Shown here: positions 1 through 64,000 of the stretch, piece by piece
Layout of the letters: each line of letters begins with the position of its first letter
Position numbering within the stretch: position 1 is the stretch's first letter
Assembly: GCA_905178155.1 (NCBI GenBank)
Contig: CAJINV010000020.1
Span: 434,001-498,000 of the forward strand
Length of the DNA: 64,000 nt
Reading direction: 5' to 3'
Origin: Amoebophrya sp. A120
Taxonomy: Eukaryota > Protista > Dinoflagellata
Translations under genes and position numbers: made by a program
Notes under the pieces: model-generated
The model's database searches: none
What the model was told of the DNA's origin: nothing
The model's input: the letters and a program-made list of their open reading frames with translations, nothing else

Positions 1-131
1 CTAGAGCTCGTGTTCGAGAGGAAGAAGTCTGGTGGACCACTTTCGCAAGAAACTGTTCGTTCTCCAGCTACCTTGTGGGGAAATATACAGCACTTTAAGA
101 GAACGTCCAGGTAAAAACAATCATCTCCAAA

Positions 132-2377
132 ATGGCGATGACCACGAAGCAACACAGCCGAAATGCGGCACTGAGGCAAGAGGTAACGCTATCTGCGGAG
201 GAGGAAAAAAGGGCCAAGGAACTGTACTTTGTTTTCATGTTGATCGCAGTCCGTCATGTGCTTGATGTTTGTGTTTACCCTTCGAACGTAATGAATACGA
301 GCACTGGGATATTGTTATCCCCCCATTGTTCCAATGGATTTGGTATTATCCGAAATGAAATACTCACTAGATTCGGCGTGTACGACTACGATAAATCAGA
401 CAGCGTATCACCTGCAAGTGAGCGTCAGGGAATCGGAAGAACTTTTCCTTTAAAAATTTGTCCTCTTGCTACTTGTTTTACTATGCATGGGCATGGGAAA
501 TGAGTTCGTGCCATGGACTCATTTTCTTTGTTTAAGCTAAGCTTTGTGTGCGTATTCTGTTCTTCCCATGGAACGGTGACGCCTATTTGCATTGCATACA
601 CTATCTCACCGGATGAGATGCGCGATCTTCTCACCGAGTTGGGCTTCAACATCGCAGACGAGTCCATCACACTCGTAATATCACAATACGGTACATCTTT
701 TGTTGGACATTTCAGCTGAGGACTTTTTTGCTTTTCAAGAACTCGGAACAAATACCAGTATTGCAGCGCAATTTCACCAGCCAAGTGTGGACATCAGAGT
801 AGAAACTCAGTTTTCTAGAACGATGTTGATGCTAGTGCTGTTTTGTCTATAGCGATGTCAAAGATCTTGATCTTCACTGACCGACAACAGCTGCGGATCC
901 TAACAAAGTGACTTTTGCGGAGTTCAAGGGAATATACGTGGAATTCCTCGCCCAAATGCCGTCCGCGCTGAGGAAAAAGAACATGGCCGGAGCCTGCCGA
1001 CCATGCGTAAAAATACAATTAATTGGCTACCACGCTTTTTGTTTGCGAACGTTCTTGTATGGATCAACGCCAGGCTTTTACCGGTCGTGAAACTAGCGAT
1101 TTTTTTTTGCCATGATTCGGAGGGTTTGATGGCATCTCATCTGTTTTTGAAAAATCTATCAGCATCAAGACGTATACTTCACGGAAGCGAGTTACCGATC
1201 CGCGTTATCAAATTGATGCAAATGTGTCAATATCTACTTGGCTAGGGTAAAAAAAAAACCTCACTTAGTGGCTGCAGAATCAAAAACAGGCCGTGAAGCA
1301 GCTGCACCCATGCTAAGGCGCTGCATTGTGACATCATTGCATATTTATGTAATTTATTAGTATCTTCTGCATGTAGTTAGATGCTTCCCTAAAAAGAGCA
1401 GAAGATCTTCGAAGTAGTAGTGGTGCAACTTGTTCGGTGGAGAGCACGAGTATCTTGCATTTTTCCCGAGGCATCAAGTCAGAAACGACACTTGCAGAAC
1501 AAGTCCATAACTCTTCAAGGCGTACGACTTCGATGCAAGCGGCACGCTGGAACGATCGGAACTGAGTGCGTTGCTGTTCGATCTCGGTATTGATTGACGT
1601 TTATCCCATCAGTTTTGATGCAGCATATCGTAATGTTTTTGTTTATGTTTTTGAATACTATCCAGAGAACCGAAGCGTGACTACCTAAATCGCAAAAGGT
1701 GTACACATCCACTTTTTCCGAATTATATACCAGGTATGCCAGACGTTTACGGAGACAATTACAGCACGCTAATGGACGAGGCTTTCTCTGTGGTGGACTG
1801 GGATCACTCAGAATCGCTGGACTTCCAATATAACCCGCTCAGGTGTTACAATCTCAAACGTTACAATAGAACATAGAAATCTGTGATGCAAGAGTGCATG
1901 ATCTAGCCAACTCTCATAGGATTGTGCATGACAAGTTCCGGAGCCCCAAACATCACTACAATCTGGCGAAATTTGTATTGCAAAAGGTGGAACGCTGTGC
2001 GAGCCTGTCAAGCTCATCATGCAACACAAAGTCCAAATTCTATTGTAACGTTTGAGATTGTAACGCTTGAGCAAGTCATATCCAAGAGTTCTGCCAGTTT
2101 ATCAACGAAGTGATCCGGTATGTAGAGGACTTGCGAGAGTCACAAACTGTATCCAAGAAAAAAACACCATCACAATCACTATTGCACATTTTTGCAATAC
2201 AAAAATTTTTGTCATGCGCAAAAATGCATCACAGTCAAGAGTTATTGGCGATTTCCCTTTGTGTTTTTGCAATACAAGAAAAATTTGGGATGCGAGAGAA
2301 ATTTCTGATGCAAAACCTCCTACATGTGATTGTGATGGTGTTTTTTTCTTGGATAAACTGTGCAGAAGGTGTACTAA
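132..2377 (+). CDS. Calmodulin-like EF-hand protein (multi-exon, not visible as one ORF)
   Basis: Spliced EF-hand loops YDYDKSD(T/S)(I/V)SPDEM, YDFDASGTLERSEL and VDWDHSESLDFQEF, plus a degenerate loop DPNKVTFAEF. Needs removal of IEs at 406, 1829 and 2150 and GT-AG introns. Stop TAA 2375-2377. Exons between ~1005 and ~1510 are unresolved. Confidence 0.75.
406..598. mobile_element. Old introner element (non-canonical intron)
   Basis: TIR tatcacctgcaagtgagcgtca / tgacgcctatttgcattgcata. DR decayed (cagcg/cacta). Removal +5 nt rebuilds a 12-residue EF loop. Confidence 0.7.
1829..2080. mobile_element. Introner element, family E
   Basis: Long TIR containing gttacaatctcaaacgttacaatagaa. Perfect DR tccaa. 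Splice gives LDFQ|EFCQF. Confidence 0.9.
2150..2355. mobile_element. Introner element, family D
   Basis: TIR tatccaagaaaaaaacaccatcacaatcac. Perfect DR aactg. Confidence 0.9.
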
Positions 2378-3578
2378 ACTGAAAAATAAAAAGCGAAATA
2401 GTTGAACTTCCACCTATTTCCGCAGCATAGCTGGCACCAGCGTAGCTGCTCCGTTCTCGATTTTTGGAAGAGGAAAATCAATAGCGTAGCAGGAAACTCT
2501 ACTACCGCTTTCATTTCTGTGACCAGGTCAGAAGTAGTAGCGTTCGAGGTTGGAGAACAAAACTCGGCGATATGAGTTACAGGAGCAAATGAAATTCGAG
2601 AGACTTCTGCGAAAATGAAGTTTTTCGGACTTCTTCCAAATCTTCCAAATTAGTGAACTAACTTTTATTTTGCAATAACACAGAAGCAGAACGCAACTGC
2701 AGCCGCCCTGGTGCTGTGGCTCCTCTCACCGCAGTTGTTGGGACAGGGTTCCTGTGGATCAGCTAGCAATTATGATCCTTGCATGAGCAAGCTGCACGGC
2801 TGTTTGTCGACTCGGCATCTTCGTTTGTTTTTGGTTCAAAATCTGAAAATCAGCTTGTCCCTGCTCCCTTCCGTCCACGGCGGGGCGATTCCTCGTAATA
2901 AATATTAAAGTCGTGCAAAATTATAGAAATAAATCGTTCTGCCAAGAATTTTTCGTTCTTGTTTTTTACCATTCGCTCCTCAGACTCACCTCAAGAAGAT
3001 CCACGTTTAAGCACCAGCGTGCAATCGCAAATGCTTCTCGTCTAAAATCGTGCAATCTACAATAAACCGAAACAGTTCTTTCGTCGCTTATTTCGTCCTG
3101 TTGTGCCTTGTTCTACTTTGTTTTTATCGTGCACTACTTCTTCTTCTGCCGTGTAGTTTCTTTATCGCATCTATTAGCGCCGCCACAACCATCTGTAGAA
3201 GCTTGCTGCTTCACCACTGGCGCAGCAGTTCGTTGTGCCAAGAGGTCTTCATCCGTCGGCTTTTTTCCGTAGTTCAGCATTCTCAGTGAATCTTCAGAAA
3301 AAAACGAAAAATCTTCAAACAGAAAAATTTTACTGCAGAAAACTACCCGCTGCTGCTTCAGCCTACAACCAAGAGTAAGTAATCAACCTACGAGTTGCTT
3401 TTTCCGCTATCACGACGAGATATCAAGTAGACACTGTATTTGTACAGCTTGCTAACCAGCACACCGAGAAGGCACAACTCGCTTGATTATTCTCCTTGTT
3501 GCTATTTTTCTAAGAACTCGACTTGTATCTAACTCACTTCTTTCGGAACGCCGTAAGAACAGCTCACTTCTTGCCAAA

Positions 3579-6228
3579 ATGTCCAAAATGAACAAGGCGA
3601 ATGCCATGCAGGCGCTGGCTCTGACCCTGTCCGTATCAAATTGAGAACAACAGCTGTTGCTCCCGTCCCTGCATCCACGTCCTCTCGTCGTGCCGAATGT
3701 TGAATAGTAAACGCTTCGTCCTCTCCTGCAGATGTGATAGTGTCATCTGCAGAAAGGTACGGAGAAAAATCACGGGGAAATGAGAGAAACAAGTTCTGGT
3801 TTGCCATGATGCATGAAGAGCCACCGTGCAGTGGTTGATCTCGCCCTGTACCATGTCGAGCTCCTTGAATAAAGCTGTAACATCAAAAATGTGCAATCGC
3901 AGGGTGAGGCTGCGAAACCGCAAAGACAAAGTTGCACAGAGCTCCTATGCCGCCTGACGCCACGGTGGCCTTCTGAATCATGGCAGCTGAAAGGAGACTA
4001 GAAAATAAAGCTTTGTTCATCTTGCATGTCTACTCAACTCTACTGCATCGATTGTATGCACCTATTTCAACATCCGGACGGGCGGGACGTAGATTGCACG
4101 GGGAGAGGATCACTGTAGTTCTCACTTTGATAGCCTCTTTCTGGAATGCCGGGCGGCGTGGACCAGATGGGGCCCGCGGCCGTGGCCGGCCGGCTGCTCC
4201 GTGGTGACACTGAAGCGCAAGACGACGCGACCACGACGGGAACCGTGCCGAACACGCGCTCCAGCCTGCTGCAGAAGAAGAAAACGAAGGCCAGCACCCT
4301 TATCGAAAAGAAAGTGCGCAGCTCCAGTACTAGCCACCTTCGTTCTGAAAAAGATATTTAAACGCAAATCTTCACTTGTTTCAAAAAGTCGTACAGGCAG
4401 GGCGACCGCGAGCACCTGAGTTTGCATAGAAGTGTTGCCCCCTATTCCTCGAAATTAGTACCGTCAACACTGGGTCCGTGTCCGTGAAACCTTTGCATTA
4501 TCTACCTGCTTTGGCATATAATCTTGAGCGAGTGACTGTGGTTTTTATCGGTCGAGCTGTGCACCTTTCTTTGTGATAGGCTTGAAGCAAAAGACTGCAA
4601 AAACGGGAGAGCAGAAAACCAAGACTACCACGGGGAAGAAGGAACAGAAGCAGAACCTGAATCAAAAAGCCAACTTCCCCTCGTTTGACTTCGGGAGTCT
4701 CAAGGAGAAACTTGACAGTCTCAAGGATGCAGCCGGGAGCGGAATCTCGTCTGGGTTCGGGAAGGTGAAAGACTGGGCCCAGGAGAAAGCCGGGCAACTG
4801 ATGGAGCACGCCGCGGCGGCGAAGGATGCGGGTCTCGAACAGGCGAAGGAAAAGACGGAAGCATTGAAGAATCTGGCCGCCGAGAAGTCTGCGGAACTGG
4901 TGGAACAGGTCAAGGAGCTGAAGGACACGGCGATCGATCAGGCGAAGGAAAAGACGGAAGCGTTGAAGAATCTGGCCGCCGAGAAGTCCGGGCAAGTGCT
5001 GGAACAGGTCAACGCGCTGAAGGACACGGCGATCGATCAGGCGAAGGAAAAGACGGAAGCGTTGAAGAATCTGGCCGCCGAGAAGTCCGGGCAAGTGCTG
5101 GAACAGGTCAAGGAGTTGAAGGACACGGCGATCGAACAGGCGAAGGAAAAGACGGAAGCGTTGAAGGATCTGGCCGCCGAGAAGTCCGCGGAACTGGTGG
5201 GAAAGGCCACGGAGCTGAAGGACACGGCGATCGAACAGGCGACGGAGAAGGCGGAAGCATTGAAGGATCTGGCGTCCGAGAAGTACACGGAGCTGAAGGA
5301 CACGGCGATCGAAAAGGCGACGGAGAAGGCGGAAGCGTTGAAGGATCTGGCGTCCGAGAAGTCCGCGGAACTGGTGGGAAAGGCCACGGAGCTGAAGGAC
5401 ACGGCGATCGAACAGGCGACGGAGAAGGCGGAAGCATTGAAGGATCTGGCGTCCGAGAAGTACACGGAGCTGAAGGACACGGCGATCGAAAAGGCGACGG
5501 AGAAGGCGGAAGCGTTGAAGGATCTGGCGTCCGAGAAGTCCGCGGAACTGGTGGGAAAGGCCACGGAGCTGAAGGACACGGCGATCGAACAGGCGACGGA
5601 GAAGGCGGAAGCATTGAAGGATCTGGCGTCCGAGAAGTACACGGAGCTGAAGGACACGGCGATCGAAAAGGCGACGGAGAAGGCGGAAGCGTTGAAGGAT
5701 CTGGCGTCCGAGAAGTCCGCGGAACTGGTGGGAAAGGCCACGGAGCTGAAGGACACGGCGATCGAACAGGCGACGGAGAAGGCGGAAGCATTGAAGGATC
5801 TGGCGTCCGAGAAGTACACGGAGCTGAAGGACACGGCGATCGAAAAGGCGACGGAGAAGGCGGAAGCGTTGAAGGATCTGGCGTCCGAGAAGTCCGCGGA
5901 ACTGGTGGGAAAGGCCACGGAGCTGAAGGACACGGCGATCGAACAGGCGACGGAGAAGGCGGAAGCATTGAAGGATCTGGCGTCCGAGAAGTACACGGAG
6001 CTGAAGGACACGGCGGTCGAAAAGGCGACGGAGAAGGCGGAAGCGTTGAAGGATCTGGCGCAGGACGCAGCGGTGCATGCCGGCGAACTTGTGCAGGAAA
6101 AGGCTGGGAAGGTCAAGGAAATGGCGCAGGACGCGTTGCAAACCGCAGGCGGGAAGGCCTTGGACACCGTCAAGGCGGGGATCGAAGCCGGAAAAGAGAA
6201 GGCCAGTGCGTTAGTCACCCCCCAATAA
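3579..6228 (+). CDS. LEA/apolipoprotein-like 11-mer repeat protein, possibly secreted
   Basis: Exons 3579-3633, 4138-4300 and 4584-6228 join in frame after IE removal (MSKMNKANAMQALALTLSV|SGMPGG...ASTL|KQKT). Body is A/E/K/T-rich 33-aa and 26-aa helical repeats. Confidence 0.75.
3634..4132. mobile_element. Old, long introner element
   Basis: TIR tatcaaattgagaacaacag / ctgtagttctcactttgata. DR decayed (gtccg/gcctc). Frame restored by removal +5 nt. Confidence 0.75.
4301..4578. mobile_element. Old introner element
   Basis: TIR tatcgaaaagaaagtgcgcagctc / gagctgtgcacctttctttgtgata. DR decayed (accct/ggctt). Frame restored. Confidence 0.8.
4835..6060 (+). repeat. Coding tandem repeat: 99-bp units, then ~5 near-identical 177-bp (99+78) units
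   Basis: gaactggtgggaaaggcc recurs at 5191, 5368, 5545, 5722 and 5899. Confidence 0.95.
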
Positions 6229-8539
6229 ATTCACGTCAGTGAGTTTTTGTTTTCCACAATAAGATTCCTTTTATTGTTTGCCCTTTCTCACCGTACGAGA
6301 TTCAACAACAAATAAGAAATAAACTAAAAGCTGCATAGCCATATGTTCTAGAGGGAGACAAGAATGAACATCAGAGCCGTGCATGCAGTTGTCATCCGTA
6401 TCAAACGCTCCTCACACCCAAAATTTTTTTCTGTTGCTCGTTTATTTTCTGTAGTGCCCCGAAACAAAAGTCCTTCAGTTAAAAGCCGTAGTTTTTGAGT
6501 GTTGCTTGCGTACATTAAGTTTATAGACATGATGTTCAATGTTTTTTTTTCTGATGTATCTCATTTCGTTGAAGTCAAATTGCATAGCGCCAAAAAAACA
6601 CTATACAAATACGAATTGTTTTTATTCTTTCATTGAGTACTAGCTCGTTGACGTTCTTCTATAAATATGTTTTTTCATCATTGTGCCCTATCTTCCTATC
6701 GTACCGCCGCTCTCTCTTATCGTCTTTGATTTTACTTTTTTTTGCGAAGCATATTTTTCTTTTTTCTTTTGCGATGATGTACATTTCCACTTCCAAAAAT
6801 TGTCCTCTTTCTTGTTCGTCCCAGAATGATTACTTATGTGCCCTGATTACATCCTCATCCTCTGGTGTCCCCGCCCTGACGTCCCTGTCGTATATTAGAT
6901 GTTCACAACCTAAAGAGTGAGAAGCGAAATAGAAAAGGCACTCCCGCCTTCATTTTCGAAACCTCGCGTAGGTAGTACTTTAATTTTTGGCGCAAACCCA
7001 CCCGACCACCTGTCCTTCTGCTTTTTGAACCAAAGCAGATGATCTCATGCACCATTATACAGCCCCCGCTGGCTAACACCAAGAATGAGATAGAGCACCA
7101 GCAAACTTTTTCTGATCGCCCCCTACAACCCAATTTTTGCACACAAACAAATACAACAAATATTTTTTGCACAGACTAATTCAGGCCTCAGACCACGAAG
7201 AAGTATCGGGACGAACAAATGCCTTCGGATTATAGAGGCAGCGCTTTGAGGAGCTTAGGCTTCCATAGTTGTAAAAACGTTGTAAGTTGTACTTACTAGG
7301 TACTTTTTACTTTATCGGAAGAGGCGAGGTGACGCCTCTACAGCGCTACACGTAGTCCCACACCACCACAAAGTTCAAGTAGCCGACCAAGTACTTCTAG
7401 TGACGTTCTGCAACAGAAACACCTAAAACACGCCGTACCATCACCCTCGCCGGAAAGAGATGAATAAGTCGAAGCGGTGGAACATAAATTGTTTGTTGTC
7501 AGCATTTTTTCCACCCCCACGAACGACCCGTAAAAGAACCCGATCCCGTCCCATTTTATCCCCAGGAAAAGTAAAACGAAAAAAAGCACACCCCGATGGA
7601 GCCATGATGATCCAGGGATGTTGGTGTGCGACGATGCCGTACGTGGTTGTAGCACAGCATCCACGTGTGTTGTTCCAGCGAAATAAATCTTCGCTTTGCG
7701 CCGTGCAGAGATAAGTTTAAGTAGTAAAAAGTTACTTCGTCATAGAACCACCAGTGGCACAAGTCGTACAACTCGTGCGTCGTCATGCTAGCTGGCGCCG
7801 TTTATTGCGCAGTGGCAGTACTACTACTACTACCTCGACCTCCTGTGTGGTTTGGTTTGTGGAAATTCGTCGTATTCGTTCTCCTCCTCGTCAACAAAAG
7901 TGACCACAACAAAAAGAAAAATCTCGTGCCGGCCGAAAATCGTTTCGTCCTCCGTTCCACGCTAACTATCGTTCCTTCGCATGCAGTATTTGGTAAAACT
8001 TCGTTCAGACCTCGTCCTCAAAGAAGGTTCTTGTCGGAGATGGTGAAGAACGACGTGTAGTTTCCATTTGTCTTTCGTGGAAGTACAATATGTATATGAT
8101 TCATTTCGTCCAAGAACTACGACTACCACATATATAATATAGGCTGGCTTGTCTCTCTCTGAGTGCCATAAATAAGTATCAGTTCGCTATGCTACAGTGC
8201 TTATTTTCAAACTTCCCTTTGGGATTTTAGTTTTCAACATAAATAAGTATCCATCTCCAGAAGTTCAAATCAGGTTCAGCATCTCTGGCTCATTTCATAT
8301 CCGCAAAATCATCGGTTGTAGACTCATTTCGTAATTCTTTCCTAGAACAAGTTCAAGTTGTACTCACACGTCGAGCCGACGCAAAATCTATCACCGCACA
8401 ACATCTTGAGGTAGGAGTTGATTACGTAATTGCTTCTACGGAGGATATTGAAACCTGAATAAAACAGTTTGATAGCATTATCACAGCCACACTCGTCTCC
8501 GCCCGTGTAGTTGACCAAGAAGACAAATCTCTGACCAGC

Positions 8540-11500
8540 ATGTCTGCTCCCCCCAAGAACATCACAGAGGAACAACCTACTTTGTCTGCTTACGCCGGTG
8601 CGTACCGTGGTAGCGAGGCTCTGATCCGGTACCAGGGCAACCTGGAGAGCGGCGAAGTACGCACGGCGTTGAAGGATCCGTATGCGGAGAGGAACGGGAA
8701 GGTTGACCCCAGTCAAAACTTTCTGACCGTCGCAAACGTGGCCCAGGGCCTCGGCCGGGAGAGAAACCTCTTTGAACAGGAGTTTTCCAGCAAATCCACT
8801 TTGATGCAACAGCGGCGCGCAGCACAGAATGCAGCCGGCGAGGACCTCCAAGGAAACAAGCGATTTGAGGCGGCAGCAGCCAGCGCCGCAGCGACAGTGT
8901 GGGCGGGGAAATCCGTGCAGAGCCGGCAGTCCACGCCGCTGCTGGCGCACTTCCACGGCACCAGCATCGGGACTGTGGCGACCGGCTGGAAGCAGTACCG
9001 CCGCGCAAGCATGCTTGCAGGTTATCAAATGTAAAAATGTCTGGGTCTGGAAGGATGCAGAGATTTGTGATGCGGCTTTGGCATGACCCCTAATGTCTGT
9101 GATGCATGCCCTAGCATCACAGATTTTATGAGGGCTTCCTGCTGATGCCTATACCGCATGAGAAATGCCCCCTCGCCGTCGCAAAAACTGGACCTCTTTT
9201 GCTGTTCATGCAATGCAGAATTTTGTAGAATCCAAATGCAGCATCACAAGTTGCATCCTTCCAGACCCAGACATTTTTGCAATCCATACAGGTCCCGGAT
9301 GCACGATCATTTTCGACGGCGAGATGGACCACAACAAGCGCGCTCTCTCTACGGTTGCAAGCGTCGAGACTTTGCCGTATTTAAGGATGCCATAATTTTA
9401 AGTTTTTTTTCTGATCTTGATAAAAGTAAAACTCAAACCACGACTTTCACCACGACCCCTCGCCCTTGTATTAGTTTGCTTTCTTTCGTAATTTGAATTT
9501 CGTCTCACGCTAAAAATCTGCCTTTACACGACAGGCCTGCGACGGAGCTTCCCGCGGATCCAGATCGTTCTCCATCCCCGGCAGCGCCGACGCAGGACGG
9601 GGTGCTACTTGCTACTAGTCCGATCGCGGAGCAGTTACAAGACCCGGAACATCATCAAGATCAAGACCGGGACGTCAGTTGGCTGCGGGGGCCCCGACAC
9701 GACCAGCGGAGCCCTTCGCCGCGTCCCGTGCCGGAGTACATCCGCAGTAAGACGCAGAGCTGGTACAGGAAGGTGATGTCGCAAAAGGAGCTGCACCAGT
9801 GGTACGGCGGCGATCCTTACGCGCCGAGTCACCACGTGCGCCTTATGCATTGCAAATATGTCTGGGTCTGGAAGGTTGCAACTTGTGTAAAAAAACTTCT
9901 GATTCTATAGATAGCATCACAATGTGATGCTATCTCGGGACTCTAAAAAAATCTGTGTTGCATGACCAGCAAGAGGAGTCCAGTTTGTGCTACGCGGAGA
10001 GGCCATTTCTCATGCGGAGTAGGCATCAGGATCAGGAAGCCTTCTAAAGATCTGTGATGCTACGCCATGCATTACAGGTGTCGTGGGTCATGGAAAATCT
10101 GCATGACAAGTCTCGCAACCTTCCAGACCCAGACATTTTTACATTTGATACGCCTCGAGAAAAGCCCAAACCGGTACCGCGATTTGCCGCACTCCGTTTT
10201 CTACACCAGCACGCGGTCTGCCGCGCAAATGCGCAGTCCCCGCGCCACCCGGCCCGGCGCCGTGGTCGCGCGGTCGCACGTGCCGCTGCACACGAACCGC
10301 AGGTCGCAGAGCCCCGCGGCGCTGGTGAAAAGCACGCGACCCAGCCAGGTAAGGAAGCATTACGACATGACAGCGGATGTGTCACTCTCCCAAAACACCG
10401 CAAAGCTCGCGCGGGACAACCTCCCGCTCGCACGACTCGTGCGGGGACGCGATGAGGAAACAGGCGACCGGATCCAACAGAGCCAGGAGGAGATCCAGCG
10501 GATCATTGCTGAAGCGGCACCCTTGCTGGAGATCTACAAAAACAAAAAAGCCCCGGTCTTGTCCCGCGTGGCGCCGCAGATGGGAAAACCGGATTTATCT
10601 GCCACGGTGTATTTTGAAGAGGGGCGGGAGCAAATTCCGGAGGTTTTGAAGGGGCAGTGCGGGGAGGAGGAGCAAGAAGAATGGGACCGGCGGGTGGACG
10701 CGTATGGGTACGTGAATGCCGAAGTGTATAACCAGTGGGAAAACAAAGCGGACGCGTATTTTAAGGATTTGGGCAACAGTGTCGTGACGCTGGATGAGGA
10801 CCAGGGTGCGGAAGAGAAGGGTGGTCCTGAAGATAGTATGTTTACTGCCACACAGACACAGGAGGAGCAAACATCAGCTGGAAAGAACTTCAACAATAGC
10901 ACCGGAGGTGGTTTTTCGAATAAAGTGAAGGAATTCACGGACCGCGGGCCGGAGTACGAGTGCTTGCGCATTTGGAAGCCTGCGCAAGAGTTCAAGTATC
11001 CGATCACAGACAGAGCGGCGGCGAAAACGAAGAAGCCCATAAATTCCGCGCCGTTCAAGCGGCCCACGCAGGTGTCCCCCAGGTTGGAGGGCGCGGCCGC
11101 ACCGCAGCTCCGCACGACGGAGCGCGCCAGGGCTCGTAAAGACGCACGCAGCCCGGAAACGAGGTTGCGCGGCGCCGTGCCGGCTCTGGACAGTAGTAGT
11201 AGACCTCCAGCACACGACGTCGAGCAGCAGGAGCGGAGCCGCGCGCCGAAGCCGGCCGTTGGTGGCACTCCGAAGCAGGTGCTTGCAGCGCGACGGTTGG
11301 AGCGAGAGATTGGTACTAGTGGCGGGTCGGCGCGGGCGAATATGATGAATAAACCTCCTCCTAAGGTAGTGGCGCCGATGCGGGCCACCGTGTTGCACGG
11401 GCGGCACCAGGTGGGGCGGAATTTTGCGGGGAAAGAGTTCAAACTGCCCTACGACGTAAACCGTTACTTCCGGACGGAGGAGACGCTGGAACAGCGCCGC

Positions 11501-11815
11501 GAGCGGCTCTACCAGTACCAGAAGGGCGACCGTCGGTCCACGTTTCACGAGCGGAGCGAGCGGCGGCTGTCGCAGGGGAAGCAGGACCTGTACCGCTCAC
11601 CCAAAACCGGGGTCAGTCACCACTTCGTGCCGGCTGAGCGCAGCCACGGCTACCGGGCATCTACAAATACGCGGGCACCGCCGCCTGCCGAGTACTATTA
11701 TTTGACGCAGGAAGCAAAACACCTGTTCGGCATCGTGAACCAACCGGAGGGACAGCAGGAAGACCAGCTGGAGGACCGTGCAGTCGAGGATGATGGTGCC
11801 ATCGACGGAAACTGA
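8540..11815 (+). CDS. Hypothetical protein
   Basis: Exons 8540-9022, 9294-9376, 9535-9843 and 10156-11815 join in frame (two IEs, one GT-AG intron 9377-9534). No family recognised. Confidence 0.7.
9023..9288. mobile_element. Introner element, family A
   Basis: TIR tatcaaatgtaaaaatgtctgggtctggaagg. Perfect DR caggt. Confidence 0.92.
9844..10150. mobile_element. Introner element, family A
   Basis: TIR tatgcattgcaaatatgtctgggtctggaagg. Perfect DR cgcct. Splice HVRL|EKSP. Confidence 0.92.
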
Positions 11816-12810
11816 TTTAGAAGAACAAACGCTTCTATTTATTTACCTTCGTTTTGAATAGGTTTGCAAACTACAACATAGATATCTACTTGGCGTTATT
11901 CTTTTCTCGAAATTCGATGTTGCATGATAGTTACGAGTCGTACCCTGCATGTTGAGTGTAAGCATTCAAAGTTAAGAACTGGACGTAAAGTGTGCTTTTG
12001 GTCTTTCAGATTCAGATGTATAAGTGACAGGCTGTCAGAAGATATAGTGCTGTTTGACACAGCTTTTTGTTTTTTTTCGATCCCCATGGAGGAAACTGGT
12101 TTTCAGATGATAGTAAGTACAAGTACCCAGAAGCAGGAGCAAACAAGCGTGAGCGATTTTCTATGCGAACATGCGTCGTGTCCCGGTCCACTGTTTGAAA
12201 CAGTTTCAATTTTTGCTGTCTTTTCATCCGGAACAAGCAAATAATTCATCGCTGCTCTGTACTTCAGACTGTGTACCATGCAAGAGAACACCTAATCTGT
12301 CAGTGTTCGAATTTTTTGCGTGCGAAGCGTGTAGTTCGTTGGGCGCTGCGATCCGACTCGAAGGTATTCTACACCAACAAAAAAGTCAGTCAGACGAGTC
12401 ACATGATCTGGTGCTGATTGGCTGGCTGGAGTTGTGCAAAATTCGAAGACAAAAAGATCTCCTATGGATGAACCGAAAAAAAAACGCAGGTCTATGTGGA
12501 AAATCAAAGCTCAGTTTTCAAGATGAGATCTGGAGCTTCAGGTGTAGTCGAGCATACTAGGCACGGTGCTGCGAACGGGAACGACCTTGTGTTTTATACA
12601 CCAAACAGCTGTCGTTCTTTCTTGAGTTGTACTTGTAAGGGATACCTAGTACTATGGCTTACATACACTTCTGCGACTCGTACGCGTAGGCGCGTTTTTA
12701 GAGCAAGAGGTAGCACCAGGCAGCATCTACAAGAACATCTTCTGCACCTTTAGTGCAGGAGCCGCTCCTCCGCCACACGACGACGACGAGGACGACCAAG
12801 ATTGCAGATT

Positions 12811-14559
12811 ATGGAGTCGTCTTTTCTCAACAATGTGTACATTCTTTCGCCGAAACCGAGTTTCTTCGAGCTTTCGCAGGCGGAGCAGATTGGGCACGGG
12901 CTGCACGCGGCGCTGCAGCACGTGGTCCGGGTCCTTCGTGACCGGTGGGTCTTGTGGGCTGTCGAAAGCGGGGTCGACGACGTGTGGGAAGAATCGACGA
13001 GCAGCTATTCGAAGTTCTTTGGTTGGCTTCTTTCAAAGCTGGTGCAGCGTCCGCAACTCGCGGAGACCATCGGCAGTGGCGTGCTAGAAGCCTGGTTTTT
13101 GTCGCGTCGCAGCTCCTTCTTCGGCGAGCACTTTTGGGGACTGCAGATGGAGCTCGCACCACTACAGGTGGGTAGTACTAGGTCATCTACTTCTCACCGT
13201 CCGTCATTTCAGGACCTGGGTGGAACAAGCTGGAAACAAATAGCAAAAAATGCAGTGGCAAGCCTGCAGCAAAAAATCGAGGGCGCACAAGATCGGTGCT
13301 GTCGCTTCGTCCACCCAGCGGATGCCGATTTGTTTGAGGCCCGACAACGAGAACGCCACACTATTTCCGCCCGTTGGTCCCCCTTGGATGCGGTAGAGCT
13401 CGAGAAGCGGCGCCAGCGGTTTACCCTTTCCGCCCGGGCGCGAGTACTGTTCGTTTTTTTGCAGGTCGTGTGGCCGGTGCTGGAAGCGCGCTGTCGGCAG
13501 GTGGTGGATCACTGGAAGCGGGAGTTTCGCGAAGACTTTGCGCAACTGGAACAGAGTTTGCGGAGGTTCCTTTTGGAGCGAAGAGCTGCCAAAGCCACTT
13601 CTACACGAGATGACAAGCTGCAGGTTGATGCGCTAGAGAAAGCCTGGGAAGAGGCCGTGGGACCCCAACCTAGTACTACAGCAGAGCTACGGGGCGATGA
13701 ACCTCCTCAAGGAGTTCCGGCGGGTCAGCACCAACCGAGGAGCCCCTCTCTCGTTGCAGGAACGCAACCAGGCGCAAGAACTCTAACGCCGGCCGAAGAT
13801 CACAGCGCGGGTCGTGATCGGAGCTTGATCGAAGTTGTACCAGAAGGCGTATCTTCTTCGAGGGAACAAACGTATTATCCCCTACTCCGGCCTGAAAACC
13901 TGAGGATAATTCTCCGTTACAGTCTCTACCGACTCCTGCAGTCTTCTCTTTTCATCTGTCGAGCGGTCCAGCTCCTGTTTCGCTTCGGCTACCTGTTCCA
14001 GCGCTGTGAGAGCTGGAGCTTCTTCCTGTGGCTTTTTCGCTTGCAAATGGTGCGGAAGCAATTCGCAGCGGCTGAACAGCTAAGGCTGCAGACTGAAAAC
14101 GCCGCTAAGCTGTTAGACGCGACAGAAAGAACGGCCGCAACAGTGGTAGGCCAAGACAATAAGGGGGCTGATGGTAGAAATCGGAACTACTCAGAAGCTC
14201 TTCGGCAGACGCTCTTCGACAAGCTCCAGGCCACCCCGCAAGCGCTTTTCTGGGCGGGATTATACGGACTGCAGTTTTACCAGTGGTTTGGCTCCAGGGC
14301 TGAGGAGTTGCAGCCCGCCGCGGAAGCAGAAATTCCGCCGCCCCCGAAGCCGCCGGCGCGGCTGAAAATACCAATCTATCAAGACCCGCGGATCTGTTCG
14401 CTTTGTCGTAAGGGGCGGAAGAACCCCGCACACAGCGTGTCGGGATTCATTTTCTGCTACAAATGTTTGGCGGAGTTCGTGGGCAGGAAGGGTTTCTGCC
14501 CGGCCACGCATCGGCCAATGGAAATCGCAGACATCAGGCAAATGAAACTGGCGCAGTGA
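12811..14559 (+). CDS. PEX12: Peroxin 12 (peroxisomal RING-finger protein)
   Basis: N-terminal PSFFELSQAEQ...ALQHVV. C-terminal PPPP followed by degenerate RING CSLCRKGRKNP...SGFIFCYKC...FCPAT, typical of Pex12. Start uncertain. Confidence 0.85.
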   Translation: MESSFLNNVYILSPKPSFFELSQAEQIGHGLHAALQHVVRVLRDRWVLWAVESGVDDVWEESTSSYSKFFGWLLSKLVQRPQLAETIGSGVLEAWFLSRRSSFFGEHFWGLQMELAPLQVGSTRSSTSHRPSFQDLGGTSWKQIAKNAVASLQQKIEGAQDRCCRFVHPADADLFEARQRERHTISARWSPLDAVELEKRRQRFTLSARARVLFVFLQVVWPVLEARCRQVVDHWKREFREDFAQLEQSLRRFLLERRAAKATSTRDDKLQVDALEKAWEEAVGPQPSTTAELRGDEPPQGVPAGQHQPRSPSLVAGTQPGARTLTPAEDHSAGRDRSLIEVVPEGVSSSREQTYYPLLRPENLRIILRYSLYRLLQSSLFICRAVQLLFRFGYLFQRCESWSFFLWLFRLQMVRKQFAAAEQLRLQTENAAKLLDATERTAATVVGQDNKGADGRNRNYSEALRQTLFDKLQATPQALFWAGLYGLQFYQWFGSRAEELQPAAEAEIPPPPKPPARLKIPIYQDPRICSLCRKGRKNPAHSVSGFIFCYKCLAEFVGRKGFCPATHRPMEIADIRQMKLAQ

Positions 14560-14846
14560 AGATCGGTGACTTCATTGCTTTGTCTGTACATCCTTGTGGT
14601 CTACATCTACTTCTTCGCTGGTGTTGCAGTGGACATCAACTGCGGTGTTCGACAAGAGGCTGCGATCTGGCTTTTGCTATTCAACGGTATGTTCTAGTAC
14701 TGTATGTTCCTTCGTGTTCGTGCAATAAACATACATGCTGGGATCATGTTGCCGGTCAGCATCTTCCTGACAAAATTGGAAAATCTCGGCTACTACAATC
14801 TGAATGAAGTCTAGAAAGGCATCACGGCAGAAGCTAGGAAAGTACT

Positions 14847-16505
14847 ATGAATGAGTGGCAGCAACTACGACGATGTCTTCCGCGTTTACGTCAACAACAA
14901 CATCTTCGTTCGTCAGTCCTGTTGGAGGTGTGCCGAACGATGAGGAAGTGCTGTGCTCCGCCGTCCCGCTACCCGAACCTGTCGAAAGCTAGTACAAGAG
15001 CTTTTTCCACGAAGGAGCGCCTAGCCACGAGACAACCCGTGGGGGCGTCCTCTCTGTCGTTCAACGATTCATCCAGAAGCGGTTTCTACTACTACCGCTG
15101 CGTGTTTACAAAGACCACCGGTCCTCTCGGGACCACCGCAGCAAGAGGGGGAATCCCGTCGGGAATTCTTTTTCAACTGTCACGCGCCATGTCAGCGCTA
15201 TCTGTAGGAACAGCTCCCGGCGGTACTGCCGCTACGAATGTAGTTTCGTCCATTCAGAAACTCCCTGCCTCCAAGGCGCGAGCCCTCGCTGCGGTCGCAC
15301 AGATGACAACGACCTCGGATCACGAGCAAAATTTCCAGACGGCAGAAGCGCTCGTGAAACGCGCAAAGAAGGAAAATGCGTCCATGGTGTTTTTTCCCGA
15401 GGCGTTCGCGTTTCTCGGGAATCACTTCACGGAGACCGTCGCGCAGGCGGAGCCGATTTTTCCGGGCGATTTTTGCGATACTACAAGAACCGGCGCACGA
15501 AATGATAATAACGGCGACATCCCAGCACTCCCAGAGCCAGAGGATCTTTTTACGGATGGACCAGTAGCATCGTCAGCATCTACTTCAACCGGCAAAGCCC
15601 GGTCATCTTCCCTGCCAGACCGTCGCTGGCTTCCGAGATACCTGCAGTTGGCAAAAGAGCATGAAATTTGGATCAGTTTTGGTGGCTATCACGAGCAGGC
15701 GGCGACAGACGAGGAACGGGACGACGAAAAAGCGGCGGCGGCGGAGCAGGGAATTGTAGTAACTTCTGATGGTAAAAGCAAAACCGTCAGTGGTAGTTCT
15801 GACACTTCTCAGATTGTTCCTATCCGCGTGTTCAACTCTCACCTCATCGTGAACAGCGAGGGCAAGATCGTCGCGCGGTACCGCAAGATCCACTTGTTTG
15901 ATGTGAGCATTCCGAACGGTCCGGTATTGATGGAGTCGAGGTACACGCAACCCGGTAAATTTGAGAAAGACAACCTTCTTGTCGTCCCGTCCCCCGTGGG
16001 GAACCTCGGGTTGACGACCTGCTACGATTTGCGGTTTCCCGAGCTGTACACGGTTTTGCGGGAGGAACTAAACGCGGAAGTGATGCTCGTCCCGTCCGCC
16101 TTTACCGTCCCGACCGGCCAGGCGCACTGGCACGTGCTGTTGCGGGCCCGGGCGATCGAGACGCAGTGCTTCGTCCTGGCCGCAGCCCAGTGCGGAAAGC
16201 ACAACGAAAAGCGGGCATCGTACGGCCACGCGCTGGTGGTGAGTCCTTGGGGGGAAGTATTGGCGGATTGCGGAGGAGAACGAGAGAGAAAAGAAAATGA
16301 AAACGTTGAAAACAAGGAAACGAGCAACACAACGCTAGTTGTGCCTCCTGTGTCTGTTTTCGCTTTTGAGTCCAAACTTGCTCTTGTCGAGATTGATACA
16401 CACGAATGCGACAAAATACGCGAAAAAATACCCGTGTTCATACATCGAGACACCGCTGGGATTTATGCGCGACGTAAAGATATTTTTGAGCCAAGAAGCG
16501 CATAG
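14847..16505 (+). CDS. NIT1: Nitrilase-family deaminated glutathione amidase
   Basis: Catalytic triad motifs FPE, YRKIHLFD and CYDLRFPE. Nit1-type PSAFTVPTGQAHWHVLLRARAIETQC and SYGHALVVSPWG. Long basic N-terminal extension. Confidence 0.88.
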   Translation: MNEWQQLRRCLPRLRQQQHLRSSVLLEVCRTMRKCCAPPSRYPNLSKASTRAFSTKERLATRQPVGASSLSFNDSSRSGFYYYRCVFTKTTGPLGTTAARGGIPSGILFQLSRAMSALSVGTAPGGTAATNVVSSIQKLPASKARALAAVAQMTTTSDHEQNFQTAEALVKRAKKENASMVFFPEAFAFLGNHFTETVAQAEPIFPGDFCDTTRTGARNDNNGDIPALPEPEDLFTDGPVASSASTSTGKARSSSLPDRRWLPRYLQLAKEHEIWISFGGYHEQAATDEERDDEKAAAAEQGIVVTSDGKSKTVSGSSDTSQIVPIRVFNSHLIVNSEGKIVARYRKIHLFDVSIPNGPVLMESRYTQPGKFEKDNLLVVPSPVGNLGLTTCYDLRFPELYTVLREELNAEVMLVPSAFTVPTGQAHWHVLLRARAIETQCFVLAAAQCGKHNEKRASYGHALVVSPWGEVLADCGGERERKENENVENKETSNTTLVVPPVSVFAFESKLALVEIDTHECDKIREKIPVFIHRDTAGIYARRKDIFEPRSA

Positions 16506-17353
16506 TGCAATAAGTAGTAACGGCGTCCTGCGCCGGCGCCGGGGCCAGCATTACTTTCGCTTTAAGAAGCACAATCCTTCACGTAGCTGCCACGCGCTAC
16601 AGAACTACCTTTCGAAGCACTGCAGGAAAAAAAGAGACTCGGTGTTCGTCAGAAATCACCGAAAACAGAAAAGCAAAAGTTGTGAAGCAGGCTCCTCGGT
16701 TACCTCGTAGATATTCCTCTTGACAAAAAGTAAAAGAAAAAGATCGGTCCTGGTCGCACAACGAGATAATCAACGCCCTTACACGTACAAAAACTACAAA
16801 AGTGTTGACATCTGCTATCGGTCGAACCTCGTACACACAAAGAAAAAAATTCGTTCGGGGCCTCGTCCGGGGTGAAGCATCTAGTGAGAAACCACGCGTA
16901 ACACGGCAAAATTGACACAGTCATCACTTTAACGTCGGTCTGCGTTCTTCCGTACAATATTGAATCGTCCAATATCAAATTGGTGGGGTACTATGCCGTC
17001 CTATCGAGATTTAGAATGGGAGAAAGATTTAGCAACTTTAGTTTGTACGATTCTACAGTGCTTTTTCGTTGTTTCCAAACAAACAATTTCTGCAGGTTCC
17101 TCGTGTTTCCTTCGTAGTACAGCCATTTATGACAACAAAGTCTTCCTCACCCGAGGATGCTTAACACTACGCAAAAACCACATCGAAACACAAAAGTTAT
17201 AAGGCGGAACAAATTAAAACGATCTAGTTCCATTTATTCAGAATTCCAATCTACCACGACGCACTTCTAGTGGTATATTTCCCAAGCAGCACTTCAACCG
17301 ATCTATATCTACTACTATTGGACTAAAAAGATTTTTTCATAAATTAGTAAATT

Positions 17354-19722
17354 ATGGGTTGTGGCGCATCGAGTGCCGCAAAAACGGCGGCGGCCGGCGC
17401 TGCCTCCGACGGGCCGCAGGGCGGCAAACCGCAGAAGCAGGTCGGGCAGTTCGCGGCCGGGGATTTCGTGGGGGAGTCGAAGGGGAAAATCCACGATTTC
17501 TACGAGTTTGAGGAGAAGAAGCTCGGGCAGGGAACCTACGGGTCCGTGACCAAGGGCGTGCACAAGTCCACGAAGCAGATCCGGGCCGTGAAGTGCATCC
17601 CGAAGAGCACGATGAAGGGGAAGAAGAAGGGGAACGACGGCGAGATGCTGAACCGGGTGAAACAGGAGGTGGATTTAATGAAGAACTGCGACCACCCCAA
17701 CATCGTGAAACTGTTCGAGACCTTCGAGGACAGCCGAAATATCTACCTCTGCATGGAGCTCTGCCTCGGCGGCGAGCTCTTTGACCGCATCATCGCCTCG
17801 GGGCACTTCACGGAGCGGGAGTGCGCTTTGCTGATGCGACAAATCCTGGCCATCGTCCACTATTTACACGAGCAGGGCGTCATGCACCGCGACATCAAGC
17901 CGGAAAATTTCCTGCTCAAAGAGGACAACGCACCCATCGAGCAATCGACCGTGAAGATGATCGACTTCGGGCTCTCGGTGCGCTTCAAGCCCGGTGAGTT
18001 CAAGTCGACGAAAGCGGGCACGCCCTACTACGTGTCCCCCCAGGTCTTAGTCGGAAAATACGACCAGCTGTGCGACGTGTGGAGCTGCGGCGTGATCATG
18101 TACATCATGCTGTGCGGGTACCCGCCGTTTTACGGGGATAACGACGTGGACGTGCTCGCCCGCGTGCGCCTCGGCACCTTCACCTTCGTGCAGGCGGACT
18201 GGAAGAACGTCACTTCCGACGCGACAGAACTGATCACCAAGATGCTGAAAAAATCCCCCTCGGACCGGTTTACCGCCAGGCAGGCGCTTATGGATGCGTC
18301 AGGTTTGAAATCAACAAAGTTGAAATAACTTGTAATGCATAAAATCGATACCACTTGGAAGCCCAATTTCCAAGCTGTGCATGACAAATTTCGGCACCGT
18401 CTAAATCCAGTTTGTCATGCTGTTTAGGGACAGAAGGCATCTATTGTAATGCTACTTTAGCAGCTCTACCGCAGACCCCAAACAGGCTGACAGTCGGCCT
18501 CACTTGCCGCCCCTGCAAGAGAGGCACTCTGTGCCTTGCAATTTATGCATGAGAAATTGTTTGAACTTTGACGATTTCAATCCTGACAGTTCCATAGCCC
18601 TGGACCACATCTGGATCTCGCAGATGGCCCCGAAGTCCGCCTCGATCTTATCAACAGTAAAAATGTCTGGGTCTGGAAGAATCCAACTTGTCATGCTGAT
18701 TTTGGATTCTAAAAAAATCTGTATTGCATGAGCAGTAAAGAGAGTCCAAATTTTGCAGCACGGAAAGAGCATTTGCCATGCGGAATAGGCATCAGGAAGC
18801 CCTCTCAAAATCTGTGATGCTAGGGCATGCGTCACAGACTTGAGGAGTCATGCGAAATGTGCATGACAAACCCGGCACTCTTCCAGACCCAGACATTTTT
18901 ACATTTGATAGATCTCGCTGTCCGGCAACTTGGTGGGCCCGCTGACCGCCTTCCGAAACGGCAACAAGCTGAAGAAGGCCGCGCTCACCGTGATTGCGCA
19001 GCAAATGACCGACGACAGCACGAAGCAGCTGCGGGACTTGTTCCACCAACTCGACGCGGACAACGACGGAACTTTGACGATCGACGAGATCACCGAGGGC
19101 ATGGCCAAGGCGGGGCTGCAGGACAACAAGGAGCAACTGACGGAGCTCATCAAGCAGGTGGACAGCGACGGCAGCGGCAGAATCGACTACACCGAGTTTT
19201 TGGCCGCAACCATCGACAAGCGACACTACGCAAAGGAATCCGCATGCTACGCGGCGTTCAAGGTAAGTTTTTTTACCTAACGTTTAACAGTAATATGTAC
19301 ACTTTCTAGTGCGAATTCGATTTTTACGATTCCTATCGAGAGTTGGAATTTCTTCTTTACCTTGCATGATCCGATCTGGACGATGGTGGCACAAAAAGTG
19401 AAAATTCGAAATCATGAAGTTCAAGTTTGTGACGGGTCTTGTACTGAACAATCTATGCACAACAACTTTATGGAAGACTCAAAATTATAACCAACCACAG
19501 GTGTTCGACCAGGATGGCAATGGTTTTATCGACAAGCAGGAGCTGGCAAACGTGCTCGCGGACGGCGATCTGAGGTCAATGGTGTCACAGGAGATCGTCA
19601 CCGCAATTCTCGCGGACGCAGACGCTAACGGAGACGGGCAGATTGACTTTGAAGAGTTTATGGCCATGATGCAAAAAGACGAGGGCGGGGGCGGCGGACT
19701 CACCATCACACAGAGGAGGTGA
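17354..19722 (+). CDS. Calcium-dependent protein kinase (CDPK)
   Basis: MGCGAS acylation-type start, kinase domain (LGQGTYG, HRDIKPEN, DFG), junction KLKKAALTVIA and four EF hands. Exons 17354-18288, 18602-18648, 18916-19262, 19501-19722 (two IEs, GT-AG intron 19263-19500). Confidence 0.95.
18289..18596. mobile_element. Introner element, family B
   Basis: TIR tatggatgcgtcaggtttgaaatcaacaaagttgaaa. DR gcgct/gccct. Splice restores TARQAL|DHIWI. Confidence 0.92.
18649..18910. mobile_element. Introner element, family A
   Basis: TIR ...aaaaatgtctgggtctggaag. Perfect DR gatct. Confidence 0.92.
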
Positions 19723-22700
19723 GATGGTGTGAGGGAGCCACTAGGAATAATAGTAGAAGTACTTATGTTGACCGAGCAACTAAATCGTAGTCGTAAGATT
19801 GATATCAATCAAGTTTTTACAACATCAGCTTCTGCTTCACGGGCTTTGTTATAGAGAATTTCGGACTTATGCTGCTGATCCGTGCCGATTTGCGGCCTTG
19901 CGAAGACTGTTGCTTTGCAATGCAGCCCCGGTGCAGGAATGCGACGGAAATTTACAATTACGTTTTTTTGTTGGTCATCATTTGAAGTTATTGCACACAG
20001 TTTTCAAATCTATTACACTTATTTCACAATGACAACAGCAAACAGCTACAGCAAAGCTGCTTCTTCACGACTAGTTTACAGAAGGTAAAGGTATAGTTTA
20101 CAGTTCTTCTAGACCGGTAATCGTAGGACTAGGAGCTTCACAGCTGCCGAAACTAACAGGGGAGGAGTTTCGCATCGGACACAACTTTTAGAAGAACGGA
20201 CTAGAACTCCCCTTAAAATGAAAGTATTTGTACAATAAAAACCTAAAAATTTTGCACAGCTCACCACTTTTTTTTCTTCCCCCCAGTTAATGCACATTTT
20301 TCGAAAATGCTACATTTTTCTTTATTTTCTTTATCACGACGTCGAGACCAGTGCATTTGAAATTGACTCCTCTTGTCCTTCCATATTGCCGTTTTTGAAA
20401 TAACCGATCCACAAGGACCAGTTTGCGTTTTCTTACTTTACTTCTCCGTGGCTACTTACACGCGTTAGGGGTGGTGGCTCTGGCGGATTCAATGTACCAA
20501 GGCAAATCTACGCCTAGTGAGAGACACTCATTGTAGACAGCACGTGCTAGTAGTAATCGTGATACCGACGTCTGGGAGACTCTACTAGAGTGGAACAGCT
20601 GTGGCCCTTCCATACTTTTTTCCTGTAGTTGACAACTTTCAAAAAAGCAATCGTAGGCTCGAGGCGGAGATTTCTTTATGAAAATGCAAAAGAACAAGTA
20701 GATCTCGCATCGCACATGGATGTTTACAGGACTTTCTGAAATCAGTTTTATTTTTACCCCCGGCTTCTTCAACCTGATTCTGAATCTGATATATAATCTG
20801 TCAGAAACCTCCATTTCCTGGACGATGAAGGTCTATGGAGTCCCTCAATGCGGTATCATTGTTCAGAGCGTTGATGCGATCGGCGAGCTCCTCAATCCAC
20901 AGAGTGATGAAAATAGATCCAGCGTGCAAAGAAAGATTAGATCCAGAGCGAGACAGGAGCGAGAGGCACGCACTTCATCCACTGGTCCACTCTTCGCGAG
21001 AAGTTGCCTCGATCACACATAATGAATACCAAATGTCGGTGCGTTATGTCTCATATGTTCGTAAAAATATCAAATCCGGACCCTGCGGCGGCGCGCGGCC
21101 ATGGCCGCCGGGTAATTGGTTTCCGCTTTTTGGAAAATATCTTTTGCAACGCCACATTTGCAAGAACTAGGGCGCGCTTCACAGACACGCGATTGCTTTT
21201 GCTATTCCTATTTCTATGACTGCGCGAACGATTCGGGTTCGACTAAGCCCGCCCGCGCCTCTAGTTTACCGGCCCCCGCGTCGCCTACCCCCGGGGGACG
21301 GTGCTCAGCCCCCGCACGGCTTCTGCCTCCAGCGCATTCCTTGCTTGGGGCTTGCGCGCTCCCTCGCCTGCTGGGAATTAGATAGAAGCAAGCTTCCGGG
21401 CCTTTTCGATTTCCTTCTTCTTCGCAGGCAAAGAAGCCTACTGAAATTGGTTCGATTCGGGCGCGGAGTGTCTCCGGGGAGGGCCAGGAGCGCGCCCCGG
21501 GTAGAAGACCTTGGGCAGCGCTCTTCCCTGCCTAGGCACGTCTGGCGGCAGCTTGTGCGCCGGCTGCGGTCCTGGGCCTGGTCCTGGCGCTCAGGTGGAG
21601 AGAAGAGCGACGCAGAAGGCGCCAGCTGCCGCCGAATCGCCTGCGTTGCTTTTGGTTCTACATATGCTAAGGCATTTCCCCACGGTGGCAAGCTCGCGTC
21701 GGGCTATTTTCCGGGGTCGCAGCAAAAGCAATGCGCCGCAGCAAGGCAGCCCGGAACCGCTGCGGGGGCCTGTCATGCATGGTGGCATAGCTTCCAGGAA
21801 GCTGCTTGCGCGCCGGCCCTGCACAGAGAAGCCGTTTCGGCCGTGCCTGTAAATGTACCTACGGAGCCGAGCCAGCCTGCTGCCTGTGTGTCTGCTTCTA
21901 GATTCAGTTTCTCGCTTCCCTTCTCGTGACAAGCCGCGCGGCTTATTTCTTACTTTCGGAAAACGCTAGGACTAGGAGCCGTTGTCTCACTCCTAGTTTT
22001 TCTAATTTATTTCAACAAACCTCAGCGCGCTAGTGCTGGCGGTGAACGCCTAGAGCGCTCTTCCACCTTACAGCCCTGGCCCCCTTAAGTGCGGCCGTTC
22101 TCTAGTTATGTGGAATATTCCGCGCCGTTGTGCCCCCTCCACGGCGGCGCGAGATCCAGATAATACTGCTACTACAACTGCGAATGCTTTTACTATGGTA
22201 TGGCAGTGCTATGCATTTTACTGCTCCTACCACTTTTCATTAGTACTACAACTGCCTCCTACTACTACTGCCTCGCTATCGGGCGGTAACAGTGGCGCAG
22301 GATCCTGGTTTTGTCCCACTTTTCACCCATCCGGCCGGGCGGGTGAAAAGTGGGATGACCACTTTTCGTCCGAATTTGTTACCCCGCTCATATCAAATCC
22401 GGACCCTGCGGCGGCGCGCGGCCATGGCCGCCGGGTACTCTCAAATACATAATTAGCGGCCCATTCATAAGTCCAATACCATTTCACCTTTTGGCGCGCG
22501 GAACAACAAAACCTCATCGCGCGGAACAACACAACCGGAACAACACAACCTCATCGCAACGGTCGTTGGCGGAAGCGAACCGCCCCACAGTGTGGGGCGT
22601 TGAAAAGTACTTGAAGACGCAATAGCAGTACGGGTTTCTGTGGCAAGAAGGTAAGGACCCATACATTGCTTCAGAGGAAAGTCTGTCATGTGTGATCGTC

Positions 22701-24062
22701 TGCTCCCAAGAAGAACGCATGGAATGCTTTTTCTGCACTACTTAAGAACTAGAGCTACAACTTATTTACTTGAGCCTGAGCGGAGTTGCGTGCGGCTGGT
22801 CTAGATCGCGTCCCCACACCGGAAGGCGTGCGGCGCTTGGTGAAAGGCTGGTATCCCCCTGCAAAAGTGGGCGACGGGCAGTTTTCATAAGCGGGCCGCA
22901 TCTCTGCGTCGCGCACATAGAGAGATACTTACATATTGGACCATGTGTGGGGTGGCAGAGTGCAGCCCGTTCTCGGATAGAAAGCACCGTCGCCCCTTTT
23001 GCACTGCATAGACGCGTACTGCCGACAATTGAAAAACTTGGCGCCCCGGGCAGTGACATCGAGCGCCTAGAGGTACTTACTAAATCTGTCATGCTGTTTA
23101 AATTTATATGGACGGAGCTGGAGAACAAACTTCATAGACGAAAACAAAATCTGTGATGCTGAGACGTTGACCGCGATTACCGCCCAGACGTTCCGTTGCG
23201 CATGACAAATCTCTCTACCCGCCCGAATTCTCTCTAAGTACTTACTTACCCCTCCCCTCGTCGATGATAGAACACCACCAAAAACAAGAAAAGTCGCTTC
23301 AGAGTAATGAATAAGTAGGAGCTCACCACTCTCAGGAGGACTTCTTCGGGTATTGGGAAACGCCGGAGCTAGGTGAAGACGATGAGGGCGAGGAAGACGC
23401 TGGCGGAGATAGTAGCTCGGACGACGATGTAGATATGAGATTGCACAGGAAGACGCGGCGGCGGCGCGCGGCCATGGCCGCCGGGTAATTGGTTTCTGGT
23501 GGACAAATGCGCAGCCAGAAGGAGAAAATAGCAAGTCGTATGCATTTCCTGTTTTTCAAAAAAATTACAACTTCACTTTAAACCCTGCCCTTAACCTCCT
23601 CCGAAGCTCCAGATAAGACCACCCCCACGCCCGCCGCTCGTTAACAGTCGTATCGCAGGAGACACCGAGAGCACAGTAAGCACACCAGAAGACCTCCGAT
23701 CCGTAAGAGCAAGACCTGGATAAACACCATAACAGCCCGGAGTCCTTTTTTTCAAGTTTTTAACGTTTTCGACTACGAAGCCAGGTATAGATCCACGCCC
23801 CGCCAAAAGACCGAAGGAGGCATAGCTGCAGCACCGAGGCCTCGACCCGCCGCCCGAAGGCGGAGCACATCGACTCATGGTCGGAGGGCGTAGAAGACAG
23901 CGTGATGCAAAACTGCTGGAGACAACAACTCAGCACATGACACATCGCGAAATCCATGATGCAAACGATCAGCACACGATCTTCTTCACCCAGCCCCACG
24001 ATGTCGCTGCTCCACAACCTGTTCACAGCCAGCAACTCATCGATCTCCACGCATCCCCGATT

Positions 24063-24400
24063 TCAAACCCCTCCGAGCAGAGACGCTAGTACTTGCGGAG
24101 GCTTTAACGGAGGACTTGATCTTGAGGACAGGAAGGGCAGAACCGTTGCAACGCCCGCGGCGGACTTGTCGTGCGTGACAGCGTAGTTGTCGACAAAGTG
24201 GATGTGTATGAACTGCAAAAGCATCGCACTCGTATATTAAATCATGCATTACAAGTTTCCTCCGCATGAAAAATGAAATTTGTAATGCGGATTTGACTTA
24301 ACAAAAAGATTTGTAATGCATGACTGCAATACGAATACGATGCTTTTGCACAGGATAATGTGGTGGCCCAGGCCAAACTCCTCGTGCCGCTGCCCCGCGG
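24063..24400 (-). pseudogene. Orphan 3' gene fragment with IEs
   Basis: After removing IE 24207-24357 the minus strand reads AGQRHEEFGLGHHIHFVDNYAVTHDKSAAG... to a stop. Its upstream side ends in a truncated IE. Confidence 0.4.
24207..24357. mobile_element. Introner element, family F
   Basis: TIR tatgaactgcaaaagcatcg / cgatgcttttgcacaggata. Perfect DR atgtg. Confidence 0.88.
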
Positions 24401-24536
24401 TATGGAAGCGTCAGGACCGAAATCAACAAAATGGAAATAAGTAATTTGCGATGCATAAAATCGATACCAGTGGGAGCCTCAGTTCCGAGGTGGCGCATGA
24501 CAAATTTCGGAAGTAGCACTAAAATCCAGTCTGTCA
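24401..24536. mobile_element. Truncated introner element, family B
   Basis: Left TIR tatggaagcgtcagg and interior collinear with 18289-18418, ending abruptly at the GC-rich motif. Confidence 0.8.
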
Positions 24537-24817
24537 CCCTGCGGCGGCGCGCGGCCATGGCCGCCGGGTAATTGGTTCTGCTTCTGGTGGACGTTCCTGC
24601 AAAGCATTATTGAGTGCATCTGAACTACCTTCCTGTTGTCCGTAGTTTTTCCAGCAAATATTACGGTTTTTACAGCACTACTAGTGGAGTTTCTGTCGTC
24701 GTCCGTAATTAGAATTTATTTTCCTCATGCAGATGCAAGGAGAAGAGGAAGAACAAGAAGCAGTATACTGATAACGAAGTAGTTTTGCAAGTACAAGTAG
24801 CACACACTAAGAAGAAA

Positions 24818-27319
24818 ATGACCGTTCCCAGCAAAGATGAAGTAGAGAACTACCCGTCCACGCCTCGTCGGGAGCTCCTGGCCTCCGGAGACTCGCGAGC
24901 GGTGGAGAACGCCCGGAAAGTGTACGATTGGGCGGTTGAGGTAGATGAGAAAAAACATCACCCCACCACGACCTTCCTGCAGACCACCGCCATTGGCCGG
25001 GCGCCTGGTCGGGTGGAGATTCTGGGGAACCACACGGACTATAACGATGGATTTGTGCTTTCCGCCGGGGTGCAGATGCAGTGCCGGGTGGTGATGGGCG
25101 TTATGGAAAGAACGCACGAAGCAGACAATTCTGTGTCGACATCCTCGTCCCCTCCGTGCGAACTCTCTGTCTACTCCGCTTCGTTTCCCGAACTCGGAAT
25201 AGCGACCTGCACGTTTTCCGACGTTTTTTCTCAGCCGTTTGAGAACCTCGGCCTTCCCGGCTACTGCAAGTACATTTGCGGGGTGTTTGTCGAGTTTTTC
25301 AGGAAAATAAACAGGAGCGAAAATAATAACTTGGTCGAAACTGCAAAATTGTTGAGCAAGAAAATCGCAAAAATCCAAGTCTACGTGGAGTCTGACGTTC
25401 CACTGGGGGCGGCGGTGAGCTCCTCTGCCGCACTCGAAGTTTCAACGGCGGTTGTACTGGAAAAGCTGTTTGCGAGTGCAGGGGAATCTAGGAGCATCGA
25501 TTTGTTTGAGAAGAGCAAGAAAATCAGCTCGGCGCCGGCCTTGACGGCTCTGGAGGTCATTCTTCTGTGCAAGAAAGCTGAAAATGACTATGTCGGGATG
25601 GGTTGTGGGATTTTGGACCAGTTTTCCTCGCACCAAGCAGCACAAGACACCTTGCTACTACTCGACTGCCGCTACCCCATGGAAAATTTGAAAAAGGTGC
25701 AATTATGCGATTTTTGATTCAGGACTATGTTTGATGTGTGAAACTGTTTCTTTTTGCTGCAAGACTGCAAAAATCTCTACGTCCCTCGGGCGGACTGCGT
25801 TGTGCTGTGGTAGGAAGACTAGCCTCCACATGGTAAAATAGTTCTGTGCCACCTCCTGCTGGATATAAAAGTGTCCAAGATGATATACGATTCCAACCTA
25901 AAATCAAAAACACCACTCTCTCACTTCAGATCAAACCCTCGGACGGCGGATTTGTGTTTGTGATCGCCAATACCGGAGTAAAGCTATCCTGAGTAAAAAT
26001 GTCCCCACACCAAAGTCAAGATGGGAAATCCGCTAGACAAATCCATAAGCTTTGGCTGTTTCGCATGACAAATTTGGACGCGTAGTGTAGTGCTGTTTGA
26101 GCTAGCTAAGCAGCATTACAGATCTAGTATCTCATGCTGATTGGCGCATTACAGATTTCCAAACCGCATTAGGAAATGCTTCTCATGGGGCTCCGCATGA
26201 GAAACATTTTAAGCATGCAGAGTAGCATGACAACTATGGTGTGGGTACGTTTTTACACAGGATAAAAGCACGCTCTTGTGGACGGCCAGTACGATAAACT
26301 GAAGCGACTCTGCTACGAGGGCCGCGATTCGCTGAAAAAAGCCATCGAGGAAGAGAACAAGCAGAACACGACGACCAGTATCCTTCACCTCCGCGACGTC
26401 TCTTCCGCGCAGTTCGAGAAGTTCAAGGAGAAAATTCCCACCAAGGAAGCCCGAGACCGAGCACAGCATGCCGTGTACGAAAATGAGAGGGTTTTGGAAG
26501 CGGCGAAACTGTTTGAAGAGGATGCCGAAGTAGAAAGCCGCAGTAAAAGCGAGCTGGACCACGCGTCCTCTCCGTCGAAAAGGCGAAAGCGCGGCGAAGT
26601 AGATGGGTCTCCATCGACGAAGTCTGTTTCCGTAAGCGACAAAATAAATAAACCTCTTCCAACTACCACCACATCCGCGGAAGAACTCCGCCTGAAGCGG
26701 TTCGGGCAGCTGATGCACGAGAGCCACAAGAGTTCGCAGTTTTTGTTTCAAAACAGCTGCGCGGAGCTGGACAAAATGGTGGAGCTGGCATTGACGTGCC
26801 CGGGCTGTCTCGGCGCGCGGCTGATGGGCGGGGGGTTCGGCGGCTGCACGATTAACTTAGTGCGGAAAGATATGGAAGCGTCAGGATCGAAATCGTCAAA
26901 GTTGAAATAGTTTGTCATGCATAAAATGCAATCCACGAAGTGCCTGCCTTGCAGAGTAGGCAAGGGAGGCAGATTGTAAGCCCGTTGCGGGGTAGAAATG
27001 GAGCTGCTAAAGTAGCATGACAAAAGGCGTCTCCCTTACCCAGACAGCATTGCAGACTGGATTTCGGCTCTACCCAAATTTGTCATGCACCGCTTGGAAA
27101 TTGGGCTTCCAGTCCCAACTGGTATCGATTTTATGCATTACAAGCTATTTCAACTTTGTCGATTTCAATCCTGACACCCCCATAAAAGACCAGGAGAAGC
27201 TATTCGTGGAGGAGCTGGGAAGGAAGTGGGCCGAGCTGGCGGAACCGTTTTCCAAGGGACAAAAACCGGTGATGACTACGGTCATGCCTGGTGTCGGGGC
27301 GGAAGCGAAGATCGTGTGA
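24818..27319 (+). CDS. GALK1: Galactokinase (GHMP family)
   Basis: Motifs RAPGRVEILGNHTDYNDGFVL, VPLGAAVSSSAALEV, GMGCGILDQF, NTGVK|HALVDGQY and GARLMGGGFGGCTINLV. Exons 24818-25696, 25930-25984, 26270-26870, 27190-27319. Confidence 0.92.
25985..26264. mobile_element. Introner element, family G
   Basis: TIR tatcctgagtaaaaatgtccccacacca / tggtgtgggtacgtttttacacaggata. Perfect DR aaagc. Confidence 0.92.
26871..27184. mobile_element. Introner element, family B (inverted relative to 18289)
   Basis: TIR tatggaagcgtcaggatcgaaatcgtcaaagttgaaa. Perfect DR aaaga. Confidence 0.92.
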
Positions 27320-28462
27320 TGGGCGAAGTTGCGTACGGAAAAGAAAATTTTGCGCCGTGCTGTAGTCGGGCTGTGATAGGATACTTACAACGAACCACGG
27401 AGTATTCCTGTGCCTGTCAATTACGGTGGGGGAACGGGAACATCTATTTTTCTGGACGAACGACTTCCTTGGACTTTCACTTTCTATAGTTTTTGGACAA
27501 ATGAACTTTTGAAAATTTTCTCCCCCCGGGAAGAGCCTTTCGAACGTACCTACCTACATACCTTCTTTCCATGACAGACTGTTATTTTTGCGCACTCCGT
27601 CAAAAGTCTGAACAAAGAGACCGCATTGCTCTGTGATCTTTCCACAGTTTTTCTTTCATGAAAGGCCCAGTGATCATGTGTAAAAGAAGATCAAACAGCA
27701 CTCCTTCAAGGCTGTGCTACCGATCGGTGTGAGACCCCCACAGCGCTTTGCGTTGGCATGCAACGAAGGCTTTAAGTAGTCGACTTTGTTCCACCGTCAT
27801 GCAGTCTCGGCATTTTCGTATCCAAAAAGATTGAATAAAGGCGTTGAAGGAGATCCAGAATTGATATACAAGGTTGTTTTGAAACCACCTCTCTGACCAG
27901 AGATTTATAGAAGTGGCACTTACAAGAACATGGTTCTATCCGAATCACAAGCCTGACCAAAGAAAAGATTCATATACTGGATCCGAACATCATAGGAACT
28001 ATGTTGAAACTTCGTTTTGCAATTTTCGCAGCGACACCACAGCTGCGGATGGCCTAGTTCATTTTGTGTCAACATTGTCGCTCGTACCTCTAGCTCTACC
28101 GAAACCCTGATACTTTACCTACACCTTTGAATTACGGTAGTAGAGACACCGAAGAGTGCTGGAGGTTTTACCTTACTATCTCAGAACCCCAACTCCACCG
28201 TAGACCTCAAGGCATCACGCCCAATATGAGAATGGAAACGGCACCACCTCCTCCATCGGAGGTTCGCAAGAAGTAGGTCTACTTATTGCGGCTTGCTTTC
28301 TGATCCGGAAGGGTGAGCTTTTGATGATTAGCGGGGGCCACAAGGTGGTCTGCTAGCTAGGCTCGTAGTGAATTAATTCTAAAAATAGTCGTACATCATC
28401 AAGAAAAAGAACAGTGCAGAGTTTCAGACGACACGCGATACTTAAAGCGTCGAAACGTCACC

Positions 28463-31353
28463 ATGGGCGGCAACAATGCGGCCACTCTGGTCTCGAACCG
28501 CGGTGTCGTTCTGGCCGGTAACAACACCAGTAGCTACAACGGCACCAAGTCCGTGCAGCTGAAGCGACCCCGCTCTCCTTCGCCGATGGAGATCCGCACG
28601 AACTTCGAGAACAGAAAGGAGTTCAAGAGTGAGAGGAACAACAATAGTACCAACGCCGCGATGTTGCAGCGAGGTATTAATAATAACTCTCATTCAGGCG
28701 GCGCAAACTTTTCCTCTACCAGCAACGGGCACCAGCATCCAGCGGCTGCGAGCGCGAACAATGCGGCGCTGAACAGCAAAAATAAAAATGGGGCGGGCAC
28801 TAGTACTTTTTACAACGAAAGGACTTCCAACGGGTCGCCGACGACCTCAGACTCGCCCGACGGGCAAGAAGACAGCTACAACCACCAACATTCTGGCGGC
28901 GGTTATCTCAGAAAATAATCCTGTGTTAGTCTAGGTGTCTTGGGGTGACAGCATGATAAATTAATTATCTGCTCTGGTGCATGACAGGGAAATAAGCCTG
29001 TCTCTCGCACCTATTTTTACGTGAAAACATCACATATGAAATTAATAGGACCACTTCATGGCTGGCTAGCACGACAAGTGTAACTACTGTGTTGCATGCT
29101 TTGCATCTTGACAGACCTACACTTACACAGAAGTTTTCTTCTTGCATAGTGGTGTAACTACAACCATATTAAGAGGAAAAATCCCCCCTCCCCATATCGA
29201 AAAGGTATGTTTCCGGAAATTTGTGTTGCTGATTTGCGACCTCAAATCACGTCTGTCTTGCAAGAAGGCAACTCCACAAGCTCCGCAGCATTGTGCAGGC
29301 GGTTTGTGATGCTGATGGGCCTACAGCACGGACGTTTCTCATGCTACACGCCTAGGTCAGAGCCTCTCTACTTAGGCTTAGCATGGGGCTGCATTCCTCT
29401 CCAGCAAGACAAATCTTATTTGTGTACGCAAATCCTGCATCAGAAACTTCGTTTTGATATGGGGAGGGGGGATTTTTCCTTTTGATAAACCAGCGCGGGT
29501 GGACATCACCAGGAAAACGTGGACGACGCGCTCGTGGCCCGGTATCAAAGTGAAAAAAGTCCCCTCCCCATATCACAACGAAGTTTTCATGCTGGATTTC
29601 CGTACACAAATTAGATCTGTCTTGCGGTGGAGGACCGCAGGCGGATGCCAAGTATGACTCGATAGGCTTTGACCTAGGCGCCCAGCATGACAGAAGTCTG
29701 CTCTGTAGGCCTCACAGCATTACAAATCGCCTGTACAATGCGGCGGACTCTCTGTATTTGCCTTCTTGCAAGACAAATCGGATCTGTGGCCACAAGTCTG
29801 CAGCACAGATTTTCAAAAAGATGCCTTTTCAATATGGGGAGGGGTGATTTTTCCTCACAATACCCGGCTTCCGCCGGTGACGGAGGAGGAGCGGAAGGCG
29901 CGGGACGATCTGGCGGAGGTTATTAAAAAGCAGGAGCAACTGAAGAAACAGTTGAAAAAACTCGATTCGGACGAGCAGTTTTTGCAGAAGAAGGTCGCGG
30001 ACTTCGAAAAAAAGCGGGAAGAGATGTTTCAGCGGGAACTGAAGCGGGTGGCGGAGTACAAGCAGAAATTGTACGAGAGGAAGCGGCACCAGGACCGCAA
30101 GGCCCGGGGGACGCTGGCGGTGTTCGACCGCGTGAACGAAATGGAGGACGTGAACACGAAATTTTTCCGTCAGGACTGCACGCACGTCGCCATGCAGAAC
30201 ACGGGGGCGGTCTTCGTGTACGAAAACGGGTCAAAATTGAACTTCACGAGCGGTTTGTCAGAAATGCTGAAGAAGAAACTCGCGCCCTACGCGTCCAATG
30301 CGACCACTCCCGCGGCCAAGGGACAGAAGGTCGCGGTGGTCTTGTATGAGAGTGCACAACTATTCCCCCTCCCCCTCATTTGTACTATGGCATGAACTGC
30401 AATACAAACACCAGCGCGCGTGGAGTCTATGCGTGACGAATCTATGTGCCTAAAAATATAGTGCTGTTTGGGCTTCCGGATGAATTTGTCATGCCAACAG
30501 TGCCACAAGGCAGCGACTGGAATTGTGGATTTCGCATGAGAAATGAGAACGACGGGGAGTTTTGCAATGTCATATTTTGTCCGAGAATAACAAAAATTCT
30601 TTAGTGAAGCCATCCAAGCCCGGCGGCGTGCAATTACTGAACAAAAAGGAATCGGCGATGAACCAGCTCTCGAATAACGCAAAGCCGGTCCAGTTAAAGA
30701 AGCCGGACCAAGTTGCTGGGCATCCTCAGAACAAGATCGTGACCACGCGCAGTAGAACCAATAACAATGCCGAGGGTGCAGTTGAAAGTGGTGGCGTCGC
30801 GGTGGATCTAGTGGAAAATAACAACAACAGCAAGAAGCAGGAGGAGCAACAAAAGCATTTGATCTACATTTCCACGGGGTCGCACGACCGGTGCTACCTG
30901 GAGTTTTCCGACGGGGAGCTGTTTTGCCACGGCCCCGATCAGCTGCAGAAATTAGTCAAGGAAGCGGCGGCGGGGCACTACAAGACCAACCTGAAGTGCG
31001 TCGCCTTCGGGGCCAGCTGGGAGACCTTTGTGGCGGTGTTCGAGGACGGGACCTGGGAGGTCGGGGGGTCGGACCTCCCGAAGCAGTTCAAGGAAAAAAT
31101 GTTTGCGCAGGGTCCCGCCGGGCCCGCGTCCCTCGTCCGGGGGCAGCGGACCGTGAAGCACGTTTCGCTCGGACCCAGAAACGAGTGGTTCATCGAGTTT
31201 GTGGACGCCGAGTGCTGGTGGGGCGGCGTCCGCGAGCACCTGCTGGAGCAGTTTCAGGACTACAAAGCCTCGAAGGTGAAGCGGATCCTGTTCGGGGACA
31301 AGGGGAGTTACTGCGTCCGATATGAACCCTTTCACGAGAGCGGCAGTGGGTGA
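28463..31353 (+). CDS. Hypothetical protein: Asn-rich N-terminus, coiled coil, C-terminal beta-type repeats
   Basis: Exons 28463-28903, 29154-29166, 29493-29542, 29868-30344 and 30580-31353 join in frame after removal of four IEs. An upstream exon is possible. Confidence 0.75.
28904..29148. mobile_element. Introner element, family D-like
   Basis: TAT...ATA with imperfect TIR. DR gcggt/gtggt. Confidence 0.82.
29167..29487. mobile_element. Introner element, family C
   Basis: TIR ...ggaaaaatcccccctccccatatc. Perfect DR aacca. Confidence 0.92.
29543..29862. mobile_element. Introner element, family C (opposite orientation)
   Basis: TIR ...cccctccccatat. Perfect DR cccgg. Confidence 0.92.
30345..30574. 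mobile_element. Introner element (diverged)
   Basis: Ends tatgagagtgcacaac / gttttgcaatgtcata. DR tcttg/ttttg. Splice VVL|SENN. Confidence 0.8.
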
Positions 31354-32183
31354 GGAAAATAGTACACTGCTTTTCGGTGGTGAGTAAGAAGTTGCTAGTA
31401 TGAGCAAAGCACCAGGAATTATCGAGTTGAAGTTCTTGGGGAAACAGCACAAGTTGTCGCCTCCTTTCAAAGCATGGACTTGCTGAATCAATGGAAAAAG
31501 TAAAAGGTGTAGTAGGGAGGAGGATCCAGCAGATACGGCCCTCGCATGATGATCGAGGGAAATAAAGAACCGCAAAAGCCCGCGACTTCAACATGTAGTT
31601 GTAAAAGTTTTCAACGTGACTGAGAAGATTCCACCCTGATAGTTTTGCTCTCTGCTGGTAGGATCACTTCATTGTCAAAATGAAAATTCTTCCATAAGTG
31701 TTGTGCTCACTTTTTGCCATCGTGTGAAGAATCGTTCTTGTCTGTGGTTCGCTGATACTTTGTCTGTAGTCTTGTACTTGTGTGAACGGTCATTTGTGAT
31801 CATCCTTCTTCTGGGTTTTTCGCGCATTTCCTTTGTTACTGCTCCTGCCAGGTGTCTTTCTTGATGCATGCCTCAGCACGCAGCTTGCTTGGGATGGATT
31901 ACGCCTGTAGCTGTAAATTCACATTCTAAAGAAGAAGTTTGATTTGGACAATTTTTTATTCCACTTGCATAGTAGGATGAGCTGCCAAGAACGACCATGG
32001 GGCACGGCTCAATTTTTGCAGGACTGTGACGAGAAATATTGATATTTAAGTATTGGTATTCTATTCGACCGTCAAAGTTTTGCAACTACAGCCCTCTCAT
32101 CGGCCGGTCGTGTTCGTAAGATATGTGTTTGACTTTGATGTTCTTGTGAAATATTGAGTTCATCAATCTTTACAGAAAAAAAG

Positions 32184-35100
32184 ATGACCCGCCCGACTGT
32201 AGCGGTAGCGAGTCTTCGTAGGCCGTGTCGTCCCTCAGGGTTCTTTCTTGGTTTGCTCGGTTTTCTTCACCCAACGTTGCTCGTGCGTGCTTTTGTCTAC
32301 GAATTCCAGAAGGACCCCGTGCCCCTCGCGTCCAGCTACTGGATCCTCGGCCAGGTCTATCATGAGAAAAAAGTGTTACAGTTACACATTTGTTGGAGTT
32401 TCTGCATCACAAATTTTCTCTGTATAGCAGAGAAAACTTGTAATGCGAAGATCATAAGGGAAAACAGGAAGGAAACGAGGCCCCCAAGCATTTCCTGCAT
32501 GAGAGAGGTTGTCTGTGTTGCCGGTCTTGCAACACAATGTGTAACTGTAACACTTTTTTCTTGCGATAAGGTCTCGATCTCGAACCTGCATGTGACGGAC
32601 AAGGAGCGCCCGCAAATCGTTTTCAACGCCAAGACCTCGGTCGACAATGCGGCCGCACTGGACACGATCACCGCGAAATTGCCAAACGTGCAAATTGGAT
32701 TCGCGCCGGACTACGTCTTTACCAAAATGGATGACAAAAACAAATTTTGCTGTGCGGATTCGGACGGCTGCGAAAAGGGAGCGGGCACTTTTTCCCTGTC
32801 CAGCGCCAAGCGTAATAAACTTTGGTGATTTACAACCGAGAAAACACATCCATATTCAACATCTTGCTACTTGCTTTACGTTTTTACCTCGTATCTAGGC
32901 CACCACTGGCTTCTAATCTACACATTGCTATAAAAAAAACGGGTAAGAATGCTGGTTGGAAGATGAAAATCGACGAATCTTTTTACCCTAAATCATCAAG
33001 CGATCACAAGTCGAATCAAATCGCGCAGATGCTGGCACGAGCACCATCTATTCTGCCTCGTTGAAGGAGCCCGCGCCGATCACTTTCAATCCAGTGGGCG
33101 GCAACTACTTTCTATGGATTGCGAACTGCGGAGATTCTCCTCTCGCTGGGCTCAAGGTGTCCGGGGAGGTAAAGGTGCGTCAGAGCTACGGCTTCGTCCG
33201 ACCAGAGGAGCTAATTTGCAAGAATATCGCATTTTACTGGGGTACTTATGTTTTTTTTTCATTTTCAATTTTTGTGCATGGAGTTGTAGGTACCGTACCC
33301 GCGACGGCCGCCCGCGCTCTTTGTTGACGCAGCTGCCGTAAAAGTAATCAATGCATTATCAACAAGGTCTCCTCGCGCTCGCTTTCGCCGCTCTGTACGG
33401 GTGCCAGGTTTGCTTCCTGTCCAGTAGTATCAAATGCAAAAATGTCTGGGTCTGGAAGATTGCCAGGTTTGTCATGCGTGTTTTGAATGATCCATGATGT
33501 CTGTGATGCATGCCATAGCATCACATATTTTTAGAGGACTTTATGTTGCCTCTACCGCATGAGAAATGCCCATGCCCTCTCCGCGTAGCACAAACTGGAG
33601 TCCCCCTGCTGGTCATGCAATACAAATTTTTTTAGAATCCAGCGACAGCATTACAAGCTTAGAATCTTCCAGACCCAGACACTTTTACATTTGATAAGTA
33701 GCGTGAAGGAAGGGAAGGGAGTGAAATATTGTCTCCTCACTGCGGTGGCTTTGTCCGCGCTGCGGCTGTATGCATTGCAAATATGTCGTCTGGAAACTTG
33801 TGTTGCTGATACTCGCATCGCAGAGTAGCCGCTTCTACGGCTTAAGAGCATCAGAAGTTTTTCAGGTCTGTAGCGGATTCATGATCCGTATTAGACGCAT
33901 GACAAACTACTGAGTTTCAGCTGCGTGCATCACAGATCTTGGTGTCCTTCACATCTTCCATTACAAATTTAGACCCAGATAACATATTTGCAATGCATAT
34001 GCTACTCGGAGGCTCCTCGTTGTATTATTCCTCCTGGAACGCCACGGGCATCGAGGGCAGCGGGGGCACCCCCTACAGCATCTTTATCAAGTGCAAATAT
34101 GTCTGGGTCTGGAAGAATGCAAGGCTTGTCATGCTTGTCTGGCATGACCCATGATGCTTGTAATGCATGGCCCAGCATCACAGATTTTTGGAAGGCTTCC
34201 TGATGCCATTTTTGCATGACAAATGCCCTCCTCGCGTAGCACAAATGTGGCTTCTCTTGCTGGTCATGCAATACAGATTTTTTTAGACTCCAAAGTTAGC
34301 ATCACAAGTTCCAACTTTCCAGACCCCGACATTTTTGCATTTGATAATCTTGGCGGCGCTGCAAATTTGCGCCAGCATGACCCTGTACGAGTTCCTCGCG
34401 TCGCAGCACCACCTATGCATTGCAAATACGTCTGGGTCTGGAAGAGTCCGGGTTTGTCATGCTAAGTCTGATCGACGCATGAATCTGTATTGCGTGACCA
34501 ACAAAAGTCTCTACTTTTGGTTACCAGGAGGCGGCATTTCTCATGCGGATTTAGCATTGAGGAGCCTTCTCAAAACTTGTGATGCTAGAGCCCACATTCC
34601 AGACCTTCAGGGTCATGCGAAGGCTGCATGACAAACGTTGCACCTTCCAGACCCAGACATATTTGCAATGCATACCACCTGACGGCGTACAACAGCATTA
34701 CGGAGTCCTCTGCCAATATCAAAAGAAAAAAGTTCGTCACGATCACTCATGGGCATTTTTACAATACAAAATTGTCTGTCATGCGTAAAAATGCATGATC
34801 ACAGCCACACTTCATAAGGGATTTCCCTAGTGTTTCTGCAATACAAGGAGAAGTTGTGATGCTAACAAAATTTGTAATGCAAAACGTGTAACTTAGTGAC
34901 TGTGACAAACTTTTTTCTCTCCATAGCCAAAGGAGACGCAATCATGGTGGCCGGCGGGAGGGCAACAACCACGCTGCAAGAGTATAATCGGAATTGGAAT
35001 AAAGTTTTTTAAGAAGGCTACGAACCTCGAAAATTTACATATTAAACCGAGTAGCGTATCATGATCCGCGAGGGCCAGGAGCTGCTGCAGCACACCGCAC

Positions 35101-37273
35101 ACCTAATTGTTGCCCCGAGCACTCGTGCAATGCAAATTTACTGCCGGAAATGACATGTTGAAATACTTAGTAAAAATGTGAGCAACCCTGCGCCATAGCC
35201 ATACGGGGATTTTTACACTGGTCAGGAACATCAGCAATTTAAGTACGCGCTATAATTTCTTGATCTGTACGTCGGCTACAAGCTATACCCACACGACGAG
35301 CGGGTTGTCACTGTCAGTGAGCTTGTTGGAAAAACCAGGTGGCTGCTCCTTACGATTGCGAACGTGGGACTGTTCGTGAGTATGATGTTCATGTTTCTGG
35401 GGATCATGAAGGTCGAGAACAGACTATCCAAGAAAAAAACTGTGTTAGTGTAACTTTCTTTGGCTGACAGCATCACAAATATGCTCTACATGACAGAGAA
35501 AACCTGTCATGCGTGGCTCGTAAGGGAAAACACACACGAATAGAGGACTTCATGGCTGTCTGGCATGACAGGTGTGCCTCTGTTGCATTTTCTGCATCAC
35601 AGAGTTACACTTACACAGTTTTTTTCTTGCATACCGCCCGCCGGCGTCTTTTTTCGTGGCCGCAACCGATCCGGCGCAGATTGCGGGCGGCGGCACAGTA
35701 TCCATTGCAAAAGTATCGTACAACTAGTAGAAGTCGCATGACAAATTTCCGTAGCATCAGCAATGGAATTTGTCATGGGGATCCACCTCAGCAAAGAGAT
35801 TTGTGTTGCATGCCTGCAATTAGTACGAGTAGGATAGTTTTGCAATTCATACACAGCGGACGGGACGCTGTTCTTGGGACTCGAGAAAACGGACTGGGTC
35901 GTGCTGGCGATACTACTGATCGTGATTTACCCGGTAAGTACAAGAAAGTAGATTAGGCGGACTGTTCGTAATATGCACCTAAACAGGGTAAAAGTGCTGG
36001 GATCATGGGATGATGTCTTTGTGGTGCTGAACCCTTGAAAATTTTTGTGATGCCGAAATTCTCCTGATACAACTTCTAGGTAATGGTTTTTGTCGAGCGC
36101 AAGGAGGGGGTGATAGTAAACGACTTTACGACCAAAATCTTTTGGCCCGTGCGCAGGCTGCTGCTGACGCTGTTTAGTTGCGTCGTATTGCTGCAGATGA
36201 TTCTGCAGTACGTGGCCGCGACGCTGGTGATATGGACTGCAAGTCTTTATTTATGTTGCCTGGGTCTGGAGGATTGCAAGATTTGATACGTTGCCGTTGG
36301 GTGGTTGTTTGGTTGGGTAGTTGTGTTTGCGAGGTTTATCTTTCTTGTCTGACACTGACACATGACTCCGAGTTCTGTCTCTGTGATGCATGAGCGGCAC
36401 GAGTAGATCATCTTGCCTGTTATGCAAAAACGCCGTGTGCCGCTGCCGTGGCACGCGAAATACGCGATCCATTCCAGGTCAAGAAAATTGTCATGTTTGG
36501 CGGGGGCGTACTTTAGCTCGCCAATCATCTTACTTACTTTCATTGACTAGCATTACAACAATCGTTTCCCGAGGACCCAGGTCGACGATAAAAATATTTG
36601 CACGTTCGATATGTGACCGAGGCCTCGGGTGGCATCGTTGCAGCGGAATTGGAGGCGTCCGTGCGGTGTGCGTCACTCGAGTTGGCGGTCCTGTGCAGCT
36701 ACTTCTGCATTGCACACTACCTCTCTGCATGGGACTCTATGACGCAGGGCTCCAACTACAGTATTGTCAGCGAAAAGGACCTCGAGATGGCACAGGTGGA
36801 CAATGCGGATGAGGATATTGACGCAGAAGTAGAAATATCAAGTGCAAAAATGTCTTGGGCTGGAAGGTTGGAGCTTGTAGTGCTAGCTTTGCATACCTAA
36901 GAAATCTGTATTGCATAACCAACAAAAGTTGCAGCCTCTTTTGTACATGCAAGCACGCAGTTTCTCATGCGGGTTGCCTATGAGAAAGCCTTCTGGAAAG
37001 TTGTCATGCTAAGTTGCATTCGAAACTGTCTCCATCATCCACGTTTTAGCATCACAAGCTTCCAGGCCCAGACATATCTGCATTTCATAAGAAAATTACG
37101 ACCCCGACGAACTTGCGGAGAAGAGACAGCTAGAATTATGCCGCGCAAAAGTATCGTACTCGTACAAATGCAAGTCTTGCATTAGTATTACAAATTTTAT
37201 TTCTCATGCTGAGGAAATCGAAATTTGTAATGCATTTATACGAGTGCGTTAGTTTTGCAATGCATAAGAATAA
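32184..37273 (+). CDS. GOST/TMEM87-GPR107-like seven-transmembrane protein
   Basis: Signal peptide, lumenal domain ending GNYFLWIANC...GEVKVRQSYGFV, multiple TM segments and an acidic tail. Eleven IEs plus GT-AG introns (32812-33028, 33242-33366, 35934-36079). Segment ~34983-35260 unresolved. Confidence 0.65.
32358..32568. mobile_element. Introner element, family D
   Basis: TIR ...agaaaaaagtgttacagttacacatt. Perfect DR aggtc. Confidence 0.9.
33428..33696. mobile_element. Introner element, family A
   Basis: Family A TIR. Perfect DR agtag. Confidence 0.92.
33769..33999. mobile_element. Introner element, family A (diverged)
   Basis: TIR tatgcattgcaaatatgt. DR ggctg/tgcta. Confidence 0.85.
34085..34346. 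mobile_element. Introner element, family A
   Basis: Family A TIR. Perfect DR atctt. Confidence 0.92.
34414..34674. mobile_element. Introner element, family A
   Basis: Family A TIR. Perfect DR ccacc. Confidence 0.92.
34717..34925. mobile_element. Introner element, family D
   Basis: TIR ...agaaaaaagttcgtcac. Perfect DR gccaa. Confidence 0.9.
35425..35633. mobile_element. Introner element, family D
   Basis: TIR tatccaagaaaaaaactgtgttagtgtaact. DR cagac/ccgcc. Confidence 0.88.
35699..35851. mobile_element. Introner element, family F
   Basis: TIR tatccattgcaaaagtatc. Perfect DR cacag. Confidence 0.88.
36231..36611. mobile_element. Introner element, family A (diverged)
   Basis: Degenerate TIR with ctgggtc core. 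DR ggtga/tgtga. Frame restored. Confidence 0.8.
36836..37089. mobile_element. Introner element, family A
   Basis: Family A-like TIR. Perfect DR agaaa. Confidence 0.9.
37137..37266. mobile_element. Introner element, family F (130 bp)
   Basis: TIR tatgccgcgcaaaagt / agttttgcaatgcata. Perfect DR agaat. Splits the stop codon. Confidence 0.85.
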
Positions 37274-40200
37274 AAAAGAAACAAAATAAATAGAACGAGA
37301 GCAGATTCTTGGCACGGGAATAAGAAAGTAAAGTTGGTTACTTATACATCATCAACCTCCCGCATTCAAACCCACTCTACTCCGAAAGAACGGATGTTGT
37401 GACGAAAAAACAGGCGACAAAGAGCATTTTCCAGCTGCGTAGGTTGAGATAGACTAAGCAGGACTTCTCGACGCCACGGATCTGGCTACTTGATACACCC
37501 CAGTACATGTTCTGACGGGGGAACGACAGAAAGTAGGATGCACCTTTCAGGATGGACTGCAATTTGATCTTGATGTGAAGATCCGCCAAGTAGAACATGG
37601 TTTCTAATTTCACCATAGTTCATCTTGAGTTGCTGGTGTAGTGACGGTTCTCTTTCAGTCAGCTGCAGCTATTCACCTAAATATTCTGCTGAGTAGGGGC
37701 CGTGGGCGGCTCAACTAGAAGTACTGCACGACGAGATCTACTGACTTAGTTCTGGGTTATTTTCGTTGCAGAACCAGAAGATCACTGACGCTGGATCCAT
37801 TCGATTTTCCACCGAAAGTATATTATGATCTTGGTTCTCAATATTTTTCAGAAAGAAAAAGATCAAGATCTGAAGACCGGCTCGACCCGCTCCCCTGTAG
37901 AGAAAATATTAGGAGCACAACATGCAGAAGGCATATGGTTTGTGGTGTGCTGGTGTTTATTTTTCAAAAGCTGTCTTCCACCGCTTGGCCTTGGACGGTT
38001 GAGGGCGTAGATCTGTGGCTTGATCGTGTTGAGGCAGCTCAAGTTGTTGCTCACAAGTACTTTGCTGAAGATAGAATGGTGTGTCGCTTTTGAATGTTTG
38101 TTCTGTGGACACCCAACTTGCTGTGAAGGACGATGACTTTACTGTGACGAAGACATTTGCTGCTGTGATTGATGTCAAGAGGACTGCTAGCTGCTTTTGA
38201 ATCCTTTACCGACGACGATCTATTTGTGCTAAAAGGGTTGCACCACATCAAGGATCTTCGTTTGAATGTTTTTCTTGTTGTTGTTTCTTCTACAAACTAA
38301 AACTATTGCATAAGTAATTTTCGATACAACTATTGAAAAAGTGGTGTATGTAACACAAACAAAACGGTGACCTCCCATAGGATCGTAGTGTTGTTTGTGG
38401 CCTCGACACGCATCTCCGTGCTTCTTCAGAGGAACCTGAGCCCTGGAAGTTGACTGAAATCTGTGGTATCACTACGCAACTGCGCGTTGCTCTTTCCGAA
38501 CAAACTTCGTACACATGATTAAGCACTAGATTGATGAAGTTGTGCTTGTGCATCGCAGGCAGGGTCCTGCTCAGAATGACGGCTAGTATCTTCTATCGAG
38601 TCGGCAGAAAGAACAGAAGTAGGAAAGCGCCGCTGGTCGACAAATCGGTTGTACGACCGGACGCAGGAGATTCAAACTAATAGTGTGTTGCAACGCTGTA
38701 ATTCCAGTTCAGTTCTCTCAGCCGCGCGTCATCAAATTTGTGCGGCTGTGGTAGTAGGTACTATACTACTTTCGGGAAACACAACCAGCGATCGCGTTAT
38801 CCGGAGCCGCGACAGGTTTCTTGTTTAAGAATACCGCTAGGTGAAAATCGTGCCTGGGAAATTTTTCGCTTGCATACCGCTTAGAAGGTAGTGGCACGAG
38901 CGTGTTGTCGGGTAAGTATCGATTCTATGCAGAACCATAATAAATTCTAATGCAGTTTAGTTTATACTTTTACTTTTCCATAATTTTCATTTCCATCCGG
39001 ATTTTCCCATCACTCACAGCATGGTGATAGAAGCTCCGCACTGGCCATGTGGGAAGAGGAACCAGACCACACGGTTAAAGATCGGCTCGATCATCCGAGG
39101 GCGGAGGCCGGGACAATGTCGTAGCTGGTGTCCTTCTTTCCCGAACGCTAGGAAAAATAGCAAGGACCTCAGGCGAATCAATCGCACACGTGCAATAAAG
39201 GGCGACCCCCGCATGGCAAGACGGGTTTCCGATCTCCTTCAGAATTTCCTTCTCTCTAGATTTCCGACGTTTTTTGTCATGCACTTTGTTTTGACGCTTC
39301 TCGCGAGTCGCGACCAAAAAGAAAGCTGAATTTGTAAGAGTGCATATCAAAAAGAACAGATTAAGCAGTTCCACATCTAGGTGACCGTGATCCTGATCCA
39401 CAGACCGGCTATGATTCGTTTCCGAGTTGTGGTAGCCGGCGACACGACGTAAAAACCGCGCAGGGCATCCTTCTCGTCGGATTACCATCCTCGAAGAACG
39501 GATACTAGAAATGGCACGCAGGAGCGGCGGAGAGGGAGACAGGATGATCATATTGGCATCATCCATATTCATATTGGCAGCACCTGATCGGCATCATACA
39601 TGCTGCTGCAACCGGTGGACCTCGTCCACGACGACGTGCTGTAGTTCCCCAGCGCCCTTGGAGATGATCTAAAATTAAATCTGGCACGCAAAGAAACATC
39701 GATCTTCGCGCTCAACCTGCTCTCCTCGGCGCTCGACTCGGTGGTCTTGCTCCTCGTACCCCCCGCCATCGGGATGTTGTCCGGACGAATCGGCTACGCT
39801 CTCGGTGGGGGAGATAGTACCAAAAAAGTTTGTCATGCTAGCATGCAGCTAGACCCAAGAAGACCTTACTCAGAACTACAACGCAAACTTCATTTTTTCT
39901 GGTATGGGTCTACTTTTCCTTTTTGTTTATTTTGTGTTGGATGCGGGCTGGATCGCACAACTTCCGAAGCAGGGACGGATACTTATCTAGCATCAAGTTC
40001 AAACTGTTGTTCAAAACGGGTTGTTGACCGGGCGCAGAAGATCCTGGTGACGTTCCTGACCACCTACTGACGAGAACATCGGCACTGTAAACCGTCGGGC
40101 GATCCTCGAGAAAAAAAAGGGAATCGAGGAAAGCTCCAGACAAACTGTGGCGAAGAACGTGGGGGAGCGCCGGAAGTAGATCTTCTTTAACTACTAGATC

Positions 40201-40447
40201 ATCCAGCTGGGGGCAGCAGCTCAACAAGTTCATCTACAGATATCAGAATCTATGGGCCGCTGGTGAACAAACACGCGAACGCGGCGCCTTCGTTTTGGGT
40301 GTTTTTTTTTGGCGGCACGCAAGCGGGATGGGAGCAAAGTACTTGCTTTTCATCGGGGCCGCGGCGCGAACGGAATCAAGCCTTTGCCGGCGATGTTGGG
40401 ACGAAAGCAAGGGTGCCTATAGACGAATTTCCGCACTCTGTGGGATT

Positions 40448-40501
40448 GCCGGACGAGGTCAGCACCGCCGGACGAGGTCAGCACCGCCGGACGAGGTCAG
40501 C
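40448..40501. repeat. 19-bp tandem repeat (~2.8 copies)
   Basis: gccggacgaggtcagcacc repeated. Confidence 0.9.
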
Positions 40502-41246
40502 CTCCCTCTCTCGCGAGAAGTGTCGGGCGACTAAGAAATAAAGACTTTTTGCGTCTGAAAACAAAAATATGAGCAATCAACGTCTTGTTGCTTGCTCATG
40601 TTTTGTCGACAATAGCGAGAACGAAATCATTCTTATAAAGTAGAGGTGAAAATCTTCGGTCCTCGTCCTTAGGGTTGCCTCTTGGTTCTTTCTAGCAGAA
40701 GGAGCCCGTTCATTGCATTACTCGTGCTCGGAAACTCAAAATGTCGGTTTTTCGGCTCGAAAATAAATAGCGCTCGGTTTTTGTATGCCATGATGTGGAC
40801 GAGCTATGTATGAGATAGACATCGATGTTGTTACAACCCTTTGATGTGTACCGTACTGAAAATATGAAGCAGCAGACAGAGCGACAGCAACTTGAAGTCG
40901 GTTTTCCAAGATGAACCACTACTGTGGTATAATCGGTAGCTTTCGTGCAGGAATTTTCACACTTTCGCTGGTCTACTCAACTCTACTCGTCGGTACTACC
41001 GTAAATATCTACTAACTCCAATCCCAAAAATTTGCAAAACTTTTTTGGATATGGAACAAACAGGACCCCTGCATTCCCCTTGCTGATCCTATGCCGCCTC
41101 GTTTTTTTTATTTAGCCGGCTAATCATGCGGACTCCATCCCACGAGAAGCACTCATGAACTACCCAGGGAAGCCGTACTAGTAGAAGCCCGAATTTCAAT
41201 ATGGCTTGACGGCTGCTCCACATCTCTCTGCGCGATCCATGTCGCG

Positions 41247-41265
41247 TCTCTCTCTCTCTCTCTCT
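41247..41265. repeat. (TC)n microsatellite
   Basis: Direct observation. Confidence 0.85.
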
Positions 41266-41675
41266 GTATCCTCGTAATCTTTAAACATTGCACACACTCC
41301 ACCTCTATTTTTGTTTTTCCTCACTACGACTTGGTTTTTCATTTTTTACCGAGTTGAGCTCTGGCGTATTCGTGCACGACTTACGACACTGATATTCATT
41401 ATAAACAAGGATCGTTTATTGCTTCTTGTTTGCCTTGGATTTGATGGCCATGTGTGCCACAGTGGCTTTTCCTTTCGTCATCCTTCTCGATGATGGGTTT
41501 AAGCATCCAAAGAACTCGAGCATGACTACTTCCCTAATTAATACATAGTTTCTATTCATGGCAAAAAATCAGCACGAAAGTATTCCAGTCGGATCATCGT
41601 TTCAACATCATGAGGATCTTGATCTTCTGTAATGTAAGGTTCTGTGCGAACAGCTCAAAGATAAAAAAACGCAAG

Positions 41676-41861
41676 TATGAAAAATATGCCTGGGTCGGGA
41701 AGATAAATTTGAATGCGCCTGTTTGTCATGATTCTGGTTTGATTTTCTTTGCTTTCGCCCTTCGCGATTTCGTGGCTTATTTTGGCCGTGTTTTTGCAAC
41801 GCAGAAGCAGAAAGAATACAAATTTGGTGTTGCCCCGACCCAGGCATATTTGCAATGCATA
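41676..41861. mobile_element. Degenerate family A element upstream of the giant gene
   Basis: Inverted repeat aaatatgcctgggtcggg / cccgacccaggcatattt. Left end damaged, no clean DR. Confidence 0.65.
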
Positions 41862-42053
41862 GAAGGACAATTTTCAAACATGTTGGAACATCTCTGTAAA
41901 TCTCTAACAGCGAGCTGTGCAGGCGAGCTTTTGTAGTAGCTGGGTCGAGCTTCAGTCGAAACGAAGCAAGTTAATAGCAGTAGTCGTAACATTCCGCTGG
42001 CTCCTTCACACAGGAGACAAGTAGACAGTTACTCGCAAACGATAAACCTCAAA

Positions 42054-45000
42054 ATGCACCGGACACTTTCAAGAATTGCTCAAGTCGTAATTTTGGTGTG
42101 GCACGGGTCCAGTGCGAGTGCGAGTTGCAATGTGGGTTTCAAGTTAGACGGCGGTGAGTGCAAGCTGCTGATCTGCGACGCTGGCAAACACTTGGATACT
42201 AGTAGTAGTCCCAACACGTGCGTCGATAATGTTTGCTCCTGCCTGAACGGGGTTGCGAAGGCGGGGACTGATTGCCCGATGCACGGCGCACACGACTGCG
42301 CGTCCTGCAGTAGCGGCTACGGCTTAGCGAGTGGCAAGTGCGAACTAGTGTGCCCAACTGGACAGCACTTGAATGACGCCGGCACCGCCTGCGAAGACAA
42401 CAGCTGCAGCTGTGATTTCGGATCCGCAGCGACGGGAGCAGCGTGCACAAGCAACAGTGCCAACATTTGTAGTTCCTGCGATTCCGGGTACCACGCAAAC
42501 GGGAACAGTTGCGCGCCGGACATCTGTACCTGCACCAACGGCGTGGGGGCGACGCTGACTGCGTGCGCTGGCCACGAGCAGGCGGACTGCGCAGCCTGCG
42601 TTTTTGGCTTTCACTTGGAGGTCGACGGCTCGGGTGTCGGGGAGTGTAAACAGAACGTATGCAATTGCGAAAATGGTGGCGGTGCTGGTGGTGGCACCAC
42701 GGGAACACTCTGCGCAGTGCATGACACGAACAGCTGCTCGGGCACCTGTATCAAATGTAAAAATGTCTGGGTCTGGATCTGGAAGAATGCAACTTGTCAT
42801 GCTTTCTGCATAGTGGAAAAGTCTGAGTCTGTGTTGCGTGATTACTGATTAGCAAAAGCTGTCCACTTTTGACCAAGCTGGGAAGGAGTTTCTCATGCAG
42901 ACGAGGCATGATAGAGGTCGGAGAGAATCTGTCATGCTGGGTCATGTATGACAGACCTCACGCGTCATGGAAAACCCGCATGACAAGTCATCCAATCTTC
43001 CAGACCCAGACATTTTTGCATTTGATAACCTGCGACGACGGTTACCACCTGGGCGGTTCGAAGGGAGACACCTGTTTGCTGAACGTCTGCACCTGTGAAA
43101 GCGGTGTGGGCAAGACGGGCAGCGACTGCGCTTCCCACGGCGACGCAAAATGCGAAAGCTGCAGCGCGGGCTATGACTTGAGTGGCGACGTGTGCGCTTT
43201 GAAAACGTGCAATTGCCCGACGGGGACTCCCGCAACGGGGACCACTTGTCCGAACGACGGAGACGACCACTGCATCGCACCGTGCAATTTCGGACATCAC
43301 TTGGATGGCACCGAGTGCAAAGAAAATGTGTGCACGTGCCACAACGGCGTTTCGCACGGTACTATCAATGGCAAACATGGCGGGTCTGGGCCTGGATCTT
43401 TGCTCGTGCATTTGATTACTTATACAGGGCTAGGCTCCTGCTCATGGTCATGCCTGACCGCTATCTGTAGCTTCCAAGATAATTTGTCTTGCATGGCACC
43501 ACGGCGCCCCATGAGCCTCAATATACAAGTGTTTGTCATGCGAAAATAACAACGCGATGATTCCTGAGCGATACGCAACAATCTTCAGTGTACGGCGGTT
43601 CATCGTCGGGACGTCGTGTTGCTTAAGTATCTTGTATGATCCAGATTCACAAACTTGGATAGGTCGCACAACAGATGAACTTTATTCCAGACCTCCTAGG
43701 TCACAATGTTTGCAGGTGATACGTGCCACCGGAACGAGTTGCGCGGTCCACGACACGAACGGCTGCTCCGCCTGCGACGCTGGTTACCATTTAAACGGAG
43801 ATACGTGCGTGGCGAACATTTGCACGTGCACGAACGGCGTCGGGGCAACGCTGACCGAGTGCACGACCCACGACACCGCAAAGTGCAAGACGTGCGACAG
43901 CAGGTACGAGTTGGATTCGAATGGTGCCTGTCAAGCAGCTACCCCTGTGTGCGTTTGCGACCACGGGACTGTAGGGAGCACCTGCACGGTGCACGGGTCC
44001 ACTTTGTGTGCGAGTTGCAATGTGGGTTTCAAGTTAGACGGCGGTGAGTGCAAGCTGCTGATCTGCGACGCTGGCAAACACTTGGATACTAGTAGTAGTC
44101 CCAACACGTGCGTCGATAATGTTTGCTCCTGCCTGAACGGGGTTGCGAAGGCGGGGACTGATTGCCCGATGCACGGCGCACACGACTGCGCGTCCTGCAG
44201 TAGCGGCTACGGCTTAGCGAGTGGCAAGTGCGAACTAGTGTGCCCAACTGGACAGCACTTGAATGACGCCGGCACCGCCTGCGAAGACAACAGCTGCAGC
44301 TGTGATTTCGGATCCGCAGCGACGGGAGCAGCGTGCACAAGCAACAGTGCCAACATTTGTAGTTCCTGCGATTCCGGGTACCACGCAAACGGGAACAGTT
44401 GCGCGCCGGACATCTGTACCTGCACCAACGGCGTGGGGGCGACGCTGACTGCGTGCGCTGGCCACGAGCAGGCGGACTGCGCAGCCTGCGTTTTTGGCTT
44501 TCACTTGGAGGTCGACGGCTCGGGTGTCGGGGAGTGTAAACAGAACGTATGCAATTGCGAAAATGGTGGCGGTGCTGGTGGTGGCACCACGGGAACACTC
44601 TGCGCAGTGCATGACACGAACAGCTGCTCGGGCACCTGTATCAAATGTAAAAATGTCTGGGTCTGGATCTGGAAGAATGCAACTTGTCATGCTTTCTGCA
44701 TAGTGGAAAAGTCTGAGTCTGTGTTGCGTGATTACTGATTAGCAAAAGCTGTCCACTTTTGACCAAGCTGGGAAGGAGTTTCTCATGCAGACGAGGCATG
44801 ATAGAGGTCGGAGAGAATCTGTCATGCTGGGTCATGTATGACAGACCTCACGCGTCATGGAAAACCCGCATGACAAGTCATCCAATCTTCCAGACCCAGA
44901 CATTTTTGCATTTGATAACCTGCGACGACGGTTACCACCTGGGCGGTTCGAAGGGAGACACCTGTTTGCTGAACGTCTGCACCTGTGAAAGCGGTGTGGG

Positions 45001-48000
45001 CAAGACGGGCAGCGACTGCGCTTCCCACGGCGACGCAAAATGCGAAAGCTGCAGCGCGGGCTATGACTTGAGTGGCGACGTGTGCTCTTTGAAAACGTGC
45101 AATTGCCCGACGGGGACTCCCGCAACGGGGACCACTTGTCCGAACGACGGAGACGACCACTGCATCGCACCGTGCAATTTCGGATATCACTTGGATGGCA
45201 CCGAGTGCAAAGAAAATGTGTGCACGTGCCACAACGGCGTTTCGCACGGTACTATCAATGGCAAACATGGCGGGTCTGGGCCTGGATCATCTCTCGTGCA
45301 TTTGATTACTTACTTATACAGGGCTAGGCTCCTCCTGCTCATGGTCATGCCTGACCGCTATCTGTAGCTTCCAAGATAATTTGTCTTGCATGGCACCACG
45401 GCGACCCACGAGCCTCAAATACATGCGAAAATAACAACGCGATGATTTTTCATGAGCGCTACGCAACAATCTTCAGTGTACGGCGGTTCATCGTCGGGAC
45501 GTCGTGTTGCTTAAGTATCTTGTATGATCCAGATTCACAAACTTGGATAGGTCGCACAACAGATGAACTTGATTCCAGACCTCCTAGGTCATAATGTTTG
45601 CAGGTGATACGTGCCACCGGAACGAGTTGCGCGGTCCACGACACGAACGGCTGCTCCGCCTGCGACGCTGGTTACCATTTTAACGGAGATACGTGCGTGG
45701 CGAACATTTGCACCTGCGCGAACGGGGTGGGCGCGACGTTGGCCGACTGCCCGACCCACGACACCGCGGTCTGCGCGGGCTGCGTTCTGGGCTACACCCT
45801 GCAGCCCGACGCCTCCTGCGCCGCAAACCAGTGCACGTGCCCGGGCGGGGGCGTTGGCAAGACGGGGACGGCTTGCGTCGTTGACGGGGCTGTTGACTGC
45901 GACAGTTGTACGGATAGCCAGCGCGCAGTCGACCCGGCGACGAGGGATTGCGTTTGTAGCGACGCCCTGGGCTACTACCTCGATAGCGCCTCCGGATCCT
46001 GCGCGGACAAGGTGTGCTCGTGCGAACACGGGATGGCGTCGCAGGGCGTCGCGTGTCTGGCCCACGGCGCACCGGGCTGCGCGTCCTGCGAAACTGGTTA
46101 CCACGCAAACGGCGATATCTGCACGCCCAACGTCTGCACCTGCGTAAATGGGGCGGGGACAACCCTGACCGAGTGCTCGGATCACGACACGGCAGATTGT
46201 GACGCCTGCGTCGCTGGCTACCACCTGGAGTACGACTCGGTCAATGACCGGAACGACTGCGTCGAGAACCAGTGCACTTGTGCCGACGGTTATGGAAGAA
46301 AAAAGACTATGCAAGTGTAGGTCTGTACTAAATGCAAAGCATGCAACGTCGGAGAGTTACACTTGTGATGCTGGCCAGCCAGAATAGCGTCCTGCTCTTA
46401 TACGGATTAATATCACGTACTCACCGTGTCCGTGCATGAAAAAATTTCTCTGTCACGCAAAAGAAATTTGTATTTGTGATGCTCTTACAAGAACTCCAGG
46501 ACACCTACACTCACAGTTTTTCTGTTGGATAACGGGACCGGCGCGACCGGCACAGCATGTGCCACCCATAATGAGCCGCTTTGCGCGGCCTGCACAACTA
46601 CCGGCTTCGAGTTGGTTTCCGGTGCCTGCGTGAAGAATTGTGTTTGCCCCCATGGTACTGCGGCGACTGGGGCCGACTGCCCGGGCAACGGCCAGACCAA
46701 GTGCGCTACTGGCACCTGCAACGACGGCTACTATCTGAATGGGGACGCCTGCGAGCTGAAGACTTGCTTGTGCAGTGAGGGAGTTGCATCCACCGGGAAA
46801 GACTGCCCAAACAACGGCGACACCCACTGCATGGCAGGGACCTGCAACATCGGTTTTTATGTGGATGGTAGCAGCGACTGCGTCGAGAAAGAGTGTACTT
46901 GCGAAAATGGGGTGGGCAAGACGGGGACGCAGTGCCCGTCGCACGGAGCTCACGCTTGCGGATCCTGCACAAACAACTTCAAGCTCATGAACAGCAAATG
47001 CAGCACATGCCTTCCCGGATTCAATAACGCCGTGAACAGTGCCCTGTGTGCGGCAAACGTATGCACTTGCGCCCACGGTGACGCCGCTACGGGCTCTGGG
47101 TGCGTTGCAGACGGCGCTGAAATCTGTACCGCCTGTACCGATTCAAACTGGGTTTTGGATTTCACGAACACGTGCTTTTGCAGCGACGCCGCCGGCTTCC
47201 ACGTGGATGCCAGTAGCGGTGCCTGCGAGGTGAAAACTTGCACTTGCAGCACCGGCGGAACGGCAGCTACCGGCAAAGACTGCGTCACACATGGCGCGGA
47301 CCAGTGTCTAGCCGGCCACTGCGACATCGGTTACTACTTTGACAGTAACGACAACCTGTGCAAAGAGAAGCAGTGTGAGTGCACGAATGGTGTGGGCAAA
47401 ACAGAAAAAGAGTGCCCGAATCATGGTGCTCACTATTGCGCGTCCTGCACCGGCAATTTCAAGTTGGCAAACAACAAGTGCGAGGCCTGCCTTTTTGGGT
47501 ACCATTTGGACGCTGGTGTGTGCGTGGAGAACCAGTGCACTTGTGACGAAGGGACCGGCGCGACCGGAACAGCATGTGCCACCCACAATGAGGCCCTTTG
47601 CGCGGCCTGCACAACTACCGGCTTCGAGTTGGTTTCCGGTGCCTGCGTAAAGAATTGCGTCTGCCCCCATGGTACTGCAGCGACTGGGGTAGACTGCCCG
47701 GGCAACGGCCAGACCAAATGCGCTACTGGCACCTGCAACGACGGCTACTATCTGAATGGGGACGCCTGCGAGCTGAAGACTTGTTTGTGCAGCGAGGGAG
47801 TTGCATCCACCGGGAAAGACTGCCCAAACAACGGCGACACCCACTGCATGGCAGGGACCTGCAACATCGGTTTTTATGTGGATGGTAGCAGCGACTGCGT
47901 CGAGAAANNNNNNNNNNNNNNNNNNNNNNNNNNNNNNNNNNNNNNNNNNNNNNNNNNNNNNNNNNNNNNNNNNNNNNNNNNNNNNNNNNNNNNNNNNNNN

Positions 48001-51000
48001 NNNNNNNGGCTACTACGATAACGGGGCCAACGAGTGCCTTCTCAAGGAGTGCACCTGCCCGGGCGGTGGCGTTGCCAACGATGGGACCGCCTGCCACGAA
48101 AATGGCGAGGTAAATTGCAAGAGCTGCACCGCTGCAAATTTTGCCGTTAACCCCGCTACTAAGGATTGCGAGTGCCAAGACTCCCTAGGGTTTTACGAAG
48201 ATAGCAGTGGGGTTTGTGCGCAGAAGACTTGCGTCTGTGATTTTGGAGCTGCAGCAACAGGAACCGATTGCCCGAGCAATGGCGCGCAGCAATGCATGCC
48301 GGTTGCTACCTGTGAAGACGGCTACTACCTGAATAGCAGCACGGGCGAATGCGAGGAGAAGCAGTGCACTTGTGCGAATGGGATAGGGAAGACGGGCAAA
48401 GAATGCCCAACGCACGACGCCCACGACTGCGCTTCGTGTACGAACAACTACGATCTACTCAACTACAAGTGCGACACCTGTTTGCCTGGATTTTACGAGC
48501 CAAGCGGCCCTGGAAACGGGTGCGAGCTGAAACAGTGCACCTGCCCGGGCGGCGGTACTAGCCACGAGGGGACGGCGTGTCACGAGCACGGGGAAGTTAG
48601 TTGCGACAGCTGCAGCAAGGCAAACTTCGAGATCGACCCGGTTTCCCGAGATTGTGTCTGCAGCGACGCCTCGGGCTTTCACGAGGATGCCGCGACGGGG
48701 GCGTGCGTCGTGAAGACTTGCGAGTGCGAGTTCGGGACCGCGGCCACGGGGCAAGAGTGCCCCATATGTGTTGCAAATATGAGTCTGGGTCTGGAAGAAC
48801 GCAACTTGTGATGCAAATTTTATTCAGACAACTCAAAGATCTGTCATGCATGAACAGCGAATGCGGCCGAAAATAACCTGGAACCAATCTACAGGATTTG
48901 CCATGCAGATTAGCCGTGATTGTTGGACAACCTTCTCAAGACGTGTGAAGTAGATGCTAGGGCGCCTACTTGCATGCCAGACCTCTCCTAGGTGATACAA
49001 GAGCTGCAGTATGGCAAAGACCTGCGTGCACACACATCCAGATCCAGATCGATATTTGCAATGTATACCCCAGTGACGGGGCCGACAAATGTGTGACACC
49101 CTGTGATACCGGGTACTACCTGAACGGCGACACGTGCGAGGAGAAGGAGTGCACGTGCGCGCACGGCGTCGGGAACGTCGGCGCCGACTGCGCGACCCAC
49201 GACACAATCAGTTGCGAGTCCTGCGACGCGGGGTACCACGTGAGCGGGGACATTTGTGCGGTGAACATTTGCACGTGCCAAAGCGGGTTGGGCACCACCC
49301 TCACCGACTGCGCGACCCACAACACCCCCAGTTGCGCGCTGTGCAGCAAAGGGTTCCACCTGGACGGGACGGGGGCCTGCGTGGAAAACGCCTGCACCTG
49401 CGCCAACGGCGTGGGCACCACGGGCACGGATTGCGTCACGCACGACACGCCCACCTGCGCCTCCTGCGACACCGGGGACAACTACGTGTTGGACGTCGGC
49501 ACGCAGCGGTGCCTCTGCAACGACGCCACGGGGTACTACCTGGACAGCACCAGCGACACCTGCAAGGAGAAGCAGTGTACGTGCGTGAACGGGGACGGTT
49601 TTACCGGCGCGGACTGCGCCACACACGACCGGATCCAATGCGAAACCTGCGACGCGGGCTACCACGTCAGCAACGACGTTTGCGCAGCCAACATCTGCAC
49701 GTGCCAGCACGGGCTCGGCACCACGCTGACCGACTGCGCCACGCACAGCACCCCTTTCTGCGCGCTCTGCAGCAAGGGCTACCACCTGGACGGCACGGGG
49801 GCCTGCGTGGAGAACGAGTGCACCTGCGACCACGGCGTGGGCACCACGGGGGTGGCTTGCGTCACGCACAACACCCACAGCTGCGCGTCCTGCACGGCGA
49901 CGAACTACGTACTGGACGCCGTCGTGGAGCGGTGCGTCTGCGACGACGCGAACGGCCACTACACGACCAGCGCCGGGGCGTGCGAGGAGAAGCAGTGCAC
50001 CTGCGCGAACGGGCTGGGTACCACGGGCACCGCGTGCACGACGCACGACACGCCCCAGTGTGCCTCGTGCGACGCGGCCACCAACTACGTGCTTGATGTC
50101 GCCTCGGAGAGCTGCGTGTGCAACGACGCCACGGGCTACTACCTGGACAGCAGTAGTGATACCTGCAAAGAGAAGCAGTGCACCTGCCCCAGCGGGGTGG
50201 GGAGAACCGGCGCGGCCTGCGCGTACCACGACGCGATTCGCTGCGAGTCCTGTGATGCCGGGTACCACCTGCACGGGGACACGTGCGCAGCCAACATTTG
50301 CACGTGCCCGAACGGGGTGGGCGCGTCTTTAACCACCTGCGAGACCCACGGCGAGGCCAGCTGCGCCGTGTGTAGCTTTGGGTACCACCTGGAGCAGAAA
50401 GCCTGCGCGGAAAACGTGTGTACGTGCGCCAACGGGGACCCGACCACGGGCACCTCCTGCTTCGCCCACGGCACTCCTGGGTGTGCCAAGTGCAACGAGA
50501 GCCTGGGTTATTTCTGGGACCCGATTTTCGGGTGTGGTATTCGCGAGTGCATTTGTCCCAACGGGCAGGGGAAAACCGGAATCGACTGCCCCAACCACGG
50601 GGACCACGAGTGCGCCAAGTGCGACGAGGGCTACGATTTGGACCAGGCCGTTTGTCACACCACGACCACGACGACCACCACGACGACCACATCGAGCACC
50701 ACGACCAGCAGCACTACTACCACCACGTCCACCACGACGGTCACGAGCACGACGACCACCAGTACCACGACGACGACGAGTACCACCACCACGGTGACCA
50801 CGAGCACCACGACCACCACCAGTACGACCACCTCCACCACCACCACAACCGCGGCCGGGTTCGCCAGCTTGGCGATGGAAGGAACCTTTTCCGCCCCCGA
50901 AGGCGTGGATTTGTCGACGGATCAGGCCTTCCTCGAAGCCGCGATCGCCTCCATCGCCGCCGTGCTCGGAATCGATCCCTCCGAAGTGGTCGGTGTTTCC

Positions 51001-54000
51001 TTCGAGCCGGTGCGGAGGAAGAGAGATCGGCGTCGTGCGCTGGTGGACGAGGGGGAGGAGGGGAAACATGACGTGTTCGTTAAAACAAGTGATAGAAATA
51101 GTTTCTACTTCTACAACTGGCTGTTCGCACCGTGGTCTACTTCTTCGACGGCGCTACGACGGATGTTGACCTCCTCCTCGGGCAGCAGTTCCTCCGCGGG
51201 GCAGACCTTCCGCATCACCGCCACACTGGCCGTGGACGACGCTTCCACCAAAGAAAAAATCGTGGCGGCCACCGCGGACAAGGACGCGCTGGCCGCGAGC
51301 ATGGCGACCACCATCGCCACGGAGGCTGCCGAGAAGGTGCCTGGGCTAAAAGTGGAGTCCATGGCCGTGGACACGAGCGCGAGCGACGGGTTTCTGGCCC
51401 CCACGAAGACCGGGGCCGGGTTCGCCAGTCTGGCCATGGACGGGGTTTTCCGTTCGCACGTCGAGCTAGCGACCAGCACGGAGTTCAAGACCGCGTTCAA
51501 AGGCGCTGTGGCAACCGCACTGGACGTGAACGCCACCGCGGTCATCTCTAATGTGGAGGTGGTCAGTACGCCCCCGCCGCCGAGCTTCAGCATAGGCGTC
51601 ACGGTGACTAACAACAACGCGAACGCGGCCACCCGAATGTTGCGCATGCTTATCAAATCTGCAAATATTTTTTGTCTGGGCTGCTGGAGTACATGACTTG
51701 TGATGCGGAGTCATGCATGAAGAGGGGTGCTGCAGCATTTGCATTTCTAGGTGCAGCGGAGCAACATGCCAGGACCAGGTTTATTTCAGAATTCTCTCTA
51801 CTTGTTTGCAGTGCGCCTGCTCAGCACTGAAAACTGTGCACGGCTGCATCAGATCAAATACGCTGCTCTCTTGCCGGTCATGCAACGCATTACAGACTTT
51901 GATTTGTTTCCTGGAGTGGCAGACAAGCAACACTAGTTCCAACTAAGTATTTCCCGGAGAGCCAAGACATATTTGCACTTGATAATGCTGCGGGGCCTTC
52001 TATTCTTCGCAAGTGAAGATGCTGACGCTGAGGACGAGGTTGCTGGAACAACAAGCTATGCGGATGAAGCAGCTGCAGCACCCAGAACAAGAAATCTGGG
52101 GGTAAAAACGTTCCACCACCTGGAAATCAAAACCGCACTGAACGTTCCCGAGGACGACGCCGCGCTGCGCAACAAGATCATCGGCGCGACCCGCGACGCG
52201 GCCACCTTTTCCACCAAAGTGTCGAAGGCGACGACACTGGCCATGCCGGCCGCGGAAGTGTACTCCTTGTACTTCAGTGCCACGAAGAGCGAGGGGTTTC
52301 TGTCCGAGACGCGGATCGCGGCCAACGCCCCCCCGCCCTCCTCAGTGGAGGAGGACAACAACTTTGGGCTCATTTTCGGGGCGGCCGCGGGCGGGGTTTT
52401 GGCTCTTGCCTTCGCAATCGGGTATTATTACCTGGCGAAAAAGAAGAGCAAAGAGGGCGACCAAGACAGCGAGCAGGGTACCGCGACCAGCAGCAGCTAC
52501 ACCACCGCAACATCTTCTGCGATTTTTTCCGCGGAAAAGGCGGAAAGCAAGCTCAGTTCCGAGCACAAGTTTCCCCCGCACCTGTTTCAGTGGAAGCCGC
52601 CGATTGTTCCCGCCGAGGAAACCGAGTCCGAATTCTCGAGCCAGGACACCAGCCTCTCCTCCCACCCGGCGCCACATCAGCGCCACGAGTACGCCGAGAA
52701 GTGGCGTGCGTATCGCGAGGGGCTGCTGCGCCCGCCCGCTTCTAAGGCCACGCCAGATCAAGAGGGTCGTGCCGAAGGAGCGGAACCGCAGCAAGGGGCG
52801 GCCACTGGAGCTGCTGAGGAGAAAAATGGGCAGTGGCTCCGCCGGGGCGGCCGGTGGTGGTTTCGCCCGGACCATGAGCAGCACTTGGAGCGCGAGATCA
52901 GAGCAGCGGAGGAAAGCAACCAAGTAGAACAACCAGCGGTAGCGGCCCAGTCAGCTGTGTCTGAGTCAGTCAGCCCGGACGGAGATAATCACGACCAGCC
53001 CCCGACTCCACCGACGGAAGCAGAACTGGAGCGGAGCAGCGCGACGAGTAGCAGTTCCTCCACCGAGGAGCCCGCGCTACGCGTGCCCACCTACGTGCGG
53101 CCAAAACCGCGCGAGACCGTGACCGATCCCGCCGACGTGCACCCGAGTATACATAGCGACTCGTACGTCGCACCGCTCGACCCCTCGCACTTTTTCGAGA
53201 GCGCCATTGCGTACACCACCGCCAATCAAGATGCGCTGCCCACTAGTCGGAAGTCCGTAGAGCGGTTCCACGCGGACCGCAGCGCGAATATGCTGCGGCT
53301 CCTGGACGAGGCGGGGGACGGCAGTTATCAAGTGTAAAAATGTCTGGGTCTGGATCTGGAAGAATGCAAGTTTGTCATGCTTGTCTGGCATGACTCTTAA
53401 ATCTGTCATGCACATTACCAAAGAGCCTCACTCTTCTGTCATGCAGAAACGCAGTTTGTCATGCAGAATAGGCAACACCTAGAAGCTCAGAAACTTGTGA
53501 TGCTGCGCCAGCATTTGTGGCGTCATCATGAGAGGCCACCCAGCATCACAAGTTTCCAGACCCAGACATTTTTACTTTTGATAGCAGGCGAAGGAGCACG
53601 ACGAAGCGGGTGTCGCTGGCCGGGGAGCGGAGCGTCGTGCTAATTGGTGACACGGATGAGGATATGCATTGCAAATATGTCTGGGTCTGGAAGAGTGTAA
53701 ACTTGTCATGCAGGCTTCCCATGACCTTGAGGTCGGGAATGCGGGACCTAGCATGAGCATGACAGAGTTTGTGAGGTCTCTGCCGTGCCTATCCTGCATG
53801 AGAAAGTCCCTCCAAACCTGGTCGAAAGTGGACAGCTTTTGGCACTCGTGCAACACAGATTTCTGCATGATTCGGCTTTGCGGCCCCCTCTTTTTCGACG
53901 CGTTCGGACTGAGGATTGTTCCGCTTGGCCTAAGCAGCATCACCTCAGGCTTCCAGGCTTCCGATTTAGCATGGCAAGTTGCAATCTTCCAGACGCCGAC

Positions 54001-57000
54001 ATTTTTGCAATCCATAGAGGAGAGTACGGGTTCGAAAACACAGAAAAAGTACGACCCCGACGCACTGTCCCTCGATGCGGTGGTAGTGGAGCGCCAAGGG
54101 TCGTCCGATGAGTCTTCGGAGGACGGAGCAGCTGTTGAAAAGAACAGGAACACCACCACGGAAAATGACATGCTCGCCCCGGACGAGGTCGCAGAGCTGG
54201 AACAGCTGCAGCGCCCGACGACCTCCGATATGAATGACTACATTCTGGCCAGCATGGCGCACACCGTTGTTGACCACACGCAGCACGTGGACTACAGCCA
54301 CCTCAGTGGGTTTTTTAACTACAACTTCAACGAGGAATATCGCAAGAAAAAACTGTTTCACTGTGAACTTGTGATGCATAGAATGGAACACAGGACTATT
54401 TGTCTTGCTACACCTACAAGACCTTGACTCTTTAGTGGTGTTTTCCCATTGAAAGCGCGCACCATGGCAAATTTTCTGTGTCATGTGTAACAAACTTGTG
54501 ATGCAGATCTTGCAAAATGATCACAGTGAAACAGTTTTTTCGTGGGATAAGGAAGAGAAGCACGAGCCCTCCGAGGACGGCGTTACGGTCGCCTCGATGG
54601 TCCAAAGGAAAAAGAAGCGGCGCAAGCGCCGGAGCAAAAATCGTGCGAGCGAGAACAGTATGATCACAGTGGAGAAGAATGTGGTTCTCGACGGCGAGGC
54701 CGCGAATAGTGCGAATGGCGCATTAGCTTTAGCTGCTTCTGGGAATGCGGAAGGAACAACTGACGAAGCAGTAGTAGATCAGGCCGAAGGGAACAACAAT
54801 TTGTCTTCCACACGCCGCACATCAAGTACCGCTGCGCAAGTCGCCGCGGCGCCCTTTCGCTTCTTCACGGGGGGATTTTCTTCTCTGCTACTACGAGGAC
54901 CTGGGAATATTAATGGATCTGCGTCTAGTACTTCTGCGCCGTCGAAAATAAAGATCGGCGCAGCTACTAGTACAACTGCCGATGAACAAGTCGAAGCCCC
55001 CGCACTTGAAGTCGAAATGACCGCTGCCGCAGTCGCTGACGACGTGCGGAGCGCTGGGTCGTCCTCTGGTCGTCGCGCCGGCACGGCTGCTGCACCAGGG
55101 GATAATGCACAAGAAAGGACATCAAGCGGCGAAGTAGATTACGCGACGGCAACAAGTCCGGGCAGTTTGGGTCTGGGATCATTCGAGTTGGCCATCGTGG
55201 ACGAGAAGTCTCCCAGCACGGAAGAAGTTTCTGGAGAACAAGCCGATGTTGCAGATGCACCTACAACGCCGACGTCGATACTAGACGTTGCCCTGTTGAC
55301 CACAGGAGCGGCACCTTCTGCTGGCGAAGGGGCCGACGCGCGTATAGGAGAACAAGAACCCACCTCGCTGTTTGACGGTGGATATCTTTCGTCTTTTGCC
55401 GCGTCAGCTGCACAGCAGGTACTAAACATCATGGATTTTTTAGAGCCGTACACATCAACAATAAATGACACCTCCAGAACCTTTTTTCTCGATGAGGTTG
55501 CTTGTGCCCTGTTCAGCGCAAGATGATGGGACGGAACAAGATAAGAATTACGCAGGAGAGCACGTTCTTGCATAGGCTGTGGCCAGCACTTCTGCTAAGT
55601 CGACCGATGCTTCTGTAGTTGACCATGCATCTTCGACCACTTTCATCTCAGTTGTATGTGTATCCAAACTTGAAAAATTGAAATCACCACTTCTATAACA
55701 GGTGGAGCAAAAATCCGAACCGGCTCAAGAAGCTACAGCAGGCATTGCGGTTGTACCAAATTTTCCGTCGGTCATGGACAAGGTGGAACCTCCTCCACCT
55801 CCGGACGACAATAATATGGACCCGGCGCAGTTGGTTTCGGTCCTGGTGATTCCGCCATCGGAAAGTGAGAAGCCTTCGGACAGCGAGAAGCCAACACCGC
55901 GGGAGGGCGTGGGGGCAGCGCCCTCGTGGACGTCGCCAGACGCGGTAATATCGCCATGGCCTTGGGCCTCTGTACTGCAAAAGTCATCTTCGGCAGAAGA
56001 TCCTGAGCAAGTGGAAGTAGATGCAATGGGAACTACGGATCCCACATCAAAAATCTGGAACCCATACGACACGGTCCCCGCGGTAGATCTGACATACGGA
56101 GGGTTATTTTTGCCCACATCTACTACTACCCAGGAAGTACAAGTAGAGACACAACAAGACGAAGAAAATAAAGAGAACTACGCCGGCACAGCAGCGATAG
56201 AAGACGTCGTAGTACTCGAAGCTCCAGAAGGAAAACAAGACACTGCAGCTACCTCTACGCAACTGGACAATAACGTCGACTTTATGTCCCTCCTGGTCTC
56301 CAGTTTCGCCGCATCGCTCGTTCCCTCCTCGACGGATTCACCGCAGGATGAACAAGCTGATAGAAATAAATCATCCGATAATTCCAAAGAACCTCCGAAG
56401 ACGTCCGCTGAAAAATCAGTGGCAGGAGACGAAGCAGAAGTTGTGCAACAAGTAGATGGCCCTCAACTCGGCAGCAGCAGCAAGAAAAAGCTGAGCAAAA
56501 GTGCGGCCGCGTTCACTACCACTCTCCAGTCCGCCAGCTCGACCGGCGGCGCGCGCTTGCGACAAGCCGCGGGTGGCATGAGGAAGCTCGTGGACGCCAC
56601 CGCCGCCCGTGCCTTTAGAAGGTCCTGGGTTATGGGGAAATGGAAGACCTCCACGGAGACAGAGGATAGTTCTGCGAGAGTAGAATTACCGACGGAAGAT
56701 CAAGATCAGATCGAGAGTAGTCTGACAGTGGAAAGAATAGGCAAGATTAACGCAGAGGGTGGAAACAACGGTACCGCTTGTAGTTCCCTGGATGGAGCTC
56801 CTGTTCTTCCTGAACAAGTAGAACTAGCGTCGCCAACAGTTGCTGTCCCTGAAGATTATACTAATGGTCGTTCAGTGCAGGGGGAGGCTGTTGCTCAGCA
56901 AGAGGTGCGGAGTGATGTGCCGTCGTCCACGATTTCTCGAGCAGATGGTGCCACGAGGACCAGTGCTGATGTAGAAGGCGCTCCAAAAAATGTGGGAAGC

Positions 57001-59078
57001 TCTTCTACTGCACCTGCTGCTATTGGAAGTGCGCCACCAACCTCGGAGAAAGACCGAGTTGTAGTACAGGAAGAAGATGTTGGCTGCACTACTAGTTTCG
57101 AACTAGGACAACAAGCTGCCGAGGTGGAAGTAGCAAGTCATGCAACATCGAACAAAAGTACGGCTGCTCTTCCTGCTGTGCCCTTTTCAACATCAAGCGC
57201 AGATTTCTACACTTCCTCCTTTTACAACTACCCGACCCTGCTTTCTTCTCCACAAAAGGACGAGGAGCCCGATCTTGCTGCGCTGCAACAAGAGAATGGT
57301 TCTCCGCCACTGCCGGAAGCTGCGGAGAGTGAAAAAAGCCGAAGTTGTAGCACTCCTGGCAACAAGAACTTGTCCAGCTCTCTTCAGCCGTCATCAAATG
57401 AGAAGGTTGTAGTGCCGGAAGGTGAGGCAGCCAGTTATAATTTCCCGATGGTTCTTGCTACGTCCACGTCGGAAGTTGTACATCTAGAACAAAACGCGAT
57501 CAAGATGTCGACCCCTTCGTCTTCAACCGCGCAACAGAACAAATCGCAAACACCTCCTGCTTCAGAGCTACCGAAAGCGCAGGGAGGAAATTATTACGGC
57601 GGAGTTACGAATAACACCTCCACCGCAGTTGAACCAAGAAAAGGAACAACGGCCAAACAACCTGAAAATAAAGTTCAAGTGGCACTGACGATGGAGAATC
57701 TGTATAGCATGTTCGACAATGGGGGAGCTGGTCTACCTCCGGTAACGCAGAGCTACGCTACAAGTTCCGCTTTTGACCGTGAACATGATCATGATGTTGA
57801 CTCGGTTTCGCTCGGTTCTCGCAGTCACGTCGGAGTAGAGCAAGACGACAGCGTGGCGAAGTTGCGCGAGTATCTACGTGCGAACGCAGGCCAGGCAGTT
57901 GCGTCTAGCACAACTCTTGCGAGGATGAACACGACCAGCAATAATAAAGCCGCTGCACGGGGCGGCGCTACGGAAGAATCACAGCAGCATCCTACCAAAG
58001 GGTCGTCGTCGTGGCAAACGTTTGGCGACGCAGCCGAGCAAGGTCCTCGAATATTAAATCCTGCGAAAAGTAGCGCATGGCAGCGCGATCCGCGCAACGG
58101 TAAGTGGATAGGGAGAAGCGGAGCTGAAAGCGAGTCCCGCTACTCGTCCACCTCTCGCGGGTATCCGAGGAAAAAACGTTGTTAGTGTAAATTTGTGATG
58201 CGCAACATGCAAGATGATTGCGTCTGTCATGCTTGGCATGCATCGTAGGGTCCATTAAAGGGCGTTTTCGCGTGCTATCTGCGCATGGCAGGTTTTTGCT
58301 GTGATGCCAGGCAAATTTGTAATGCTGTTCCTCCGAAAAAGTTACACCTACAAGGCTTTTTTCTTGGATAGCGGGCCGGGAAGCAGTGCCGCAGGTCGTC
58401 CCAGGACCGAAGATTCTTTCTCGCAATATTGAGAGGAAAAATCCCCCCTCCCCATATCGAAAAGGTATGTTTCCAAAAATTTGTGTTGCGGAATTGAGGT
58501 CACAAATCACCTCTGTCTTGCAAGAAGGCAAACCCAAAGAATACGCCGCCTTACTTATACAGGCGATTTGTAATGCTGTTTCACCTACATGGCAGGCCTC
58601 TCTTATGCCAAGCGCCTACAACAAAACACCCCCACGCAGGCTGAGGCTTTGCCTGTAGTGCCTCGCTGCAAGACAGGGCTGATTTGTGTACACAAATCCA
58701 GCAACAGAAGTTTCCGTTTCAATATGGGGAGGGGGGATTTTTCATTTTGATACGCAAAGATCGGTCCACAGTGGACGGACAAACAACAGCACTACTTCGG
58801 GTGCAGCGCAACACCGAGGCAGCTCTATCGAGGAACTGCGCTCCCGGCTGATGGGAAGAAATGGCGGCACAAATTATCTCCCCGGGGTCGCCGAACATCA
58901 ATCGGGGGAATCGGAATCCTCGTCCCGGCGACACCAGTTTGACGAGGATGATCTTCGCAGTGACTGGTCAGATACCCATACCGAGGATATAACCAGCGTG
59001 GATACCAGGTCGGGCGCCCCGGCCGCCGCGTCCGTCTTGGGCAGGATAAAAAACTTCAATCGGCAGAGCAGATCATGA
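42054..59078 (+). CDS. Giant cysteine-rich type I membrane/surface protein (~4400 aa)
   Basis: Signal peptide, dozens of CxC...C..C..GY repeats, Thr stalk (50658-50850), polybasic RRKR, TM helix (52363-52434) and a long low-complexity tail. Frame is continuous after removing 12 IEs and GT-AG intron 55497-55701, except across the N gap. Confidence 0.8.
42749..43027. mobile_element. Introner element, family A
   Basis: Perfect DR acctg. Splice GTC|DDGYHL. Confidence 0.92.
43363..43721. mobile_element. Introner element, family A (diverged)
   Basis: Ends tatcaatggcaaacat / atgtttgcaggtgata. DR ggtac/cgtgc. Splice HGT|TGTSCAVHD. Confidence 0.82.
44639..44917. mobile_element. Introner element, duplicate of 42749
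   Basis: Appears identical. DR acctg. Confidence 0.92.
45253..45609. mobile_element. Introner element, duplicate of 43363
   Basis: Same ends and DR, several indels inside. Confidence 0.82.
46291..46531. mobile_element. Introner element, family D-like
   Basis: DR acggt/acggg. Empty paralogous site at ~47530-47570. Confidence 0.88.
46534..47907 (+). repeat. 1017-bp-period coding repeat
   Basis: 46534-46890 matches 47551-47907, ending at the gap. Confidence 0.9.
47908..48007. other. Assembly gap (100 N)
   Basis: Run of N within the repeat array. Confidence 1.
48765..49067. mobile_element. Introner element, family A
   Basis: Perfect DR cccca. Splice ECP|SDGADKC. Confidence 0.9.
51651..51984. 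mobile_element. Introner element, family A (diverged)
   Basis: Perfect DR atgct. Confidence 0.88.
53326..53583. mobile_element. Introner element, family A
   Basis: Family A TIR. DR gcagt/gcagg. Confidence 0.9.
53663..54016. mobile_element. Introner element, family A
   Basis: Perfect DR gagga. Confidence 0.92.
54338..54549. mobile_element. Introner element, family D
   Basis: TIR ...gaaaaaactgtttcactgtga. Perfect DR aggaa. Confidence 0.92.
58162..58370. mobile_element. Introner element, family D
   Basis: Perfect DR gcggg. Confidence 0.9.
58427..58752. mobile_element. Introner element, family C
   Basis: Collinear with 29167. Perfect DR cgcaa. Confidence 0.92.
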
Positions 59079-60444
59079 TGAACCAACAGGGAAGATGAAA
59101 TAGACGCGATTTGTAGTAAAGCAGGAACATCACAAACTAGTACACTCGTCGCCGCGCTTCTTGTTGGAGAAACAGGACGTGCAGTAGAAAAGTATGCGAT
59201 AAACGTGAATGTCCCCAATGTTTAGCATGTTTTTCAAAGTCACAGGAACGTGAATCTGCCGAAGTACTTTGGTAGAGCAGTAGCAGTACGTGTCACTTCT
59301 GATGAATGTTGTGTCTACCACTTTCCACAAGCACACGACATACTGGCAATCTTAACAGCTACTTACAACGAATTTTTCGTTGGATCATCAAGAAGGAAGC
59401 TGCTATATTTACTTGTTAGTTTTACCCCCTAAGAGCAATAGTAAATGTACTTGTATACAACAACAGCTCCTGCATACTCCTACCAGTACAGGAACAGACC
59501 ACACTGTATGATCTGCTTGTCGTCCCTTTATTCGCCTTTTCCAGAAGAAGAAAATGAAAATTAGTCTCTACGTAGACGTACGCATGAAATTTATACAGTT
59601 TGTTTCTGAGTTTCTGTATTGTTATTTCCAAGTGTCGATGACGTAACTGTAATTCTAACTAACCCCCCATTCCTGGACAATAGGTTTATCAAAAATTCCG
59701 AATATGTCACTTGTGAGTTTGAGTTTGTACTTAATTGCAGCCACGATCTGTTTGTCGAAACGGACCGCGTAGAAGCAAAGCTTCTGCATTGATTAAACTC
59801 GAGCGCCTTCAGCTTGCCGTGTTCGTCTAAGTATCCATTCGTTTTTTTCCGGTGTCAATGCATTCCTTCGTTCCAGGGTTCTATGTGATTTCCAGAGCAG
59901 TTGCTTAAGTGACCAAATCGACGAAACAAAAGCTTAAAGCGTTCAAACTCCCGCTTCCCGTGAGCAAGACCAGTGACAACGCCAAATGGGAGGGGCAATG
60001 CTGCTATTTATTAAGTCAAAGAGCTGCGCATCTTCCCCATGATCATGTGCAAAATAAAATAACTACGGCAAAAATCTTGTTGTCGCGGCCTGGCGGTCCT
60101 CCGGGTGATGCTTACTAATATTGACACTATACATAGGTTGCTGTTGCAGTTCCTAGAAGTGGAGACCATCGGGGAAAGGCATCGGATAAAGATTGTGGCT
60201 CGACTCCGAGGAGCATGTCTGTGATGTCTGTCGGTACGTTCGTCGATTCTACTCTGTTTTGCTTTCTGTTGTCCAAAAAACGAAGGGTGTAAGCGTGTAA
60301 GTCGTCCAAAAAACCACGAAGCGTGTAGGAGCTTGGTGAAAACGAAGTGTGTAAGTGTTTACTCCCCACGCTTTCCGAAGTCTTGTTTTAAGACTTGAAT
60401 CATAGCTACCCTGACAACCAAAACCACGACAACTTCTCCGCGAG

Positions 60445-60852
60445 ATGGCCTCAAGAATGAAGAAGATCGCGTGCGGTGCTTTCACCGCGATGGGATCCGT
60501 AACCGGCAACGCGATGACAGTGACACAGTCCTGCGCCATCCAGTCCATTCACAATGGGGCTGGGTGCGGTGACGGTGCCGAGTGTCTCAATTACCATGCC
60601 GGCTGCTACAACAAGGGAGCGAATGATGTCGTCGACGGGACTGTTGATAGACCGAACATCTGCGCGCCGGCCTGCATCTCCGCGTCGCGGGCCTGGAAGG
60701 CGAAGCCGGAGTGTGCAGGTAGCGGGGTCGCGCAAATGCCGCTCCTGGACCCTGCCCTCTGCGCGTCCTCCGCCGCCCCGCAGAACGCGTGGACCGCCGC
60801 GACAGCCGCCGTCCTCGCCGCCGGAACGGTCGTCGGTGTGGGAGCGTTGTAA
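60445..60852 (+). CDS. Small Cys-rich, probably secreted/GPI-anchored protein
   Basis: 135-aa ORF with GC3-rich codons, several Cys and a hydrophobic C-terminus preceded by small residues (ASSAA). Confidence 0.6.
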   Translation: MASRMKKIACGAFTAMGSVTGNAMTVTQSCAIQSIHNGAGCGDGAECLNYHAGCYNKGANDVVDGTVDRPNICAPACISASRAWKAKPECAGSGVAQMPLLDPALCASSAAPQNAWTAATAAVLAAGTVVGVGAL

Positions 60853-61750
60853 CGATGGTGAACGAAGGCGAAGGGGAGGAACAAAGAGAATTATCGTGTC
60901 GACTTCTGATATGGCATCCGGAAGGGAAAACTGTAGTGATAAAGCTAAAAATAGAGAAAAAGAGCCCACAGAGCACTCGTTTTCAAAGAGTCCGCAGAGC
61001 AAAAAGGTTAGCTTCGCGCCATAGAAGTTAGCCTGTCCTAGTTTTTTTAATGCTAAGTGCGTGACGAGCAAGCTCGTAAGGTGTGTGCTTTTTTTTTGCT
61101 TTTACCGATCTTGATCTTCTGTAGGGTTGACGCAGTTTTGTTATTTCCATTATATATTCTACGACTTTCATGAATGTGAATCACCTACCGATAGTTGGTA
61201 CCCCTATTTGGTACTCTGATTCTGGGGTACCCCGGAGCCGCATCCTCCCTCGCTGGGTATAAGCGAATTCGCCCGTAAGGGTCCCGTCTCGGCGGAATGG
61301 AAAAAAAGTTGGGTTTCTGGATTTTATGATGATAATAACATTTTAATGGTAAAATAAAATCTTACCCGGCTACGTCCTTCCGCATCAAGGAAGCAGGTGG
61401 TTTTCCAGACTGTTTCCACCTGATGTTTCTCCTCGGCCCTACTACATTCTACTGATGCGTGTTGTGTGTTTAGTTTTACGTATTCGTAAAGTACTTATCA
61501 TCATCGTCGTTCTTCGACATGTTGAAGCAGAAGCCCCTGTTGAGCGGAATGATCTACAATGGATGATGAACAAGCTGACAACAGGCTTTACTCCAGCAAT
61601 GGATGACTGTTCCTTACGCGGCCTCATTGTTGCTTCTATGAGGCACAGATACTTGCTTGCTGACCGCCAGATCATGTAGTAACAGTGGGCCTTGTCACCT
61701 CGTAGCGACGAACGTGGTCCTCACCTCCAGTATTAGTAAGGAAGAATAAA

Positions 61751-64000
61751 ATGAAAAGAACGGTGTTGAGCTCGGTGCTCGCGCCCAACAGTGGCGCAAC
61801 GACCGCCGGAAGTAGCGGGTCGTCCTCGTCCTCCTCTTCGAGCAGCGCTGCTTCTTCGAAAGAACGCCCGCGAGGAGCGCTGGCGGACAAAGCAGCCAGT
61901 GCGATATCAAATGCAAAAATGTCTGGGTCTGGAAGAATCTAGCTTGTCATGCTAAATCTGAATCATTCAAAAATCTGTGTTGCATGATTACCAAAAGCAG
62001 GCCACTTTTGACCTAATCGAGAGGCAGTTTCTCATGCAGGATAGGCATGATAGAACTCTCACAGAATCTGTCATGCTATGTCCTACATACCAGACCTCAT
62101 GGGTCATGGAGAACCTGCATGACAAGTCTGCATAGCAGTCTGTAGGTCTTGTCGCAGGAGTCAGCATTTTTGTTGCTGCGCTCCTGGTTTGGCTTTCTAT
62201 ATGTTTTGCGAGTAGGAATTGTTGGCTAAGGTTGGCGAAATTTGGCAAAGTGGGATATGTTGGCGTGAAGTGTGTTGGAATCGTGGCCGGGAGATGATGG
62301 TGATGGCACTTCGGTGTCCGCCTGACCTACCTTCCCTGCGTGACAGCCATCTGCGGCCGTTTACAAAGGGGGAGGCAAAGTGTGCCGCACTGCTGTTTAG
62401 CATGACAAGTCTGCATTCTTCCAGACCCAGACATTTTTGCATTTGATATGCGACGAGTTCTTTCAACCTCAGCGCAGACGAGGTGAAAACGTACGGGAGT
62501 CGGTGGTTGAGCGAGATCCCGTATCAAATGCAAATATGTCTGGGTCTGGAAGATTGCGAGATTTGTCATGCTAGTTTGGTATTATTCTGCAGTCTGTATT
62601 GCGTGAGTAGGAAGACGAGCTCCTCTTGTCTGTCATGCAAAGCCGCTCTTTCTCATGCGGAATACGCAACACAGAGCCCCCACGAAAAAACCTGTCATGC
62701 TTGGCGGTGCATTGCAGCGTGCTTACTATTCACCGACATGCATCACAAGTTTCCAGCAGACCCAGACATATTTGCAACGCATATCCCGATCCAGAGGAAG
62801 GGGGTCCTTGGCCGCGGCGGCTGTGCGATTGTGTGGCTCGGAGCCATATGGATTGCAAAAGTGTCTGGGTCTGGAAGATTGCAACTTGTCATGCTCAATC
62901 CGAATCATGCAAAAATCTGTGTTGCATGAGTGCCAAAAGCTGTCCACTTTCGACCAAGATGGGAAGGAGTTTCTCATGCAGGATACTAGGCATGACAGAG
63001 ACCTCGCCGACTTTGTCATGCTAGGTCCCGCATTCCAGACCTCAAGGGTCATGGAAAACCTGCATGACAAGTTTACACTCTTCCAGACCCACACATTTTT
63101 ACATTTGATAAGCCAGTACAGACGGACAGTTATTTGCCGTGAAGCAGGTACAATTCTAAAACAACTGATGATTTTTGTGCGCAAGCAAATTGAGTTTGGT
63201 ATACTGATCTGATCGTCCTTAAAGGCCTTCTTTATCCTCAACGTCATTACAATTTTTTGACGGGCCTTCGCTCTGTTAAGTACTTCGTGACACCACGACG
63301 TCGTTTTGTAGGGCGTTATGCGACTTCTGCTTTATTCTTTGTTCATACATACGTATTTGCAAAAAACTCTTACTGATACTGATAGATACAACGAACTCTA
63401 AGGTGAGCAAAAGCGTATTGCAGCGTGGCGAGCTGGTGCCGCAGACCGGGTCGCAGCTCCGGGGTCTACTGAAAGAAGTGAAAATTCTTCAGAAGCTGGC
63501 TGCTTCTACTTCAAGGAGCAATAAAACATCAAGTTCTACACAATCAGACGGTCAACAGCACGACTACGTATCAGCAGGAACAACCACAGCGAGCTCCTCG
63601 CGGGACGACCATGGAGATCTTCATGACCACCACATCTGTCATCTTAGGGCTTTTGTGGAAAGCCGCAGCGACCTTTGGATCGTGCTGCAGCACGGGGGTG
63701 TGCCCATCAGCCGGGAGCTGTACGAGGTGAAGGGCGAATTCCAGAACAGTGCGCGTGTCTACCGCGTACTGCACGGTCACTTGATGGAAGCTTTGAAACT
63801 ACAGGACCACCATGGAGTACTAGAGGGTAGTTCTTGCTCCTTCCACACGCTGCGCGATTTCTTGCGGCAGCTCTTGTCTGCGTTCGCGTTTCTGGAGAGG
63901 GAAAGAGTCGTGCACGCGGATGTGAAACCTGAGAACGTGCTGATCGACCCAGATATCGCATGCCAATATGTCTGGGTCTGGAAGATTGCGAGACTTGCTA
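61751..64000 (+). CDS. Ser/Thr protein kinase (partial, continues beyond the window)
   Basis: After splicing: VLGRGGCAIVWL, FAVKQ|VSK, LKEVKILQKL and VVHADVKPENVL. Four IEs plus GT-AG intron 63148-63402. Start uncertain. Confidence 0.85.
61905..62448. mobile_element. Introner element, family A with internal insertion (544 bp)
   Basis: Perfect DR tgcga. Extra segment 62134-62399. Confidence 0.9.
62522..62783. mobile_element. Introner element, family A
   Basis: Perfect DR tcccg. Confidence 0.92.
62847..63110. mobile_element. Introner element, family A
   Basis: Perfect DR agcca. Confidence 0.92.
63954..64000. mobile_element. Introner element, family A (left end only)
   Basis: tatcgcatgccaatatgtctgggtctggaag at the window edge. 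Confidence 0.85.

Follow-up and report, generated by a model that had tools for sequence, protein, structure and literature searches.

Nearly a fifth of the window – a 64,000-nucleotide stretch of the Amoebophrya sp. A120 genome – consists of non-coding, transposon-like elements, several of which are skipped in the transcript contigs of the genes they interrupt. On a curated list the complete elements number 44, span 130-544 nt and occupy 11,928 bases (19%); all start with TAT, finish with ATA and are terminally inverted repeats. They are the A120 introner elements of Farhat et al. (2021), and the class is already known. The initial annotation saw in them non-autonomous transposons that duplicate 5 bp of target and act as non-canonical introns, a reading that the pair scan, a second assembly and transcript contigs all bear out. 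As to their removal, we favour, with a probability of about one half, a cut-and-join process acting on pre-mRNA that measures the hairpin, like that of the nonconventional introns of Euglena, and that operates apart from GT-AG splicing.

The elements and their direct repeat

Two partial elements, one reduced to its left part, at 24401, and another cut by the end of the window at 63954, bring the inventory (Table 1) in line with the 45 or so first proposed. Interior clustering resolves at least nine families, against at least seven anticipated, with ten window elements as singletons. A scan for TAT..ATA pairs with at least 13 of 20 terminal positions complementary recovered 27 pairs with perfect 5-bp repeats, compared with 0-1 in each of five block shuffles. 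Most elements lie in coding sequence, much as the initial annotation claimed, with elements 22852, 24207 and 41676 as possible exceptions. That removal of the element plus 5 nt restores the frame also held: 37 of the 44 junctions then lie in open frames of at least 100 codons, versus 26-28 when 3, 4, 6 or 7 nt are taken. The rebuilt CDPK matches the annotated A120 protein at every residue, and a CDPK exon is 100% identical to a protein annotated in A120, which fixes the host strain.

Terminal inverted repeats, a duplication of fixed length, dispersed families and the lack of a transposase gene together mark the elements as probable MITEs. Element bins reach a sequencing depth of 1e4-1e5, single-copy sequence having about 30, and the folding z-score is below -2 in 37 of 39 elements. 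On each side, 197-212 of the 222 ends have adenine at positions 11-13, under a search motif that itself favoured A-runs. No family shows an orientation bias (largest 62:46, p=0.15), and the 5' and 3' ends relative to transcription are alike in composition.

The length of the direct repeat is sharply defined. In the second assembly it is perfect over 5 bp in 269 of 356 elements and over 4 or 6 bp in none (0/356); among 39 non-duplicate window elements the two copies agree at 5/5 positions in 28, 4/5 in 6, 3/5 in 3 and 2/5 in 2. The repeat has no consensus across elements, as had been noted, and a suspected central A/T target preference (126/268, p=0.13) was dropped. The initial annotation added that with repeats such as CCCCA no register gives canonical ends; over all registers, a GT/GC-AG or AT-AC reading is open to only 2 of 39 window elements. 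The GT/GC...AG ends of U2-type spliceosomal introns are lacking: at the register inferred below GT-AG occurs in 0/39 window elements, and a count of 9/183 (p=0.44) shows no enrichment. Old elements show no drift towards GT or AG; a GC/AT drift test showed nothing, and a G-direction test gave a weak signal, with p=0.04 for the second assembly and p=0.09 after pooling, results that tell against the hairpin route favoured here.

Table 1. Elements and host genes in the window. Rows are complete elements unless stated; "repeat" gives the agreement between, or the letters of, the two direct-repeat copies.
Position	Strand	Feature	Evidence
406..598		old, repeat 2/5, in EF-hand gene	frame restored by removal of element +5
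1829..2080		repeat TCCAA, in EF-hand loop	pair scan
2150..2355		~207-nt family	pair scan, clustering
3634..4132		old, repeat 2/5, in LEA-repeat gene	
4301..4578		old, repeat 2/5, in same LEA-repeat gene as 3634	
9023..9288		~262-nt family	pair scan, clustering
9844..10150		~262-nt family	pair scan, clustering
17354..19722	+	CDPK host gene	annotated A120 protein (516 aa) recovered once two elements and a GT-AG intron are taken out
18289..18596		~311-nt family, repeat 4/5, in CDPK	rebuilt protein
18649..18910		~262-nt family, in CDPK	rebuilt protein
22852..23010		old, repeat 2/5	
24207..24357		~150-nt family	pair scan, clustering
24401..24536		~311-nt family, left part only, ends at GC-rich 34-nt repeat	
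25985..26264		~279-nt family, in galactokinase	skipped by transcript contig, record arithmetic
26871..27184		~311-nt family, in galactokinase	transcript contig skips element (+5)
28904..29148		repeat 4/5	left base 2 kept in transcript contig
29167..29487		~322-nt family	summed skip in transcript contig
29543..29862		~322-nt family, orientation opposite to 29167	skip by record arithmetic, clustering
30345..30574		~230-nt family, repeat 4/5	left base 2 kept in transcript contig
32358..32568		~211-nt family	pair scan, clustering
33029..36830	+	host gene, part	8 elements and 3 GT-AG introns missing from the transcript contig, which has an open frame of 385 codons
33428..33696		~262-nt family	transcript joint skips 274 nt
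33769..33999		repeat GGCTG/TGCTA	joint 33764-34001
34085..34346		~262-nt family	transcript joint skips 267 nt
34414..34674		~262-nt family, orientation opposite to 33428 and 34085	266 nt skipped at transcript joint
34717..34925		~207-nt family	transcript joint skips 214 nt
35425..35633		repeat CAGAC/CCGCC	joint 35423-35638
35699..35851		153 nt	transcript joint skips 158 nt
36231..36611		degenerate, repeat 4/5	joint skips 386 nt
36836..37089		~262-nt family	pair scan, clustering
37137..37266		~150-nt family, at stop codon	
41676..41861		degraded, probably non-coding	
42749..43027		~262-nt family, in cysteine-rich repeat gene	
43363..43721		old, repeat 3/5	
44639..44917		copy of 42749, within 1890-nt tandem duplication	
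45253..45609		copy of 43363, within 1890-nt tandem duplication	
46291..46531		repeat ACGGT/ACGGG	empty paralogous repeat matches right base 5
48765..49067		repeat CCCCA	
51651..51984		repeat ATGCT	
53326..53583		~262-nt family, repeat 4/5	pair scan, clustering
53663..54016		~262-nt family	pair scan, clustering
54338..54549		~211-nt family	pair scan, clustering
58162..58370		~211-nt family	pair scan, clustering
58427..58752		~322-nt family	pair scan, clustering
61905..62448		~262-nt family, carries ~283-nt insert	
62522..62783		~262-nt family, in kinase gene	pair scan, clustering, Pfam
62847..63110		~262-nt family, in kinase gene	pair scan, clustering
63954..64000		left end, cut by window edge	

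Removal from transcripts and the register of the cut

Evidence of removal comes above all from the gene at 33029..36830, in whose covered stretch all eight elements are skipped – none is retained – by exactly the element plus 5 nt, in one spliced contig from each of four runs of a single sample, the RNA nature of the runs being a tool's guess and the listed carriers of the locus including no run registered as RNA. None of the eight joints is GT-AG at the inferred register. Both orientations of the ~262-nt family are spliced within this one gene. Six further elements (25985, 26871, 28904, 29167, 29543 and 30345) are skipped, one by abutting pieces and five by record arithmetic; elements 18289, 18649, 22852, 24207, 32358, 36836 and 37137, in or bordering the covered stretches, have no joint among those listed and bear neither way. 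Since the data are contigs rather than reads, and from one sample, a register used only rarely would go unseen. Of the raw RNA runs, X9 gave 45 matching reads and X10 gave 2, all of them on repeat ends, and neither bears on the locus.

A hairpin between short direct repeats is a classic substrate for template switching by reverse transcriptase, and the contigs are derived from cDNA. The skips could then be artefacts and the real mRNAs could keep the elements, but we consider this the least credible of the explanations. Skipping is exact even where just three of the five repeat bases match, three being enough, and the contigs drop to zero depth in several bins within elements of the 33029..36830 gene. 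Stops stand in all three sense frames of 32 of 39 elements. Moreover, the alignment of the rebuilt CDPK with the A25 protein runs ungapped through both element sites.

A critical issue is where within the repeat the cut falls. At element 33769 left base 1 and right base 5 survive in the transcript, which places the cut at or before base 4; at element 35425 left base 4 survives, which places it at or after base 4. Left base 1 is also retained at element 36231, and left base 2 at elements 28904 and 30345. A cut after base 4 is the only register that fits all five, and the intron is therefore likely to be N-TAT...ATA-NNNN, bracketed by two elements in one sample and presumably general; the upper bound comes from the joint at 33769 together with one paralogue hint (46291). 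The spliced product is thus a single chimera, 4+1, of both repeat copies. Of 58 mismatches at bases 1-4, 39 have the left copy as the likelier by codon usage likelihood (p=0.012; 13/17 at base 4 alone), the count at base 5 being 4:6.

This chimera bears on whether the elements are lost from RNA or from DNA, alternatives that the initial annotation had left side by side. Were they excised from DNA in the transcribing stage, like the internal eliminated sequences of ciliates, mRNA would never contain them; their transposon-like ends and precise removal suit such a scheme, and a minority of empty sites may lie among the 1620 joint rows of the DNA run beyond those listed, repeats having flooded the table. 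Yet single-copy DNA contigs, at a depth of about 25-30, continue into the elements and retain them, and one crosses 36231-36611 without a break. A symmetric transposase should, moreover, leave behind one repeat copy intact, the left or the right, or else two alleles, whereas only the 4+1 chimera is seen. To our knowledge no separate somatic nucleus exists in this group. DNA excision is on these grounds very unlikely, and RNA splicing is favoured.

The published splice ends of A120 call for comment. All nine leading splice pairs in Table S4 of Farhat et al. start with NT (PMC7789003). A simulated aligner that slides towards gt-ag/ct-ac gives NT in 66% and AN in 78% of cases, versus 69% and 68% as published. 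The 'diverse' published ends are thus reproduced by sliding, and we rejected the NT starts as support for the register. The 30 of 60 rows covered for strain A25 gave no sign either way of a shared geometry.

Possible routes of removal: a hairpin ruler or an altered spliceosome

We suggest the following sequence of events. An integrase-type transposase supplied in trans would insert the element; the 5-bp duplication without target consensus is observed, the enzyme supposed. Once transcribed, the element is predicted to fold into a long hairpin that would bring its ends together. Distance from the base of the hairpin, rather than flanking letters, would then set the cut, as two elements bracket it. 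A cut of 1+4 nt equals the 5-bp duplication; host mRNA would therefore be restored in either orientation, and elements could spread through exons at little cost. In the predicted ensembles of three spliced elements (35699, 36231 and 35425) the terminal TAT/ATA pairs do not form, which counts against a hairpin route.

The inferred register gives introns that start N-U-A, as do the GUA donors of the host, and a spliceosome fits this as well. A close rival, which we hold to be quite possible though short of even odds, is accordingly an altered U2-type spliceosome working without U1 snRNA. The hairpin would replace U1/U2AF bridging, TAT would supply U+2, A+3 and U+4 of a GUAU-like donor, an A of the closing ATA, some 7 nt from the end, would act as branch point, and neither G+1 nor the terminal AG would be read any longer. 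T and A do stand at intron +2 and +3, and seven of the eight listed, correctly placed GT-AG introns start with GTA; the U+2 match is weak, since only six registers exist and two place the canonical base by chance. Farhat et al. found nearly all spliceosomal proteins in A120 together with U2, U4, U5 and U6, while U1 snRNA was not found (PMC7789003), and a review describes an adapted U2 spliceosome for Fritillaria. Against an altered spliceosome, G+1 and AG are unenriched though both vary freely, the donor and putative branch A would lie buried in a strong predicted duplex, and the element ends lack 5'/3' asymmetry.

Returning to hairpin measurement, we tentatively propose, at somewhat less than even odds, its wider form: a third, sequence-blind route of mRNA splicing in Amoebophrya, in which a spliceosome-free hairpin ruler removes N-TAT...ATA-NNNN, has converged on the geometry seen in Euglena, and licenses transposons that duplicate 1+4 nt to occupy exons whichever way they point. 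On that view the 'unprecedented diversity' in print would be one rule blurred by aligners. Such a rule, which concerns the removal of about two thirds of this parasite's introns, would replace thousands of seemingly random splice-site pairs and would explain why 5-bp-duplicating elements in particular fill exons. The rule specifies where the excised RNA would begin and end, so that junction reads telling circles from lariats can be looked for directly.

Pfam identified no nuclease, ligase or transposase in the scanned window and second-assembly ORFs. The 53 ORF stretches scanned in the window yielded no transposase, as in the initial annotation, and no integrase or transposase appeared in 63 ORFs from loci of the second assembly, a chosen subset of 523 window and loci ORFs of at least 150 aa. 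No pointer to a transposase came from the two elements above 700 nt whose repeats are perfect, L023 being the one examined; an Rfam search returned nothing, and the inverted-repeat pattern had 0 matches in viral contigs. The mobilising enzyme, held at the outset to be unresolved, was thus not found here, but the literature already offers a lead in A120 family 38, whose label reads 'Ginger, 5-bp TSD, TA/TA termini' and which has Copia-like homology (PMC10045372; PMC12130899). Because a coding element was not found in our data, the superfamily is not assignable.

Comparison with known systems

Farhat et al. described A120 introners with a TAT + 7 nt + AAA inverted repeat, repeated families, direct repeats of 3-5 nt with a border given as 'unknown', and genome-wide RNA support for non-canonical removal (PMC7789003). 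The present elements carry TAT, 7 variable bases and at least three A, with a border repeat of 5 bp. As the host is strain A120 and the motif is the one described, the identification made in the initial annotation is exact: organism, inverted repeat, short direct repeat, families and RNA-supported removal are the same, and nothing differs in kind. Family lengths likewise match file sd07 of Gozashti 2025 (about 150, 209, 260, 278, 305 and 320 nt). In contrast to the published account, the present data give a single repeat length of 5 bp throughout and bracket the cut after base 4. The exact duplication, the cut bracket, the tolerance of orientation and repeat mismatch, the lack of GT/AG enrichment, and the aligner account have no match in the literature compared.

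Among transposons, IS3EU/GingerRoot share the TA..TA termini common to all 44 elements but duplicate 6 bp, a length at which 0/356 repeats here are perfect; the 5-bp duplication falls within the range of Ginger2, a group with an integrase-related DDE transposase (PMC10045372; PMC12130899). The introners of Micromonas and Aureococcus and the non-canonical introns of Fritillaria are also MITE-derived and restore the target on removal; there they keep canonical or specific splice dinucleotides, whereas the elements here show no constraint on intron +1 or the last four bases.

In geometry the elements resemble the nonconventional introns of euglenids and diplonemids (PMC12501133, PMC12621601, PMC3935182), in which terminal pairing sets the ends and leaves a short 5' and a longer 3' stretch unpaired, as is likely here, and in which, as here, direct repeats are slidable and a MITE-like origin is indicated. 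The Euglena geometry is 5'-N3CDG...CH'G N5-6 (PMC12501133), and according to two reports these introns leave as circles (PMC11282704, PMC12621601). The unpaired ends measure 1 and 4 nt here versus 3 and 5-6 in euglenids, the motif is TAT/ATA rather than CDG/CHG, and the lineages are unrelated. If removal in Amoebophrya is non-spliceosomal, it would constitute an independent parallel to euglenid nonconventional splicing.

Elements, hosts and direct repeats

About 45 terminal-inverted-repeat elements had been claimed for this stretch by the initial annotation. A scan for complementary ends found 27 TAT...ATA pairs flanked by perfect 5-bp direct repeats in the window, compared to 0–1 in each of five shuffles; relaxed scans combined with reading of the sequence gave 44 complete elements (130–544 nt, 18.6% of the window) and two partial ones, in line with the claimed number. 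Interior sequence divides the window members into nine families, with 10 of the 39 scored elements as singletons. Hosts include the genes for a CDPK, a galactokinase, a second kinase and a LEA-repeat protein. Stops occur in all three sense frames of 32 of 39 elements. Excision of the element plus 5 nt (element+5) places 37 of 44 junctions within open frames 100 codons or more in length, as against 26–28 for other lengths, and the frame restoration originally proposed thus holds.

That the elements are already known, as had also been suggested, is well confirmed. The CDPK exon matches an annotated Amoebophrya sp. A120 protein at 100% identity; the protein rebuilt without its two elements equals that annotated protein and aligns, free of gaps over both element sites, with the protein of A25, another Amoebophrya strain. 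In the available part of Farhat et al. 2021 (PMC7789003), the ends of A120 introners read TAT, then seven variable bases, then three or more A, and direct repeats of 3–5 nt accompany them. Protein identity and end description together therefore equate the window elements with the published ones. The same part of that paper calls the border position unknown and reports that neither a transposase nor a U1 snRNA was found for A120.

A pattern scan of metagenome contigs (the listed matches all being JACKZZ01 contigs) revealed the same families in at least 166 loci, 551 kb with overlaps, of a second assembly that may or may not be strain A120. Among the loci listed, 269 of 356 inverted-repeat pairs shorter than 700 nt, collected without use of the direct repeat, carry a perfect 5-bp repeat, and none carries one of 4 or 6 bp; no target consensus was found at the insertion sites. 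Codon score gave an orientation to 183 of the 330 elements that had sufficient flanking sequence; in these, together with 39 window elements, no family favours one orientation (largest 62:46), and left and right ends do not differ.

Several further features are collected in the table. The tandem duplication is either recent or a misassembly, the GC-rich repeat may belong to a different mobile element or mark a join in the assembly, and the GCATGACA-like motifs are possibly candidate transposase binding sites.

Features of the window and of the second assembly (loci with the prefix L)
Feature	Position	Observation
GC-rich 34-nt repeat, palindromic core, four copies	21081, 22404, 23454, 24537	Missing from the 166 second-assembly loci listed; inverted-repeat-like TATCAAAT before 2 of 4 copies
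Element 24401	from 24401	Ends abruptly exactly at a copy of the 34-nt repeat
Interval between elements 28904 and 29167	29149–29166	
Example of element interiors	34085–34346	Many short GCATGACA-like motif copies, both directions (by eye, uncounted)
Element 36231, covered in full by one contig of the presumed DNA run	36231–36611	
Degraded, probably non-coding element	41676–41861	Reads GT...AG in the inferred register, perhaps by chance
1890-nt tandem duplication	about 42086–45865	In cysteine-rich repeat gene; two elements copied along; 1232 of first 1250 bases identical between copies
100-N gap	47908–48007	After the tandem duplication
Insert of ~283 nt	62118–62416	Inside element 61905; bounded by 16-nt direct repeat; stops in all six frames
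1104-nt element	L023:505–1608	Perfect 5-bp repeat; interior made up of short GC-rich repeats
C-5 cytosine DNA methylase domain	L020:2–1090	

Removal from transcripts and position of the cut

Removal as non-canonical introns was the central proposal of the initial annotation, and four contig sets from a single sample agree with it. Their RNA status is a guess, not on record; we read them as RNA because GT-AG introns are skipped too. In each set one contig omits all eight elements of the interval 33,400–36,700, each skip measuring exactly element+5 nt; three GT-AG introns are likewise absent, and joining leaves an open frame of 385 codons. Transcript contig pieces abut exactly across the site of element 26871 (handles give element starts), and record arithmetic accounts for five further elements as skipped. 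Altogether, skips could be read for 14 of the 44 elements. Two raw RNA runs did not include this locus. Elements 28904 and 29167 are just 18 bases apart, and a 13-nt micro-exon must therefore stay between two hairpins, with which the summed skip is consistent. In the presumed DNA run contig depth is flat, near 25–30, one GT-AG intron is retained, and contigs run into elements; excision at the DNA level fits poorly, and we judge it very improbable.

The junction is hidden by perfect repeats and visible at imperfect ones. Transcripts carry the left-copy letter at repeat base 1 (33769, 36231), base 2 (28904, 30345) and base 4 (35425), and the right-copy letter at base 5 (33769). Assuming one register, only a cut after base 4 satisfies these letters: the intron, if that register holds, is N-TAT...ATA-NNNN, the upper bound being thinly supported. 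Codon likelihood at mismatches prefers the left copy at bases 1–4 (39/58, p=0.012) and gives no clear preference at base 5 (4:6); an empty repeat paralogous to that of 46291 matches the right-copy letter at base 5. GT-AG occurs at the inferred register at chance level (9/183 oriented elements of the second assembly, p=0.44). Repeats with a mere 3/5 matches are still skipped exactly, which rules out repeat homology as the signal. Template switching, which would yield apparent skips, is likewise a poor fit and barely credible.

Relation to published splice ends

Gozashti et al. 2025 (PMC12130899, of which we compared all 58 A120 rows of file sd07) give for the largest A120 family starts of GT 27%, CT 19% and AT 16%, and ends of AG 27% and AC 21%. 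Simulated sliding of our elements within the repeat toward gt-ag or ct-ac produced GT 31%, CT 20%, AT 10%, AG 30% and AC 28%. On the part of that source available, the published spectrum is therefore what would be expected from 5-bp repeats of random sequence when an aligner seeks motifs, and does not report the true register. In the accessible portions of the literature found, a fixed register is stated nowhere; Roy et al. 2023 and the figures of Farhat et al. could bear on the point. The available text of Farhat et al. 2021 (PMC7789003) places the most frequent A120 repeats 4 nt upstream of the inverted repeat, which may in part reflect such a register. Fixed register, strict 5-bp duplication and aligner explanation are refinements on known elements, and make the splicing mechanism directly testable.

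Routes of removal and spread

Predicted folding falls far below shuffles (z < -2 in 37 of 39 elements), with outermost hairpin pairs predicted in some elements and not in others. The elements are indifferent to intron +1 and to the last four bases, work in either orientation and have identical ends, all of which points to a cut whose position would be measured from the base of the element hairpin. A dedicated cut-and-join route is our main reading, to which we give a probability of roughly one half. Removal by an altered spliceosome is a close alternative, somewhat less probable in our view; in its favour, T and A fall on intron +2 and +3, as in host GTA donors, and the A120 spliceosome is nearly complete in the available account of Farhat et al. 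2021 (PMC7789003). For the dedicated route, the nonconventional introns of Euglena offer a comparison: these are 5'-N3CDG...CH'G N5-6, in overall shape like N-TAT...ATA-NNNN (PMC12501133, as far as available), and are reported as circles in the accessible parts of PMC11282704 and PMC12621601.

Spread of the elements is likely driven by a putative integrase-derived transposase acting in trans. None was recognised among 53 ORF stretches scanned in the window, as initially annotated, or among 63 selected ORFs of second-assembly loci, and two ORFs of the 1104-nt element have no Pfam match. The TA..TA ends of the A120 elements recall IS3EU/GingerRoot, but IS3EU/GingerRoot duplicate 6 bp and the A120 elements 5 bp; Ginger2 duplicates 4–5 bp (PMC10045372, as far as available). 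A120 family 38, in the available part of Gozashti et al. 2025 (PMC12130899), is labelled Ginger and combines a 5-bp duplication and TA/TA termini with Copia-like homology.
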